This document shows, one piece after another, positions 1 to 64,000 of a DNA stretch of 64,000 nt. The stretch is from Mobula hypostoma (Eukaryota), in NCBI RefSeq assembly GCF_963921235.1, contig NC_086106.1, forward strand, positions 25,606,001-25,670,000, written 5' to 3'. Each line of letters opens with the position of its first letter. The first letter of the stretch is position 1. Under the pieces are notes generated by a model. That model did not search any database. It was not told the origin of the DNA and worked only from the letters and a program-made list of their open reading frames with translations. Both the position numbers and the translations under genes were made by a program.

Positions 1-1475
1 ATTGAAACAAGGTGGGCATTCGTTTCGCTGTCCCCTGGTACATCTGACAACAAATATATAATATACATAATCCTGTTTGATGTAACTGTGAGCGTCTGCA
101 AAGTGAAGGAATATATCAGGCTGTCCTTCATTAGTTCATTGAACATGGGTTGTGCAGGAAAGTGGCGGTGGTGCTGGACTGCAGAGCGCCTATCATGACA
201 GCCTGGCGATATCTGGTGTCATGTCCCAGAGATTAGGTTTGATTCCGACCTTCCGGTGTGTCAGCGGATACTTAAGTGCTCAGCTTCCGCAATTCCCGAG
301 TTGCTATGTTTTCCACTGCCCGAAAAAGACGCTGTGGGTTGCACGTGCTTGTGATCGGAGGATCAGTGAATACACATGTTAAGAGGGAGGAATTTACAAA
401 ATTCGACAGATAAATCAGTCGACAATAAGACCATAAGATATTGGAACAGAAGTAGGCCATTTGGCTTGTCGAGTCAGCTCCGCCATTTCAGATGAGAAGG
501 TATCCTGGTGGAATTATTCGATACACTAAACATATAATTAAAATGAGATTTTCAAAAAGTCGAAATATACCTTTGGAAACAGATGCTATCAGTTTGTGCT
601 CCTTCGGCAGTAACCGGATGTTCTCACTGTTTGTCTCTTCCATCGGTGGGAAAACACAAAATTCTAAAAGCAAGTTCCCATGAAACAAAAATAGACTATT
701 CCCACTTGCAAGAGTATCAGACTGTAGGATGAAATTGAATCTTAATCTTGGTATGACCTTGCTCTTTATTTCCTGCCTGCGCTGCATTTTTAGACGTCTG
801 TTACAGTTTCTTTTTGTATCCTTATATTGTTTTACTTTGTACTGTCTCGATAAGCTGTGTAGTGAATTCATCGGTATAAACAGAATCAATGCAATAATGC
901 GACAATAATAAACACATTCCGTTTTCAATTTAGACATGTAGCAAAATGCTACAGGTGGTGATAACATCGAAACTGTTTAATCTGATTGGGAAACCAGATT
1001 ATACAAGCAATCAATCTGTTGTGATCCCACCCCGCTCTCTTCCTTCGCTCTATTTTATACTGAAAATGCCTTCAAAACATGAATCTCTTGATAGTATGCG
1101 GTCACGTATATGCACTTTAATCATAAATTTAATTCAAACATTGAACCTTTTTCTTAGAGCTTGGGAATGCAACGACCAATAATAGTATCTGCATTCTCCA
1201 ACACGCTAAGCATCCGCAGGTTCCGCCGACTTATCTAAATACTCAGTATAAATCATAAGTAGCTGCTGCAACATCCTTAATTTCAGTAGCATGCCACTTG
1301 CAATTATTTGTCAATTCGAAAACGACCAATTTTCACATCCTCTGTTTTCCTTTAGTCAGCCATTGTGCCATTTAAATATATCCCGGTTCCACTCCGTCCT
1401 CATTATTTCACACTGCAGGTACTTGAACAAAGTGGCCAAAGACGATGTCAAACAAGGCTGTCAATCGTGATATGC

Positions 1476-4400
1476 TACTACTACTACTACGTAGACTCAG
1501 GCCTAGGGAGCCTGCGTCGGGCACGATGACGGACTCTCCACTTCTCCCTCTCCCTCATCAGTGTGTTCAGTTCACCTACATTAGCCGCGCCGCTGTCTTC
1601 TAGGAGCGTGTTGACCATAGTCTCCTGAGAGCACCCAGGGTTCAACCACCCGTGCTTGGGCTCCCATATGATGACTAGGCTGGCAGGTAGCACGGGGTGG
1701 CGGAGACAGTGCCCCGCTAGTTGCAGTCTTCTCGCCTCGATTTTAGGAGAGAGCATCGGTAGGTTGTTGTAGAGCTCAACGTTCGTCATGTGCTGTTGCC
1801 AACTCACATCAACAGCCATCCGCAGCATTCGTGTATAACAACCATCTGGAGACTTCCGCATCGTCTTGGTGAGTGTCCACGTGTCGCATCCGTACGTGAG
1901 AATGGACTCTATGACTACTATTAACATCCTTTTTTTAGCCCTCTGGTCACCTTCGGTTTCCAGATTTGCTTCATGTCGTTCGTAGCCCTCCGCGCCAGCG
2001 CCTTCCGTATCTTAATTCCTTCTCCGGACTCATCATTCTTGACCCGAGGTACTTGTAGTCAAAGACTTTCTTAATGTTATCATTCTCTACCTGTCATGAG
2101 AGTACCTTTGTCGCAGTTAAAAGCCATGTACTCCGTCTTTTCAGCGTTTAGGTGAAGTCCAACTTTATTGTTTTCTCTTTCCACTTTTGTCAGTAGCTGT
2201 AGTGCTTCCTCCATCTGGTCGGAGAGCAGGAGTATGTCATCTGCAAAATCGAGATCTGTGAGTGTAACTGGTTCGCCCTGGTTTTATGGTAAAACAAAGC
2301 TTGTCATGATCTTTGGAAGCTTGACGCAGAGCGTAATCAAGGACGATTATAAAAATGTAGAGTGTCTCCTTGCAGCACACCAGCTAGGAGCCTGAACACT
2401 GCTGTTTTTCCGTCTGGTGCGACAACTTTTGCCATGTATTTGGTATAGCTGGACTCTATTGCTCTCGGTAGATGGTCTGGCACTCCGTAAGCTATCAGGA
2501 TCTTCAGCATTTTACTTTGCTGAATGGAGTCAAAAGCTTTGCGAAAATCGATATAAGTAAGCACGGCTGGTAGGTTGTTGTTCTTGACTTCCTCGATGAT
2601 CCTACGGAGAGCAAGTATATGCATTACTGTTGTGCGCTTCTGCCGAAAACCAATCTAATTGAATCTTAGCTTAGGGTCATTGGCGGTGCGAAACCTGTTC
2701 AAGTTCATCCAATTGAGTTATATGTCTTTGTGAGGGATCCAGACTTGGGGGCTGGGATAATGGTTGAGAGTGACCACCGTTCTGGTGTGTCGCCTTTCAT
2801 CAATGCCGTACTACATATGTCCAGCACGATGTCGCCCAGGTCGCAGTTCTTCAGGACATCTGGTGGTATTCCATCTGGTCCAACGCTCCTGCCCTGTTTG
2901 AGTGCCTATTTGGCCTTCTTCAGTTCCTCAATGGTGAATGGGCCGTCATTGATGTCGACTTGCGTTGGTATCATAGGTACGTCCTCTTCTTCTTCCGTGA
3001 TCGTTGGAGGGCTTCCCAGCAGGTTCTGAAAGTGGGTAAACCATGTCAGGACACGGTCGTCTGCTGTTTTACCACTCATTTGACCTCATGGGCACTTCTT
3101 CCGTTTACTGATCTCATTGCCCAGGCGCCATGCTTGAGTGCATATTTGGCCTTCTTCAGTTCCTCAATGGTGATTGGGCCGTCATCGATGTCGACTTGTG
3201 TTAGCATCGTGGATATGTCATCTTCTTCTTCCGGGATATTTGGAAGGCTTCCCAGAAGGTTGTTAAAGCTTGTAAACCATGTCAGGACACGGTCCTCTGC
3301 TGTTTTACCAATTATCTGACCTAATGGGCACTTGTTGCGTCTACTGATCTCATTCACTAGGTGCCAGCTTCTATTTCTCTGATCCTCTCAGCTAGTTCCT
3401 CTTCCTTCAGTCGGTCGTATGTGGCAAATAGATTCTCCTTTGCTGCCTTGAACTTGTCTCTTAACTCTTCTGTTTCGCTTCTTCTAAGTTCGGCACGACA
3501 AGCAGTGACGACACTTCAAGCTGACACGATGTCAGGATGTTTTGAGATCCGTCTCTTCTTCATTCGCTTCACAGTAGACAAACTCGTTGTTGCATCTGTG
3601 TGTGCGTCTATGAGCCGTTGATAGCGGTCGGTGGCAGTCTCTTCCTCTCCGCTTTCCAGTGGGCCGAAGCGATTTCTCACCTCCACTGTGTACTGAGTTT
3701 GAAGAACAGGTTGTGAGGAGAATGCCTTCCCGTCTATCTTCTCCTTGGGACCTGTGGCTTTGGGTTGCCGCGGGCTTAGTCTCACTTACATTGACACTAC
3801 TCTGTGATCAGAACTGACCGAGTTGAAGATGCCGTAGGCTACTGTGTTGATCACACAATTACGCCATTTTGTTCTTACGAAGAAGTAATCAAGCTGCTTC
3901 CTGTAGATAGAGGCTCTGTTTTCATACGTCCACAGTTTACCAGCTCGCTCCTGAATTGTGTGTTGGCGACAATGAGACTGTGTTCCTGGATCAAATCAAC
4001 TAGATATTAACAATTTCCGTTGTTAAAGTCTTGGTATGAGTATGGAATATCTTCCAGTCCGACCTGGGCATTAAAGTCGCCGAGCACAGCCAGGCATTTA
4101 TGTGCCGGTATTGAAGTGACAGCCTTGTGAAGTTTACTGTGGAAGGCCTCCACCTCCTTCTCCTCGCTGCAGTTGGGTGGGGCGTAACGGATGATGACAG
4201 AGGTCGCCGGGTTTCTGTAAAATTCCGCAGTAAGGATTCTGTGACTGACTGAGACTACGCCCCTCAGTGCCTCCTTCGCCTTACAGTTCAACATCAGCCC
4301 TACTCCACATTGTGCAGACATCGTCGTCGGCTCTCTCCACGCAGACGAGGTCATGAGGTGCGTCCCCTCTACCTCTATGAACCTTATCTCTTCGTCAGGG

Positions 4401-4968
4401 TGTACATGACAGTGTTCTTAGATCCCCAGGATGGAGATCTCATATCTGCTTGCCTGTAAAGCCAACTATGTGCATCGAGGCAAGAGGTGGATGTGGTTTA
4501 AGATGAAGGTTGAGAAGATCGTTTTTACCTTACAACGCAAAAGAGGCGCAGTTCGCTCGGCCCCCTTGTCGGACTCAACCCTCCCCATGGTGTTTGAGCT
4601 TGGGTCTTCATAGTGTCTGTCTAGGCCAGGTTCTGGGCGTTCCGCAGAGTTCCTGAGCACTCCCGGCTCTGGAAGTATAGGGTTTGTTGGGTTGTCTGTC
4701 ATCATAATGCCTTACCAGGCTCTTAATGAAAGATTGTGTGGCGCGCCACTCCTCACACAGACAGTAGGTGGCCGTTGACTCACAAAGAGTTCATCCGCCC
4801 TTTGACAGGTTTTGGTTTTAGTCCTTTTGGGTGCCTACACACTCTCCTCCCTGGTTAACAGAAGTGCACCAGGGGCTGTGCCGGCTGAGTCGCCGATCAC
4901 CCGACCCGAGGCAGGTAGTACTGAGCTACGCGGTACCAGTATCAAGGGAACGCCCTGACCTGACCTTA
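1476..4968 (-). mobile_element. RTE-clade non-LTR retrotransposon, near full length, degenerate (AP endonuclease + RT)
   Basis: Minus-strand ORF pieces: endonuclease (VLGDFNAQVG, 4007-4354), RT (IDFRKAFDSI...GVLQGDTL, 2337-2624) and C-terminus (LTYGCDTWTL, 1487-1927). The 3' tail is (GTA)n at about 1475-1490. Candidate TSD tgatat at 1468-1473 and 4969-4974. The V-flank cassette resumes on both sides. Confidence 0.85.
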
Positions 4969-5173
4969 TGATATTCCGTTTCAGCAAAAGATGGTGGGTG
5001 ATTGTACATTTCGGTATCCCAGAAAGTTATAAAGCTCGGTTTGTGTCCGCTTTGTAATCAGAAACTGCACCTTCAGCTTCGGCGCCTTCTGCTGCTGAAT
5101 GCAGTGGTCTGAAGTAGGGCACGTGACTGTGACTGATTTCCGGGCGCGCCTTCTGCAGATTCCTCGGAAAAAG

Positions 5174-5187
5174 GCGCCCTCCAGTGA
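5174..5187 (-). promoter_or_regulatory. CTCF-like motif 3' of the V1 RSS
   Basis: TCACTGGAGGGCGC, 12/14 match to CCASYAGRKGGCGC, 24 bp past the nonamer. Confidence 0.6.
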
Positions 5188-5211
5188 GACCTTTTTGCAA
5201 TATACAGAATC

Positions 5212-5250
5212 AGTTTTTGCACGGACCCGCCGTCCCCATATAACAATGTG
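5212..5250 (-). other. Recombination signal sequence (23-RSS) of V1
   Basis: CACATTG + 23 nt + GCAAAAACT. Confidence 0.9.
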
Positions 5251-5673
5251 GAACTCATTGCACAGAGATACATGGCAGAGTCCGACACAAGAGCTTCACG
5301 GATATTCAATTGAGACGTCTTGCTGCCTTTCTCTAAAGTAGCGGTAATCCTCTCTGAATACTGCTGCGTTCCTCCTGTGCTATATAACTTCAGCAAATAA
5401 TTTGGAGGTCCTCCACTATGTTGAGTGTACCAAAAGATATATGCACTAGCATCGGTGTAACTACAGTTCAGTGTTATGTTCTGTCCTTCCTCAGTCGTTA
5501 CATCGGGAGGATCCTGCGTCACTGAATATTGCCCACTCGTTCCTGCAAGAAAGGACAAAATACATCAACAACACTGGCTTGTATAGAATGCCGGACAAAC
5601 TCGCTAGCCAGCTTCGCTGAGACTCACCAGGCAGCAGAGCCAGTACAATCAGCAATGAACAGAGGGAAATCAT
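5251..5673 (-). CDS. TRAV: TCR alpha/delta-type V gene segment V1 (leader 5628-5673, V exon 5251-5542), apparently functional
   Basis: Leader MISLCSLLIVLALLP/G, GT..AG intron of 85 bp, in-frame V exon with Cys23 (LNC), Trp41 (IFWY) and YLCAMS end, followed by a 23-RSS. Alpha versus delta cannot be resolved without J/C. Confidence 0.9.
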
Positions 5674-5739
5674 GCTGTCTAATTTCTGGCTGAATCGAAC
5701 GGCAGATTCCTTCCAGGGCGTTATGATCACAACAGATAT

Positions 5740-5876
5740 TGTGGTAGGAGATATTTTCAGCGATACCTTACACCTTGTGTAAAACCGGAGGTGTTTCTCT
5801 GGTTAAAAGATTGGCTGACAGAAAGAAACGAGCCTTCCTTAGCACCAATCAGAATCTGTTTTGTATCCATTCGTCA
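5740..5876 (-). promoter_or_regulatory. V1 promoter: RUNX-type site, two opposed CCAAT boxes, CRE half-site
   Basis: Plus-strand TGTGGT 5740-5745, ATTGG 5810-5814, CCAAT 5845-5849 and CGTCA 5872-5876. The block is conserved upstream of the other family-1 V genes. Confidence 0.6.
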
Positions 5877-5909
5877 TTCAACCTGTTTCTCAGCTCTTAC
5901 AATGTCCGG

Positions 5910-6057
5910 NNNNNNNNNNNNNNNNNNNNNNNNNNNNNNNNNNNNNNNNNNNNNNNNNNNNNNNNNNNNNNNNNNNNNNNNNNNNNNNNNNNNNNNNNNN
6001 NNNNNNNNNNNNNNNNNNNNNNNNNNNNNNNNNNNNNNNNNNNNNNNNNNNNNNNNN
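5910..6057. other. Assembly gap (N run); others at 11754-11892, 18148-18322, 23790-23954, 27784-27949
   Basis: Runs of N, mostly where paralogous cassettes have CT/GA-rich tracts. Confidence 0.99.
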
Positions 6058-6894
6058 CGCGCGCGCTCGTCCCCGCTCTCCCTAGTCAATTTCCCTGCTG
6101 CCACATTTTTCCTCGACTCCTGTCCTTTTGCTCTGTTTCTTTTTTCTCTGATCCCTACTGTCTAATCTACCTCTCTTTGTCTCAATCCATCACTTTTGCT
6201 TCCGCAATTCCTCGTCATCCTCCTAATCGTTTCCTTCCGTTTTTCTCACTCACTGACTCTTTCAAGTGGATGTGAAGATATTTGTTTTATCATTCCTTTG
6301 TACCACCTCGATAAGCTGTTCAAAGATTTGATCTCTTAAATTCCAGTCAATGCAATCATCCGACAGGAATAAACAAACATATCCAGCAAAATGCTGGTGA
6401 TAACATAAGATCCGTTAAATCTGTTTGGGAAACCAGATTATACAAGCTATCACTCTGTTGTGCTCCCATTCCCTCTCTCCCTCTCTCGCTCTCTTTTCTA
6501 CTGAAAAAGGCTTCATAATATAAGTTTAAGGGTGGTGTGCAGTCAAGTTTATGTACTTTAATCAGAAAGTTACTTTGAATATTGAACCTCTTTCGCTATC
6601 ACGCGAAACATTGGCAGGTTCTGTCGCATTATGTAAAAACTCAGTATAAATCAACGTAGCTGTTGCAACATCTTTAATGTCAGTAGCGTGCCACTTTGCA
6701 GTTCTTTGTCAATCCGAAGACCACCATTTTTCCCAACTGTGCTTTCCGTTCATCAGCAATTGCCCTATTTAAATATATCCTACTACCAATCCATTCTCAA
6801 TATTTCTCAGTCCATGGGTAATTTCTAGGTGCGCCCCTTCCAGATTCCCGGAAAAGACCCCCTCCAGTGAGAGTTTTTTTTACATTATACAGAA

Positions 6895-7327
6895 CCATTT
6901 TATATAGATAAAGATATATGCCAGTATTCGACACAACAGCTTCAAGAAAATTGAATTAGGCCGTCTAGTTGTCCTTCTGCAACTAGCGGTAAATCTCACT
7001 GGGCAATCTAGATGTCGCTGCATTATTGCTATGCCCTATAATTTCAGCGAATAATTTGGAGATTCTCCACAATGTTGAACGTACGAAAAGATAGTTGCAT
7101 CAGCTTAAATGTAATTACATTTTAGTGTTATGGTCTGTCCTCTCTCAGCCCTTACGTAGGGAGGATCCTACGTCACTGAATCTTTCCTGCGCGTTCTTGA
7201 AATATAAGACGCAGTAAATAAACATCGCTGTTTTCTTGTGACCGCATGGGAAATTCGGTGGCCACCTTCGCAGAGACTCAGCAGGCAGCACAGCCAATCC
7301 AATCCGTAACGAACAGAGGGAAGGCAT
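6895..7327 (-). pseudogene. V pseudogene psiV2 (family 1, RSS-deleted type)
   Basis: Donor GT changed to CT, in-frame TAG at 7168-7170 (Gln of VTQ), and Cys104, heptamer and spacer deleted. Confidence 0.85.
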
Positions 7328-8790
7328 GCTGTCTATTTTCTGACTGGATCCAACGACAGATTCCTCCCAGGACGTAATTATCACTGAACAGATATTGTGG
7401 TGTGAGGTCGTTTCACTGATAGCTTCCACCTTGTGTAAGAGCAGGGACGTTTCCCTGCTTTTTGCATTCGCTGACACAAAGAACCGAAATCTTTCTGAGC
7501 AACACTCAGACTCTGCTTCATTTCTATTCGTCTTCTACTCGTTTCTCCGTTCTTTGAAAATTGCACGAGAACCTCTCACTCTCTCCCTCCCCTTTCTCTC
7601 TTTCTCTCTCTCCCTCTATTTCTTTCTCTCTATCCCCCTCTCTCCCCCCCCTCTCTCTCTCTCCCTCTGCTACCTCTCTGTCTTTCACTCTCTCCCATGC
7701 TGCTTTGGGTTTTTTGTACAGTTTTGAGGATGTCTGTGCAGGGTTTTGACTTTCGGGATGTATATTGTGCACATTCTCTGATTTTAATGGGAAACATTGA
7801 CGCATGCTGGGTAGGTTTTTCGTTGTACCCTGGCACACCAGAGAGAAAATAAAAGAAAGAAAAATATAATGAACATTAACCAGTTTGGGGTCAGTGTGAG
7901 GGTCTGCAAAGTGATGGAATATATCAGGCTGTCCTACAGCTCATAGAATAACGTTTGAGAGGGAAAAAAAGAGGTGAATGACTGCAGGGTACCCATCTTG
8001 CAGTGTGCTGATATCTGGTGTCATGTAACCAGGGATCCAGTGCGATTCCGACATTCGATTCGATCAGCAGATACCTATGTGCTCAGGTTGCACGTTTCCC
8101 GCGATATCATGTTTTCAAGGGCCCGTAAAAGATGCTCTGGGTAGCATTCTCCTGATCGAATGATCACTGAGGTACGTGTTAAGAGGAATTTGCGAAAATT
8201 GGAGAGGTAAATCTGTTAACCATGAGACGACAAGATAGAAGTTGAGAATTCGGCCATTTTTTCCGATCGAGTCTGCTCCGCCAGTTCAGATGAAACAGTG
8301 TGGTGATGGAATTTTTCGCACCGCTCATTAAAGTGAGAGTTTCAGAAGATCGAAACCTAGCTTTGGAAACAGATGCAATCAATTTTTGTTCCTTCGACAA
8401 TAATCGGTCGTTCCCTTTGTTTGTCTGAGGGAAAACATTGAAAGCTAAATGCACGTTCCAGTGTGCACAAGTATACATTCTACCCGGTTGTAAGAATATT
8501 GACCTATAGCATGAAATTGAATCTCAATCCCAATCCACCTCGGTATGAACTTCTTCCTGATTCCTGGCTGCACTGTATTTTTAGACGTTTGTTACACTTT
8601 ATTGTAGTATTCTTTTATTGTTTTACTTTGTACTACTGCGATAAGCAGTGAAGTGAATTCATCTGTAATAACCAAATTGATGCAGTCATGCGACAATAGT
8701 AAACACATTCCGTTTGCAATGTAGATATATATACCAAAATGCCCCGATTACATCGGATCAATTAAATCTGGTTGGGGAACCAGATTATAC

Positions 8791-10160
8791 TCTCATGGTC
8801 TGGGCCGTGAATTTCGCATTCCGGTTCACGGTCCGGTCCGTGGACTCAGGACTCCGGGTCTTCCAGCTGTCCCTCGTTTGGTTGAGTTTTCATAGGCACC
8901 TGATTCCCATATTTGGGCTTAAAATATAAGTATCCCTGGGGTTGAGTGTGGGCTGCTGGTTTGTCTTGTGAGACGCCTTGGAGCAACCTGCTGATGGAAG
9001 GCTAGACAAACCATTTGAGATCTTTAGGCCTGGTTGGAGGATCACCGCTTCATGGAGCCTTGTTGCCACTCGTTGGAGTATTCTTTGCAGTATGGATTCG
9101 GCTGTTTCCCGGGCCAGCTGAGTAGCCGTCACACTCCGAGCTCGGTAGGGATCCGGCTGTTTCTGTAGCCGGCGGTGGTTTCTGGGTGTAACGGCGAGTC
9201 CGAGCAACCCCGAAGCAGAGATGGGACTGTCTGTCTTTCTTCATTGTTTCTCTCTTCTTGTGTTCGCCTCCGTGGGATAAGTTAGGCTGTTCTGCCGTTG
9301 CCCTGCGGAGGGTCATGTCTTGTCTTGTCTTGTCCTCGCTTCCGTGGGGTAAGTCAGGCCCTTTGGCCATTGCCCTGCGGGTGCACATGTCTGGTCTTCG
9401 CCTCTGTTGGGTAAGTCCAGTCGTTCTGTCGTTACCCGACATATGTGCCTGTCACACCTTGGTGAGGAGAGGTTGTGTCCCGGCTTGTCTAAGTCCAGGC
9501 TCAATATCTGTGTACTGTCCTGCACCTTGTTGGTGTCGTGTAACAATGAGTCCCGGCTTTCCGAAGGACAAGTTCCGGCTCTATGTTGTTGTTCAGTTCC
9601 CAGTCAGTCTCTCAGCTCCAGCCTCCGAGTTATAAGCCTCCGCATTTCAATACGAAGATCCCGCAGCCAAGCTCCTAGAACCCAGGCCTCGACGATCCCA
9701 AGCCAAGCTCCAAGAATCCAAGCCTTGAGGATCCCAAGCCAAGCTCCAAGAATACAAGACTCGAAGATCCCGCAGCCATGCCCCAAGAACCCAAGCATGG
9801 AAGATCCCTCGGTCAACCTCCAAGAACACAAGCCTGAAGACCCCAGCGTCAAGCCTCAAGACCAAGACCCCAGTCTCAAGCCTGCAGCCAAGCTCACGAC
9901 CCAAGACCCAAGCCTGCAGCCGAGCTCACGACCCAAGACCCAAGCCTGCAGCCGAGCTCACGACCCAAGAGCCCAGCCTGCAGCCGAGCTCACGACCCAA
10001 GAGCCCAGCCTCAAACCTCAAGACCAAAGACCCCAACCTGTCTCCAAGCTCAGGCCTCTAGACCCCAGCCACGTCTTGTACTGAAGCCATGTCATGTCCT
10101 TGCCTGGTTCTGTGTTTGTGTATAGGATTTCGGTCCGTTCCCAACGCCTCCATTGTGATA
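8791..10160. mobile_element. Solo LTR (1370 bp) of an LTR retrotransposon
   Basis: Degenerate TG..CA ends (tctcatg...tgtgata) and a 5-bp TSD TATAC at 8786-8790 and 10161-10165. It interrupts the conserved spacer ccagattatac|aag. Confidence 0.8.
9660..10070. repeat. Degenerate tandem repeats inside the solo LTR
   Basis: Recurrent ccaagaccc/aagcctgcagccgagctcacgac units. Confidence 0.8.
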
Positions 10161-10512
10161 TATACAAGTAATGACTCTGTTGTGGTACCATTACGTTGCT
10201 TCTTCTCTCGCTCTTTTATTCTGAAAATGCCTTCAAAATGTGAATCTCGGGGTAGTATGCGGTCGCCTATATGTATTTAATCCACAAAGTTACTTTCAAC
10301 ACTGAACCCCTTTCACACAGCACGAGAATACACCGACGGACATAGCATCTGCATTCTCTATCACGCTAAATATACGCAGGTTATGTTGGATTATCTAAAT
10401 ACACAGTAGCTGTTGTACTTTTCCTTAATTTCAGTGGGTTGTAAATTTCTGGGTTTCAGTAGCAACCCACTTGCAATTCTATGTCATTCTGGAAGACACA
10501 AATTTTGTCCCC

Positions 10513-12110
10513 CAAACACGAGAAAATCTGCAGATGCTGGTGTTACATACTTCATGGATATCTTTTGACTGTCTTATGAGGATGATGTAATGGTGTTGCG
10601 GAGGTCACATTATGTAATTTTCCCACCGATGTGAGGTCATGTTCTCACCAGGTATATAAGGGTAGACCCATGGTGACACAGTTAGTTTTTCAGTTAGATC
10701 GTCAGTCAGATACTCCACTATCCTGCGTATTCATACCATTACGTAGTTTAGTTTTAAAACGGAGTTTTACTTTCTATTGTAAGGTATGGAAGTGTTGGGC
10801 CGGCAGTATCACCAATAGCTGCCAGCTTTGTTGGTGTACCTTTTCAGTAGTATTGGAGAGTGAAGACATTACTAATGTACGGAATCTGAAGGAGACGAGT
10901 TAAGCTGATATTGTTTGGCGGTTTTAGAGAGGATCGAACTTTATTGAATCTTCGTTCAAGTAAAAGTGACCAACAACTGAGATATCCCCTCTAAATTAAG
11001 AAGGATAGTGCAGCGTCTAATTGCCGGAGGAAAAGGTCAGTTTCTTTAAACCGTTTTATTTCCATCGTCATGAATCCTGCGAACAACGCAGGTCTGGCTG
11101 GGTTCAGCAGTAACTACACGTCCTCGAGGAATTCTTTACTGCAGGAAAGTCTCTCGTAATTGACTATATAAATCTCCTGGACTTTCGAATTTACTATGCT
11201 AAGAACGGTGCTCGAATTTACCACTTTAAGAACTGTTTTCACATTTACCCTTTTAAGAACCGTTCCAGTGTTGCCGTATAGCAGTTAACTTCCGGTTAAG
11301 TCAGTTGTTTAAATACATTTCGCTATTTTTGAGCAAGGTTTGATTAACATTTGCTTGTTTTTATAAAAACTGTCTCATATCTTTATTCATTGTTGCCTGT
11401 CACGTGACACTGGAAATTCAAGCAATATGCACAAAATACTTGTGGAACGCAGCTGTTCAGGCGGCAACTGTAGGAAGAAGTACAGTCAACGCTTCGGATC
11501 GGGATCCTTCGTTAGGTCTGACGGAAAAAAAGAGACAGTAAGAGATTTGAAACTGGGAGGGGGAGGGGGAGACCGAAAATCATAGGAGAAGACAGGAGGG
11601 GAGGGATGAAGCCAAGAGCTGGGAAGTTGATTGACAAAAGGGACACAAGGCTGGAGAAGGGGGAGTATCCTGGGACGGAAGGCCGTGGAAGAAAGAAAGG
11701 GGGAGGGGAGAACGAAAGAAAGATGGAGAACAGGCAAGGAGTCATTGTGAGACNNNNNNNNNNNNNNNNNNNNNNNNNNNNNNNNNNNNNNNNNNNNNNN
11801 NNNNNNNNNNNNNNNNNNNNNNNNNNNNNNNNNNNNNNNNNNNNNNNNNNNNNNNNNNNNNNNNNNNNNNNNNNNNNNNNNNNNNNNNNNNNGAATAGGA
11901 GGAGGGGCATTAAAAGAAGTTAGGGAAATCAATCTTCATGCCATCATGTTGGAGATTACCCAGACGGAATATCAGGCTTTCTTCCTCCAACCTAAGTGTG
12001 GCTTCATCTCAGCAGTGCAGGGGCCATGGGTTGCCATATCGGAGCGGGAATGGGACGTGGAATTAAAATGTGTGGCCACTGGGAGATCCTGCTTCCTCTG
12101 GAGGGCATCC
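10513..12110 (-). mobile_element. Penelope-like element 3' fragment, split by a nested LTR
   Basis: Homologous to the end of the 36928-38740 element (aatctgcagatgctggaaattcaagcaa...; gtggccactgggagatcctgct). The hammerhead core is mutated here. Confidence 0.8.
10541..11409. mobile_element. Solo LTR (869 bp) nested in the Penelope-like fragment
   Basis: TGTTACA...GTGACA termini, 4-bp TSD CTGG at 10537-10540 and 11410-11413, TATA-like ggtatataag near 10651. Confidence 0.85.
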
Positions 12111-12445
12111 TGTGTTTTCCTTTGGTCAGCAATTGACCACCTCAAATATATCCTGGTTCCACTCCGTCCTTATTATATTTCCTTGCAAACAAACGAATAA
12201 AGTGTTCAAAGACAATCTCAGTCAAGGCTGTCCATTGTTATATGCCCTCACAGCAAAAGAAGATGGGAGAATGCACATTGCTTTATTCAGGAAATGAGTG
12301 GCAAACTTCTAGTTTGGTTGCACCTTGTAATCAGAAACTGTTCCTTTAGCTTCCGCGACTTCTGCTGCTGCTTACAGAGCTCTTAAGCAGGGCACGTGAC
12401 CATGGATGATTTCTGGGTGCACTCCTTCATGAGTCGCCTGAAAAG

Positions 12446-12459
12446 GCGCCCTCCTGTGA
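12446..12459 (-). promoter_or_regulatory. CTCF-like motif 3' of the V3 RSS
   Basis: TCACAGGAGGGCGC, 24 bp past the nonamer. Confidence 0.55.
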
Positions 12460-12483
12460 GATTTTTCTTCATAATACGGCACT

Positions 12484-12522
12484 AGTTTTTGTCCGGACCT
12501 GCTGTCTCCATACAACAGTGTG
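12484..12522 (-). other. 23-RSS of V3
   Basis: CACACTG + 23 nt + ACAAAAACT. Confidence 0.9.
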
Positions 12523-12954
12523 GTACTCATTGCACAGAGATACATTCCAGAGTCAGACACAGGCGCTTCACTGATATCCAATTGAGCCGTCTTGCTCCCT
12601 TTCTGTAAACTAGCGGAAAACCTCAACGGGCAATCTGGATGCCGAAACATTCCACCAGTGCTAGATACCTGCAGCAAATAATTTGGAGGCTCTCCACTAT
12701 GTTGAATGTACCAAAAGATATACGCATCATCGTAAGTGTAAGTACAGTTCAGTGTTATGTTCTGTCCTTCCGTGGCCGTTAAGTCGGGAGGATCCTGCGT
12801 CACTGAATCTTTCCCACTTGCTCCTGCAAAAAAGGACAGAATACATCAACAACACCGGCTTGTATTGAACGTCGGGAAAATTCGCTGGCCACCTTCGCAG
12901 ACACTCACCAGGCAGCACAGACAATGCGATCATTAATAAACAGAGGGAAATCAT
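12523..12954 (-). CDS. TRAV: TCR V gene segment V3 (leader 12909-12954, V exon 12523-12823), apparently functional
   Basis: Leader MISLCLLMIALSVLP/G, canonical splice sites, open V exon LNC..IFWY..HPDCP..YLCAMS. Confidence 0.9.
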
Positions 12955-13022
12955 GGTGTCTAATTTCTGTTAGAATCGAACAGCAGGTTCCTTCCAGGAC
13001 GTGATTATCACTCAATAGATGT

Positions 13023-13161
13023 TGTGGTGTGAGGTCTTTTCAGCGATAACTTTTACTTTCTGTTTGAGCGGGGGCGCTTTCTTCGTTAAAGGATTGGCTG
13101 ACACAATGAACCGCGACTTTCTGAGCACCAATCAGAATCTGTTTTCTTTCCATGTACGTCA
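13023..13161 (-). promoter_or_regulatory. V3 promoter block
   Basis: TGTGGT 13023-13028, ATTGG 13093-13097, CCAAT 13128-13132, CGTCA 13157-13161. Confidence 0.6.
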
Positions 13162-14063
13162 TTCTGCCTCTTTCTCCGCTCTTTCAATGTCCCGCATTCT
13201 TCTCTCTCTCTCTTTCTCAGTGTGTCGTGCTGCATTTGTTACCCTGTTCTCTAGAGAATAACAAAATATTCAAAAACTTATCAATGAGTAATCATGCGCA
13301 ATTAAGAGTTTTTCACATTGTCGCTTCTTCGTCATCGACAGTATTCCGCCGGAAATAGTTTATTTATTTATTTGTTTCTTTAGTTAGTTATTTGGTGGTA
13401 TATCGGACAATAGTCCCTTAGGTAAACATTTCTCAATCGTCCAGCATTAAACTAGTTATTCCATGTCAGCAAGTGTTCATCTAATTATTCCCAAATCTTT
13501 GTTTGCAGTTGGGGAGCCAATTTGCTATCCACGCCAATAGACTCCTGAAAGCACGTTCTGCGTAGCCAGCACTCTCTTCGTTAAAAAAAAACAAGACTCA
13601 CATCGGCACGCCCCTTGTAATTATTTCCAATCGCACTAAAATATCGTAAACCTGCATGAGCCATTTCCACCTTTCGGTCAACGGGCTGATTGCCCTCTCT
13701 ATCTATGCCTCTTGACAGTTATTAAGTTATTAATTTACCCCTCATCTTCCTTCGTTCCAAAAGAAAGGTCCAAGCTCGCTGAAACTGAAATGACCTGTGG
13801 AATATACAGGCACCTGCGGATGTGTAACTGAAGTTGAACTTTACGATCCGTCTTCCTTTAATCGTCGATGCAGAGAACTAGATCTTTTCCACACGTTCTA
13901 CAGAAGAAGGACAACATGACTGAACATCAAGTGCTCCCATTGCACCTGCAAGACACCCACTAACTATTTGCGAAATGGTTCGCCAGGCAGCAGAGACAAT
14001 ATAATCAGTAAGGATCAAGGACGTACACGGTGCCTGTTTTCGCGCGCGGTCTTAAGCCAGATA

Positions 14064-14642
14064 GAGTTATAGAGTTGTTCGTCCATTGTTGACGTCGATG
14101 AGGACCTCGACACTATTATGATGGTGTCGAGACTAGCGCGTGATTTGGATTTAAGTGAGGGAGAGTTGCGCAGCGTCAGCCTCACTCTCTCTTCCCAATT
14201 CCCATCTGGATCCAGTGGCAAGACAGAGGCTAGTCGGCTGGAGATGGGACTAGGCGCAGTGGATGACCTGGACGTCTTCTGTGTCTTGTCCTGCTCTACA
14301 TGTTCCACGACGCTTGCAGAGACCGCCTTCTTGACCGTTGGACCTTCCATAGGTCTCGTCCGCTCAATCCGCCGGAGTCTGACTTCACATGCTGGGATAG
14401 ACAACTCCCTATCTCACCGAGGGTTTGAGACCCGCCGGCTCCCCTCACATGGTTTAGCCGGCTTGTCGAAGCCGTTGCCCGGGTTGTAGCCGCTGTCGCA
14501 TGCAAACAGCTAGGGGGAGCCACAGGTGAGTGCTGAATGCCAGGATGGGACCAAAGGTGGATTAACCGCCCTGAAAAGGATGCGACATGTTCCACCACCA
14601 GAGGTGCTACCCCTCCCTGACACCCCATACACCTCAGATAAC
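14064..14642. mobile_element. Short non-autonomous retroposon insertion (579 bp)
   Basis: 10-bp TSD AAGCCAGATA at 14054-14063 and 14643-14652. It is absent from the paralogous spacer at about 32110, is GC-rich, and has an internal hairpin ctcgacac..gtgtcgag. Family not identified. Confidence 0.65.
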
Positions 14643-15534
14643 AAGCCAGATAACAAGAAGTTAATACCACAAATTTGAGAGAATGATGTCAGATACGCTA
14701 CACCCTTCACTTCGTGCAAACCCTGCCGTAATTTGTTTTGCTAACTCGGAGTTTAACTGTGGAATTCAGAGCTAAGCCTATTTAAGCACCGACGTGAATG
14801 GAACTGCTGCACTCTCTGCTTATTTATCATTCACTCTAACTATGTTATATTTTCCAATCTCATCCTTTCATTCTTCGTTCCATTTTAATTAACACTTCAT
14901 TTCTGGCATTGCATCTCCCTCTTTGTTCCCTATTTTGTTACTAGTTATAGTTCCGTCGCTATGTCACTCAATGGCTCTATGTCTGCCTTTGTATTCCAAT
15001 TTGCAATTTTAGTGAATTATCAATGTAGCTTTAAACTCGTTGTGGAAACATCTTTTAATCCAACGCCTATCCACTCTGTATTAATTTTCAAACAGTAAAA
15101 TAAACATCTATTTACCTGCACTTTTATAAACATAATGCTAGTGGACGCCACCTGAAATTTATCATCATCAGAAGCATTTAGTGTGACAGCATGTCCGATG
15201 CTGTCTGGTCATATACAACCTCAGCATCTCTAGGTGGCACTTATGTTCACCGTTAATTTCTCAAGGTAGTGAACACTGAAGTTCAGCAAACAATTAACCA
15301 CAAGATATTGTTATAGGCAACAGAGAGACATTGCCACCACCATATAGTAGAAATGCTTCGGAAAGCCGCCAAAATATCCCTAGCTAAAGCTAAATTCAAG
15401 AAGTGTTCCGCAAGTTTGGTCGCATTTTGCGGTTGAATGCAACATTTCAAATCGACCACGTGATCCTAATGCTTTCTGCGTACAGCTGTTGCAGATCACC
15501 AGCAAAAGGCGCCCTCTAGTGATCACGTAACCCT

Positions 15535-15990
15535 GGATTTTGTCAGATCGGCAACACTGCGCGGTCCATTATACAGAGATACTGTGTACACCAGAGTCAG
15601 GGACAAGAATTGCAGAGATACTTGTATGAGCCGACTCTGCGACTGTGCAGAACAGCTGTAACCCTAGCTGGACATTCTGAGGCAGCTCCAGTTTTCATCA
15701 GCCGTATAGCTTCAGCAGTTTTTAGGAGATTCTCCGCGATGCTGAGTGTATCAAATATGTTTGTCTTCATTCGTGTGTAACTGAATTTCAGTGTTATCAT
15801 CTGACTTTCGTCAGACGATAATTTTGGAGCATTCTGATCACAGAATTGTACTTCCTCGTTCCTGCAATAAAGGACAGAATGCAGTGACTTCCCTGACTTG
15901 CACTGAACTGCGCCTCGCTGGTCATGTGCGCAGAGTATTAGTTGTCAGAATGGCGAAAGAAACCACTAAGAGACTGAGGGACAAATACTG
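15535..15990 (-). pseudogene. Family-2 V pseudogene A
   Basis: Acceptor at 15861/15862, frameshifts, broken Trp41 region (TTTGATACACTCAGCAT), DSG remnant, nonamer ACAAAATCC. Confidence 0.75.
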
Positions 15991-16689
15991 ACTCGCTTTA
16001 GACCCGATAGGATCGCAAATCACTTACAGGAATTTATCAACATGACAAATAATGGAGAATGAAACGTATCGGAAGAAGACTGACGGGTGCAATACTTAAC
16101 AATTGCTAAATAAAACCAGAACAAAGGCACGAAGCAGAAACCAGTTACGTTGAAAGCCCTCTTTTGCCTTATACCACAGTATGAATCTCTCTTTCTCTCT
16201 CACTTTCCCTGCCCTTCTTTCTTTCACTCCCCCCCCCCCACTCAACCTCTCTCCGTCTGTCTTTCTCTCTTCATCACCGTCTGTCATTCTCACTCTCTTG
16301 CTCTATCCCTACCTACTTCTCCCTCTCTGTCGTTCTGACTCCGGGCATTGATTTCTATTTATCTACATTTTTGAACGCACAACTCACTCCCGCTTTCTTT
16401 GCCACTCTGCACCTGCTCTATCCTTTCACACCATGTCACTTAATGTTAGCCAGCGTATCCACGACGATTCCTACGAGTCAATTCCGCAGTTGCTGTTATG
16501 TAACTTATTATTGGCCTTTTAAGTTATTGATGGAACACCTGTACCTTTCAATCTTCCAGAACCCCGTTGGATAATACTTGTCAATAGCACATCAAATATT
16601 TATCCCCATGGACGAAGTGGGATTAAATGTTTAGCGGACATGGAAGGCACCGGTTAGAGCAGGCAAACATTGCGAACACTGAGGTGTTC

Positions 16690-16980
16690 AGATCCGCTAT
16701 CGTCGGGAAACGTTGAGTGCTGAACTAAGCAAAGCTATTCAGTGGAGTCCGGCACGATGCCGTATAACTTATTTAGGGGTAACATCTTTGACCAGAGACC
16801 CAAAATATTACTAGAATTACTTCGCATAGAACAATACAGTGACACAGTCTGCCCTTCCACGGTCATTAAATCCCTCCTTGAGGGGTTCACAAAATATGTC
16901 CCACTCGTTCTATTAACAGACCCCGAATGTATGAGGGGCGACAAAACACACTGCCCTGCAAGACGCGCTGCTACCAATTA
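16690..16980 (-). pseudogene. Family-3 divergent V-like relic A
   Basis: FVNPSRRDLMTVEGQTVSLYCS; homologous to the relics at 21.5, 27.3, 36.5 and 51.0 kb. Confidence 0.55.
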
Positions 16981-17248
16981 GACAGATTCACCAAGCAAAG
17001 TAGTCGATCCGAAGAGTTTCAAGCAGTGGTTGTAGCCGGAACATCGTACATTGAATAAAGTAAACAGAGAATGATTTGCAGTTGTTTCTCTGATAAAAGA
17101 GAAGTTATTCAAGTAAGCACAAGCAGGGGCTTTCCGGGAAACTTGGCGCTCTCGTTTTAAAATAGATGCAGCTTTTATTTCTAAAATCAGGGTTTATACC
17201 AACCACAGGACGGTTTGGCGTTAATTGGTTCCCTCTCCGCATCGCAAA

Positions 17249-17250
<2 letters not shown>

Positions 17251-17310
<60 letters not shown>
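17251..17310. repeat. (CT)n microsatellite
   Basis: About 30 perfect TC units. Confidence 0.98.
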
Positions 17311-17319
<9 letters not shown>

Positions 17320-17359
17320 ATTTCTCTCGCACGCGAGAGGGATGTTTTGCATTATACAG

Positions 17360-17762
17360 AACCATTTTCATATAGATAGAGATATATGCCAGTATTCGAC
17401 ACTAGAGCTCCACGAAAATGTAATTAGGCCGTCTAGCTGGCCTTCTGTAACTAGTGGTAAATCTTACTGGACAATCTGGATGCCGCTCCATTATGGCTAT
17501 GCCCTCTAAATTCAGCAAATTGTTTGGAGATTCTCCACAATGTTGAATGTACGGAAAGGTAGCTGTGGTCTGTTCTTTCTCATCCGTTACATCGGGAGGA
17601 TCCTACGTCACTGAATCTTTCCCACACGTTCCTGAAATAAAGGACACAGTAAGTAAACATCGCTGTCTTGTATTGACCGCAGGGGAAATTCACTGTCCAC
17701 CTTCGCAGAGACTCAGCAGGCAGCACAGCCAATGCAATCCGTAATGAATTGAGGGAAAGCAT
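17360..17762 (-). pseudogene. V pseudogene psiV4 (family 1, RSS-deleted type)
   Basis: TAG at 17603-17605, donor GT changed to CT, same Cys104/RSS deletion as psiV2 and psiV6. Confidence 0.85.
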
Positions 17763-17924
17763 TCTATAGGAAGAGGTGCAGTCGGCGTTTCAGGCCGAGA
17801 CGAAGGATCTCGGCCTGAAACGTCGACTGCACCTCTTCCTACAGATGTTGCCTGGCCTGCTGCGTTCACCAGCAACATTGATGGGTGTTGCTTGAATTTC
17901 CAGCATCTGCAAAATTCCTGTTGT
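17763..17924. mobile_element. Fold-back (inverted) Penelope pseudo-LTR mini-insertion
   Basis: 38-bp inverted arms 17763-17800 and 17808-17845, followed by the PLE terminus (tgcttgaatttccagcatctgca..ttcctgttgttt). Flanking imperfect direct repeats ttgagggaaagcattct (17749-17765) and ttgagggaagtattct (17925-17940). Confidence 0.8.
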
Positions 17925-19992
17925 TTGAGGGAAGTATTCTGACTGGATCGAACGGCAGATTGTTCCAGGACGTAATTAACAAATATTGTGGTGTGAGGTC
18001 GTTTCAGTGATAGCTTCCACCTTGTGTAAGATCTGCTTTTTCGATTCTCTGACATAAGGTATCGAAGTCTTTCAGAGCAGCAAGCAGACCCTGCTTCATT
18101 TCTAATCGTCTTTCTACTCGTTTCTCCATTCTTTGCAGATCGCATGTNNNNNNNNNNNNNNNNNNNNNNNNNNNNNNNNNNNNNNNNNNNNNNNNNNNNN
18201 NNNNNNNNNNNNNNNNNNNNNNNNNNNNNNNNNNNNNNNNNNNNNNNNNNNNNNNNNNNNNNNNNNNNNNNNNNNNNNNNNNNNNNNNNNNNNNNNNNNN
18301 NNNNNNNNNNNNNNNNNNNNNNGTACTGTTTGGAGGATATCTCTGGAGGGTATGAATTTCGTGATGTATATTGTGCACATTCTCTGATTTTAAACGGAAC
18401 CACTGAAGAATGCTGGATAGGTTTTTCGCTGTACCCTGTTACACCTGGAAAAAAAAACAGAAAGTTAAGTAACATCACCAGTTTGAAGTCAGTATGAAGG
18501 TCTGCATTGTGAAGGAAGATATCAGGCTGTCCTGCAACTCATAGAATATCGGTTGAGCAGATAAATGGAGATGAATGACTGTAGGTTACCTATCTTGCAA
18601 TGCAGTGATACCTGGTGCCATATAACCAGGGATCCGGTGCGATTCCGATATTCCATTCGATCAGCAGATACGTGTGTGCTCAGTTTCCACATTTACCCCG
18701 TTAACATGTTTTCACGGTCCGATTAAAAGATGCTCTGGATAGCCCGTCCTCCTGATCGAAGTATCACTGAGGTACGTGTAACAGGAATTTGCGAAAATTG
18801 GACAGGCAAATCTGTAAACCATTATACGATAAGATGAAAGTTCAGAATTCTGCCAGTTTTTCCGATCGAGTCTGCTCCGCCATTTCAGAGGAAACAGTGT
18901 GGTGATGGAATTTTTCGGAACTCTAAACATACCATTAAAGTGAGAGTTTCAGAAGGTCGAAATATAGCTTTGGAAACAGATGCAATCAATTTCTGTTCCT
19001 TCTACAGCAATCGGTCGTTCTTTTTGTTTCTCTCTTCCATCTGAGGGAAAACACTGAAGTCTACAAGCACGTTCCAGTGTGCAGAAGTATACATTCTACC
19101 CGGTTGTAAGGATATTGAACTATAGGATGAAATTGAATCTCAATCCCAATCCACCTCAGTATGATTTATTCTTTATTTCCTGCCTGCGTTGCATTTTTAT
19201 ACGTTTCTTACCCTTTATTGTTGTATTAATGTTGTTATATATACACCAAAATGCTCCACGTGGCGATTACATCGGATCCGTTAAATGTGGTTGGGAAACC
19301 AGATTATACAAGGTATCACTCTGTTGTCATCCCATTCCCTCTCTTCCTCTCTCGCTCCTTTATTCTGAAAATGCCTTCAAAATATGAATCTCGGGGTAGC
19401 ATGCTAGCGCCTATATGTATTTTAACCACGAAGTTATTTTCAACACTGAACCCCTTTCACACAGCACGGAAATACTCCGACTAGCATATTATCTGCATCC
19501 ACTATCACGCTAACCGTCGGAAGGTTCTGTCGGATTATCTAAATGTTCAGTATAAATAATGAGTAGCTGTTACATCTTCCTTAATTTCAGTGGGTTTTTA
19601 ATTTCTGGGCTTCGGTAGCATGCCACTTGCAATTCTTTGTCATTCTGAATAGCACCAATTTTGCCATCCTCTGTTTTCCATTGACCACTTTAAATATATA
19701 CCGGTTCCACTCCTTCCATATTATTTTTCTGTGCAAACAAACGAACAAAGTGGCCAAAGGCAATATCAGTCAGGGCTGTCCATCGTTATATATCCTCTCA
19801 GCAAAAGAAGATGGGCGAATGCACATTGCTTTATTCAGGAAATGAATTGCTACTGTTCAGTTCACTTCCGCCTTGTAATCAGAAACTTCCTTCAGCTTCG
19901 GCGCCTTGTGCTGCTGCTTACAGTGCTCTTCCGCAGGGCACGTGACCATGGATGATTTCCGGGTGCGCCCCTTCCAGATTCGCCGCGAACAG

Positions 19993-20006
19993 GCGCCCTC
20001 CTCTGA
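19993..20006 (-). promoter_or_regulatory. CTCF-like motif 3' of the V5 RSS
   Basis: TCAGAGGAGGGCGC, 24 bp past the nonamer. Confidence 0.5.
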
Positions 20007-20030
20007 GAGCTTTTGGCATCATACAGGACT

Positions 20031-20069
20031 AGTTTTTGTCCGGACCCGCCGTCGCCATACAACAGTGTG
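20031..20069 (-). other. 23-RSS of V5
   Basis: CACACTG + 23 nt + ACAAAAACT. Confidence 0.9.
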
Positions 20070-20492
20070 GTACTCATTGCACAGAGATACCTGCCAGAGT
20101 CCGGCACCAGAGCGTCACGGATGTTCAACTGAGTCGTCTTGTTGACCTTCTGCAAACTAGCGGTAAACCGATTCATTCGATTCATTTCTCCAGTGCTGGA
20201 TACCTTCAGCAAAAAATTTGGAGGTTCTCCACTACGTTGAATGTACCAACCAATAAAATATGGAGTATCGTAAGAGTAATTACAGTTCAGTGTTATCTTC
20301 TGTCCTTCCTTGGCCGTTAAGTCAGGAGGATCCTGCGTCACTGAATCTTTCCCACTCGTTCCTGTAATAAAGGAAAAAATACATCAGCAACGCCGGCTTG
20401 TATTGAACGCCGGGGAAATTCGCTGGCCACCTCCGCAGACACTCACCAGGCAGCACAGCCAATGCGATCATTAATAAACAGAGGGAAATCAT
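20070..20492 (-). CDS. TRAV: TCR V gene segment V5 (leader 20447-20492, V exon 20070-20361), apparently functional
   Basis: Leader MISLCLLMIALAVLP/G, canonical splicing, open exon LNC..FIGWY..YLCAMS. Confidence 0.9.
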
Positions 20493-20732
20493 GGTGTCTA
20501 ATTTCCAGCTGAATCGAGTGGCATACGCCTTCCAGGACGTAATTATCACTCAATAGATATTGTAGTGTGAGGTCTTTTCAGCGAAACCTTTCACCTTATG
20601 TAAGAGTGGGTATGTTTTCCTGGTTAAGGAACTGGCTGACACAATGAGCAAAAACTTTTTGAGCACCAATCAGAATCTGTTTCTTTTCTTACGTCATTCT
20701 GCCTGTTTCTCCGCTCTTTCAATGTCCCGCGT

Positions 20733-20768
<36 letters not shown>

Positions 20769-21499
20769 GTTTTTCAGTTGCCCTACAGCCTTTGTTACCC
20801 TGCTGTCCTTGCATAATCACAACATACTCAAAAACTTATCAATGTACAATGATACCTAATTAAGAATTTTTCACCTGGTCGCTTCTTCGACTCGACAGTA
20901 TACAACTGGAAGTAGTTCATTTATTTATTTGTTTGTTTAGTTGGTGATATATCAAACAATTGTCCCTTAGGTCAACATTTCTCAATCTTCCGGCATTGAA
21001 CTAGTTATTCAATGTCAGCAAGTGTTCGTCTAGTCCTTGTTTGCTGTTGCGGAGCGAATCTGCTATCTACGCCAAGTGATTCCTGAAAGCACATTCTGTT
21101 TCGCCAGCAATCCCTCTCTTTCTTACTCAGAACATTGATTTCTACTTTTCTATCTATCGGCACGTTTGAACGCTCTTTCAACTCACTCTCGCTTCCTTTG
21201 CCACTATGCCCCTGCGCTATCCATTTTTACACCATGTCACTCCATGCTAACCAATGTATCCGCGACGATTCCTACGAGTCATCCACAAAATTATAGCTTT
21301 CCACTGTTGCCGCTTTCTAACTAATTATTAGCCTTTGAAGTTAATGTCGGAACACCTTTCAATCACCAGGACTCCGTTGGATATTTCTTGTCAATTGCAC
21401 ATCGAATATTTATTTACATGGACGAGCTGGGATTACATGTTCAGCGGACATGGAAGGCGCCGGTTAAAGCAGGCAAACATTGCGAAAAACGAGTTGTCC

Positions 21500-21760
21500 A
21501 GATCCTATATGCCATGGAACGTTGAGTTCTGAACTGGGCAAAGCTATTCAGTGGAGTCGGGCAAGATGCCCCCAAATTTTATTTAAGCGGAACATCTTTG
21601 CCCAGAGATCCGAAATATTACTGGACTGTCTTCGTGTAGAACAATACAGTGACACGGTCTGCCCTTCCACGCTCACTAAATATCTCTTCTGACGTTCACA
21701 AATGCTGCCTCATTTGTGTCTGTATCGAGCCTCGAAGGTGTGAGGCGCGCCGGAACGCAG
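21500..21760 (-). pseudogene. Family-3 V-like relic B
   Basis: Homologous to 16690-16980 (gacacggtctgcccttccac = VEGQTVS); disrupted. Confidence 0.5.
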
Positions 21761-23124
21761 TGATCCTGGACGGCACGCTCTGACGGATTCGCCAGATTCA
21801 CCAAGCAGAGTAGTAAGTACAAAGAACCTCGTAGCGGGATCATGGTGATTTGAATAAAATAAACAGAGGAAAATTTGAAGATATTAATCCGATAAAAGAG
21901 AAGTGAATCAAGTTAGTTTAACAAGAGACTTTCCGGGAGACTCGGCGCTTTAGCTTCGATGTATATTCGTCTTTCTTTCCTAAATTAGGGGATTATAGCA
22001 ATCATAGGGATGTGAGTGGCGTTAACTAACTGCTCTTCTCTCTCCCTCTCTCGCCCTCTCTCTCTCTCTCGCACGCGTACGCTCGCCCTCGCTCTCCGCA
22101 CTCATTCTCCCTGCTGCCATATTTTTCCTCGCCTCCTGTCTTTTTGCTCTGTTTTTCTCTCTTATCCTTACTGTCTTATCTCCCTCTCTTTGTCTCAATC
22201 CATCACTTTTGCCTCCGCATCTCTTCGTCATCCTCCTATTCGTTTCCTTCCGTTTTTCTCCCTCACTGACTCTTTCAAGTGGATGTGAAGGTATTTATTT
22301 TATCATTCCTTTGTACTACCTCGATAAACTGTTCAAAGATTTGTTCTCTTAAATCCCAGTCAATGCAATCATCCGACAGGAATAAACAAACATATACAGC
22401 AAAATGCCCCACGTGGTGATAACGTCAGATCCGTTAAATCTGTTTGGGAATCCAGATTATACAATCTATCACTCTGTTGTGCTCCCATTCCCTCTCTCCC
22501 TCTCTCGCTCTCTTTTCTACTGAAAATGGCTTCATAATATATGTATATGGGTAGTATGCAGTCATGTATATGTACTTTAAATATGAAGTTACTTTGAACA
22601 TTGAACCTCTTTCGCTATCACGCGAAACATTGGCAGGTTCTGTCGCATTATCTAAATACTCAGTATAAATCAACGTAGCTGTTGCAGCATCCTTAATGAC
22701 AGTAGCATGCCACTTTGCAGTTCTTTGTTAATCTGAAGACCACCATTTTTCCCACCTGTTTTCAGTTTGCCAGCAATTGTCCTATTTAAATATATCCTGT
22801 TTCCAATCCATTCTCATTATTTCTCGCTGCAAACACTCAAACAATGTGTACATAGACAATGTCCGGCAGTGTTGTCAATCGTGGTATGCAATTGCAGCAC
22901 AAGAGATTGGGTGAAAAAACATTGCCGTACCCCGGAAATGCATTGTAAAATTCCAGTTTATTTGCGCATTGGTATCACGAACTGCTCCTCCAGATTCTGA
23001 GCTGTCTGCTGCTGATTTCAGCAAACTGAACCAGGGCACAAGTCAATGACTGATTTCTGGGTGCATCTGTCCAGTTTCCCGGAAAAAGGAACTCTGCAGT
23101 GAGGACTGTTTTGCATTATACAGA

Positions 23125-23559
23125 ACCATTTTTGTATATATTACAGATACACGCCAGTATTCCACATTACAGCTGCAAGAAAATGTAATTAGGCCGTCTA
23201 GTTGGCTTTCTGCAACTAGCGGTAAATCTCACTGGGCAATCTAGATGCCGCTCCGTTAAAGCTATACCCTATAACTTCAGCAAGTAATTTGGAGAATCTC
23301 CACAATGTTGAATGTACGAAAAGATAGTTGCATCAGCTGAAATGTAATTACATTTCACTGTATGTCCTGTCCTTCCTCAGCCGTTACGTAAGAAGGATCC
23401 TACGTCAGTGAATCTTTCCCGCGCGTTCCTGAAATGAAGTTCACAGTAAGCAAACATCTCTGTCTTGTACTGACCGCAGGGGAAATTCACTGTCCACCTT
23501 CGCAGAGACTCACCAGACGGCACAGCCAATGCAGTCCGTAATGAAAAGAGGGAAAGCAT
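23125..23559 (-). pseudogene. V pseudogene psiV6 (family 1, RSS-deleted type)
   Basis: Splice sites intact, but TAG at 23400-23402, TAA where YLC should be, and heptamer/spacer missing. Confidence 0.85.
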
Positions 23560-25800
23560 GGTGTCTAATTTCCGTCTGGATCCAACGGCAGATTCTTCCA
23601 GGGCGTAATTATCACTCAACAGATATTGTGGTGTGAGATCGTTTCAGTGATAGCTTCCACCTTGTGTAAGATCAGGGACGTATCCCTGCTTTTTGGATTC
23701 TCTGACATAAAGTATCGAAATCTTTCAGAAGAGCAAGTAGACCCTGCTTCATTCTATTCGTCTTTCTACTCATTTCCCTGTTCTTTGAANNNNNNNNNNN
23801 NNNNNNNNNNNNNNNNNNNNNNNNNNNNNNNNNNNNNNNNNNNNNNNNNNNNNNNNNNNNNNNNNNNNNNNNNNNNNNNNNNNNNNNNNNNNNNNNNNNN
23901 NNNNNNNNNNNNNNNNNNNNNNNNNNNNNNNNNNNNNNNNNNNNNNNNNNNNNNTTCCTTCTCTCACTGCCATGCTGTTTTGTGTTTTTGTACTGTTTGG
24001 AGGATGTCTGTGTAGGGTATGAATTTTGTGTTGTATATTATGCACAGTCTCTTATTTTAACGGGAAGCATCGAAGCATGCTGGATAGGTTTTTCGGTGTA
24101 TCCTGGTACACCTGAAAAACAAACAGAAATATATGTAACATCACCAGTTTGAAATCAGTGTGAGGATCTGCAAAGTGAAGGAAGATATCAGTCTGTCCTG
24201 CAACTCATAGAATGTGGCTTGAGTGGAAAAATGGAGGTGAATGACTGCAGATTACCTATCTTGCAATGTGGTGATATCTGGTGCCATGTGAACAGGGATC
24301 CGCTGCGATTCCGATATTCGATTCGATCAGCAGATACCTGTGTGCTCAGTTTCCACATTTCCTGCGTTAACACGTTTTCAAGGTCCCGTAAAATATGCCC
24401 TGGGTAGACCGTCCCCCTGATCCAAATATCACTGAGGTACGAGTAAGAGGAATTTGCGAAAATTGGGCAGATAAATCTGTTAACCATTATACGATAAGAT
24501 AGAAGTTCAGAATTCTGCCATTTTTCCGATCGAGTCTGCTCCGCCATTTCAGATGAAATTGTGTGGTAATTGAATTTTTCGAAACGCTAAACATACATTA
24601 AAGTGGGAGTTTCAGAAGGTCGAAAGATAGCTTTGGAAACAGATGCAATCAATATCTGTTCCTTCGACAGTAATCGGTCGTTCTCTTTGTTTCTCCCTTC
24701 CATCTGAGGGAAAACCCTGAAGTCTAAAAGCACGTTCCAATGCGCACAAGTATACATTCTACCCGGTTGTATGAATACTGAAGTGTAGGATGAAATTGAA
24801 TCCCAATCCAAATCCACCTCGATATCATTTTGTTCTTTATTTCCTGGTTGCGCAGCATATTTATACGTTTGTTACCCTATATTGTAGTATTCTTTGATTG
24901 TTTTACTTTGAACTACCGCGATAAACAGCATAGTGAATCCATCTGTTATAATCAAACCGATGCAATCATGCGACAATAATAAACAAATTCCGTTTGCAAT
25001 GTAGATATATATATACCAAAATACTCCAAGTGGCGATTACATCGGATCCGTTAAATCTGGTTGGGAATCCAGATTATACAAGCTATCAATCTGTTATGAT
25101 CCCATTCCCTCTCTTCCTCTCTCGCTCTTTTATTCTCAAAATGCCTTCAAAATATGAATCTCGGGTTAGTATGCGATCGCCTGTATGTATTTTAACGACA
25201 AAGTTACTTTCAACACTGAACCCGTTTCACACAGCACGGGAATACATCGACGAACATAATATCTGCATTCTCCATCACGCTAAACATCGGCAGGTTCTGT
25301 CCGATTATCTAAATGTTCAGCATAAATGCTGAGTAGCTGTTATATCTTCCTTAATTTCAGTGGGTTGTTAATTTCTGGGTTTCGTCAGCATGCCACTTGC
25401 AATTCTTTGTCATTCTGGAAATCACCAATTTTGCCATCCTCTGTTAACATTGACCACTTTAAATATATACCGGTTCCACTCATTCCATATTATTTTTCTC
25501 TGCAAGCAAACGAACAAAGTGGCCAAAGACAATGTCAGTCAAGGCTGTCCATTATTATATACCCTTACAGCAAAACAAGATGGGCGATGTGCATTGCGTT
25601 ATTCAGGAAATGAATTGTAAATTTCCAGCTCAGTTGCGCCTTGTAATTAGGAACTGTTCTTTCAGATTCGGCGCCTTGTGCTGCTGCTTACAGCGCTCTT
25701 CCGCAGGGCACGTGACCATGGATGATTTCCGGGTTCACCCCTTCCAGATTCGCCGAGAACAGGCGCCCTCCTGTGAGAGCTTTTGGCAACATACAGGACC

Positions 25801-25839
25801 AGTTTTTATCCGGACCCGCCTTCTTCATACAACAATGTG
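25801..25839 (-). other. 23-RSS of V7
   Basis: CACATTG + 23 nt + ATAAAAACT; CTCF-like motif at 25763-25776. Confidence 0.85.
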
Positions 25840-26261
25840 GTACTCATTGCACAGAGATACCTGCCAGAGTCCGACACCAGAGCTTCACGGATGTTCAATT
25901 GAGCCGTCTTCCTGACCTTCTGCAAACTAGCGGTAAACCGATTTATTCGATTCATTGCTCTTGTGCTAGATACCTTCAGCAAAAAATTTGGAGATTCTCC
26001 ACTACGTTGAATGTACCAACCAATAAAATATGGATTATCGTCAGTGTAATTACAGTTCAGTGTTATGTTCTGTCCTTCCTCGGCCGTTAAATCGGGAGGA
26101 TCTTGCGTCACTGAATCTTTCCCACTCGCTCCTGCAATAAAGGACAAAATACATCAACAACGCAGGCTTGTATTGAACGCCGGGGTAATTCGCTAGCCAC
26201 CTTCACAGACACTCACCGGGCAGCACAGCCAGTGCATGATTAATAAACAGAGGGGAATCAT
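25840..26261 (-). pseudogene. TRAV: V7: intact V exon (25840-26131) with a frameshifted 45-bp leader (26217-26261)
   Basis: The leader is 45 bp, against 46 bp in V1, V3, V5 and V9. The spliced product runs out of frame into TGA. The V exon is open and a close paralog of V5. Confidence 0.75.
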
Positions 26262-27269
26262 GGTGTCTAAATTCCAGCTGAATCGAATGGCAGATGCTTT
26301 CCAGGACGTAATTATCACTCAATGGATATTGTAGTGTGAGGTCTTTTCAGCGAAACCTTTCACCTTATGTAAGAGCGGGTCCATTTTCCTGGTTAAAGAA
26401 CTGGCTGACACAATGAACAAAAACTTTCTGAGCACCAATCAGAATCTGTTTTTTTACGTCATTGTCTCATTCTCCGCTCTTTTAATGTCCCGCATTCATC
26501 CCCGCTTCTCTCTCTCTCTCTTTCTTTTTGTTTTTCAGTGTGTCCTACAGCCTTTGTTACCCTGTTCTCTGCATAATCACAACATACTCAAAATCTTATC
26601 AATGTGCAATCATACCCAATTAAGCATTTTTCACATGGTCGCTTCTTCGATTCGACAGTATCCCGCTGGAAGTAGTTCGTTTATTTATTTGTTTGTTTTG
26701 TTGGTTATTTGGTGATATATCAAACAATTGCCCCTTAGGTTCAACATTTTTCAATCTTCCAGCATTGAACTAGTTATTCAATGTCAGCAAGTGTTCGTCT
26801 AGTATTTGTTTGCTGTTGCCGAGCCAATCTACTATCCACGCCAAGAGATTCTTGAAAGCACATTCTGTTTCGACAGCAGTCCCTCTCTTTCTTACTCCGG
26901 ACATTGATTTCTACTTTTCTATTCATCTACATGTTTGAACTCTCTTTCAACTCGCTTCCGCTTTCCTTGCCATTATGCTCCTGCGCTATCCATTTTTACA
27001 CCATATCACTCCATGCCAACCAAGGTATCAGCGACGATCCCTACGAGTCATCCGCAAAATTATGGCTTTCCCCTGTTGCTGCTTTTAACTTATTATTAGC
27101 CGTTTAAGTTATTGTCAGAATACCTTTTAATCTCCAGAACACCGTTGGATATTTCTTATCAATAGCACATCAAATATTCATATACATGGACGAGCTGGGA
27201 TTAGCTGTTTACCGGACATGGAAGGAACCGGTTAGAGCAGACAAACAATGCAAAAAATGAGGTGTCCAG

Positions 27270-27530
27270 ATCCTGTATCGCCGTGGAACGTGGACTGCTG
27301 AACTGTGCAAAGCTATTCAGTGGAGTCGGGCAAGATGCCCCAGAACTTAATTAAGCGGATCATCTTTGCCCAGAGACCGAAATATTACTGGACTGTCTTC
27401 GCGCAGATCAATACAGTGACATGGTCTGCTCTTCCACGCTCATTAAATCTCTCTTATGACGTTCCCGACTTCTGCCCCATCTGTCCCTGTATCAAGCCTC
27501 GAAGGTGTGAGGGGCGCCGGAACGCAGTAA
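27270..27530 (-). pseudogene. Family-3 V-like relic C
   Basis: Close paralog of 21500-21760. Confidence 0.5.
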
Positions 27531-27991
27531 TCCTGGAGGGCACGTTCTGACGGATTCGCCAGATTCACCAAGCAGAGAGGTAAATACAAAGAACCTCGCA
27601 GTGATATCATGGTAATTTGAATAAAATAAACAGAGGAAAATTTGGAGATGTTACTCCGATGAAAGAGAAGTGATTCAAGTTAGTTTAACAAGAGACTTTC
27701 CGGGAGACTCGGCGCTTTCGTTTCGATGTATATTCGTCTTTCTTTCCTAAATTAGGGGATTATAGCAATCAAAGGGATGTGAGNNNNNNNNNNNNNNNNN
27801 NNNNNNNNNNNNNNNNNNNNNNNNNNNNNNNNNNNNNNNNNNNNNNNNNNNNNNNNNNNNNNNNNNNNNNNNNNNNNNNNNNNNNNNNNNNNNNNNNNNN
27901 NNNNNNNNNNNNNNNNNNNNNNNNNNNNNNNNNNNNNNNNNNNNNNNNNTTTGATGCCGATTACCAATCGGGGATATTGGAATTAAAAGTG

Positions 27992-28990
27992 CGTCACAAT
28001 GGGGTGCTGGGAACGGACCCAAATGCGAGACACAGACACTAAAGTACAAGGATCAGGACTTGACTAGAGTAAGGACGTGAGAGGATTCAGAAAAGGAGCA
28101 GGGATAAGAACGCAGAATTGGGCTACGGAAAGCGGGACCAGAACTAGGAACCATGGACTAGGGGGCAAGGCTTGGACTCCGAGCCCGAGACTGGACAAAG
28201 GCCCAGAACCTGGGCCTTGCCTCGGGCTTGGACCCCAGAACCAGGCAAGAACATCACATGGGTTGAGGCTGGGTTCCTGGTTTTGACCATGGCTTGGGAT
28301 CCTAGAGGCTTGGGGGTCTTGGGTCTTGAGCTTGGCTTTCGAGGCTTGGAGGTCTTGGGTCTTGAGCTTGGCTTGGGATCCTCGAGGCTTGGGATCTTGG
28401 GTCTTGAACTTGGCTTGGGATCCTCGAGGCTTGGGGTCTTGGGTCTTGAGCTTGGCTTGGGATCCTCGAGGCTTGGGGTCTTGGGTCTTGAGTTTTGTTT
28501 GGGATCTTCAAGGCTTGGGGTCTTGGGTCTTGAACTTGGCTTGGGATCCTCGAAGTTTGGGGTCTTGGGTCTTGGCTAAAGGATCTTCGAGGCTTGGGTT
28601 CTTGAAGCTTGGCTGAAGGATCTTCGGGGCTTGGGTTCTTGCAGCTTGGTTGAGGGATCCTCGAGGCTTGGGTTCTCGGAGCTTGGCTGCGGGATCTTTG
28701 TCTTGAAATGCCGTGGCTTATAACTCGGAGGCTGGAGCTGAGATACAGACTGGGAACTGAAGATCAACATAGAGCCGGGACTTATCCTTCGACAAGCCAG
28801 GACTCATCCTTAACACAACACTAACACGAGACAGGACAGAACATAGACATAGAGCCGGGACTTATCCTCCGACAAGCCGGGACTCAACTTCAGCTCCACA
28901 CCGGGGTGGGGTGCTCTCTCCGTCAGGTAACGGCAGAACGGCCAGACATACCCAACAGAGGCAAAGACACAACAAGACAGGTCCCCCCTG
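27992..28990. mobile_element. Truncated second copy of the 8791-10160 LTR family, opposite orientation
   Basis: cgtcacaatggggtgctgggaacggacc is the reverse complement of the end of the first LTR; same tandem-repeat core. Confidence 0.75.
28290..28700. repeat. 42-bp tandem repeat within the LTR
   Basis: Unit ggcttgggatcctcgaggcttggggtcttgggtcttgagctt, about 7-9 degenerate copies. Confidence 0.9.
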
Positions 28991-30666
28991 TGGAGACTAC
29001 ATATTTCAGGTTTTGCACTGTGCCCATTCTCTGATTTTAAAAGCAACCGATGAAGCATGCTGGACGTTCTTTTGTCTGTACTCTGGTATGTCTGACAACA
29101 ACAAAATATATGATAAACGTAAACCAGTTTGGGGTAACTGTAAGCGTCTGCAAAGTGAAGGAATACATCCGGCTGTCTTTCATTAACTCAGAAAATATCG
29201 GTTGAGCGGGGAAGTGGCGATAGTTGTGTACTGCAGAGTGCCTGTCGCGGAAACCTGGCGATCTCTACTGTTATTTCACCAGGGATCCAGTTGGAATATG
29301 ACATTTTCGATGCTGCCAGCATAATTCTTCTGGGCTCAGATTCCACGTTTTGTGCGTTACCATGTATTACATTGCCCGCAAAAGACGTTCTGGGTAGCAT
29401 GTGCCAGAGATCGGAGGATCACTGAGTGTGTACGTTAAGAGGAATGTGCGACAATTGGACCGATAAATCGGTTGAAAATAAGACCATAAGAATTGAGGAA
29501 CTGAATTAGGTCACTTGACCTATCGAGTCTCCTCCACCATTTCAGAAGAGACAGTGTGGTAATGGAATTCTTCGACACAGTAAACATATAATTAAAATAA
29601 CAGTTTCAAAAAATCGAAATATACCTTTGGAAACAAAAGCTATCACTTTGTGCTCCCTCGGTAGTAATCTGACGTTCCCACTCTTTGTTTCTTCGATGGT
29701 GAGCTGATTCAAAGTTCTAAAAGCAACAATAGATTATTTCCTCTGCAAGAATATTGAACGGTAGGATGAAATTGAATCTCAATTCCCATCCACCTCGGTA
29801 TGCCCTTGCTCTTTAATTCCTGCCTGCCCTGCATTTTTATATGGCTCTTAGAATTTATTTTTTTGCATTCTTTTATTGTTTAAATTTGTACTATCTCCAT
29901 AAAGGGTGTAGTGAATTCATCTGTAAAAACCGAATCAAGCCAATCATGTGACAATAATAAACAAATTTCTATCCAATTTACATATGCAGCGAACATCACG
30001 TGGCGATAAAATTAGATCAGTTAAATCTGGTCTGGAAATCAGATTGTGCAAGCAATCGCCCTGTTTGATTCCATTCCTTCTCTCGTCCCCTCGCTCTCTT
30101 TTACACTGAAAATGTCTAAAAAAATATGAATCTCGGGGTAGTATGCGATCGCGTATATGTAGTTTAATCATAAATTTACTTTAAATTGTGAACCTCTTTC
30201 TCACAGCTACGACCAAAATAGTATCTGCATTCTCTATCACGCTGAGCATCCACTGGTTGTGTCGCATTATCGAAATTTCCAAAATGCACAATAAGTAGTT
30301 TTTTTTTTCCCAACATCCTGACTTTCATTAGCGTGCCACTTGCAATTCTTCATCAATTGGAAAATCGCCAATTTTGACACCATCTGGTTTCCTTTAGTCA
30401 GCCATTGTGCCATTTAATTATATTCTGGTTGCATTCCATTCTCATTATTTCCCACTGCAGACACTCGAAAACAGTGGCATAACACAAGTTCAGACATGGG
30501 TCTTAATCGTGATATGCGGTTGCAGCAACAGAGCGTGGGTGAATGCAGATTCCGATATCCCAGAAAGTTGTACAGTTCCAGTTTGGGTTCGCGTTGTAAT
30601 CAGCCCCTTCGAGTTTGGTCGCAAAACGACACCCTCCAGTGAAAGCTTTTAGCATTAAACAGGACC

Positions 30667-30705
30667 GGTTTTTGTTTGGACCCACCGTCGCCTTACAACA
30701 GTGTG
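30667..30705 (-). other. 23-RSS of V8
   Basis: CACACTG + 23 nt + consensus nonamer ACAAAAACC. Confidence 0.9.
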
Positions 30706-31135
30706 GTTCTCACTGCACAGACGTACATGCCAGAGTCCAACACACGAGCTTCACTGATATTCAATTGAGCCGTCTTGCTGCCTTTCAGCAAACTAGCGGT
30801 AAACCTCACTGCAATCTGGATACCGCTCCATTCCTCCTATGCTATGTAACTTCAGCAAATAATTTGGACGTTTGCCGCTATGTTGAATGTACCAAAAGAT
30901 ATTTGCACTAGCGTAAGTGTAATTACATTTAAAAGTTGTGATTTGTCTTTCCTCAAACGTTAAGTCGGGAGGATCCTGCGTCACTGAATCTTTTCCGCTT
31001 GCTTCCACAATAAAGAACAGAATATATCGACATCGCTGGCTTGTATTGAACGCCGGGGAAATTCGTTGGCCAGCTTCGCAGAGAGTCACCAGGCAGCACA
31101 GCCAATCCAATCAGAAATAAACAGATGGAAATCAT
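30706..31135 (-). pseudogene. V8 pseudogene (family 1)
   Basis: Leader intact (31090-31135), acceptor AG changed to GG, and a 2-bp deletion after YPDC giving TAG at about 30793. The other frame continues RFTASLLKGSKTAQLNISEARVLDSGMYVCAVR. Confidence 0.85.
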
Positions 31136-32779
31136 AGTGTTTACTTTCCGGCTGAAGCGAACGGAGATTCCACCCAGGCCGTTATTATCACTTAATAGAT
31201 ATTGTGGTGTGAGATCGTTTCATCAATACCTTTCACGTATTCTAAGAGCGGGGGCGTTTCAGCTGGTTAAAGCATTGGCTGACACAATGAAACGAGCCTT
31301 TCTGAGCACCAATCAGCAGTTGCTTTGTTTCGATTCGAGGTTCTGCCTGTTTCTTCACTCTTTCAACGTCCCGCATTCATCCCCGCTCCTCTCTCTTTCC
31401 TCTCTCTTTCTTTCTCTCTCTCTCTCGATCTCGCTCTCTTTGTTGTCTCTCTCTCTTTCCCAGCGTGCCCTACTTCCTCGGTTTCCCAGTTCTCTGCACG
31501 TTCACTACACAGACTTATCAATGTGTAATCGATCACAAGACTTTTCATGTTGTCGCTTCTTCAACATCAGCAATATCTCGCTGGAAGTAGTTGATGTATT
31601 TATGTATTTATTTGTTTTGTTTGTTAGTTATTTAAAGACCCTAAAGTAGGCCCTTAAGACAATATGTTTCAGTCCCTTGGCATTGAACTAGTTTTTCAAA
31701 TGTCTGCAAGATTTATTCCTTAAGATTTGTATGCTGTTAGGGAGGCATCTCCTATCCACGCCAATAGACTCCTGACAGCACACTTTCTGTAGCCAACACA
31801 TTCTTCCTTAATAAAACAACTCACATCTGGCATCCTCCTATCATATCATACACAGCTATTAAACTACCCTCATCTTCTAAAATTTCAAAAAGAAAGGTCT
31901 TTGCTCGCAAAACTGAAATGTCCCATGGAATATCAAAACACTTGCGAATGTGTAACTGTAGCTCAGCATTACAACTTGTTCTATCTTAAGCATCGATGCA
32001 GAGAGATAAGTCTCTCCCCTACGAGACACACACTATTTGTGCAAAGATTCGCCGGGCAGCTAAGTCAGTAAGGATCAAGGAAGGACATGGTGTCTGATTT
32101 CAGGCACGATCTAAAGCCAGATTACATCGAACAAGCTAACACCACAGACCTGTGAGAATAGTGTCAGATACGCTGCACCTTTCACTTCGTTTAAAATCTG
32201 CATAAATTGCTCTGCTAAATGGGAGCTGAACCGTGGAAGTCAGAGCTGAGTCCATTTAGCCACCGGTCTGAATGGAACTACTACGTTCACTGTCTCTTAA
32301 ACAATCTCTCTAATTTTATTCTATTTGTCGCTCTCATCCCTCCCTCCTTCGTTGCACTTTTACTGACTGTTCATTTCTAGCAAATGCAATTCCTTCTCTA
32401 TTCTCTCTTCCTATACTGTCCTATATTTCCGTCGTTGAGTTTCTCAATCGAACTCTGTTTGCCACTGTATTCCGATCTAGTTTATTTTTGTTGACCTCCA
32501 TACCCCCACCGTCCATCTGTCTCTCCACAAGATATTGTTAACGACAGGATATTGTGATAGGGAACAGAGAGACACATGGACACCGAGATATAGTGGAAAT
32601 GCTTCGGGTAGCTGCCACAATATCCTTAGGTAACCCGGAATTCAAGAAGTGTTCCTCAATGTTGTGCGCATTTTGGCGCTGAATGCAGCGTTTTAAGTTG
32701 ATCACGTGATCCTCATACTTTGTGAGTCCCGCTCTACCAGTTTCCCAGCGAATGCGCCCTCTAATTATCACGCCAGCCT

Positions 32780-33250
32780 GGATTTTGTCCGGACCCAATG
32801 TCTCCTTGCTAATCCTGAAGGGTCCATTGCACAGTGGTATATGCCAGAGTCTGGCACAAGAACTTCAGAGATATTTAAATAGCTGACTCTGCTTTTTTGT
32901 GCATATCAGCTTTAAACCTCGTCGAACATTTTGGAGGCCGTTCCAGTTTTGCTGGACCATATACCTTCAGCAGTCATTTTTAGAGATTTGCCACGAGACG
33001 GAGTGTATCAAAAATGCTTGCATTAGTTCATGTGTAATTGCAATTCAGTGTGATGATCTGACTGTCGTCAGCTGTTCATTTAGGAGCATCCTAAATTATT
33101 GAATCTTTCTCTCTCGTTCCTGCATTAAAACACAGAATTCAGTAATATCCCTGATGTGCACTGAACTCATGTTTCATTCCTTGGTCATATGTAGAGCGTC
33201 TTACCTGTCAGGATGGCAAATGTAATCAATAAGAAACAGAGGGAACACAT
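32780..33250 (-). pseudogene. Family-2 V pseudogene B
   Basis: Leader MCSLCFLLITFAILT/G intact (33205-33250), early TAG, Trp41 lesion, YHCAMDP end, heptamer degenerate. Confidence 0.8.
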
Positions 33251-34439
33251 ACTTCTGCCTTCTATCTGATAGGGGGGCAGATAACTTCCAAGAAGTTATC
33301 ACTGTGATAGACATTGGAGAGTAAAATCGTATTAAAAGTAGACTTCACAGTGCCCTACTAGACGATTGGCAGGTAAAACGGAAGAGGACACTGAATCTCA
33401 TTTCATTGAAATCTCCACTCTTGCCATTTTCTCACACTGTAAACCTTTCTCAACCCTCCTTCTCCCTCTCGCTCTTCTCTCTCTCCACGCCGTCTCTCTC
33501 CTTCTATCTACTTATCCATCTTTCTCTCTTTGTCTCCGTCTCTCTTTCTCGCTCTCTCAGTACCTTCTCTCTCCCTCGCTTTACTTCCGAACAATGATTT
33601 CTATTTATCTACCTCTATTGTTCGTTCAAAGAACTCTCTATCTCGCTTTGTTTGCTATTCTGTCCCTGCTCTCTCCATTCTCACACTAGGTCATACCATG
33701 CTAACCAACGTATTACTGAATCATATGCAATATTATGAATTCCCGCTAGTCCTGTTATCTATCAGTAGTCTTATAAGCTATTGACGAAATACCTGTCAAT
33801 CTACCAGCATCCCTTTTGATATTCCGTGTTAATGGCACACCAAATATTTATTCCCTATTTTTTTATCCATAAGTGAGGCAATCTCCTATCCACGGTAATG
33901 GATTCAACTGAAAATTTATTTTCTGCGTTTGCCTTCTGTCTCACATCTTAATGGCTATTTTCTCAGAATGTAAAGACCCTGTATGTAAGGAAATCTTGCG
34001 AACAGTCCAAAGTCGTGACAGACTATTGTTGATAACCCATGGAAATGGATATGAGTTGCCTCCAAAATCGTTTAAGTTCCTATTTGTACCTGCAAGCTGA
34101 ATTCAAGCCTGGAAACCTGCGATCCCGAGTGCTGCCAGATTAAGGCAAACCAGCTGAATCACGTTTGTCGTTGTTTTCTTTCTGTGTAAAACTCGCTCTG
34201 TATTGAGCGCTCCTTACAACAGTTAGGGGTGGTATCTTCCGTATCCATTATCTCCCTTCACCTGTGCGTGCTGCATGGATGAAAGATACAAGGAAGAGTC
34301 CGAAGCAAGATCCTCGGTGATGTTGCATTGAACCATCTTCCTTCATTTCGCAAAACAGTGGTAAACAGCGACACATCAATTAACTACGAGTGGGGTACGG
34401 AAAAAAAGACAGAGATAATGCTATGAAATCAGTCCCCTC

Positions 34440-35130
34440 AGTGTCAGCAAAACCAAGGAACTGGTATTGACTTCAAAAGTGAGGTGGCGAACGAGCACCA
34501 ACAATAACCTTTTCAGGATCAGCACGTAAACACCATGGACAAGAAAGCTCAAACACGCCATTAAGTCCTCCATAGGGAAAATCAAATTAGCATGCTCCCA
34601 TCGACCCGGTCTATTTCTTTGATGAACCCTATAGAAAGTATTATTTCCAGATGTGTAATGGCTTGGAATGGCAAATGTTCTGCATGTGACTGTAATATAT
34701 TTCGCAAAGTTATAGACACAACTTACCTGATCATTGATAGAACAGGAATTCTAACTGCACTCTTGCTAAATCAGTGTAACACCCGGCATGATCAAAATTT
34801 TACCCAATCCAGACCTTCGCTCATTCTCCCCTCCGATAAGGCAACAGATAGAAAAGCATCAGGGTGACCCTCTAAAATGTTGTTAAAAGATACCTGCGTC
34901 TCTCCCCGTAAGCGAAGTTGAACGCTTGAACTCACAACTAAATCAATATGACCTTCCACCATTTCGTCAACTTGCACAACACTTTCTTTGCAGCTTCTTA
35001 ACCGTATTGCCAATTCTGTTGTTGACTCAGGTGTATAACCTCAAATACCAATGCAATGACTTTATCCTTTTAAGGATATGCAAAACAATATTTTCAATGT
35101 ACCCCGGTAGAGAAATTATTATCTAACGAA
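34440..35130 (+). mobile_element. Rex1/Babar-like LINE 3' remnant
   Basis: Degenerate SVSKTKELV.DF and IESIISRCVMAWNGKCSA motifs plus 3' UTR; paralogous copy at 61320-62010. Confidence 0.6.
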
Positions 35131-35492
35131 AACCTAATCCAGCTTAGTCAGTCTGTGTGAGTAAACGGAGTGACGCAAGGATTCAGGCAGTCATTATTAA
35201 AAGCATTGTGTAAGAGGAAAGCGAGTAAACGTGGCGTTGGTCGTTTTCGAATGTATGTTCTATGTGCTGCCGTGCTTGAGGCTGCTCTTCAATAAATTGA
35301 TGAGTATGAACAAGACATTTCAAGACATCATTTGCTTGTATCTCGGTATACGTGGCAATGATAATCAATACCAGTTCCATCTGGGGTCAGTCTCGGACCC
35401 GTTATACCTAGCTGTCAGATTAAGCTACAATGAATTTGACTCTCTTTTTAAAATCTGTTTCTGTTAATCCTTCTTCTCTCTCCCTTTCCCTC

Positions 35493-35524
<32 letters not shown>

Positions 35525-36499
35525 ATCTTTCCCGCTCACTGCCTCATTCTTTCCTCATTCCGCTGCTATACTCAGCGCGAATTCTTCAATGAAGGGTATT
35601 AATGCTGTCAAAAGGAAGTCCAGCAAAATTGCCCACTGCGATATGACGTTGAGGGCAGAAGGGTTATGATAAGAACATCACATTGCACTGGACGTTCCTT
35701 CTGAAAATAACATTTGTATTTCTCAGTACGCATTGATTTCGATAATTGTTCCTCGACCTTGAGCACATGTTGCTCCTGAACGTGGCTCCAGAAAGTCTCT
35801 AAAGACGTTTTTCTTTCTCACTGCTTCTTTTCTCACGTGCTTTTTCTTTCCTCTTTCTCGCTTTATCCGTCCTCGTGTCTTGCTTCTCCTTCGCCACTCT
35901 CCTCCCAGCTAGTCTTTCTCTCGATATCAATCCAAGCTCCCTGCTTTCCCCACTCTAGCCCTTCCCGCTTCCTCGCTCTGTTTCCTACCTCTCTCTCGCT
36001 CTCCTCCTACATCTCCTTACTCTTTCATCTACTTCCCTCTGTTTGGCATCATTCTTCTCTCTCTCGCTCTGTGTTGCTCTCCTTCATTTATTCACTTTCT
36101 CTCGCCCTTCACCATATTTCGTTCTTCATATTTCTTTAGCCATTTTGCTTTTTCGTTTCTCACGCATTTCTCTCGAATTCCTCCTGTCCGCTCCCCTGAC
36201 ACAACACACTCTTTACGTTCATCCTCATCTTACTCCGGCTTTCTCTATTGCACATCTGAACCCATACATAAGGGTCATGCCACTGACAGTAGAGAGAAAG
36301 AGAGCAGAATTTGCTCGGAGGAGAAATGGTAGTGCTTTGCAGAGCGTATACCTCGTCGCTGCAGCCTTCAGGAGCCCGTCCTGAGGGAGAATGCGGTGAC
36401 GTCTTCGCCCCATGGTGAGCAGGAATTGAATGTTGAGGGAACACCGAAGGCACCCGTTAGAGCAAGCTAACACTGAGAATACTCCGGCGTCCGGATCCT

Positions 36500-36830
36500 G
36501 TGTTGACGTGGAACGTTAAGTACGGAATTGCACATTGTTATTCGGAGAGGCCAGCAGAATCATCCCGAACATATTTAAGCGGAACACCTGCCATTTTTGT
36601 ACAGAGACCCGAAGTCCTGACCCGTCTGTCTTCGCCTAGAAACATACCTCCACTCATGAATGTTTTCGTCGGTTTTCCAGAATATTGAACGCACAACAAA
36701 TAGGCTCCGCCAGTTTGCAAGTTACTGAAGCACAATGACACCGTCTGCCCTTCCAAGGTCATTGAAGCCCTCCTATTGGGGTTACAAAATCTCACAACTC
36801 GCCCCTGTTACAAACCTCGATAGTTTGAGC
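36500..36830 (-). pseudogene. Family-3 V-like relic D (best preserved)
   Basis: MTLEGQTVSLCFSNLQTGGAYLLCVQYSGKPTK...RDDSAGLSE*QCAIP. Confidence 0.6.
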
Positions 36831-36927
36831 GGCGGCGGAAAGCACTGACCCTGCAGAACAGGTTCCGACCGATTAGACAGATTCAACAGGTCGGATAATC
36901 GATTAAAAAAAAAGAATATCGTGGGGT

Positions 36928-38740
36928 AAACAACAGGAATTCTGCAGATGCTGGAAATTCAAGCAACATACATCAAAGTTGCTGGTGAACGCAGCAGGCC
37001 AAGCAGCATCTGTAGGAAGAGGTACAGTCGACGTTTCAGGCCGAGACCCTTCGTCAGGACTAACTGAAGGAAGGGTGAGTAAGGGATTTGAAGGCTGGAG
37101 GGGGAGGGGGAGATGCAAAATGATAGGAGAAGACAGGAGGGGGAGGGATAGAGCCGAGAGCTTGACAGGTGATAGGCAAAAGGGGATACGAGAGGATCAT
37201 GGGACAGGAGGTCCGGGAAGAAAGACAAGGGGGGGTGACCCAGAGGATGGGCAAGAGGTATATTCAGAGGGACAGAGGGAGAAAAAGGAGAGTGAGAGAA
37301 AGAATGTGGGCATAAAAATGAGCAACAGATGGGGTACGAGGGAGAGGTGGGGCCTTAGCGGAAGTTAGAGAAGTCGATGTTCATGCCATCAGGTTGGAGG
37401 CTACCCAGACGGAATATAAGGTGTTGATCCTCCAACCTGAGTGTGGCTTCATCTTTACAGTAGAAGAGGCCGTGTATAGACATGTCATAATGGGAATGGG
37501 ATGTGGAATTAAAATGTGTGGCCACTGGGAGATCCTGCTTTCTCTGGCGGACAGAGTGTAGATGTTCAGCAAAGCGGTCTCCCAGTCTGCGTAGGGTCTC
37601 ACCAATATATAAAAGGCCACATCGGGAGCACCGGACGCAGTATATCACCCCAGTCGACTCACAGGTGAAGTGATGCCTCACCTGGAAGGACTGTTTGGGG
37701 CTCTGAATGGTGGTAAGGGAGGAAGTGTAAGGGCATAGCACTTGTTCCGCTTACATGGATAAGTGCCAGGAGGGAGATCAGTGGGGAGGGATGGGGGGGG
37801 GAAGAATGGACAAGGGATTTGTGTAGGGAGCGATCCCTGCGGAATGCAGAGAGAGGGGGGAAGGGAAAGATGTGCTTAGTGGTGGGATCACGTTGGAGGT
37901 GGCGGAAGTTACGGAGAATAATATGTTGGACCCGGAGGCTGGTGGGGTGGTAGGTGAGGACCAGGGGAAACCTATTCCTAGTGGGGTGGTGGGAGGATGG
38001 AATGAGAGCAGATGTACGTGAAATGAGGGAGATGCGTTTAAGAGCAGAGTTGATAGTGGAGGAAGGGAAGCCCCTTTCTTTAAAAAAGGAAGACATCTCC
38101 CTCGTCCTAGAATGAAAAGCCTCATCCTGAGAGCAGATGCGGCGGAGACGGAGGAATTGCGAGAAGGGGATGGCGTTTTTGCAAGAGACAAGGTGAGAAG
38201 AGGAATAGTCCAGATAGCTGTGAGATTCAGTTGGCTTATAGTAGACATCAGTGGATAAGCTGTCTCCAGAGACAGAGACAGAAAGATCTAGAAAGGGGAG
38301 GGAAGTGTCGGAAATGGACCAGGTAAACTTGAGGGCAGGGTGAAAGTTGGAGGCAAAGTTAATAAAGTCAGCGAGTTCTGCATGCGTGCAGGAAGCAGCG
38401 CCAATGCAGTCGTCGATGTAGCGAAGGAAAAGTGGGGGACAGATACCAGAATAGGCACGGAACATAGATTGTTCCACAAACCCAACAAAAAGGCAGGCAT
38501 AGCTAGGACCCATACGGGTGCCCATAGCTTCACCTTTAGTTTGGAGGAAATGGGCGGAGCCAAAGGAGAAATTATTAAGAGTAAGGACTAATTCCGCTAG
38601 ACGGAGCAGAGTGGTGGTAGAGGGGAACTGATTAGGTCTGGAATCCAAAAAGAAGCGTAGAGCTTTGAGACCTTCCTGATGGGAGATGGAAGTATATAAG
38701 GACTGGACACCTTCCTGATGGGGGAATGGAAATCTATATA
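36928..38740 (-). mobile_element. Penelope-like retroelement (Neptune-type), 5'-truncated: RT + GIY-YIG endonuclease
   Basis: RT motifs AMGTRMGPSYA and FLRYIDD (37659-38750). GIY-YIG motif GVIYCVRCSRCGLLYIGET (37355-37741). Cys-rich linker PCKRNKCY/CP is frameshifted. Pseudo-LTR at 36928-37070. Confidence 0.9.
37025..37062 (-). ncRNA. Minimal hammerhead ribozyme in the Penelope pseudo-LTR
   Basis: UAGUC-CUGACGA-AGG(GUCUCGG)CCU-GAA-ACGU-C/GACUG: intact core, stem I AGUC:GACU, stem II AGG:CCU, palindromic ACGU stem III. Confidence 0.75.
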
Positions 38741-39299
38741 TCGGCAACATCGTACATTAAATCAACTAAGCAGATGATGATTTGAAGATGCTACTCATCT
38801 AGAAGACAAGTGATTCAAGTCAGGACTAGCAGAGGCTTTCTGGGAGGCTCGGTGCTTTCGTTTCTAAGCATATACGCCTTTTACTTCTAAAATAGGGGAC
38901 TGCAGATCATAAGAATGGACTGACGTTAATTGACTCTACTTCCCCTCCTACGTTCTCTCTCTCTCTTTCTCTCTCTGTCGCTCTCCCATTCACACTTTCT
39001 CCTTCATTCCATCCGCTATCACTTTATTTCTCGCTTTCTCTTTCTACTGTGTTTTCCTTTCTCCTTCTCTGTTTGATGTCTCTCACTGTCTCACTTCATC
39101 TCTCTGACGTCCGCCTCTCTATGTCCTCATCCTATTCGACTCCCTCAGTTTCTCTCTGCCACTGTCAGGTCCTCTTTCCAACTCCTGCATTCTCTATCCT
39201 TCCTTCGGATCTTTCCCATCCACCTCTCCGCAGCCCCCTTCCCAGATGTTGAAAACGGCCGCAGGTAAATGAGCACCAATATAAAATTGTGATACGAAG

Positions 39300-40480
39300 A
39301 ATTTGCTTCCAGCGGATGACCTCTTGCAGACCTCTCTCACAAAGGGTTACGGAGTCAATGATTTCCTTTAAAACACCGAGAATATGTTTGCATATTCAAA
39401 GGATCGGGAAAATCTGCAATCTTCTGTAAATATAAGCAAAGAATATTGAGGAGTTTCGACCGACTCAGATAGTTTGAACTTTCTCTGCTCGCCTTTGATT
39501 GCAAACATGGAACTAGTCCCGGTCACGGCGGCAACCACTCCTTGTTCAAGTATCCAATGTCTACATCTCCCATACTTACAAAACAGAGTAGGGAGCTACT
39601 GCAACAATGTTTTACGAAAAGGTAAATCCCGACAACAAATATTCTTAGTGTGAGGTAGATGTTCTTTCACCAGAATATCGGACATGTTCGATGTATTTTG
39701 AGCTATGGTTGTTTGCCTGCTGAAGAATCAGCTATGATCGAGCATTTTGTGTCTGTATTGGAGATCACAGGGATAGATAATGCTAGTGTTAAATCAAGGT
39801 GAATAATGAGAGGGCAAGTGAGCGTAACAGCAGGGAAATACAATCCATTCTGAGGGCAGTTGAGACAAAGCGTCTTCGATAGGATTGAGGTACAATGTCT
39901 TCATATGTTCCGGTAGAGACCGTAAGACCGATGTTACAAATTCATAAATCGGTGATTGAACGGCGCTTGGAGAATTGAGTATTCCGGCTGCTGCTGTAAA
40001 ATGTAGGAGAAAGAACATGGAAGGAAACATACAATAGAAAGTGCGTGTACATGCGGCCAGGGGCAGGAAGGTGATCGGTAGAGTCAACAGAGTCTTTAAC
40101 AGATAAGTAAGGAAGGTAGGCAGTGATACTAACCAAATAAGGTTGAGATGGTGGGCCAAATGAGAATACTTAGGTGGAGGGGCGAAGGTTCCGGGTCGAG
40201 GTACGGACTTAGGATGTTGATCGCGTGGAGACAGATAGAGAGGGTAAAGAATCTTGGAGACAAAGAGCTGGAGGGTGCTTAGAGAGAAGAGGCGTGCGAG
40301 GGAAATGGGAGAGTCAGAACGGATGAGAGAAAGAAAAGGGATGGGATAAATGAAATTGCAAATTTTATTTATCATGCAGGTGGGATGTAAACACGCCAGG
40401 TGAAACATGAGATACAGTTCCTCTAATTGAATTGGCTTTATTTGGGCAGATAAAGAGATGAAGATCGAATACAGATCAAG
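39300..40480. mobile_element. Possible highly decayed L1/Tx1-like LINE remnant
   Basis: Only weak resemblance of translated fragments to L1 ORF2; unique sequence not seen in the V cassettes. Confidence 0.3.
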
Positions 40481-40729
40481 AACATGGGTTCAGACTAATA
40501 GACTCTTGGCCAAACACATTTTTGCCATTTGGAAAATAAACAAATTTCAGAATTGCATTATAGATACTTACTTTGATGGTAAAGTGAACCTTTGAAAATT
40601 TGAACATTTGAAGATATATTATAGTTAATGTAACCCAGTGTTTTTATCTGCCTTTATTATCAAGTATTTCATTGTAATGCTGCCGAGGAAAGACGTTTTA
40701 GATTACATGTGTTGATATTAACTCCGATT

Positions 40730-41250
40730 CTGAACATTTCAAGTGCCTAGGAGTAAACAGACGGTAAAACCACGTTGACGCCACGGCCAAGATACCTCGC
40801 AAAAACTCTGTATCGCATACGACTAAAGCAACTGAGTATGTCCCCATCGGCCTGCAGAAATATTTATCGATGCTTCACGCCTTGGTATTTCAACTGCTCT
40901 GCCCATGACTGCAGAGTTAGAGACGAATCTGAGAAACCAGCCGACCCTCCATGAATTGTGTCCATCTTTCTTGCTGCCTCGGTGAAGCTGCCAGCTTAAA
41001 TAAAAACATACAAACCTTCATCAATCCCTGCCCTGTGTTGTGTACTTTTTTGCAGTCCTGGGTCGGTATGAAGTCTAGTGTAGTTTTTATTTGTGTGTTT
41101 TTTTTTAAGGTAGTTCAGTGTAGTTTTTGTATCGTTTCATGTAGCACCATGGGCCTGGAAAACGTTGTCTCATTTTTACTATGTTCTGTACAAACAGTTA
41201 TGGTTGAAATGACAATAAAAAGTGACTTTACTTGACTTGACCTGACTTGC
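40730..41250 (+). mobile_element. Rex1/Babar-like LINE 3' remnant
   Basis: FKCLGV..HVDATAK remnant, 3' UTR ending aataaaaagtgact and (acttg)n tail. Confidence 0.6.
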
Positions 41251-41349
41251 TTCTGAGTGCAGTGGCTCTCCTGTGAGCAGAAGGTTCAAGAGGTTTGGTG
41301 TTTATAGGGTGAAGGTGCTGTCTGTCAAAATAACCAGATCAATTGAACG

Positions 41350-41660
41350 GTTCGCGTCTGTGCTGCAGAGAGAAGGAGAAGCATTATTGGACATATAGAA
41401 TTTTGAGATGGCTTACCCAGTGGACCGAGGATACTTCTCCTGGTAAAAGCAGCCGGAGTATTGAGACTTTGATTGGATTGAGAGACATTGTCTTCAGAAT
41501 GTGAGCTGAATACGATGGAATCAGAATAGGAAAGATAGACAATCTGCGACCAGATAGGGGAGGGCTATTGGGACGCTGTGTGGGAAGGAGTTCTAATAGC
41601 TTATCAAGGGGATTTACTTTGATCAGAAGGAAAGACAGGGAACGGGATGGCCGGAACATT
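41350..41660 (-). mobile_element. L1/Tx1-like endonuclease-region fragment
   Basis: Degenerate LNP..L and SSVHWVSHLK similarity. Confidence 0.35.
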
Positions 41661-42659
41661 TGAGCAGTGAGAAAATAAACTTAATAACGTCGTTTTGCAG
41701 AAACCCCGTGGAAGAAATACAGTACAGTTCCTTCGGTTTGCATTATGCCTCAACCTGCTCTTCGTGGAAGCTGGCAAGGTCCGACTTCCCTTCATATCAA
41801 AACGCTATCATCGTCTGTGCATCCTTTAGTTTTCCTCCCCTACGAGTTCGAAACTGTAAACAAATAAAGAAAATCAATAAGCAATATATTTTCTGAGCTT
41901 AGGAGTCAGGAGTTCAATCCCTTGTCCCCTAACGGTGTTGTGTTCATCGGGTTCTGTCCTGGGAAGGTGTGAAGGTGCCTGAGTCTCGTGGCCGGGCCCA
42001 CGTTGACGTGGAGGTTAGGCTGAGGACACCCTCTGGTATCAGAGCCCACTGCACTCAGGATATATATATTTTTTTGTCCAGATCTGCCTTCATCCCGAAA
42101 ATATTTGGGCTGATTTGCGCAAAGGTACAGCAGAGAAATCCACACATGAACTCTGGATATAGTTTCCTGCTCTGGAAATACGACATCCTGTCAGGGTTGT
42201 CTTCAGACCGAGCCACATATGCGAGGATGAACATTGTTAATATTTTTCTAACGTTTCCACGATGTTGATTGTTCTACAGATAGGCAATGCCAGTTGCTGA
42301 GTAATTTCATCACAGCGACATGCTCTGTCCTTCCTAATTAAATAATTCTTTCCGATCCTGGCTCAACTAATCCGCCCCATTCGTACGTCTAACAAACTCA
42401 AAGTTTGTCGGATACTTATGGGTTGAGTTAAGAAACTGCAAGGGTTAAGGGCCCGTGCTGGCTGCTATACACAAGCCTCCCGACAGTAGCTAGAATGTGG
42501 AGCACAGATTACACAGTCATGGTCATACTTTATTGATCCCGGGGGAAATTAGTTATCGTTACAGTTGCATCATAGATAATTAAATGGCAATAAAACCATA
42601 AATAGTTAAATAGTAATATGTAAATTATGCCAGGAAATAAATCCAGGACCAGCCTATTG

Positions 42660-43860
42660 GAAATAGAAACAGGAAATAGAATACAAGAGGAAATAGAAAA
42701 TGTGTGCCAAAAGGGTAATATTATGGTAGTCATGGGAGATGTCAACACGTAGGTTGATTGGGAAAGTCAGTTTAGATATGTATTTCAAGAGAGTGAGTGT
42801 GTTGAATTCCTATGAAACGACACTTTAGAGCAGTTTGCCCATCACCCTACAAGGCGATCAGTTCTACAGGATTAGTTGTTGTGCAATGAACTGGAAATAA
42901 TTAGTGACCTTAGGATAAAAGAACAATTTCAAGGCAGTGATCCCAATATGATTGAATTCAACTTGAAATTTGATAATGAGAAAGTAAAGTCTGACGAAGC
43001 AGCATTTCAGCACAGTAAAGGAAATGTCAGTTGTATGAGAGGGGAGTTGGCCAACGAATTCAGAGTGGAGGACTATGAACGACAGGCTGCAAGGGAGGAC
43101 AACAGAGCATTAAAGGCATGAATTTCTGGGGGAAATGAGAAAGGTGGCTGATAGCTGTATCCAAAAATGAGGAAATACGCAAATGGCAAAGTAGTGCAAA
43201 CGTGGATGACAAGTGGAGTCAACGCTAACGTAAAGGCAAAAGATTAGGTATAAAACAAAGCAGAAATTAATAGGAAGACAAAGGATTACTAAGCTGTCAA
43301 AACCCTAGAGAACAACTAAAAGAATCATTAGGAGGAAAAAGATGAAATATGACCGCAATATCAAAGTGGATAGTAAGAGGTGCTTTGAAGAATGATAAAA
43401 AAAATACGTGAGATGACAGTGTATATAGAAAGCAAGAAAATGTATCCGGAAAAATAATGCGCGGGGACAAGTAATGGAAGATGAACAATATGAGTATTTC
43501 GCATCAGGTTTCACTGTGAAAGACCCGAGCAGTGGGTTATGCACTTTGGTATAGGAAAACAAATGCAGACTATTTTGTAAGCGGGGAGAAAATCCAAAAA
43601 TCTCTGATGCAAAGAGACTTGGGGGATCCAAGTGCAGAACACCCTGACGGTTAACTTGCAGGTAGAGTCGGTGGTGAGGAAGGTAAATAAAATGTTAGCA
43701 TTCATTTCAAAATGTACAGAATACATGGGCAGAGATGTAATGCAGGGGATTTCTAAGACACGGGAGGGCTCACCTTGAAAATTCTGAACAGTTTTGGGTT
43801 CCTATTCTAACAAAGATGTACTGGCATTGGAAAGGGTTCAGATCAAATTCACAAGAATGA
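42660..43860 (+). mobile_element. CR1 LINE remnant (internally deleted); short Rex1-like 3' piece at about 42520-42660
   Basis: VVMGD endonuclease end, GSDPNMIEFN, and RT C-terminal remnants (QRDLG, VESVVRKVNKMLAFI). Confidence 0.75.
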
Positions 43861-44829
43861 CACTGTCATTCCGCAAGCAAAGCAGCTGTCTAACTAACTG
43901 AACAATGTAGTCAGTAATTTTTCGCCTTTCCCCTGCAGTATGCTCCTAAACCCCCGATCAGCTCCATTGGGCTTCCCGTCGTGCCAAAAAAAAAGCCTTA
44001 TAACTCTTACATGTAACACACTGAAGTCAGAAGAGGACTCTCTTCCTTGAGGAAGAGCACCACTTCAACACTTCAGGCTCTCCACCAGTCTCTCTCATTC
44101 CACATGTTCACAAAATGCCACTCATCGGTATCTGAGAGGTCTTCTCCACCAAGGCCTCATAGTTCTGCTCCCCCTCGAGGGTGTGCTTCACTTCCTTGAG
44201 CATTATCAGCCTATGATAACATTGTTCCTTCGCCGTTTATTTATGCAGGAGGGACTGTAAGTGCTGATAGCAACTCAGAATTTATGCAGGAGGGAACGTA
44301 AGTGCTGATAGCACCTCAGAATTTTTCCCCTGGCAGAGGACTCATTAGATGCACTACATCAGACAACTCTTGCCTTTCACTCCGGAGCAAAGACAACAAC
44401 TTGTCTTTGAAGTCTCCGCCCTGAATTACGAAAAACACTACGTCCAGTTCTGCACCCTCACCTACTCTCCCCTCTGCTTTGTAGGTATGAGCGGCCCATG
44501 GCTCAGCTTCTCGCGGGACCACAATATTACTAGAAAGATCAACTGCCGTCACATCTTCCGTAGCCTGAACGAAATTGAAATTTTTGCTCACTGCTTGTAC
44601 AAGCTGCCAACTTTACTGAGCTTTGCTCCATCCGTTTCGCAACGAAGGGCAGAATCATTCAGCATCCAGACACAGTGCTTAACCCAGGAAACTTTCGGGT
44701 ACTATGAGAAATTCATCAGACACAATGACGAATTTAACTGGAAAAAAGACACTGACAAGGTCAGCTGGGTTCGTGCGAAATCGGGTTTACTACTATTTCT
44801 AGCTTTTGCATTTATAATTCCCTCCGCCC

Positions 44830-44831
<2 letters not shown>

Positions 44832-44898
<67 letters not shown>
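44832..44898. repeat. (CT)n microsatellite
   Basis: About 33 CT units. Confidence 0.98.
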
Positions 44899-44904
<6 letters not shown>

Positions 44905-46249
44905 CCTTTTCCCCTCTCGATTTACATTTTCTGGCCGTTTACTGTCCTATCTATATCCTTTTCTCTGTATGACTCTCGGTTTTTCTACTCCATCACTCCC
45001 ACTTCGTGAGGAACTACACGGATGCTTACGTAGAAAGATAACATTCACCTCGAGCGAGATATCTAGCCTGTGTGATTTACTCATACTAATTAGCAGACAA
45101 GGGAACATACTACAGGTCAGGATATATGCCATAATGGGGGCATTTTATCAGGCAATGCACTGCTAATCGATTGTGTTCTGCTGGCGTCAGTTTGTCTCCG
45201 ACACTTGCTGATTGAGGTAATATCAGAAAAGTTTAGACTGTACGATGTGATTTTATTCAGTCTTAAATGCATGAAATTTTGAATCAAAAAGTAAAAATAT
45301 TTTGTGAAATACTGTCTTCTTCATGCGGAGATTAAAATTTCAGAACTTTCATGGGGACTGTGATCTAATTTGTGCAGTTGATCAGTGGGATTGTTTTATG
45401 CGTACACACAAGATTAAAATTATAGTGGTAAAAGAATCTATGCTTTCATTCCTTACTTCGACAGGAAACTGGACAGTTTTCCCGTCGTGCAGGTGATACA
45501 CAGTATACAAACACAATTTCTACTCTGAGATTATAAAAGTAATGGACTGCAGGATGAGATCATCTTTTAACCCCCAATGCACCAATTGTGGCCTGACGCT
45601 GTTTTGCCATTCATTATTTTGTTAAATTTGCTGTCCTTTTATTCTACGTTCCAACATTGTTGACCTTGTACTCTCTCGTCAAACAGTGCAAATAATTGAT
45701 CTATATGATCGGAACCAATTCAACCATTCACAGTATGTTGACACATTTGACTAATGCAATTCTAACTTGGATATTTAACAGGATATTGGAAGGAAACCGT
45801 CCTCATTGACAAATCTATTCCGGAGATATCAAACACTCTTGTTTTGTCCTGTCTTGTCACTCTTATTCTTTCCTCAGAGACTGTGAACGCTTCTATCACA
45901 ACTGCATCCGTGAAATCTATCATCCAATACATCCCCAGTTGCTCCCACAATGATCCGAGCAAACTGGTAAAAGACAATGTTGAGCACAGTTGACAAACGT
46001 GATATGGCATCCCATGCAAAAGTGCGTTTTTAGATACTGTAGATATACAAGTAATGGATTGTAATGCTTTCATTTGTGTTGAACGCAAGAACGGCAATCA
46101 AGCTTGACAGTTTTGCTACTGAGCGCCTCCCATTTAAGTCGACCGCGTAATATTACTGATATCTGTGTTCGCCCCTTTCCATTAACTGTGAAAACACACT
46201 CCACTGACACTTAGTGCATCACCCAGAACTTTCTTTTCGTACTAACCCG

Positions 46250-46560
46250 AAGTCTCCCTGCAAAGGCGTAGTTCTCATAGCTCAAAGGAACATGGTAGAG
46301 TACAAAAAGAGTTCCAAAATATTCAAGTGAGCAGTTTTGCAGAATTTCAGCGAAATGGCGATAATCTAACCGGATATTTTTGAGTGAGCTCCAAATTTTC
46401 GCTGAGGTATAAACAGTATCTTCACAAGTTACTTTAGAGATTGCCCGCAATGCGGAATGTATTTTAAAAAAAGTTAAACCGGCGCTAGTGTTGTGTTCTG
46501 TCTTTCCTCAAACGTTAATTGAAGGGAAGTCTCCATCACTGATTTTCTTTCCAGTCAATA
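46250..46560 (-). pseudogene. Heavily decayed V relic
   Basis: Acceptor-region homology, SVMETSLQLTFEERQNTTL, KTAHLNI and AMRT remnants with many frameshifts. Confidence 0.5.
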
Positions 46561-47039
46561 AAAGGCAGAATGTTGGAAGATCCCTGGCTTGCAATAATCT
46601 CACGAGCAATCCGTTGTATGCTACTTGCTGGACTCGACAACAAACGGCCAGTGCGAACAATAAGGAACAGAGGAATGGCGCATGGCGTCCAGTTTGTGGC
46701 TCTGTCGAAAAACAGTCTAGTTCCAAGTATTTACTATTAATTGACAAATATTGGAAAATTAGTGCCAATCAGCATCACACAACCGTTATTTAAGATAGCA
46801 AGACTTCTCTCCCTGAAGAATTGGCTGATTAGTTCGCCAACCAGCGCTACATTTTGTTGTTGTTGTTGCTGGTACACTTTACTCCACATTATTTTATTGT
46901 TTTAACTTGTCCTATCTCGACAGCCAATTGATGTGTATCAGTCTTTCACTGTTTAGCTACAGCTGTAACAATAATAGACATATTTCCTTTCAAATTTGTG
47001 AGCCCATGTCCCATCCACGTGAATCTTTGCTTTGATCAT

Positions 47040-47330
47040 GAGCATTTCGAATGTCACCTCATCCAATTCTGTCTAAGGAAACACAGTCATTGTATCTCCA
47101 GGTTTCCCCACACTGTAATACACTCAAGGATGTAGAGTGAATTTGTCATGGATGATGTCGAACACGGTCGATGCATTGATATGGTGTTCCAGGCAAAAGA
47201 GCTTTGCAGGATGTATATCCCTGAAATGCATTGAAAATATGCAATTTCAGTACACGTTACATTCCACAATTTGGGCGTCTTAATTCGAACCCACGACACA
47301 ACTGACCTTGAAGTGCGCTCCTTCCAGTTT
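47040..47330 (-). mobile_element. Rex1/Babar-like fragment
   Basis: LYILECITVWGN remnant. Confidence 0.4.
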
Positions 47331-47379
47331 CACAACGAAAGGCGTGTTCCAGTTAGAGCTCATTGCGTCATCGACGACA

Positions 47380-47810
47380 GGGTTTTGTGCAGACCCGCAG
47401 TCTACCTGCTACAGCCTGGTTCCCGTTGCACAGAGAAAAACGGTGGAGCCCAAAACAAGAGTGTAGAGATATTCAAATGTGCCGGCTTGATACCTTTCTT
47501 CAAACGAGCAGTAAACCTCAAAGTTCCTTGCTTTCCTGAGCTATATCCCCTTCGCAAGCATTTTCGCAATAACTCACAAAGCTGATGGTACCGACAGCGT
47601 CGGTGTATTCACAGTTCCATCTTTCCTCAATAATTAATTCTAGAGGGTTCGAGATCACTGAAAATGTTTCCATTCGTCATTGGAATAAAAGACAGAATGT
47701 TTCAACATTCCTGTGGTCCATTAAACCCACGAAACAGTACCTGTCCGATTACGCAAAGACTCACAACACAGTACAGTTGAAACTATCAGAAAATTAAGAA
47801 AACATGCATA
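47380..47810 (-). pseudogene. Decayed family-1-like V relic with recognisable RSS
   Basis: LRFTARLKKGIKPAHLNIS...FLCATG; CAGGCTG + 23 nt + ACAAAACCC (47380-47418); decayed leader with GTGAGT donor near 47760. Confidence 0.65.
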
Positions 47811-49778
47811 GCTTTGGGCTTCTGGCTTATTCGAAAGGCATATTAGTTCCAGGCAGTTACTATCAATTGATAGAAGGAGAGAGATGATGATCAACGGCAC
47901 TCTTCACTTTGATTAGGATCGGGCATATTGCCCTACTGAATTATTCGCTGATCAAAAGGGGCCCAGACTTTCTGAGCACCAGTCAGAATCTATGTTGTTT
48001 CAGATTATCGCTCATCGTGTTTTGATGCTCTTAAAGAAAGTACTTATAGCAGAGTGGTAGAAACTGCACTTAAAACTCGAGGTACATGCTTTCAACATTG
48101 CATGTTCTCCTTTTGGAGACAATGGGGTTACCAGTGGGAGGAGAGAACATCGACTATTTGCTGATGCTGTCTGCCAGATGTGCAGACGGAGTCCAAACCA
48201 CAGAGAGTGGTTTTCGTGATGTGTCTTCAGTTGCTTGATGAATAGCATAGCGGTTTGCGCGACTTTGTTAAATCTGGGATCTTCGGAGTTCAATGTTCAA
48301 TTCCGGCGTTTGCAAGGCGTCTGGACGTACAATGGTTGCAATCATTGTTGACTTTTTGCTTTCAGTCCAAATCCTTGAGTTTCTTCCCACAGTGCAAGTT
48401 AGGTTATTGGGTCATTGTAAGTTGATCCATGAATAATAAGTATTAAATATGGGTTGTCAGGGTTTGCTACGGCGGTGCGAGTTAAAGGCATACTCTGTGC
48501 CGTATCGCGCAGAAAACAAGTAAATGAATATCCAAATATCGCGAAAATGGAATGTACAGTTCCCATATGGGTACGTCTTCAAACGAAGAAGTGATGTTCA
48601 GTCTTGAAAACACTTTGTCACTGAGTGTTTCAGTCTTATATCTAGTAGTTGTGTAACACCAGGGGTGTTTCCCTGGTTAAAAGATTCGTTGACACAATGA
48701 ACGGAGTCTTTCTGAGCGCCAATCAGAATAGGCTTTGTTTCCTTTCGTCATTCTGTTCCTTTTACCGTTCTTTCAAGGTCCCGTGCCCCTTTCCCCCAAT
48801 CTCTCTCTTAGTGTGCCCTTCTGCCTCTGCCACGTATTCTCTGCATACTCACAGCATATCCACATACTTCTCGATGTGTAATCTAGAACAATTCAGACTC
48901 GATCTAATGCCAGATTACATCCAAAAAACTAATACCACAGATTTGCGAGAATGATGTGAGATACGCTTCACCGTTCACTTCGTGTAAACCTGCGTAAATT
49001 TCTCTGCTAATTGAGAGTTGAACCGGGCAATTATGAGCAGAGCCTATTTAACCACCGATCTGAATGAAAACGCTACGTCTCCGTTTATCAACCATTCTCT
49101 CTAATATTATTCGATTTGTCTTTCTCACCCTTCCCTTCTTCGTTCTAATTGAATTGACCGTTCCTTTCTAGCAAAGCATCTCCTTCTTTGTTCTCTCTTT
49201 CGTTACTCTGCGATTATTCTTCGCGGTGTCTCTCAATCGCTCTGTGTCTGCCTCTGTTTTTTAATCTGCAATTTTTTCTAATTCATCAATTTCACTAGTT
49301 GTCGGAACATCTTTTATTCCATTGCCAGTCCAATCGGTATTCATTTTCAATCCTAAGAATAAACATCCATTTAACTCCACTTTTAGGGATCTAATGCCAA
49401 TGGACTCCACCTAAAACGTATCTTAATCAGAAGCATATAGCGTGATAGCTAATCCGATGCTATCTAATCATATACATCCTCATTCATCTTCACCGTTAAT
49501 TCCTAAGAGTGATGAAATTGATATCCAGCAAAAAAAAACACACACTATATTGTTATAAGCATGAGAGAGAGACATGGACACCGAGATATACTGGAGATGT
49601 TTCGGTAAGCTGCCAGAATATACCTGGGGAAAGCTGAATTCAAGACGTGTTCCACAAGGTTGGGGGCATTTTGCTGCTGAATGCAGCGTTTGATGTCGAC
49701 CACGTTATCCTCATCCATTGCGTGTACAGCTCTTCCAGGTTACCAGCAACAGTCGCCCTCTTGTGATCACATAAGGCT

Positions 49779-50245
49779 GAATTTTGTCCGGATTCGCTGC
49801 CTCACTGCAATAATTCGGGGTGTATTGCACAGTGGTATACGCCAGAGTCAGAGACAACACTTCCGGAGATATTTAAACGAGCTGACTCTGCGTTTGTGCA
49901 TATCAGGTGTAAACTTCGCCGGACATTTTGGAGGCCGCTCCAGTTCTCCTGAGCCATATACCTTCAGCAGTTTTTTTGGAGATTTTCCGTCATGCTGAGT
50001 GTATCAAAATGTTTTCATTAGTTCGGGTGGATTTGCAGTTCAGTGTTGTGATTTGACATTGGTCAACCAGTAATTTAGGAACATCCTGGATCACTGAATT
50101 GTTCCCACTAGTTCCTACAATAAAGGACAAAATGCAGAAATATCCCTGACTTGCACTGAACTCACGTCGCACTCGCTGGTCATGTGTACAGCGACTTACC
50201 TGTCAGGATGGCGAATGCAATCAACAAGAAACACAGGGAAAACAT
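49779..50245 (-). pseudogene. Family-2 V pseudogene C
   Basis: Leader MFSLCFLLIAFAILT/G (50200-50245), exon GTSGNNSVIQD..LNCK, frameshift at Trp41, DSGVYHCAIH end, heptamer lost. Confidence 0.8.
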
Positions 50246-50999
50246 ACTGTTTAGCTTCAGCCTCGACAGGACGTCAAATTTCATCCGTGAAGTAATCACC
50301 ATGGCAGTTATTCGAGAGTAAAATTGTATCAGAAGTAGATTTCATGGTTCCGTAAACAATAATTGGTAGATAAAAGAATACCGAGGCTATATGAGCACGA
50401 GTCAGAATCCGGCGCTGTCATTGAATTCCCCATTTTGTCCTTTCCCACTCTCTCGCTCTCCCCCTCTCTCTCTCACTCTCTCTCTCTCTCTCTCTCTCTT
50501 CTCTTCTCTATGACTCTCATTCTCTCTCCTCCTCTCTCTCCACTCCTTGTCTCTCTCCATCTAGTTATATATTTCTCACTTTCTCGCTCTTTATATTCTT
50601 TACTATTTCTCACTCTCTTGCTGTCGCTCTCACGCCGAACATTGATTTCTATTTTTCAATTGTTATGCCTCTCTTGTTCGTCCTATCAACACCCTCGCTG
50701 TCTTTGACATTCTGCCGCTGCTCTCTCCCATCTCACATCATGTCACTCCATGCTAAACAACGTATTACTCAGTCATCCGCAACATAATGACTTTTTGTTA
50801 TTCATGTTAACTAATTTATCATCACCCTTTTAAATTTTGGCGAAATACCTTTCAATCGTTCAGCATCCCGCTGGATATTCCTTGTACAGAGCACACCAAA
50901 TATTTACTCCCTTGGACCACCTGGGCTTAGATGTTGAGGGGATACAGAAGGCACCTGTTAGATCAAGTAAACACTGCCAATACACAGGTGTCAGGATCC

Positions 51000-51310
51000 T
51001 GTGTCGCTGTGGAACTTAGAGTGATGAACTGCGCAAAGCTATTTGGTGGAGTCCGGCACAATGCCCCCGAACATATTTAAGGGGAAGAACCGACATTTTT
51101 GTCCCGAGACCCGAAATACTGACCCGATTGTCTTCGCGTAGAACAATATCTCCAGTCATGAATATTTTCGTCGGTTTTCCAGAAAATTGAAAGCACAACA
51201 AATAGACTCTGTCAGTTACCAATTAGCTGCTGCTCAGTGACACAGTAGCCCCTGCCACGGTCATAAAATTCTTCCGTTTGGGGTTTATAAAATCTGCCTT
51301 ACTGTTCCTT
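51000..51310 (-). pseudogene. Family-3 V-like relic E
   Basis: FINPKRKNFMTVAGATVSL..TDRVYLLCFQFSGKPTKIF.. Confidence 0.55.
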
Positions 51311-52433
51311 GGAGCTAGACCCAAGTGTAGGAGGGGCGCCAGAATGCAGTGAACCTACAGGACATGCTCCGACCGATTATACAGATTCAGTACATGCTCT
51401 GACCGATTATATAAAAGTAGTGGATACAAAGAACCTCTAGTACGTGGCTGTAGTGGGAATATGGTAGATTGAATAAAGTTAACGAGGATGATTTGAAGAT
51501 ATTCCTCCGGTAAAAGAAAAGTATTTCAAGTGGGGACAATCAACACTTTCTGGGAGACTCGGCGCTTTCTTTTCGAAGTATATGTGGCTATTATTTCTAA
51601 CTTAGTGCATTATAGCAATGATAAGAATAGACTGGAGTTAATTTACTCCCCCTGCCTCCACCACCATCCACACCTCGCTCTCGCTCTCGCCCACTCTCTT
51701 CGCCCTCATTCCCTCCGCTATAGTTTTTTTTTTCTCGCTTTCTCTCTTTTACTTGTACTATTTGTCTTTCTCTTTCAGTCTGGTGTCTCTCTCTCTGTCT
51801 CAATACATCGCTTTTGCCTTCGCCTCCCTCCGTCATCCTCCTATTCGTCACCTGCTGTTTCTCACTGTCACTGTGAGAGTTAAAGTAGGAGTTAAAGTAC
51901 TGTTACAATCGATATCTGTATTCTCTATCACGCTAAACTTTCGCAGGTTCTGTCGCATTATCTAAATACTCAGCATAAACCATAAGTAGCTGTTGCAACA
52001 ACCTTAATATTAGTGCCGAGCCACTTGTAATTCTTTGTCATTCAGAAGACCACTGATTTTCGCACTTCGTGTTTTCCTGTTTTCAGCCATTATCCAGTTT
52101 AAATATATCCCGCTTACACTCCATGCTCATTATGTCTCACTGCTGACACTCGAATAAAGTGGCCAAAGGCAATGTCAAGGAAGGTTGGCAAGATTGGTAT
52201 GCCGTTGCAGCAAAACGAGCATTGGAGAAAGCACACTGCGGTATCCGGAAAAATGCATTTAGAAGTTCCAGTTTAGAGCGCATTGTAATCAAGACCTGTT
52301 CCATTAGATTCGGCCACTTGCATTGCTGATTGTAGCGCGCTTACGTAGGAGACTTGAGCATGGCTGCTTTCCAGGTGCCACCTTCCAGTTTCTCGGGGAA
52401 AAAAAGCGCCCTCCATTGAGAGCTTTTAGCATT

Positions 52434-53600
52434 ATCATCATCATCAACATCACCATCATCATCAGGTGCTATGCCCAGTTTGAGCTTTGACTGTTATGGC
52501 CCCATGCTCCTGTTTCAGGCCAAGTGAATCAATTCATTGATATTCATTTCCAGTTCTCTGGCTGCTGTATCCATCATCATTTGTCTTTGTTTCCTTTTGC
52601 TTCTTTCCTTCAATGTTTCCCATAATTACCGTGCATTCTAACTCCTCTTTCATAATCAAATGTCCAATGAAGTTTCTTCAGTTCGCGCAATGGAAGGCAA
52701 TAGCAAACCACCGATACTAGGTTTCCAAGAATCTATTTGCTAAGAAACCCACGGCCAAACTCACAAAATGTATACCAGAATAGCAGCGTGAAGACGATCT
52801 TCAAGACAGTTCTGAAGATGTTTCGCTCTGTAGGGTTAACTCTGGGCAGCAGGGGATCCCAGACCGTCATCAAGCTATAGCTCATAAAATTTAAGCAATG
52901 CAAAAGAAAATTATTGCCACTTGGAATGTAAGAGCACTATATCAATCAGGAACATTGGGCAATGTGATAAATGAAATAGAAAGACTAACAATTACCTTCA
53001 AGGGAATTAGCGGAGTACGCTGGACAGGTGATGGAGCATGTCAGAATAGAAATAAATCAGTACTTTGTTGTTGTGTAATATTCCATACTAATTGAGTATG
53101 ATTTTTTATGGATGAAAACATGGCAAAAAGTGTTTTAGGACATTGGGTGATATCAGAAACAGTGCTCCTTGTTAGATTCGAGGACAAACATTTAATTTAA
53201 CAGATATACAGGTATATGCACCAACAACAGATGGAACAAATGAGGATATAGTTAATTTCTATGAACAGCTTGAATAAGCAAAGAATGGAAGCAAATCCCA
53301 AGATATTGTTACTGTCATGGGAGATCGAAATGCTAAAATAGGACAAGGTGCTGATAGAAATACCATTGGAAAATTTGGTCGAGCGGAAAGAAATGAAAGA
53401 GGCGAGAAATGGGTGGAACAGTGCTAGATGAATAATCAGGTCATTATGAATGCCTACTTTAAAAACCATCCAAGACCCGTGTGGATCTGGAAAAGTCCAT
53501 GTGATTGCACCAGCAAGCAAATTGACTTTATTTTTGCATTATACAGGACAGTTTTATACAGATGCAGATACATGCAAGAATTCGACCCAAAAAGCTTCAT
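52434..53600. mobile_element. RTE-clade LINE with inverted architecture
   Basis: 52434-52665 is a minus-strand 3' end with an (ATG)n tail. 52670-53540 is the plus-strand 5'/endonuclease part (IATWNVRALYQSG, QVYAPT, KSP..QIDFI). Confidence 0.75.
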
Positions 53601-54381
53601 GGATATGTAATTTAGCTGTCTAGCTACCTTTCTACAAACGTGTGGTAATGCTAAAGACTAACTGTGACATCAAAATAGAGACTACTGTCTCCTCTATCGC
53701 GATATCAGTCTTGTTAATGTGAAAGAGAGACAATATTTGAGGGACGACGAAACGTTGGAGTACATAGCTAGTTTTCGTTGTATTGTAGACCAATCCTCTC
53801 CTTCTGTCTTTGCGGTTGCTTTAACGGTAGTTGGTTGTAGAAATTCTGATGTTTTATGCTGGAATGAGTGGTAGAGGTAGAAATGGGTTAGCTTACTGCT
53901 ACTAGCCGCTGATTGTGCGAGGGAGGCAGCAGCGGGGCGTTCAGGTTCTTAACTTTTTTTCTGACATTGATGCTTTGGGTTTCGGTTCTGTTTTAAGGAT
54001 GTATGTGGAGACTACAATTTTCGGGTTGTGTATTGTGTACATTCACTGATAATACACACAACCATTCATGCATGCTGCACCTTCTTTTTGCTGTACCCTG
54101 GTAAATCTGACAGCAACAATATATATATATATTTCCACGTGTCCCATGTTGCCATGTTTTCCGATGCCTGCAAAAGACGATCTAGGTAGCATGTGCGCGT
54201 CATGAGAGAATTACTGAGGGTACATATTAGGAGTAACGTGCGAAAATTCGACAGACAAATGATTTGATAACAAGACAATAACACATAGGAACTGAATTAA
54301 GCCATTTAGCCTTTCGAGTCTGCTCCACCATTTCGGCCTAGACAGTGTGCTAATGGAATTATTCGATACAGAATGTATATA

Positions 54382-55996
54382 CAGTGGCATGCAAACGCTT
54401 GGGCACCCAGGTCAATTTTTTTGTTACTGTGAGTAGCTAAGCAAGTAAAAGATGCCCCTGATTTCTAAAAGGCATGAAGTTAAAGATGACATATAAATTT
54501 TTAATATTTTAAGGAAGATTACTTTTTTTTTTAATTTCCATCTTCTACAGTTTCAAAATAACAAAAACAGGAAAAGGGCCCGAAGCAAAACTTTGGGCAC
54601 CCGGCATGGTTAGTACTAAATAACACTCCTCTTTGGCATGTATCACAGTTTGTAAACGCTTTTTGTAGACAGCTAAGAGTCTTTCAATTCTTGTTTGGTG
54701 GATTTTTGCCTAATTCTTCCTTGCAAAAGGCTTCTAGTTCTGTGGGATTGTTCTGTCGTCTTGCATGCAGTACTCTTTCGAGATCTATCCACAGGTTTTC
54801 GAAAATGTTCGGGTCGGCGACTGTGAGGGCTATGGCAAAACTTCAGCTTCCGCCTCTTGAGGTAGTCCATTGTGGATTTTGATGTGTGATTAGTATCATT
54901 ATCCTGTTGTGGAAGCCGTCCTCTTTGCATCTTCAGTTTTTTTTTTACAGACGGTGTGGTGTTTGCTTCCAGAATTTGCTGGTAGTTAATTGAACGAATT
55001 CTTCCCGTTACCAGTGAAATGTACCCCGTGCCGCTGGCTGCAACACAAGCCCAAAGCATGATCGATCCACCCTCGTGCTTAACAGTTAGAGATGTGTATT
55101 TTTTCATGAAATTCGGCACCTTTTTATTTCAAACATACGGCCAAAAAGTTCTATTTAACTTCATCAGTCCAGAGGGCTTGTTTCCAAAATACATCAGGCT
55201 TATATAGATGTTCCTTTGCACACTTCTGACGCTGCATTTTGCGGTGAGGACGGAGGAAAGGTTTTCTTCTAACGACTCTTCCATGAAGGGCATATTTGTG
55301 CAGGTGTCGCTCCACAGCAGAGCAGTGCACCACCACTCAAGTGTCTGCTAAATCTTCCTGAAGGTCTTTTGCAGTCAAACTGGGGTTTTGATTTACCTTT
55401 CTAGCAACCCTAGGAGCAGTTCCCTCGGAAAGTTTTCTTGAACTTCCACACCTCAACTTGACCTCCACCGTTCCAGTGAACTACCATTTCTTAATTACAT
55501 TACGAACTAAGTAAACGGCTACCTAAAAACGCTTTGCTGTCTTTTTATAGCCTTCTCCTGCTTTGTGGGCATCATTTATTTTAATTTTCAGTGTGCGAGG
55601 CAGCTGCTTAGAGGAGCCCATTGCTGCTGATTGTTGGGACAAGGTTTGAGGAGTCAAGGTACTTATAAAGCTATGAAATTTCCATCACCAGGCCTTTCCT
55701 AACGATGATTGTGAACAAGACATAGCCCTAACAAGCTAATTATGGTCTGACACCTTGGTAAAAGTTGTCTGAAATCTCAAATCTCCTGGCGTGCCCAAAC
55801 TTTTGCATTGTGCTCCAATCTTTTTCTCACTCTTAAATTGTACAAAACAAAAATAATACACTAATTTGCTTACATATTGAAAAGAATCTCATCTTTAAAT
55901 TTATGACTTATGGAGCTCAGTTCATCTTCTACTCACTTAACAATTCACAGTAACATTAATTTTGGCCAGGGGTGCCCAAACTTTTGTATGCCAAAG
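54382..55996 (-). mobile_element. Tc1-family DNA transposon (IR/DR-like ends), transposase frameshifted
   Basis: TIRs CAGTGGCATGCAAACGCTTGGGCACC and GGTGCCCAAACTTTTGTATGCCAAAG, TA TSDs, inner repeats near 54591 and 55791. Motifs WTDEVK, VKHEGGSIMLW and QQDNDTNHTS. Confidence 0.92.
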
Positions 55997-57150
55997 TAAT
56001 TAAAATGAGAGTTTCAAAAAGTCGAAATATACCTTTGGAAACAGATGCTATCAGTTTGTGCTCCTTTGACAGTTACCGGACGTTCTCTCACTTTGTTTCT
56101 TCCATCGGTGGGAAGACACGAAGGTCTAAAACCATGTTCTAATCTGTAAGACAATAGATTATGCCCTTCTGCAAGAGTATCGAACTGTAGTTTGAAATTA
56201 AATCTTAATTCCATCTACCTCGGTATGATCTTGTTCTTTACCCCCGGCTTGCGCTGCATCTTGTACGTCTGTCACACTTTATTTTTGCTTACTTTTTGTG
56301 TTTTACTTTGTCCTGCCCCTATAAGCAGTGCATTGAATTTATCTGTAAAAAAAACTAATCAATGCAGTCATGCGGCAATAATAAACACATTCCATTTCGA
56401 ATTTAGATATGTAGCAAAATGCCAGACGTGGGGATAACATCGGATCCGTTAAATCTGGTTGGAAAACCAGGTTATAATAAATATCACTCATCTGTGATCC
56501 CAATCCCTCTCTCCTTCTCTGGCTCTTTTTTATACTAAAAATGCCTTCAGTATGAATTACGGGTTGTATGCAGTCACATACATGGATTTTAATCATAAAT
56601 ATACTTTAAACATTGAAGCTCCTTCTCACAGATCTGGAATGCGACGACCAAAGTAAAATCTCCATTCTCTATCACGTTAAACATCGACAGGTACAGTCGT
56701 ATTGTCTAAATACTCCGCATACATCTTAAGTATCTGTTGCAATGCCTTGAGTTTCAGTAGCATGCCACTTGCGCTTCCTTTTCAATTCGAAAACCAGCAC
56801 TTTTCCCATCCTATAGGATTATTTTTTAGTCAGCCATTGTGCAATTTAAATATATCCGGTTTTAACCCGGTGTTAATTGTTTCTCCTTGCAGACACAACA
56901 ACAGAGTAGCCAAAGACAACGTCAGTCAATGCTAGGAATCATGAGATGCCTTTGCCACAAAAGAATATCTATGAATGCACATTGCGTTTTCCCGGAAATG
57001 CAATGTAAACTTCCAGTTTGGATACGCCTTGTAATTAGCAACTTTTCCTTTCGCTTCGTCACCTTCTGCTGCTGATGGCAACGCCCTTAATTAGGGCACG
57101 TGACTATAGTTGATTTCGGGGTAAGCCCCTTTCAGATTCTGTGCAAAAAG

Positions 57151-57164
57151 GCGCCCTCCAGTGA
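57151..57164 (-). promoter_or_regulatory. CTCF-like motif 3' of the V9 RSS
   Basis: TCACTGGAGGGCGC, 23 bp past the nonamer. Confidence 0.6.
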
Positions 57165-57187
57165 GAGCTTTTGCATCACACCTGATA

Positions 57188-57226
57188 AGTTTTTGTCCGA
57201 ACCCGCCGTCCCCATACAACAGTGTG
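57188..57226 (-). other. 23-RSS of V9
   Basis: CACACTG + 23 nt + ACAAAAACT. Confidence 0.9.
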
Positions 57227-57657
57227 GTACTCATTGCACAGAGATACATGCCACTGTCCGATACAAGAGCTTCAGTGATATTTAATTGAGCCATCTTGCT
57301 GCCCTTATGCAAAGTAGCGTTTAATTTCACTGGGCAATCTGGATGACGATCCAGTCGTCCTGTGCTATATAACTTCAACAAGTACTTTGGAGGTCCGCCA
57401 CTATGTTGAATGTACCAAAAGATATCTGCGTCAGCGTAAGTGTAATTACAGTTCAGTGTTATGGTCTGTCCTTCCTTAGCCGTTAGGTCGGAAGGATCCT
57501 GCGTCACTGAATCTTTCCCACTCGTTCCTGCAAAAAAAAATGACACAATACGTCAACATTGGTTGCATTCAACGCGAGGGAAATTCACTGACCTGCTCTT
57601 CAGAGACTCACCAGGCAGCACAACCAATGTAATCAGTAATGAACAGAGGGAAATCAT
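57227..57657 (-). CDS. TRAV: TCR V gene segment V9 (leader 57612-57657, V exon 57227-57527), apparently functional
   Basis: Leader MISLCSLLITLVVLP/G, 84-bp GT..AG intron, open exon LNC..IFWY..HPDCP..YLCAMS. Confidence 0.9.
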
Positions 57658-57722
57658 GGTGTCTAATATGTGGCTGGGTCGAGCAGCAGATTGCTTCCAG
57701 GCAGGTATCACTTAACAGAAAT

Positions 57723-57861
57723 TGTGGTGTGAGATCGTTTAGGCGATATATTTTCATCTTGCGTAAATCCAGGGGGCGTTTCCCTGGTTAACGGATTGGC
57801 TGACAGAAAGAACCGAGCCTTTCAGATCGCCAATCAGAATCTGCTTTGTTTCCATTCGTCA
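57723..57861 (-). promoter_or_regulatory. V9 promoter block
   Basis: TGTGGT 57723-57728, ATTGG 57795-57799, CCAAT 57830-57834, CGTCA 57857-57861. Confidence 0.6.
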
Positions 57862-58985
57862 TTCTGCCTACTTCTCCGCTCTTTCAATATCCCGAGTTCA
57901 CCCCCCCCCCCACCCCGCTGCATTATCGTTTATTTATCAATGTGTAATCCAATACAATTAAGACTTTTCACGTGTTCGCTTTTTCAAATCCGACTGTATC
58001 TGGCTGGAAGTAGTTGATCTATTTGTTTATTTATTTGTTTTGTTAGTTGGTTATTGAAGATATATCCTACAGTAGGCCCTCAAGTCAATATGTTTCATTC
58101 TTCCAGTATTGCACTAATTATTCAAATGTCAGCAAGATTTATACCCCAACCTCTGTTTGCTGTTCGGGAGCCAATCTCCTATCCACGCCAATAGACTCCT
58201 GACAGCACACTCTGTGTAGTGACCACTTTCTTCGTTAAATAACTCACATCTGGCATTCCCCTTGTAATTTCTTCCAATCGTCCTGTGATATCGTCCTCTA
58301 GTATGTGCCACTTCCAACCTTAGGTCAAAGTGCTAGTTGTCCACGTTACCTATGCAGGTGTGTAACTGAAGTTCAGCATTACGATTCATTAACTTTTAAT
58401 CGTCGATGAGAAGAGATAAATCTTTCCCACACGATTCTATAACAAGACAAAACGACTGAACGTCCAGTGCTCGCATTGCAGCTGCGAGACACCCACTGAC
58501 AATCTGTGCAAATGTTAGCCGGGACAGCAAAGCCCATAATATCATTAAGGATCTTGAAACTCATGGAGTCTGCATTCTGGTGCGATCTAAAGCCAGATGG
58601 TACACAATAGGCTAATATCACAGGCTTGCAAGAATGTTGTCAGATACGCTGCATCCTTCCATTCGTGTAAAACCGGCGTAAATTGCTCTGCTAAATGGGA
58701 GCTGAACCGGGTAAATCAGAGCTGAGCTTATTTAGCCAGCGATCTAAACGAAACTGCTACACTCTCTGTTTCTTAATCATTTACTCTAATTATATTCTAT
58801 TTGTCGAACTCACACCTCCCTCCTTCGGTCGACTTTAAATGACACTTCACTTCGTGCAACGGTTCTCCTTCTTTATTCCGTCTATCGGATTTATCCTATA
58901 TTTCCATCGCTCTGTCACTCAATCGCTCTCTGTTCGCCTCTGTATTCAAAGCTAGTCCGTTTTTGTCTACTCCATACCCCCACCA

Positions 58986-59038
<53 letters not shown>

Positions 59039-59649
59039 CTCTTTCTCTCTCTCTCGCTCACTCTTCACTTCGCTCTATTCACTGCTTGCATAGGCAGCCA
59101 CCACAATTCAATCTCCATTTGTTTTCTAAGTCATCATTTTAGATTTTAACTAACTGGGGGAACATCCTTTAACTCATTGTCAGTTCACTACGTATTCATT
59201 GTGAATCCGAAAAAATACCATCCATTACTCTCCACTTTTAGCAAGCTAATGTCAATTGAGTCTACTTGAAATTTATCTTCATCAGAAGCGTTTAGCGTGA
59301 CTGCTAATCCGATGCTATCTAGTCACATACGCCCTCTGTATGTCCACGTTGAACTCATCTTCACTGTTAACCTTTTAAGGTGGTGAGAAATGATTTCCAG
59401 CCAAACGTTGACCACAAGATATTGTTCCAGACAACAGAAAAAGACATGGACACCAAAGATATCGTGGAAATCTTTCCGAAAGCTGTCACAATATCCCTCG
59501 CTAAAGCTGAATTCAAGAAGCATTCCTAAATGTTTGGAGAATTTTGCTGCTGAATGCAACATTTTAAGTTGACCAAGTGATGCTCATGGTTTGTGCATAG
59601 GCTGTGCTAGTTTCCCAGCAAAGGCGCCCTCTAGTGATCAAGCAAGGCT

Positions 59650-60114
59650 GGATTTTGCCCGCCCCACTATCTCTCTCTACAATACTGAAGAAGTCGTTGC
59701 ACAGTGGCATACGTCAAAGTCTCGGACAAGAACTCCAAGATATTTAAATGAGCTGACTCTGCCTTTGTGCATATCAGCTGTAAACTCCGCCGAAAATTCT
59801 GGAGACCGCTCCAGATTTCCCGAGCCATGTACATTCGGCAGTTATTTTTCGAGATTGCCCGCGATACTGCGTGTATCAAAAATGTTTGGACCAGTTAGTG
59901 GGTAATTTCAGTTCAGTGTGAGGGGCTGACTTTCATCATCTGTTAATTTAGGAGCATCCTAGATCAGTGAATCTTGCCCTCTCGTTCCTCAGTAATGGAC
60001 AGAATACAGTAATATCCCTGACTTGCACTGAACTCACGTGGCACTCGCTGGTCATATGTGCAGCGTCTTACCGTCAGGATGGGGAATGTAATGAATAAGA
60101 AACAGGAAACACAT
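59650..60114 (-). pseudogene. Family-2 V pseudogene D
   Basis: Frameshifted leader, Trp41 lesion, CHCATTS end, degenerate heptamer, nonamer GCAAAATCC; CTCF-like TCACTAGAGGGCGC at 59624-59637. Confidence 0.8.
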
Positions 60115-61319
60115 ACTTCTGGCTTCAGCCTCGATTGGACGGTATATAACTTCCAAGAATTTATTACTATGACAGATGTTGGAGAGTAGACTTCACGATG
60201 TCCTGCTCAGCGATTGATAGATAAATAGGAACCGAGGCTATTTCAACGGTAAAGGGAATCAGATTTCTTTGAATACCCCCCTCTGCCTTATTCCCCACGC
60301 TATAAATCTTTCTCTCACTCTCTCTCTCTTTCTCACTTTCTCTGTCCCTCCTCTCTCTCCACTCCCTATCTCTCCATCTGTCTACTTTATCTATATTTCT
60401 CTCTTTTAGCACTATCTCTCCGTCTCTATTTCTCACTCTCGTGCTGTCTCCCTACGTTCTTCTCTCCTTCGCTCTCCCTCCAAACAGTCATTTCTATTTA
60501 TCTACCACTTGCGTTCGCTGTACGAAATCACTCTCGCTTTCTTGGCCAATCTGGCCCTGCTCATTCTCTTCTCACCTGACTCACTCATGCTAAACAACGT
60601 AATATCCGGAATATTATGATTTCCCGAAACTCCAGTTATGTATTATCATTAGCCTTTTAAGTTATTGACGAAACACCTTTCAATCTATCAGCATCACGCT
60701 GGATATTCCTTGTCAATAGTACACCAAATATGTATTCCGTGATTTTTTTTCCATATGTGATCCAATCTCCCATCCATGCCAATGTATTCGAGTGAAACAT
60801 TATTTTCTGCAGTTGCTTTCTACCTTACATCTTAATGGCTCCCTTCTCAGAATGTAAAAATACTGTATATCCCGTTCACCGTGTATCGTAAAGGAAAGCT
60901 TGCGAAGTGTTCAATATCATGACAGTGTGTTGTTGACAACAGGGGGGAATGGATAAGAGTTGTTTAGGAAAGCTTTTAAGTTCCTATTTGTACCTACAAA
61001 CTGAATTCCGGCTTGGCGTCTGCGATCCTGAGTGCTGCCACATGAAGTCGAACAGGTGACCCTCCTTCGTCTTTGCGTCCATTCTTGTTTCTGTGTAAAA
61101 CTGACTCTCGAGTCAGCTCTCTTTACAACAGCTTGCGACTATATTTTCTCTATCCATTATCTCAGTTCAACACTCGGTGCTGTATAGCAGGCAGATGCAC
61201 AGAAGAGTCCGACACAAGAGGGTGATATTTCATTGAACAATCTTCCTTCATTTCATGAAGCAGTAGTAAACGGCAAAACATCGGGTACCGAAAAGAGACA
61301 GAGATGATGCTACGACTAG

Positions 61320-62010
61320 AGTCTACTCAGTGTCAGCAATACAAATGAATTGGTCACTGACTTCAGAAAGTGAAGGGCCGACCGGGCATTAACAATAACG
61401 TTTTCAGGTTCAGCACGTAAACCCCATGGCCAAGAAAGCTCAGAACGCCATTTAATCCTCTGTAGGCAAAGTGAAATTCACATCTCCCCATCGACCCGGA
61501 CTAACTTTTGATGGACCTTATAGAAAGCCCTATTTCCAGATGCATCATGGCTTGAATGGCAAATGTTCTGCCCGAGATTGCAAGAAATTGCACAGTTATA
61601 GACACAGCTGAACACATCGCTGATAGAACATGAAATCTGCCTGCACTCTTGCTGAATCAGTAAAACACCCATCATGATCAAAATCTAACCCAAGAAGGAC
61701 ATTCTCCCCTCCGATCTGGCAACGGTCTTCATGGTCGCCCTCTAAAATGCTATGATTAGTCAACTGCACAGTTTCCCTGAAAGAGAAATTGGACCCTTGA
61801 CATCAAAAACTAAATCAATATGACATTCCGCCATTTCGTCAACTTGAACCACACTTTCTCTGCAGCTGCTTAACTGTATTGCCAATTCTGTTGTTGACTC
61901 AGCTTTTACGCTGTCAATGCAGAATGCAATGACTTGATCCTTGTAGGCAATACTGCAAGGCATTATTTTGTCTGTACCCCGATCGAAATGTTACTATCTA
62001 ACCGTAGCCT
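61320..62010 (+). mobile_element. Rex1/Babar-like 3' remnant (duplicate of 34440-35130)
   Basis: Same fragment with the same flanks as at 34.4 kb. Confidence 0.6.
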
Positions 62011-62629
62011 AAACCAGTTTAATCAGTTTGTGTGAGTAAACGGAGTGAGGCATGAAATCAGGCCGGCATTATTTAGAGCATAAGATGTGGGGTCAGCGAG
62101 TAAACGTGGCTGTAGTGTTGTTCAGAGGTATGCTTTATTTGGTGTCGTGGTGAAGGTTGCACCTTGATATCGCCAGGGACCCTATTTCAGTCGAATACCG
62201 AAGTTGTCTGTATCTCCTGACGTGCCCACGTGTTCCGTTTGCTCCGGAGTCCCGAAGGTAGTCGCACTGTTTGATAGCTCGTCACAAGCAGAAGAGAGAT
62301 CTGGATGAAAACGCGGAAAAAATTGCTGATGGGAAAATAGACTGGATGATGTGGATAATGGAAACGTAAATGAGGATTGTTGAAAGAAATCGAGAAAAAT
62401 ATTGCAAAGGATGTTTTCAATCTGTGCAACCTTTCGGCAGTAAACCTGGCGTAATCTCCGCTCCCTCTCTCATCAGACAGAAGACACAGAAGCCTGAACT
62501 GAAAGAAATTTAAGCAGCCTAAAAAATACCTTCTATCGTGGTGGCATAACACTATAGAACGGCGCGATATGATGAAGTTTTGATATTCACTCCAGTCTCC
62601 TTTGCTATGACTTTATGCCTTATAGTCTC

Positions 62630-63180
62630 ACTGCACTACATACCTTTTAAAGTAAATTTTAAGCCTAATCCTTTGACTGCTTTATTTGGTAGTATTGGAG
62701 AAAAGTATATTATTTTGGAGCGATCTGATTTGCACATTTTGGGTTTTATGTCTCTTATGTCCAGAAGGACGCTTTTGCTGAAATTGAAAGATGTGGCCCA
62801 TCCGATTCATGCCCAAAGGTTACGAGATTTGATGTCATGTTTAAATTTAGAGAAGATTGGATGTTCAATTATTGAATCTAATCAATACTTTCAAAGGTTT
62901 TAGGGACCTTTTCTGAATTATTTTCAAAACTTTTGATTTGTTGTTAAAACACAGATGATGACGAACAATCTTTTTCTCTTTTTTTTCTACTAATGAGCTT
63001 CGGTCTTGGTAGTGGGTTAGATTTTTTTAATAAAGTAAAATTATTATCTTTCAATGTTACGAACTAATTGACATCGACAAAGTAGTTTTTATATGCGATT
63101 TTGCTTAATGTACTGACTTATGTATTTTTTCTGTACTCTGTAATCTTATATATAAATTAATAAACATATTGGAAAGGAAA
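62630..63180 (+). mobile_element. L1/Tx1-clade LINE 3' end
   Basis: KPNPLTALFG..RRTLLLKLKD..LRDLMSCLNLEKI C-terminus, then a T-rich 3' UTR and AATAAA. Confidence 0.75.
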
Positions 63181-63189
63181 ATGATCTTG

Positions 63190-64000
63190 GCGATCGGAGT
63201 GATGCCTTACAGCGGACTGAAAAGCTTGAGCATAGAGATATTAAGGAAGCCGATGTTGTGAAGCTTTTGGAAAGCATCAATTTGGATCAGTCACCAAGAC
63301 TGGACGAGATGTACGCCAGGCTACTATGAGAGATGAGCGAGGAGATTGCTGAGCCTCTGGCGATGACTTTTGTATCATCAATGGGGACAGGAGACGTTCC
63401 GAAGAATTGGGGGATGCGGATGTTGTTCCATTATTAAAGAAAGAGAGTAGAGATAGCCCAGGAAACGATAGACAAGTGAGTCTTACCTCAGTGGTCGGTA
63501 AGTTGATGGAGAAGATCCTGAGAGGCAGGATTTATGAACATTTCGAGGGGCATAATATGATTATGAATAGTCAGCATAGCTTTGTGAAAGGCAGGGCGCC
63601 CCTTACAAGCCTAACTGAATTTTTTGAAGATGTAACTAAACACATGGATGAAGTTAAAACAGTAGATGTAGTGTATATGGATTTCAGCAAGGCAATTGAC
63701 AAGGCACTCCATGCAAGACTTATTGAGAAAGTAAGGAGGCATGGGATCCAAGGGTACCTTGCTTTGTGGATCCAGAACTACCTTGGCCACAGACGGCGAA
63801 GAGTGGTTGTAGACGGGTCATATTCTGCATGGAGGTCGGTCACCAGTTTTGTGCCTCAGGGATATGTTCTGGGCCCCTGCTCTTCGTGATTTTTATAAAT
63901 AACCTGGATGAAGAATTGGAGGGATGGGTTAGTAAATTTGCTGATGACAAAACGGTCGGGAGTGTTGTGGATAGTGTGGAGTGGTGTCAAAAGTTACAGC
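63190..64000 (+). mobile_element. CR1 LINE RT fragment (runs off the window)
   Basis: VVPLLKK..VSLTSVVGKLMEKI..SQHSF..VDVVYMDFSKA..VPQG. Confidence 0.92.

What the first reader, a model, noticed from the sequence alone, without database searches (positions are those of the whole stretch)
5174..59637. RSS-proximal, uniformly oriented CTCF-like elements across a cartilaginous-fish TCR V array
Seen: a 14-mer matching the CTCF core CCASYAGRKGGCGC at 11-13/14 lies just 3' of the RSS. In family 1 it is 23-24 bp past the nonamer (5174-5187, 12446-12459, 19993-20006, 25763-25776, 57151-57164). In family 2 it is exactly 12 bp past the nonamer (15509-15522, 32754-32767, 49753-49766, 59624-59637). It is always on the V coding strand, and it is conserved across two families whose other flanks have diverged. 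Established: in mouse Igh, D-proximal VH genes carry CTCF elements immediately 3' of the RSS that promote recombination during cohesin loop extrusion, whereas mouse Tcra/d V-associated CTCF sites lie mainly upstream near promoters. Inference: this locus may use an Igh-like RSS-CBE scanning code in a TCR locus, which would point to an ancient jawed-vertebrate mechanism. I do not know of this being described for chondrichthyan TCR, but I could not search the literature.
Basis: partly seen in the sequence, partly recalled or inferred. Interest (0 to 1): 0.8.

Follow-up and report, generated by a model that had tools for sequence, protein, structure and literature searches.

The report
CTCF-like box behind ray TCR V signals
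Each T-cell-receptor V segment in this ray window has a short conserved DNA box just past its recombination signal. The box looks like a docking site for the genome-folding protein CTCF and recurs in a skate and a whale shark, but only a third of the copies here are strong matches and binding is untested.

Summary
All nine 14-mers are at the stated coordinates, on the V (minus) strand, 23-24 bp (family 1) or 12 bp (family 2) past the nonamer.

- **Specificity:** the core GAGGGCGC occurs 9 times in the window, always on the minus strand and only in V 3' flanks.
- **Conservation:** it is the best-conserved block of the flank. Across ray family 1, ray family 2 and two little-skate V lineages it is the only invariant run longer than 2 (0 of 100,000 shuffles).
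- **Other species:** all 3 little-skate V segments carry a strong copy 24 or 31 bp past the nonamer. One of 4 whale-shark V segments carries a related box at 24 bp. The sampled bamboo-shark, skink, frog and Danionella V segments do not, apart from 1 of 13 in Danionella.
- **Limits:** by a CTCF weight matrix only 3 of 9 copies are strong, and all three sit on long-dead family-2 pseudogenes. The five intact family-1 V segments carry a weak variant. Protein binding is untested.

Best reading (about 55%) is an RSS-adjacent CTCF element pointing towards J-C, placed as at mouse Igh proximal VH segments. My data place its age at elasmobranchs, not all jawed vertebrates. The scan had already noted the same motif in at least seven other windows of this genome. 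I found no published description.

The parts
5174..5187 (-). Box, family 1 (TCACTGGAGGGCGC), 24 bp past the nonamer; 7.3 bits
12446..12459 (-). Box, family 1 (TCACAGGAGGGCGC), 24 bp past the nonamer; 5.5 bits
19993..20006 (-). Box, family 1 (TCAGAGGAGGGCGC), 24 bp past the nonamer; 7.0 bits
25763..25776 (-). Box, family 1 (TCACAGGAGGGCGC), 24 bp past the nonamer; 7.6 bits
57151..57164 (-). Box, family 1 (TCACTGGAGGGCGC), 23 bp past the nonamer; 9.2 bits
15509..15522 (-). Box, family 2 (TCACTAGAGGGCGC), 12 bp past the nonamer; 17.5 bits, joint strongest CTCF-type match in the window
32754..32767 (-). Box, family 2 (TAATTAGAGGGCGC), 12 bp past the nonamer; 2.6 bits, 5' half degraded
49753..49766 (-). 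Box, family 2 (TCACAAGAGGGCGA), 12 bp past the nonamer; 13.0 bits
59624..59637 (-). Box, family 2 (TCACTAGAGGGCGC), 12 bp past the nonamer; 17.5 bits
52406..52419 (-).
30629..30642 (-). Decayed box (TCACTGGAGGGTGT, CpG changed to TpG) behind a frameshifted family-1-like V (30711-30984) that keeps an intact 23-RSS
6857..6870 (-). Decayed box (TCACTGGAGGGGGT) behind V pseudogene 6964-7176, RSS largely deleted
23089..23102 (-). Decayed box (TCACTGCAGAGTTC) behind V pseudogene 23197-23408
5212..5250 (-). 23-RSS of family-1 V (heptamer CACATTG, nonamer GCAAAAACT). Sister RSSs at 12484-12522, 20031-20069, 25801-25839 and 57188-57226
5253..5522 (-). Family-1 V exon, open frame, ends YLCAMS. Sister exons at 12525-12803, 20072-20341, 25842-26111 and 57229-57507. 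V-set domain; best solved-structure matches are all TCR alpha chains
32825..33090 (-). Family-2 V remnant with stops, frameshifts and no CAC heptamer. Sister remnants at 15645-15836, 49823-50009 and about 59690-59990. A frameshift shared by all four shows the family was already dead before it duplicated
5120..5125 (.). CACGTG E-box 59-62 bp from the box start. Also at 12393, 19939, 25709, 57097 (family 1) and 15457, 32703 (family 2). Lost in 49753, 59624 and 52406, and absent in skate
5082..5095 (-). Second CTCF-like box about 92 bp 3' of the first, family 1 only: GCAGCAGAAGGCGC, 14.7 bits here. Weaker copies at 12355, 19901, 25671 and 57059

Best explanation
The box is a selectively maintained cis-element that travels with TCR alpha/delta-type V segments of elasmobranchs. 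It is most likely a CTCF-binding element. It lies 12-31 bp past the V 23-RSS, on the V sense strand. If the V segments are in the usual deletional orientation, the motif therefore points downstream towards J-C.

Inferred mechanism:
1. In thymocytes, CTCF bound at the box stalls cohesin that is reeling V-region chromatin past a J-based recombination centre.
2. The adjacent RSS, or nearby V segments, is held there for RAG capture. The boxes also divide the V array into loops.
3. The element sits on the signal-end side, so it leaves with the excision circle once its own V has joined.

Shown here: position, strand, conservation and motif similarity. Inferred: CTCF binding, the direction of J-C, cohesin stalling and any effect on V usage.
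For: - GAGGGCGC is found only in V 3' flanks: 9 of 9 occurrences, one strand.
- Cross-family identity peaks at the box. It is 0.81 for the 14-mer, against 0.4-0.7 in the flanks and 0.77 at the Cys codon and the nonamer.
- Across ray family 1, ray family 2, skate V1 and skate V2, the only invariant run longer than 2 in 198 flank columns is the 8-mer (0 of 100,000 shuffles).
- The four best CTCF-matrix hits in the whole window (17.5, 17.5, 14.7, 13.0 bits) all lie in these modules on the V strand.
- In little skate, 3 of 3 V segments have 17.1-17.5-bit sites 24 or 31 bp past the nonamer. One is the identical 14-mer TCACTAGAGGGCGC, although the 24-bp linker and the downstream flank are unalignable. 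These are the only hits of 11 bits or more in that 13.5-kb locus, apart from the reverse-strand reads of the V1 and V3 sites.
- Whale-shark V_36791 has ACACCAGAAGGCGC 24 bp past its nonamer, on the V strand.
- Skate TAD boundaries carry oriented MA0139.1 CTCF motifs, so the mammalian matrix applies to batoids (PMC10115646).
- Mouse Igh proximal VH segments have such elements just 3' of the RSS, and 129 of 144 mouse Tcra/d sites point towards J-C.
Against: - The five intact V segments carry a variant with G at the near-invariant A and T at the first C (5.5-9.2 bits, p about 1e-4 per position). That is no better than scattered background hits in the window.
- The strong sites sit on family-2 pseudogenes that cannot rearrange.
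- In batoids the box is invariant at three positions where the CTCF matrix is degenerate (R, K, R), yet it varies at positions where CTCF is strict. That pattern suits a factor reading GAGGGCGC at least as well.
- Within family 2 alone the box is not significantly better kept than its flank (0.86 against about 0.76 pairwise).
- There are no binding or 3D-contact data, and J-C is outside the window.
It does behave as expected on the skink and skate loci.
Confidence: 0.55

Rival explanations
1. The box is bound by another sequence-specific factor, for example a different zinc-finger protein reading GAGGGCGC. It would be part of a small V-downstream regulatory module together with the CACGTG E-box and the second box. 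The module would control local accessibility or germline transcription of the RSS rather than loop extrusion.
For: In batoids the core is invariant at positions where the CTCF matrix is degenerate, and it varies where CTCF is strict. An E-box lies at a fixed 59-62 bp offset in 7 modules, and a conserved CAGCAGCA block follows. Family-1 copies score poorly as CTCF sites.
Against: The family-2 and skate copies match the CTCF core at 13 of 14 positions and score 17 bits. The whale-shark copy departs from GAGGGCGC (it has GAAGGCGC) but still fits the CTCF consensus at 12 of 14 positions. The E-box is not kept in skate or in two family-2 copies. No alternative factor could be named or tested with these tools.
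Confidence: 0.25
2. The box has no present function. It would be a relic of the ancestral duplication unit that has survived by chance, slow elasmobranch substitution rates or gene conversion.
For: All copies descend from one ancestral V flank, so position and strand are inherited rather than independent. Within family 2 the box is only marginally better kept than its flank. It decays in three pseudogene copies.
Against: An 8-bp run containing a CpG is invariant across four lineages whose flanks are 40-50% different or unalignable, and across two batoid orders. In skate V2 the linker and downstream sequence are unrelated but box and spacing are kept. Gene conversion would homogenise the flanks as well.
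Confidence: 0.1
3. The box comes from a transposable element that carries a CTCF motif, as SINE B2 does in rodents, and that happened to land next to V genes.
For: CTCF motifs are often spread by repeats. A GAGGGCGC also occurs in a LINE-like 3' end in the skate locus.
Against: All 13 module copies in the window are V-linked, on one strand and at a fixed distance from the nonamer. There are no dispersed or opposite-strand copies, no Rfam match and no excess secondary structure.
Confidence: 0.03

Closest known systems
CTCF-binding elements just 3' of the RSS of mouse Igh D-proximal VH segments (7183, Q52 and related families; VH81X element)
   Same: Both lie within 100 bp 3' of a V 23-RSS. Both are on the V sense strand and uniformly oriented, and both recur on many V segments of an array.
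   Different: This is a TCR alpha/delta-type V array of a ray, not an Ig heavy-chain locus. In mouse the functional V segments have the element and pseudogenes lack it. Here the intact V segments have the weak variant and an old pseudogene family has the strong one. Binding and function are unproven here.
Mouse Tcra/Tcrd V-region CTCF sites
   Same: Same type of locus. Most sites have one orientation, 129 of 144 pointing towards J-C.
   Different: Mouse sites are mostly upstream of V promoters or intergenic. In this window no repeated CTCF-type hit lies upstream of the V segments. The skink V array fetched here shows the amniote-like pattern, with strong V-strand motifs about 0.8-2.1 kb 3' of each RSS.
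Oriented CTCF motifs at little-skate TAD boundaries (Marletaz et al. 2023)
   Same: Same motif model (MA0139.1) in a batoid, with an orientation code implying loop extrusion.
   Different: Those are megabase-scale domain boundaries found in fin tissue. Antigen-receptor loci were not addressed there.

Membership tests
CTCF-binding element (by motif) | Match to the core CCASYAGRKGGCRS / MA0139.1 above a usual calling threshold (the skate paper used a score of 8) | tested here: inconclusive
One family-1 copy scores 9.2, four score 5.5-7.6, and 32754 scores 2.6. The orphan copy scores 5.1. Skate copies score 17.1-17.5 and the whale-shark copy 10.7.
CTCF-binding element (by motif) | Motif conserved above its flanks | tested here: met
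   Peak of cross-family identity. It is the only invariant run longer than 2 across four lineages, with 0 of 100,000 shuffles matching it.
CTCF-binding element (by motif) | CTCF and cohesin occupancy in vivo | not testable with these tools
   No ChIP, CUT&RUN or ATAC data are available here.
Igh-type RSS-proximal V element | Lies within about 100 bp 3' of the V RSS | tested here: met
   12 or 23-24 bp in the ray, 24 or 31 bp in skate, 24 bp in whale shark.
Igh-type RSS-proximal V element | Motif oriented towards the D/J recombination centre | tested here: inconclusive
   The forward motif is on the V sense strand in every copy. J-C is not in the window, so the direction is inferred from the usual deletional layout.
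Igh-type RSS-proximal V element | Present on recombining V segments, absent or vestigial on pseudogenes | tested here: not met
   Three family-1-like pseudogenes do have decayed boxes. However, the four family-2 pseudogenes, which have no CAC heptamer, hold the three strongest boxes, and the intact family-1 V segments hold the weak variant.
Igh-type RSS-proximal V element | Loss of the element lowers use of that V segment | not testable with these tools
   Needs repertoire data or mutagenesis.
Mouse Tcra-type promoter-upstream CTCF site | Site upstream of the V promoter | tested here: not met
   No recurrent hit of 10 bits or more upstream of the V exons. The only upstream hit is one 9.3-bit match at 13662.
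Repeat-borne CTCF site (SINE/TE) | Dispersed copies, in both orientations, independent of the host gene | tested here: not met
   blastn of the module finds only V-linked minus-strand copies.

The most novel reading that the evidence does not exclude
Coupling a CTCF site directly to the V RSS was the ancestral layout of translocon-type antigen-receptor V arrays. It survives in elasmobranch TCR alpha/delta V segments and in mouse Igh proximal VH segments, and was moved to promoters or intergenic positions in amniote TCR alpha. If so, loop-extrusion scanning by RAG is as old as large V arrays. The strong boxes kept on dead V segments would then be retained as pure loop anchors.
Probability: 0.15. 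Interest if true: 0.85.

Novelty: new variant of a known kind. Interest (0 to 1): 0.6.

Why it matters
RSS-adjacent CTCF elements are the best-supported cis-code for RAG chromatin scanning, and so far they are known from one part of one mammalian locus. A conserved, co-oriented equivalent behind TCR V segments in rays, skates and a shark would show that this coupling is old and not specific to Ig heavy chains. It would also give a natural series of strong, weak and decayed sites to test against V usage. Finding strong sites on dead V segments raises a further question: whether V pseudogenes are kept as carriers of architectural sites.

Tried and rejected
- **RNA gene or structure:** no Rfam family in the window. 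The modules fold no better than shuffles, with z of -0.4, -0.2 and +1.2.
- **Transposable element:** no V-independent copies of the module.
- **CpG-island or hypomethylation argument:** CpG observed/expected is 0.71 window-wide and 0.77 at the module, so there is no island. Dropped.
- **The search for homologous proteins with the V exon:** no hits. The exhaustive search was needed instead.
- **Loci that could not be fetched:** white shark, GCA_036365525.1 and the Mobula assembly returned no DNA because the files are too large. P0078 and P0006 are not on record.
- **Box-2 scoring:** it used the wrong register. The valid scores are those.
- **Other open frames:** large ORFs in the V-poor stretch (37659-38750, 39794-40408, 44349-44972 and others) have no Pfam family.
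Full report
**What is in the window.** The minus strand carries an array of TCR alpha-type V segments.

- Family 1 has five members with open V exons ending YLCAMS and canonical 23-RSSs (CACA[CT]TG, 23 bp, ACAAAAACT). They are V-set domains, and their best solved-structure matches are all TCR alpha chains.
- Family 2 has four members, and all are pseudogenes. They have stops and frameshifts in every frame, a frameshift shared by all four (so the family was dead before it duplicated), and no CAC at the heptamer. The nonamer is kept.
- tblastn and blastn found further family-1-like remnants at 6964-7176, 17379-17611 (cut by a GA microsatellite), 23197-23408 and 30711-30984. They also found an orphan 3' module at 52195-52435 that has lost its V and RSS.

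**The observation.** They lie 23-24 bp (family 1) or 12 bp (family 2) past the nonamer.

- The degenerate pattern is enriched: 34 hits against 20.2 +/- 4.7 in shuffles.
- The exact core gives a cleaner result. The ninth reader site reads GAGGGCGA.
- The five N gaps are at least 350 bp from any V exon, RSS or box, so the finding does not depend on them.

**Conservation.** The two families' flanks are not fully diverged. They align for about 130 bp past the box and share a CACGTG E-box 59-62 bp from the box start. Family 1 also has a second CTCF-like box about 92 bp downstream.

- The box is still the peak. Cross-family identity is 0.81 for the 14-mer, against 0.4-0.7 in the flank and 0.77 at the Cys codon and the nonamer.
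- Three decayed pseudogene copies have lost the core, two of them at its CpG.

**Other species.** An exhaustive protein search with the V exon and contig look-ups gave loci from six identified species.

| Species and locus | V segments with a box | Detail |
|---|---|---|
| Little skate, GCA_028641065.1 (identity confirmed) | 3 of 3 | 17.1-17.5 bits, 24 or 31 bp past the nonamer |
| Whale shark, GCF_021869965.1 | 1 of 4 | ACACCAGAAGGCGC at 24 bp, 10.7 bits; a paralogue has a decayed copy; two V segments of another family have none |
| Bamboo shark | 0 of 2 | none |
| Skink | 0 of 8 | strong V-strand CTCF motifs about 0.8-2.1 kb 3' of each RSS, the amniote Tcra-like layout |
| Spadefoot frog | 0 of 12 | none |
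| Danionella | 1 of 13 | 13 bits at 30 bp |

- One skate copy is the identical 14-mer TCACTAGAGGGCGC, although its 24-bp linker and downstream flank cannot be aligned to the ray.
- An unidentified shark-like metagenome contig (L006) has only TCACTG left at the same offset.
- Across consensus sequences of ray family 1, ray family 2, skate V1 and skate V2, the only invariant run longer than 2 in 198 flank columns is the 8-mer GAGGGCGC. None of 100,000 shuffles gives a run that long.
- The element is therefore under constraint and predates the skate-ray split. A related box at the same offset in a shark suggests an elasmobranch-wide origin for at least one V lineage.

The matrix gives the expected 17-23-bit hits in the skink locus.

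- Family-2 copies score 17.5, 17.5, 13.0 and 2.6 bits.
- Family-1 copies score 5.5-9.2 bits, because G replaces the near-invariant A and T replaces the first C. The orphan scores 5.1.
- The four best hits in the whole window all lie in these modules on the V strand.
- Against shuffled flanks, family-1 copies reach p of 0.01-0.05 each. Two family-2 copies have no shuffle as good in 2,000.
- In favour of CTCF: the full 13-of-14 match in family 2 and skate, the whale-shark variant that stays within the consensus, and the oriented CTCF code already shown in skate (PMC10115646).
- Against: the weak variant on every intact V segment; invariance at matrix-degenerate positions with variation at strict ones; the strongest sites sitting on V segments that cannot rearrange; and no binding data.

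I put CTCF at about 55%, another factor or a composite module at about 25%, a functionless relic at about 10%, a transposable-element origin at about 3%, and the remainder undetermined.

**Comparison with what is known.** Mouse Igh proximal VH families have bound CTCF sites within 100 bp of the RSS. Mouse TCR alpha/delta sites are mostly upstream of V promoters, with 129 of 144 pointing towards J-C (PMC5859386 Table 2). Proximal VH pseudogenes lack the element (PMC7930373).

The ray, skate and whale-shark layout matches Igh in position and strand but sits in a TCR locus. It does not follow the Igh rule that functional V segments have the element and pseudogenes lack it. Full-text searches found no paper linking CTCF to RSSs in cartilaginous fish.

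Three of those were followed up. I re-tested their claims of recurrence in skate and whale shark and confirm both. The whale-shark copy is only a moderate match.

**Verdict.** The box is a real, conserved, RSS-adjacent, co-oriented element. It is plausibly a CTCF element used in the Igh manner, but this is unproven. The evidence dates it to elasmobranchs rather than to all jawed vertebrates.

Noticed in passing
window 15645-15836, 32825-33090, 49823-50009, about 59690-59990 (minus strand): Family 2 is an old V pseudogene family with a shared frameshift and a lost heptamer. Its 3' flank (0.70-0.90 identity) is better kept than its V end and RSS (0.33-0.67). It also carries the window's strongest CTCF-type motifs.
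   Followed up: partly
window 5120, 12393, 19939, 25709, 57097, 15457, 32703: A CACGTG E-box lies at a fixed 59-62 bp from the box start in 7 modules, out of 19 CACGTG in the window. It is not kept in skate.
   Followed up: partly
L002 (skink GCA_029204185.1) 9810, 15669, 19511, 23658, 27253, 30437: Strong V-strand CTCF motifs (15-23 bits) recur about 0.84-0.92 kb or 2.0-2.1 kb 3' of V RSSs. This is the promoter-side or intergenic, co-oriented layout described for mouse Tcra.
   Followed up: partly
L007 28934 and L005 14095 (whale shark and bamboo shark, another V family): The two shark V segments share a different conserved 3' flank past the nonamer (TTTCTGGGTCACAGCTG, containing a CAGCTG E-box) and have no CTCF-like box.
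   Followed up: no
window 17250-17320: A long GA microsatellite truncates the 3' flank of V pseudogene 17379-17611, removing its RSS and box.
   Followed up: no
window 37659-38750 (minus strand): A 363-aa ATG-started ORF in the V-poor stretch between 34 and 49 kb has no Pfam family. Its nature is unknown.
   Followed up: partly
window 63407-63889 (plus strand): Reverse-transcriptase fragment (RVT_1, E 6e-13) of a retrotransposon at the window's end.
   Followed up: partly
window 5910-6057, 18148-18322, 23790-23954: Three of the five N gaps lie 350-540 bp upstream of a V exon. That is where the leader or promoter would be, so the 5' ends of those V genes cannot be judged.
   Followed up: partly
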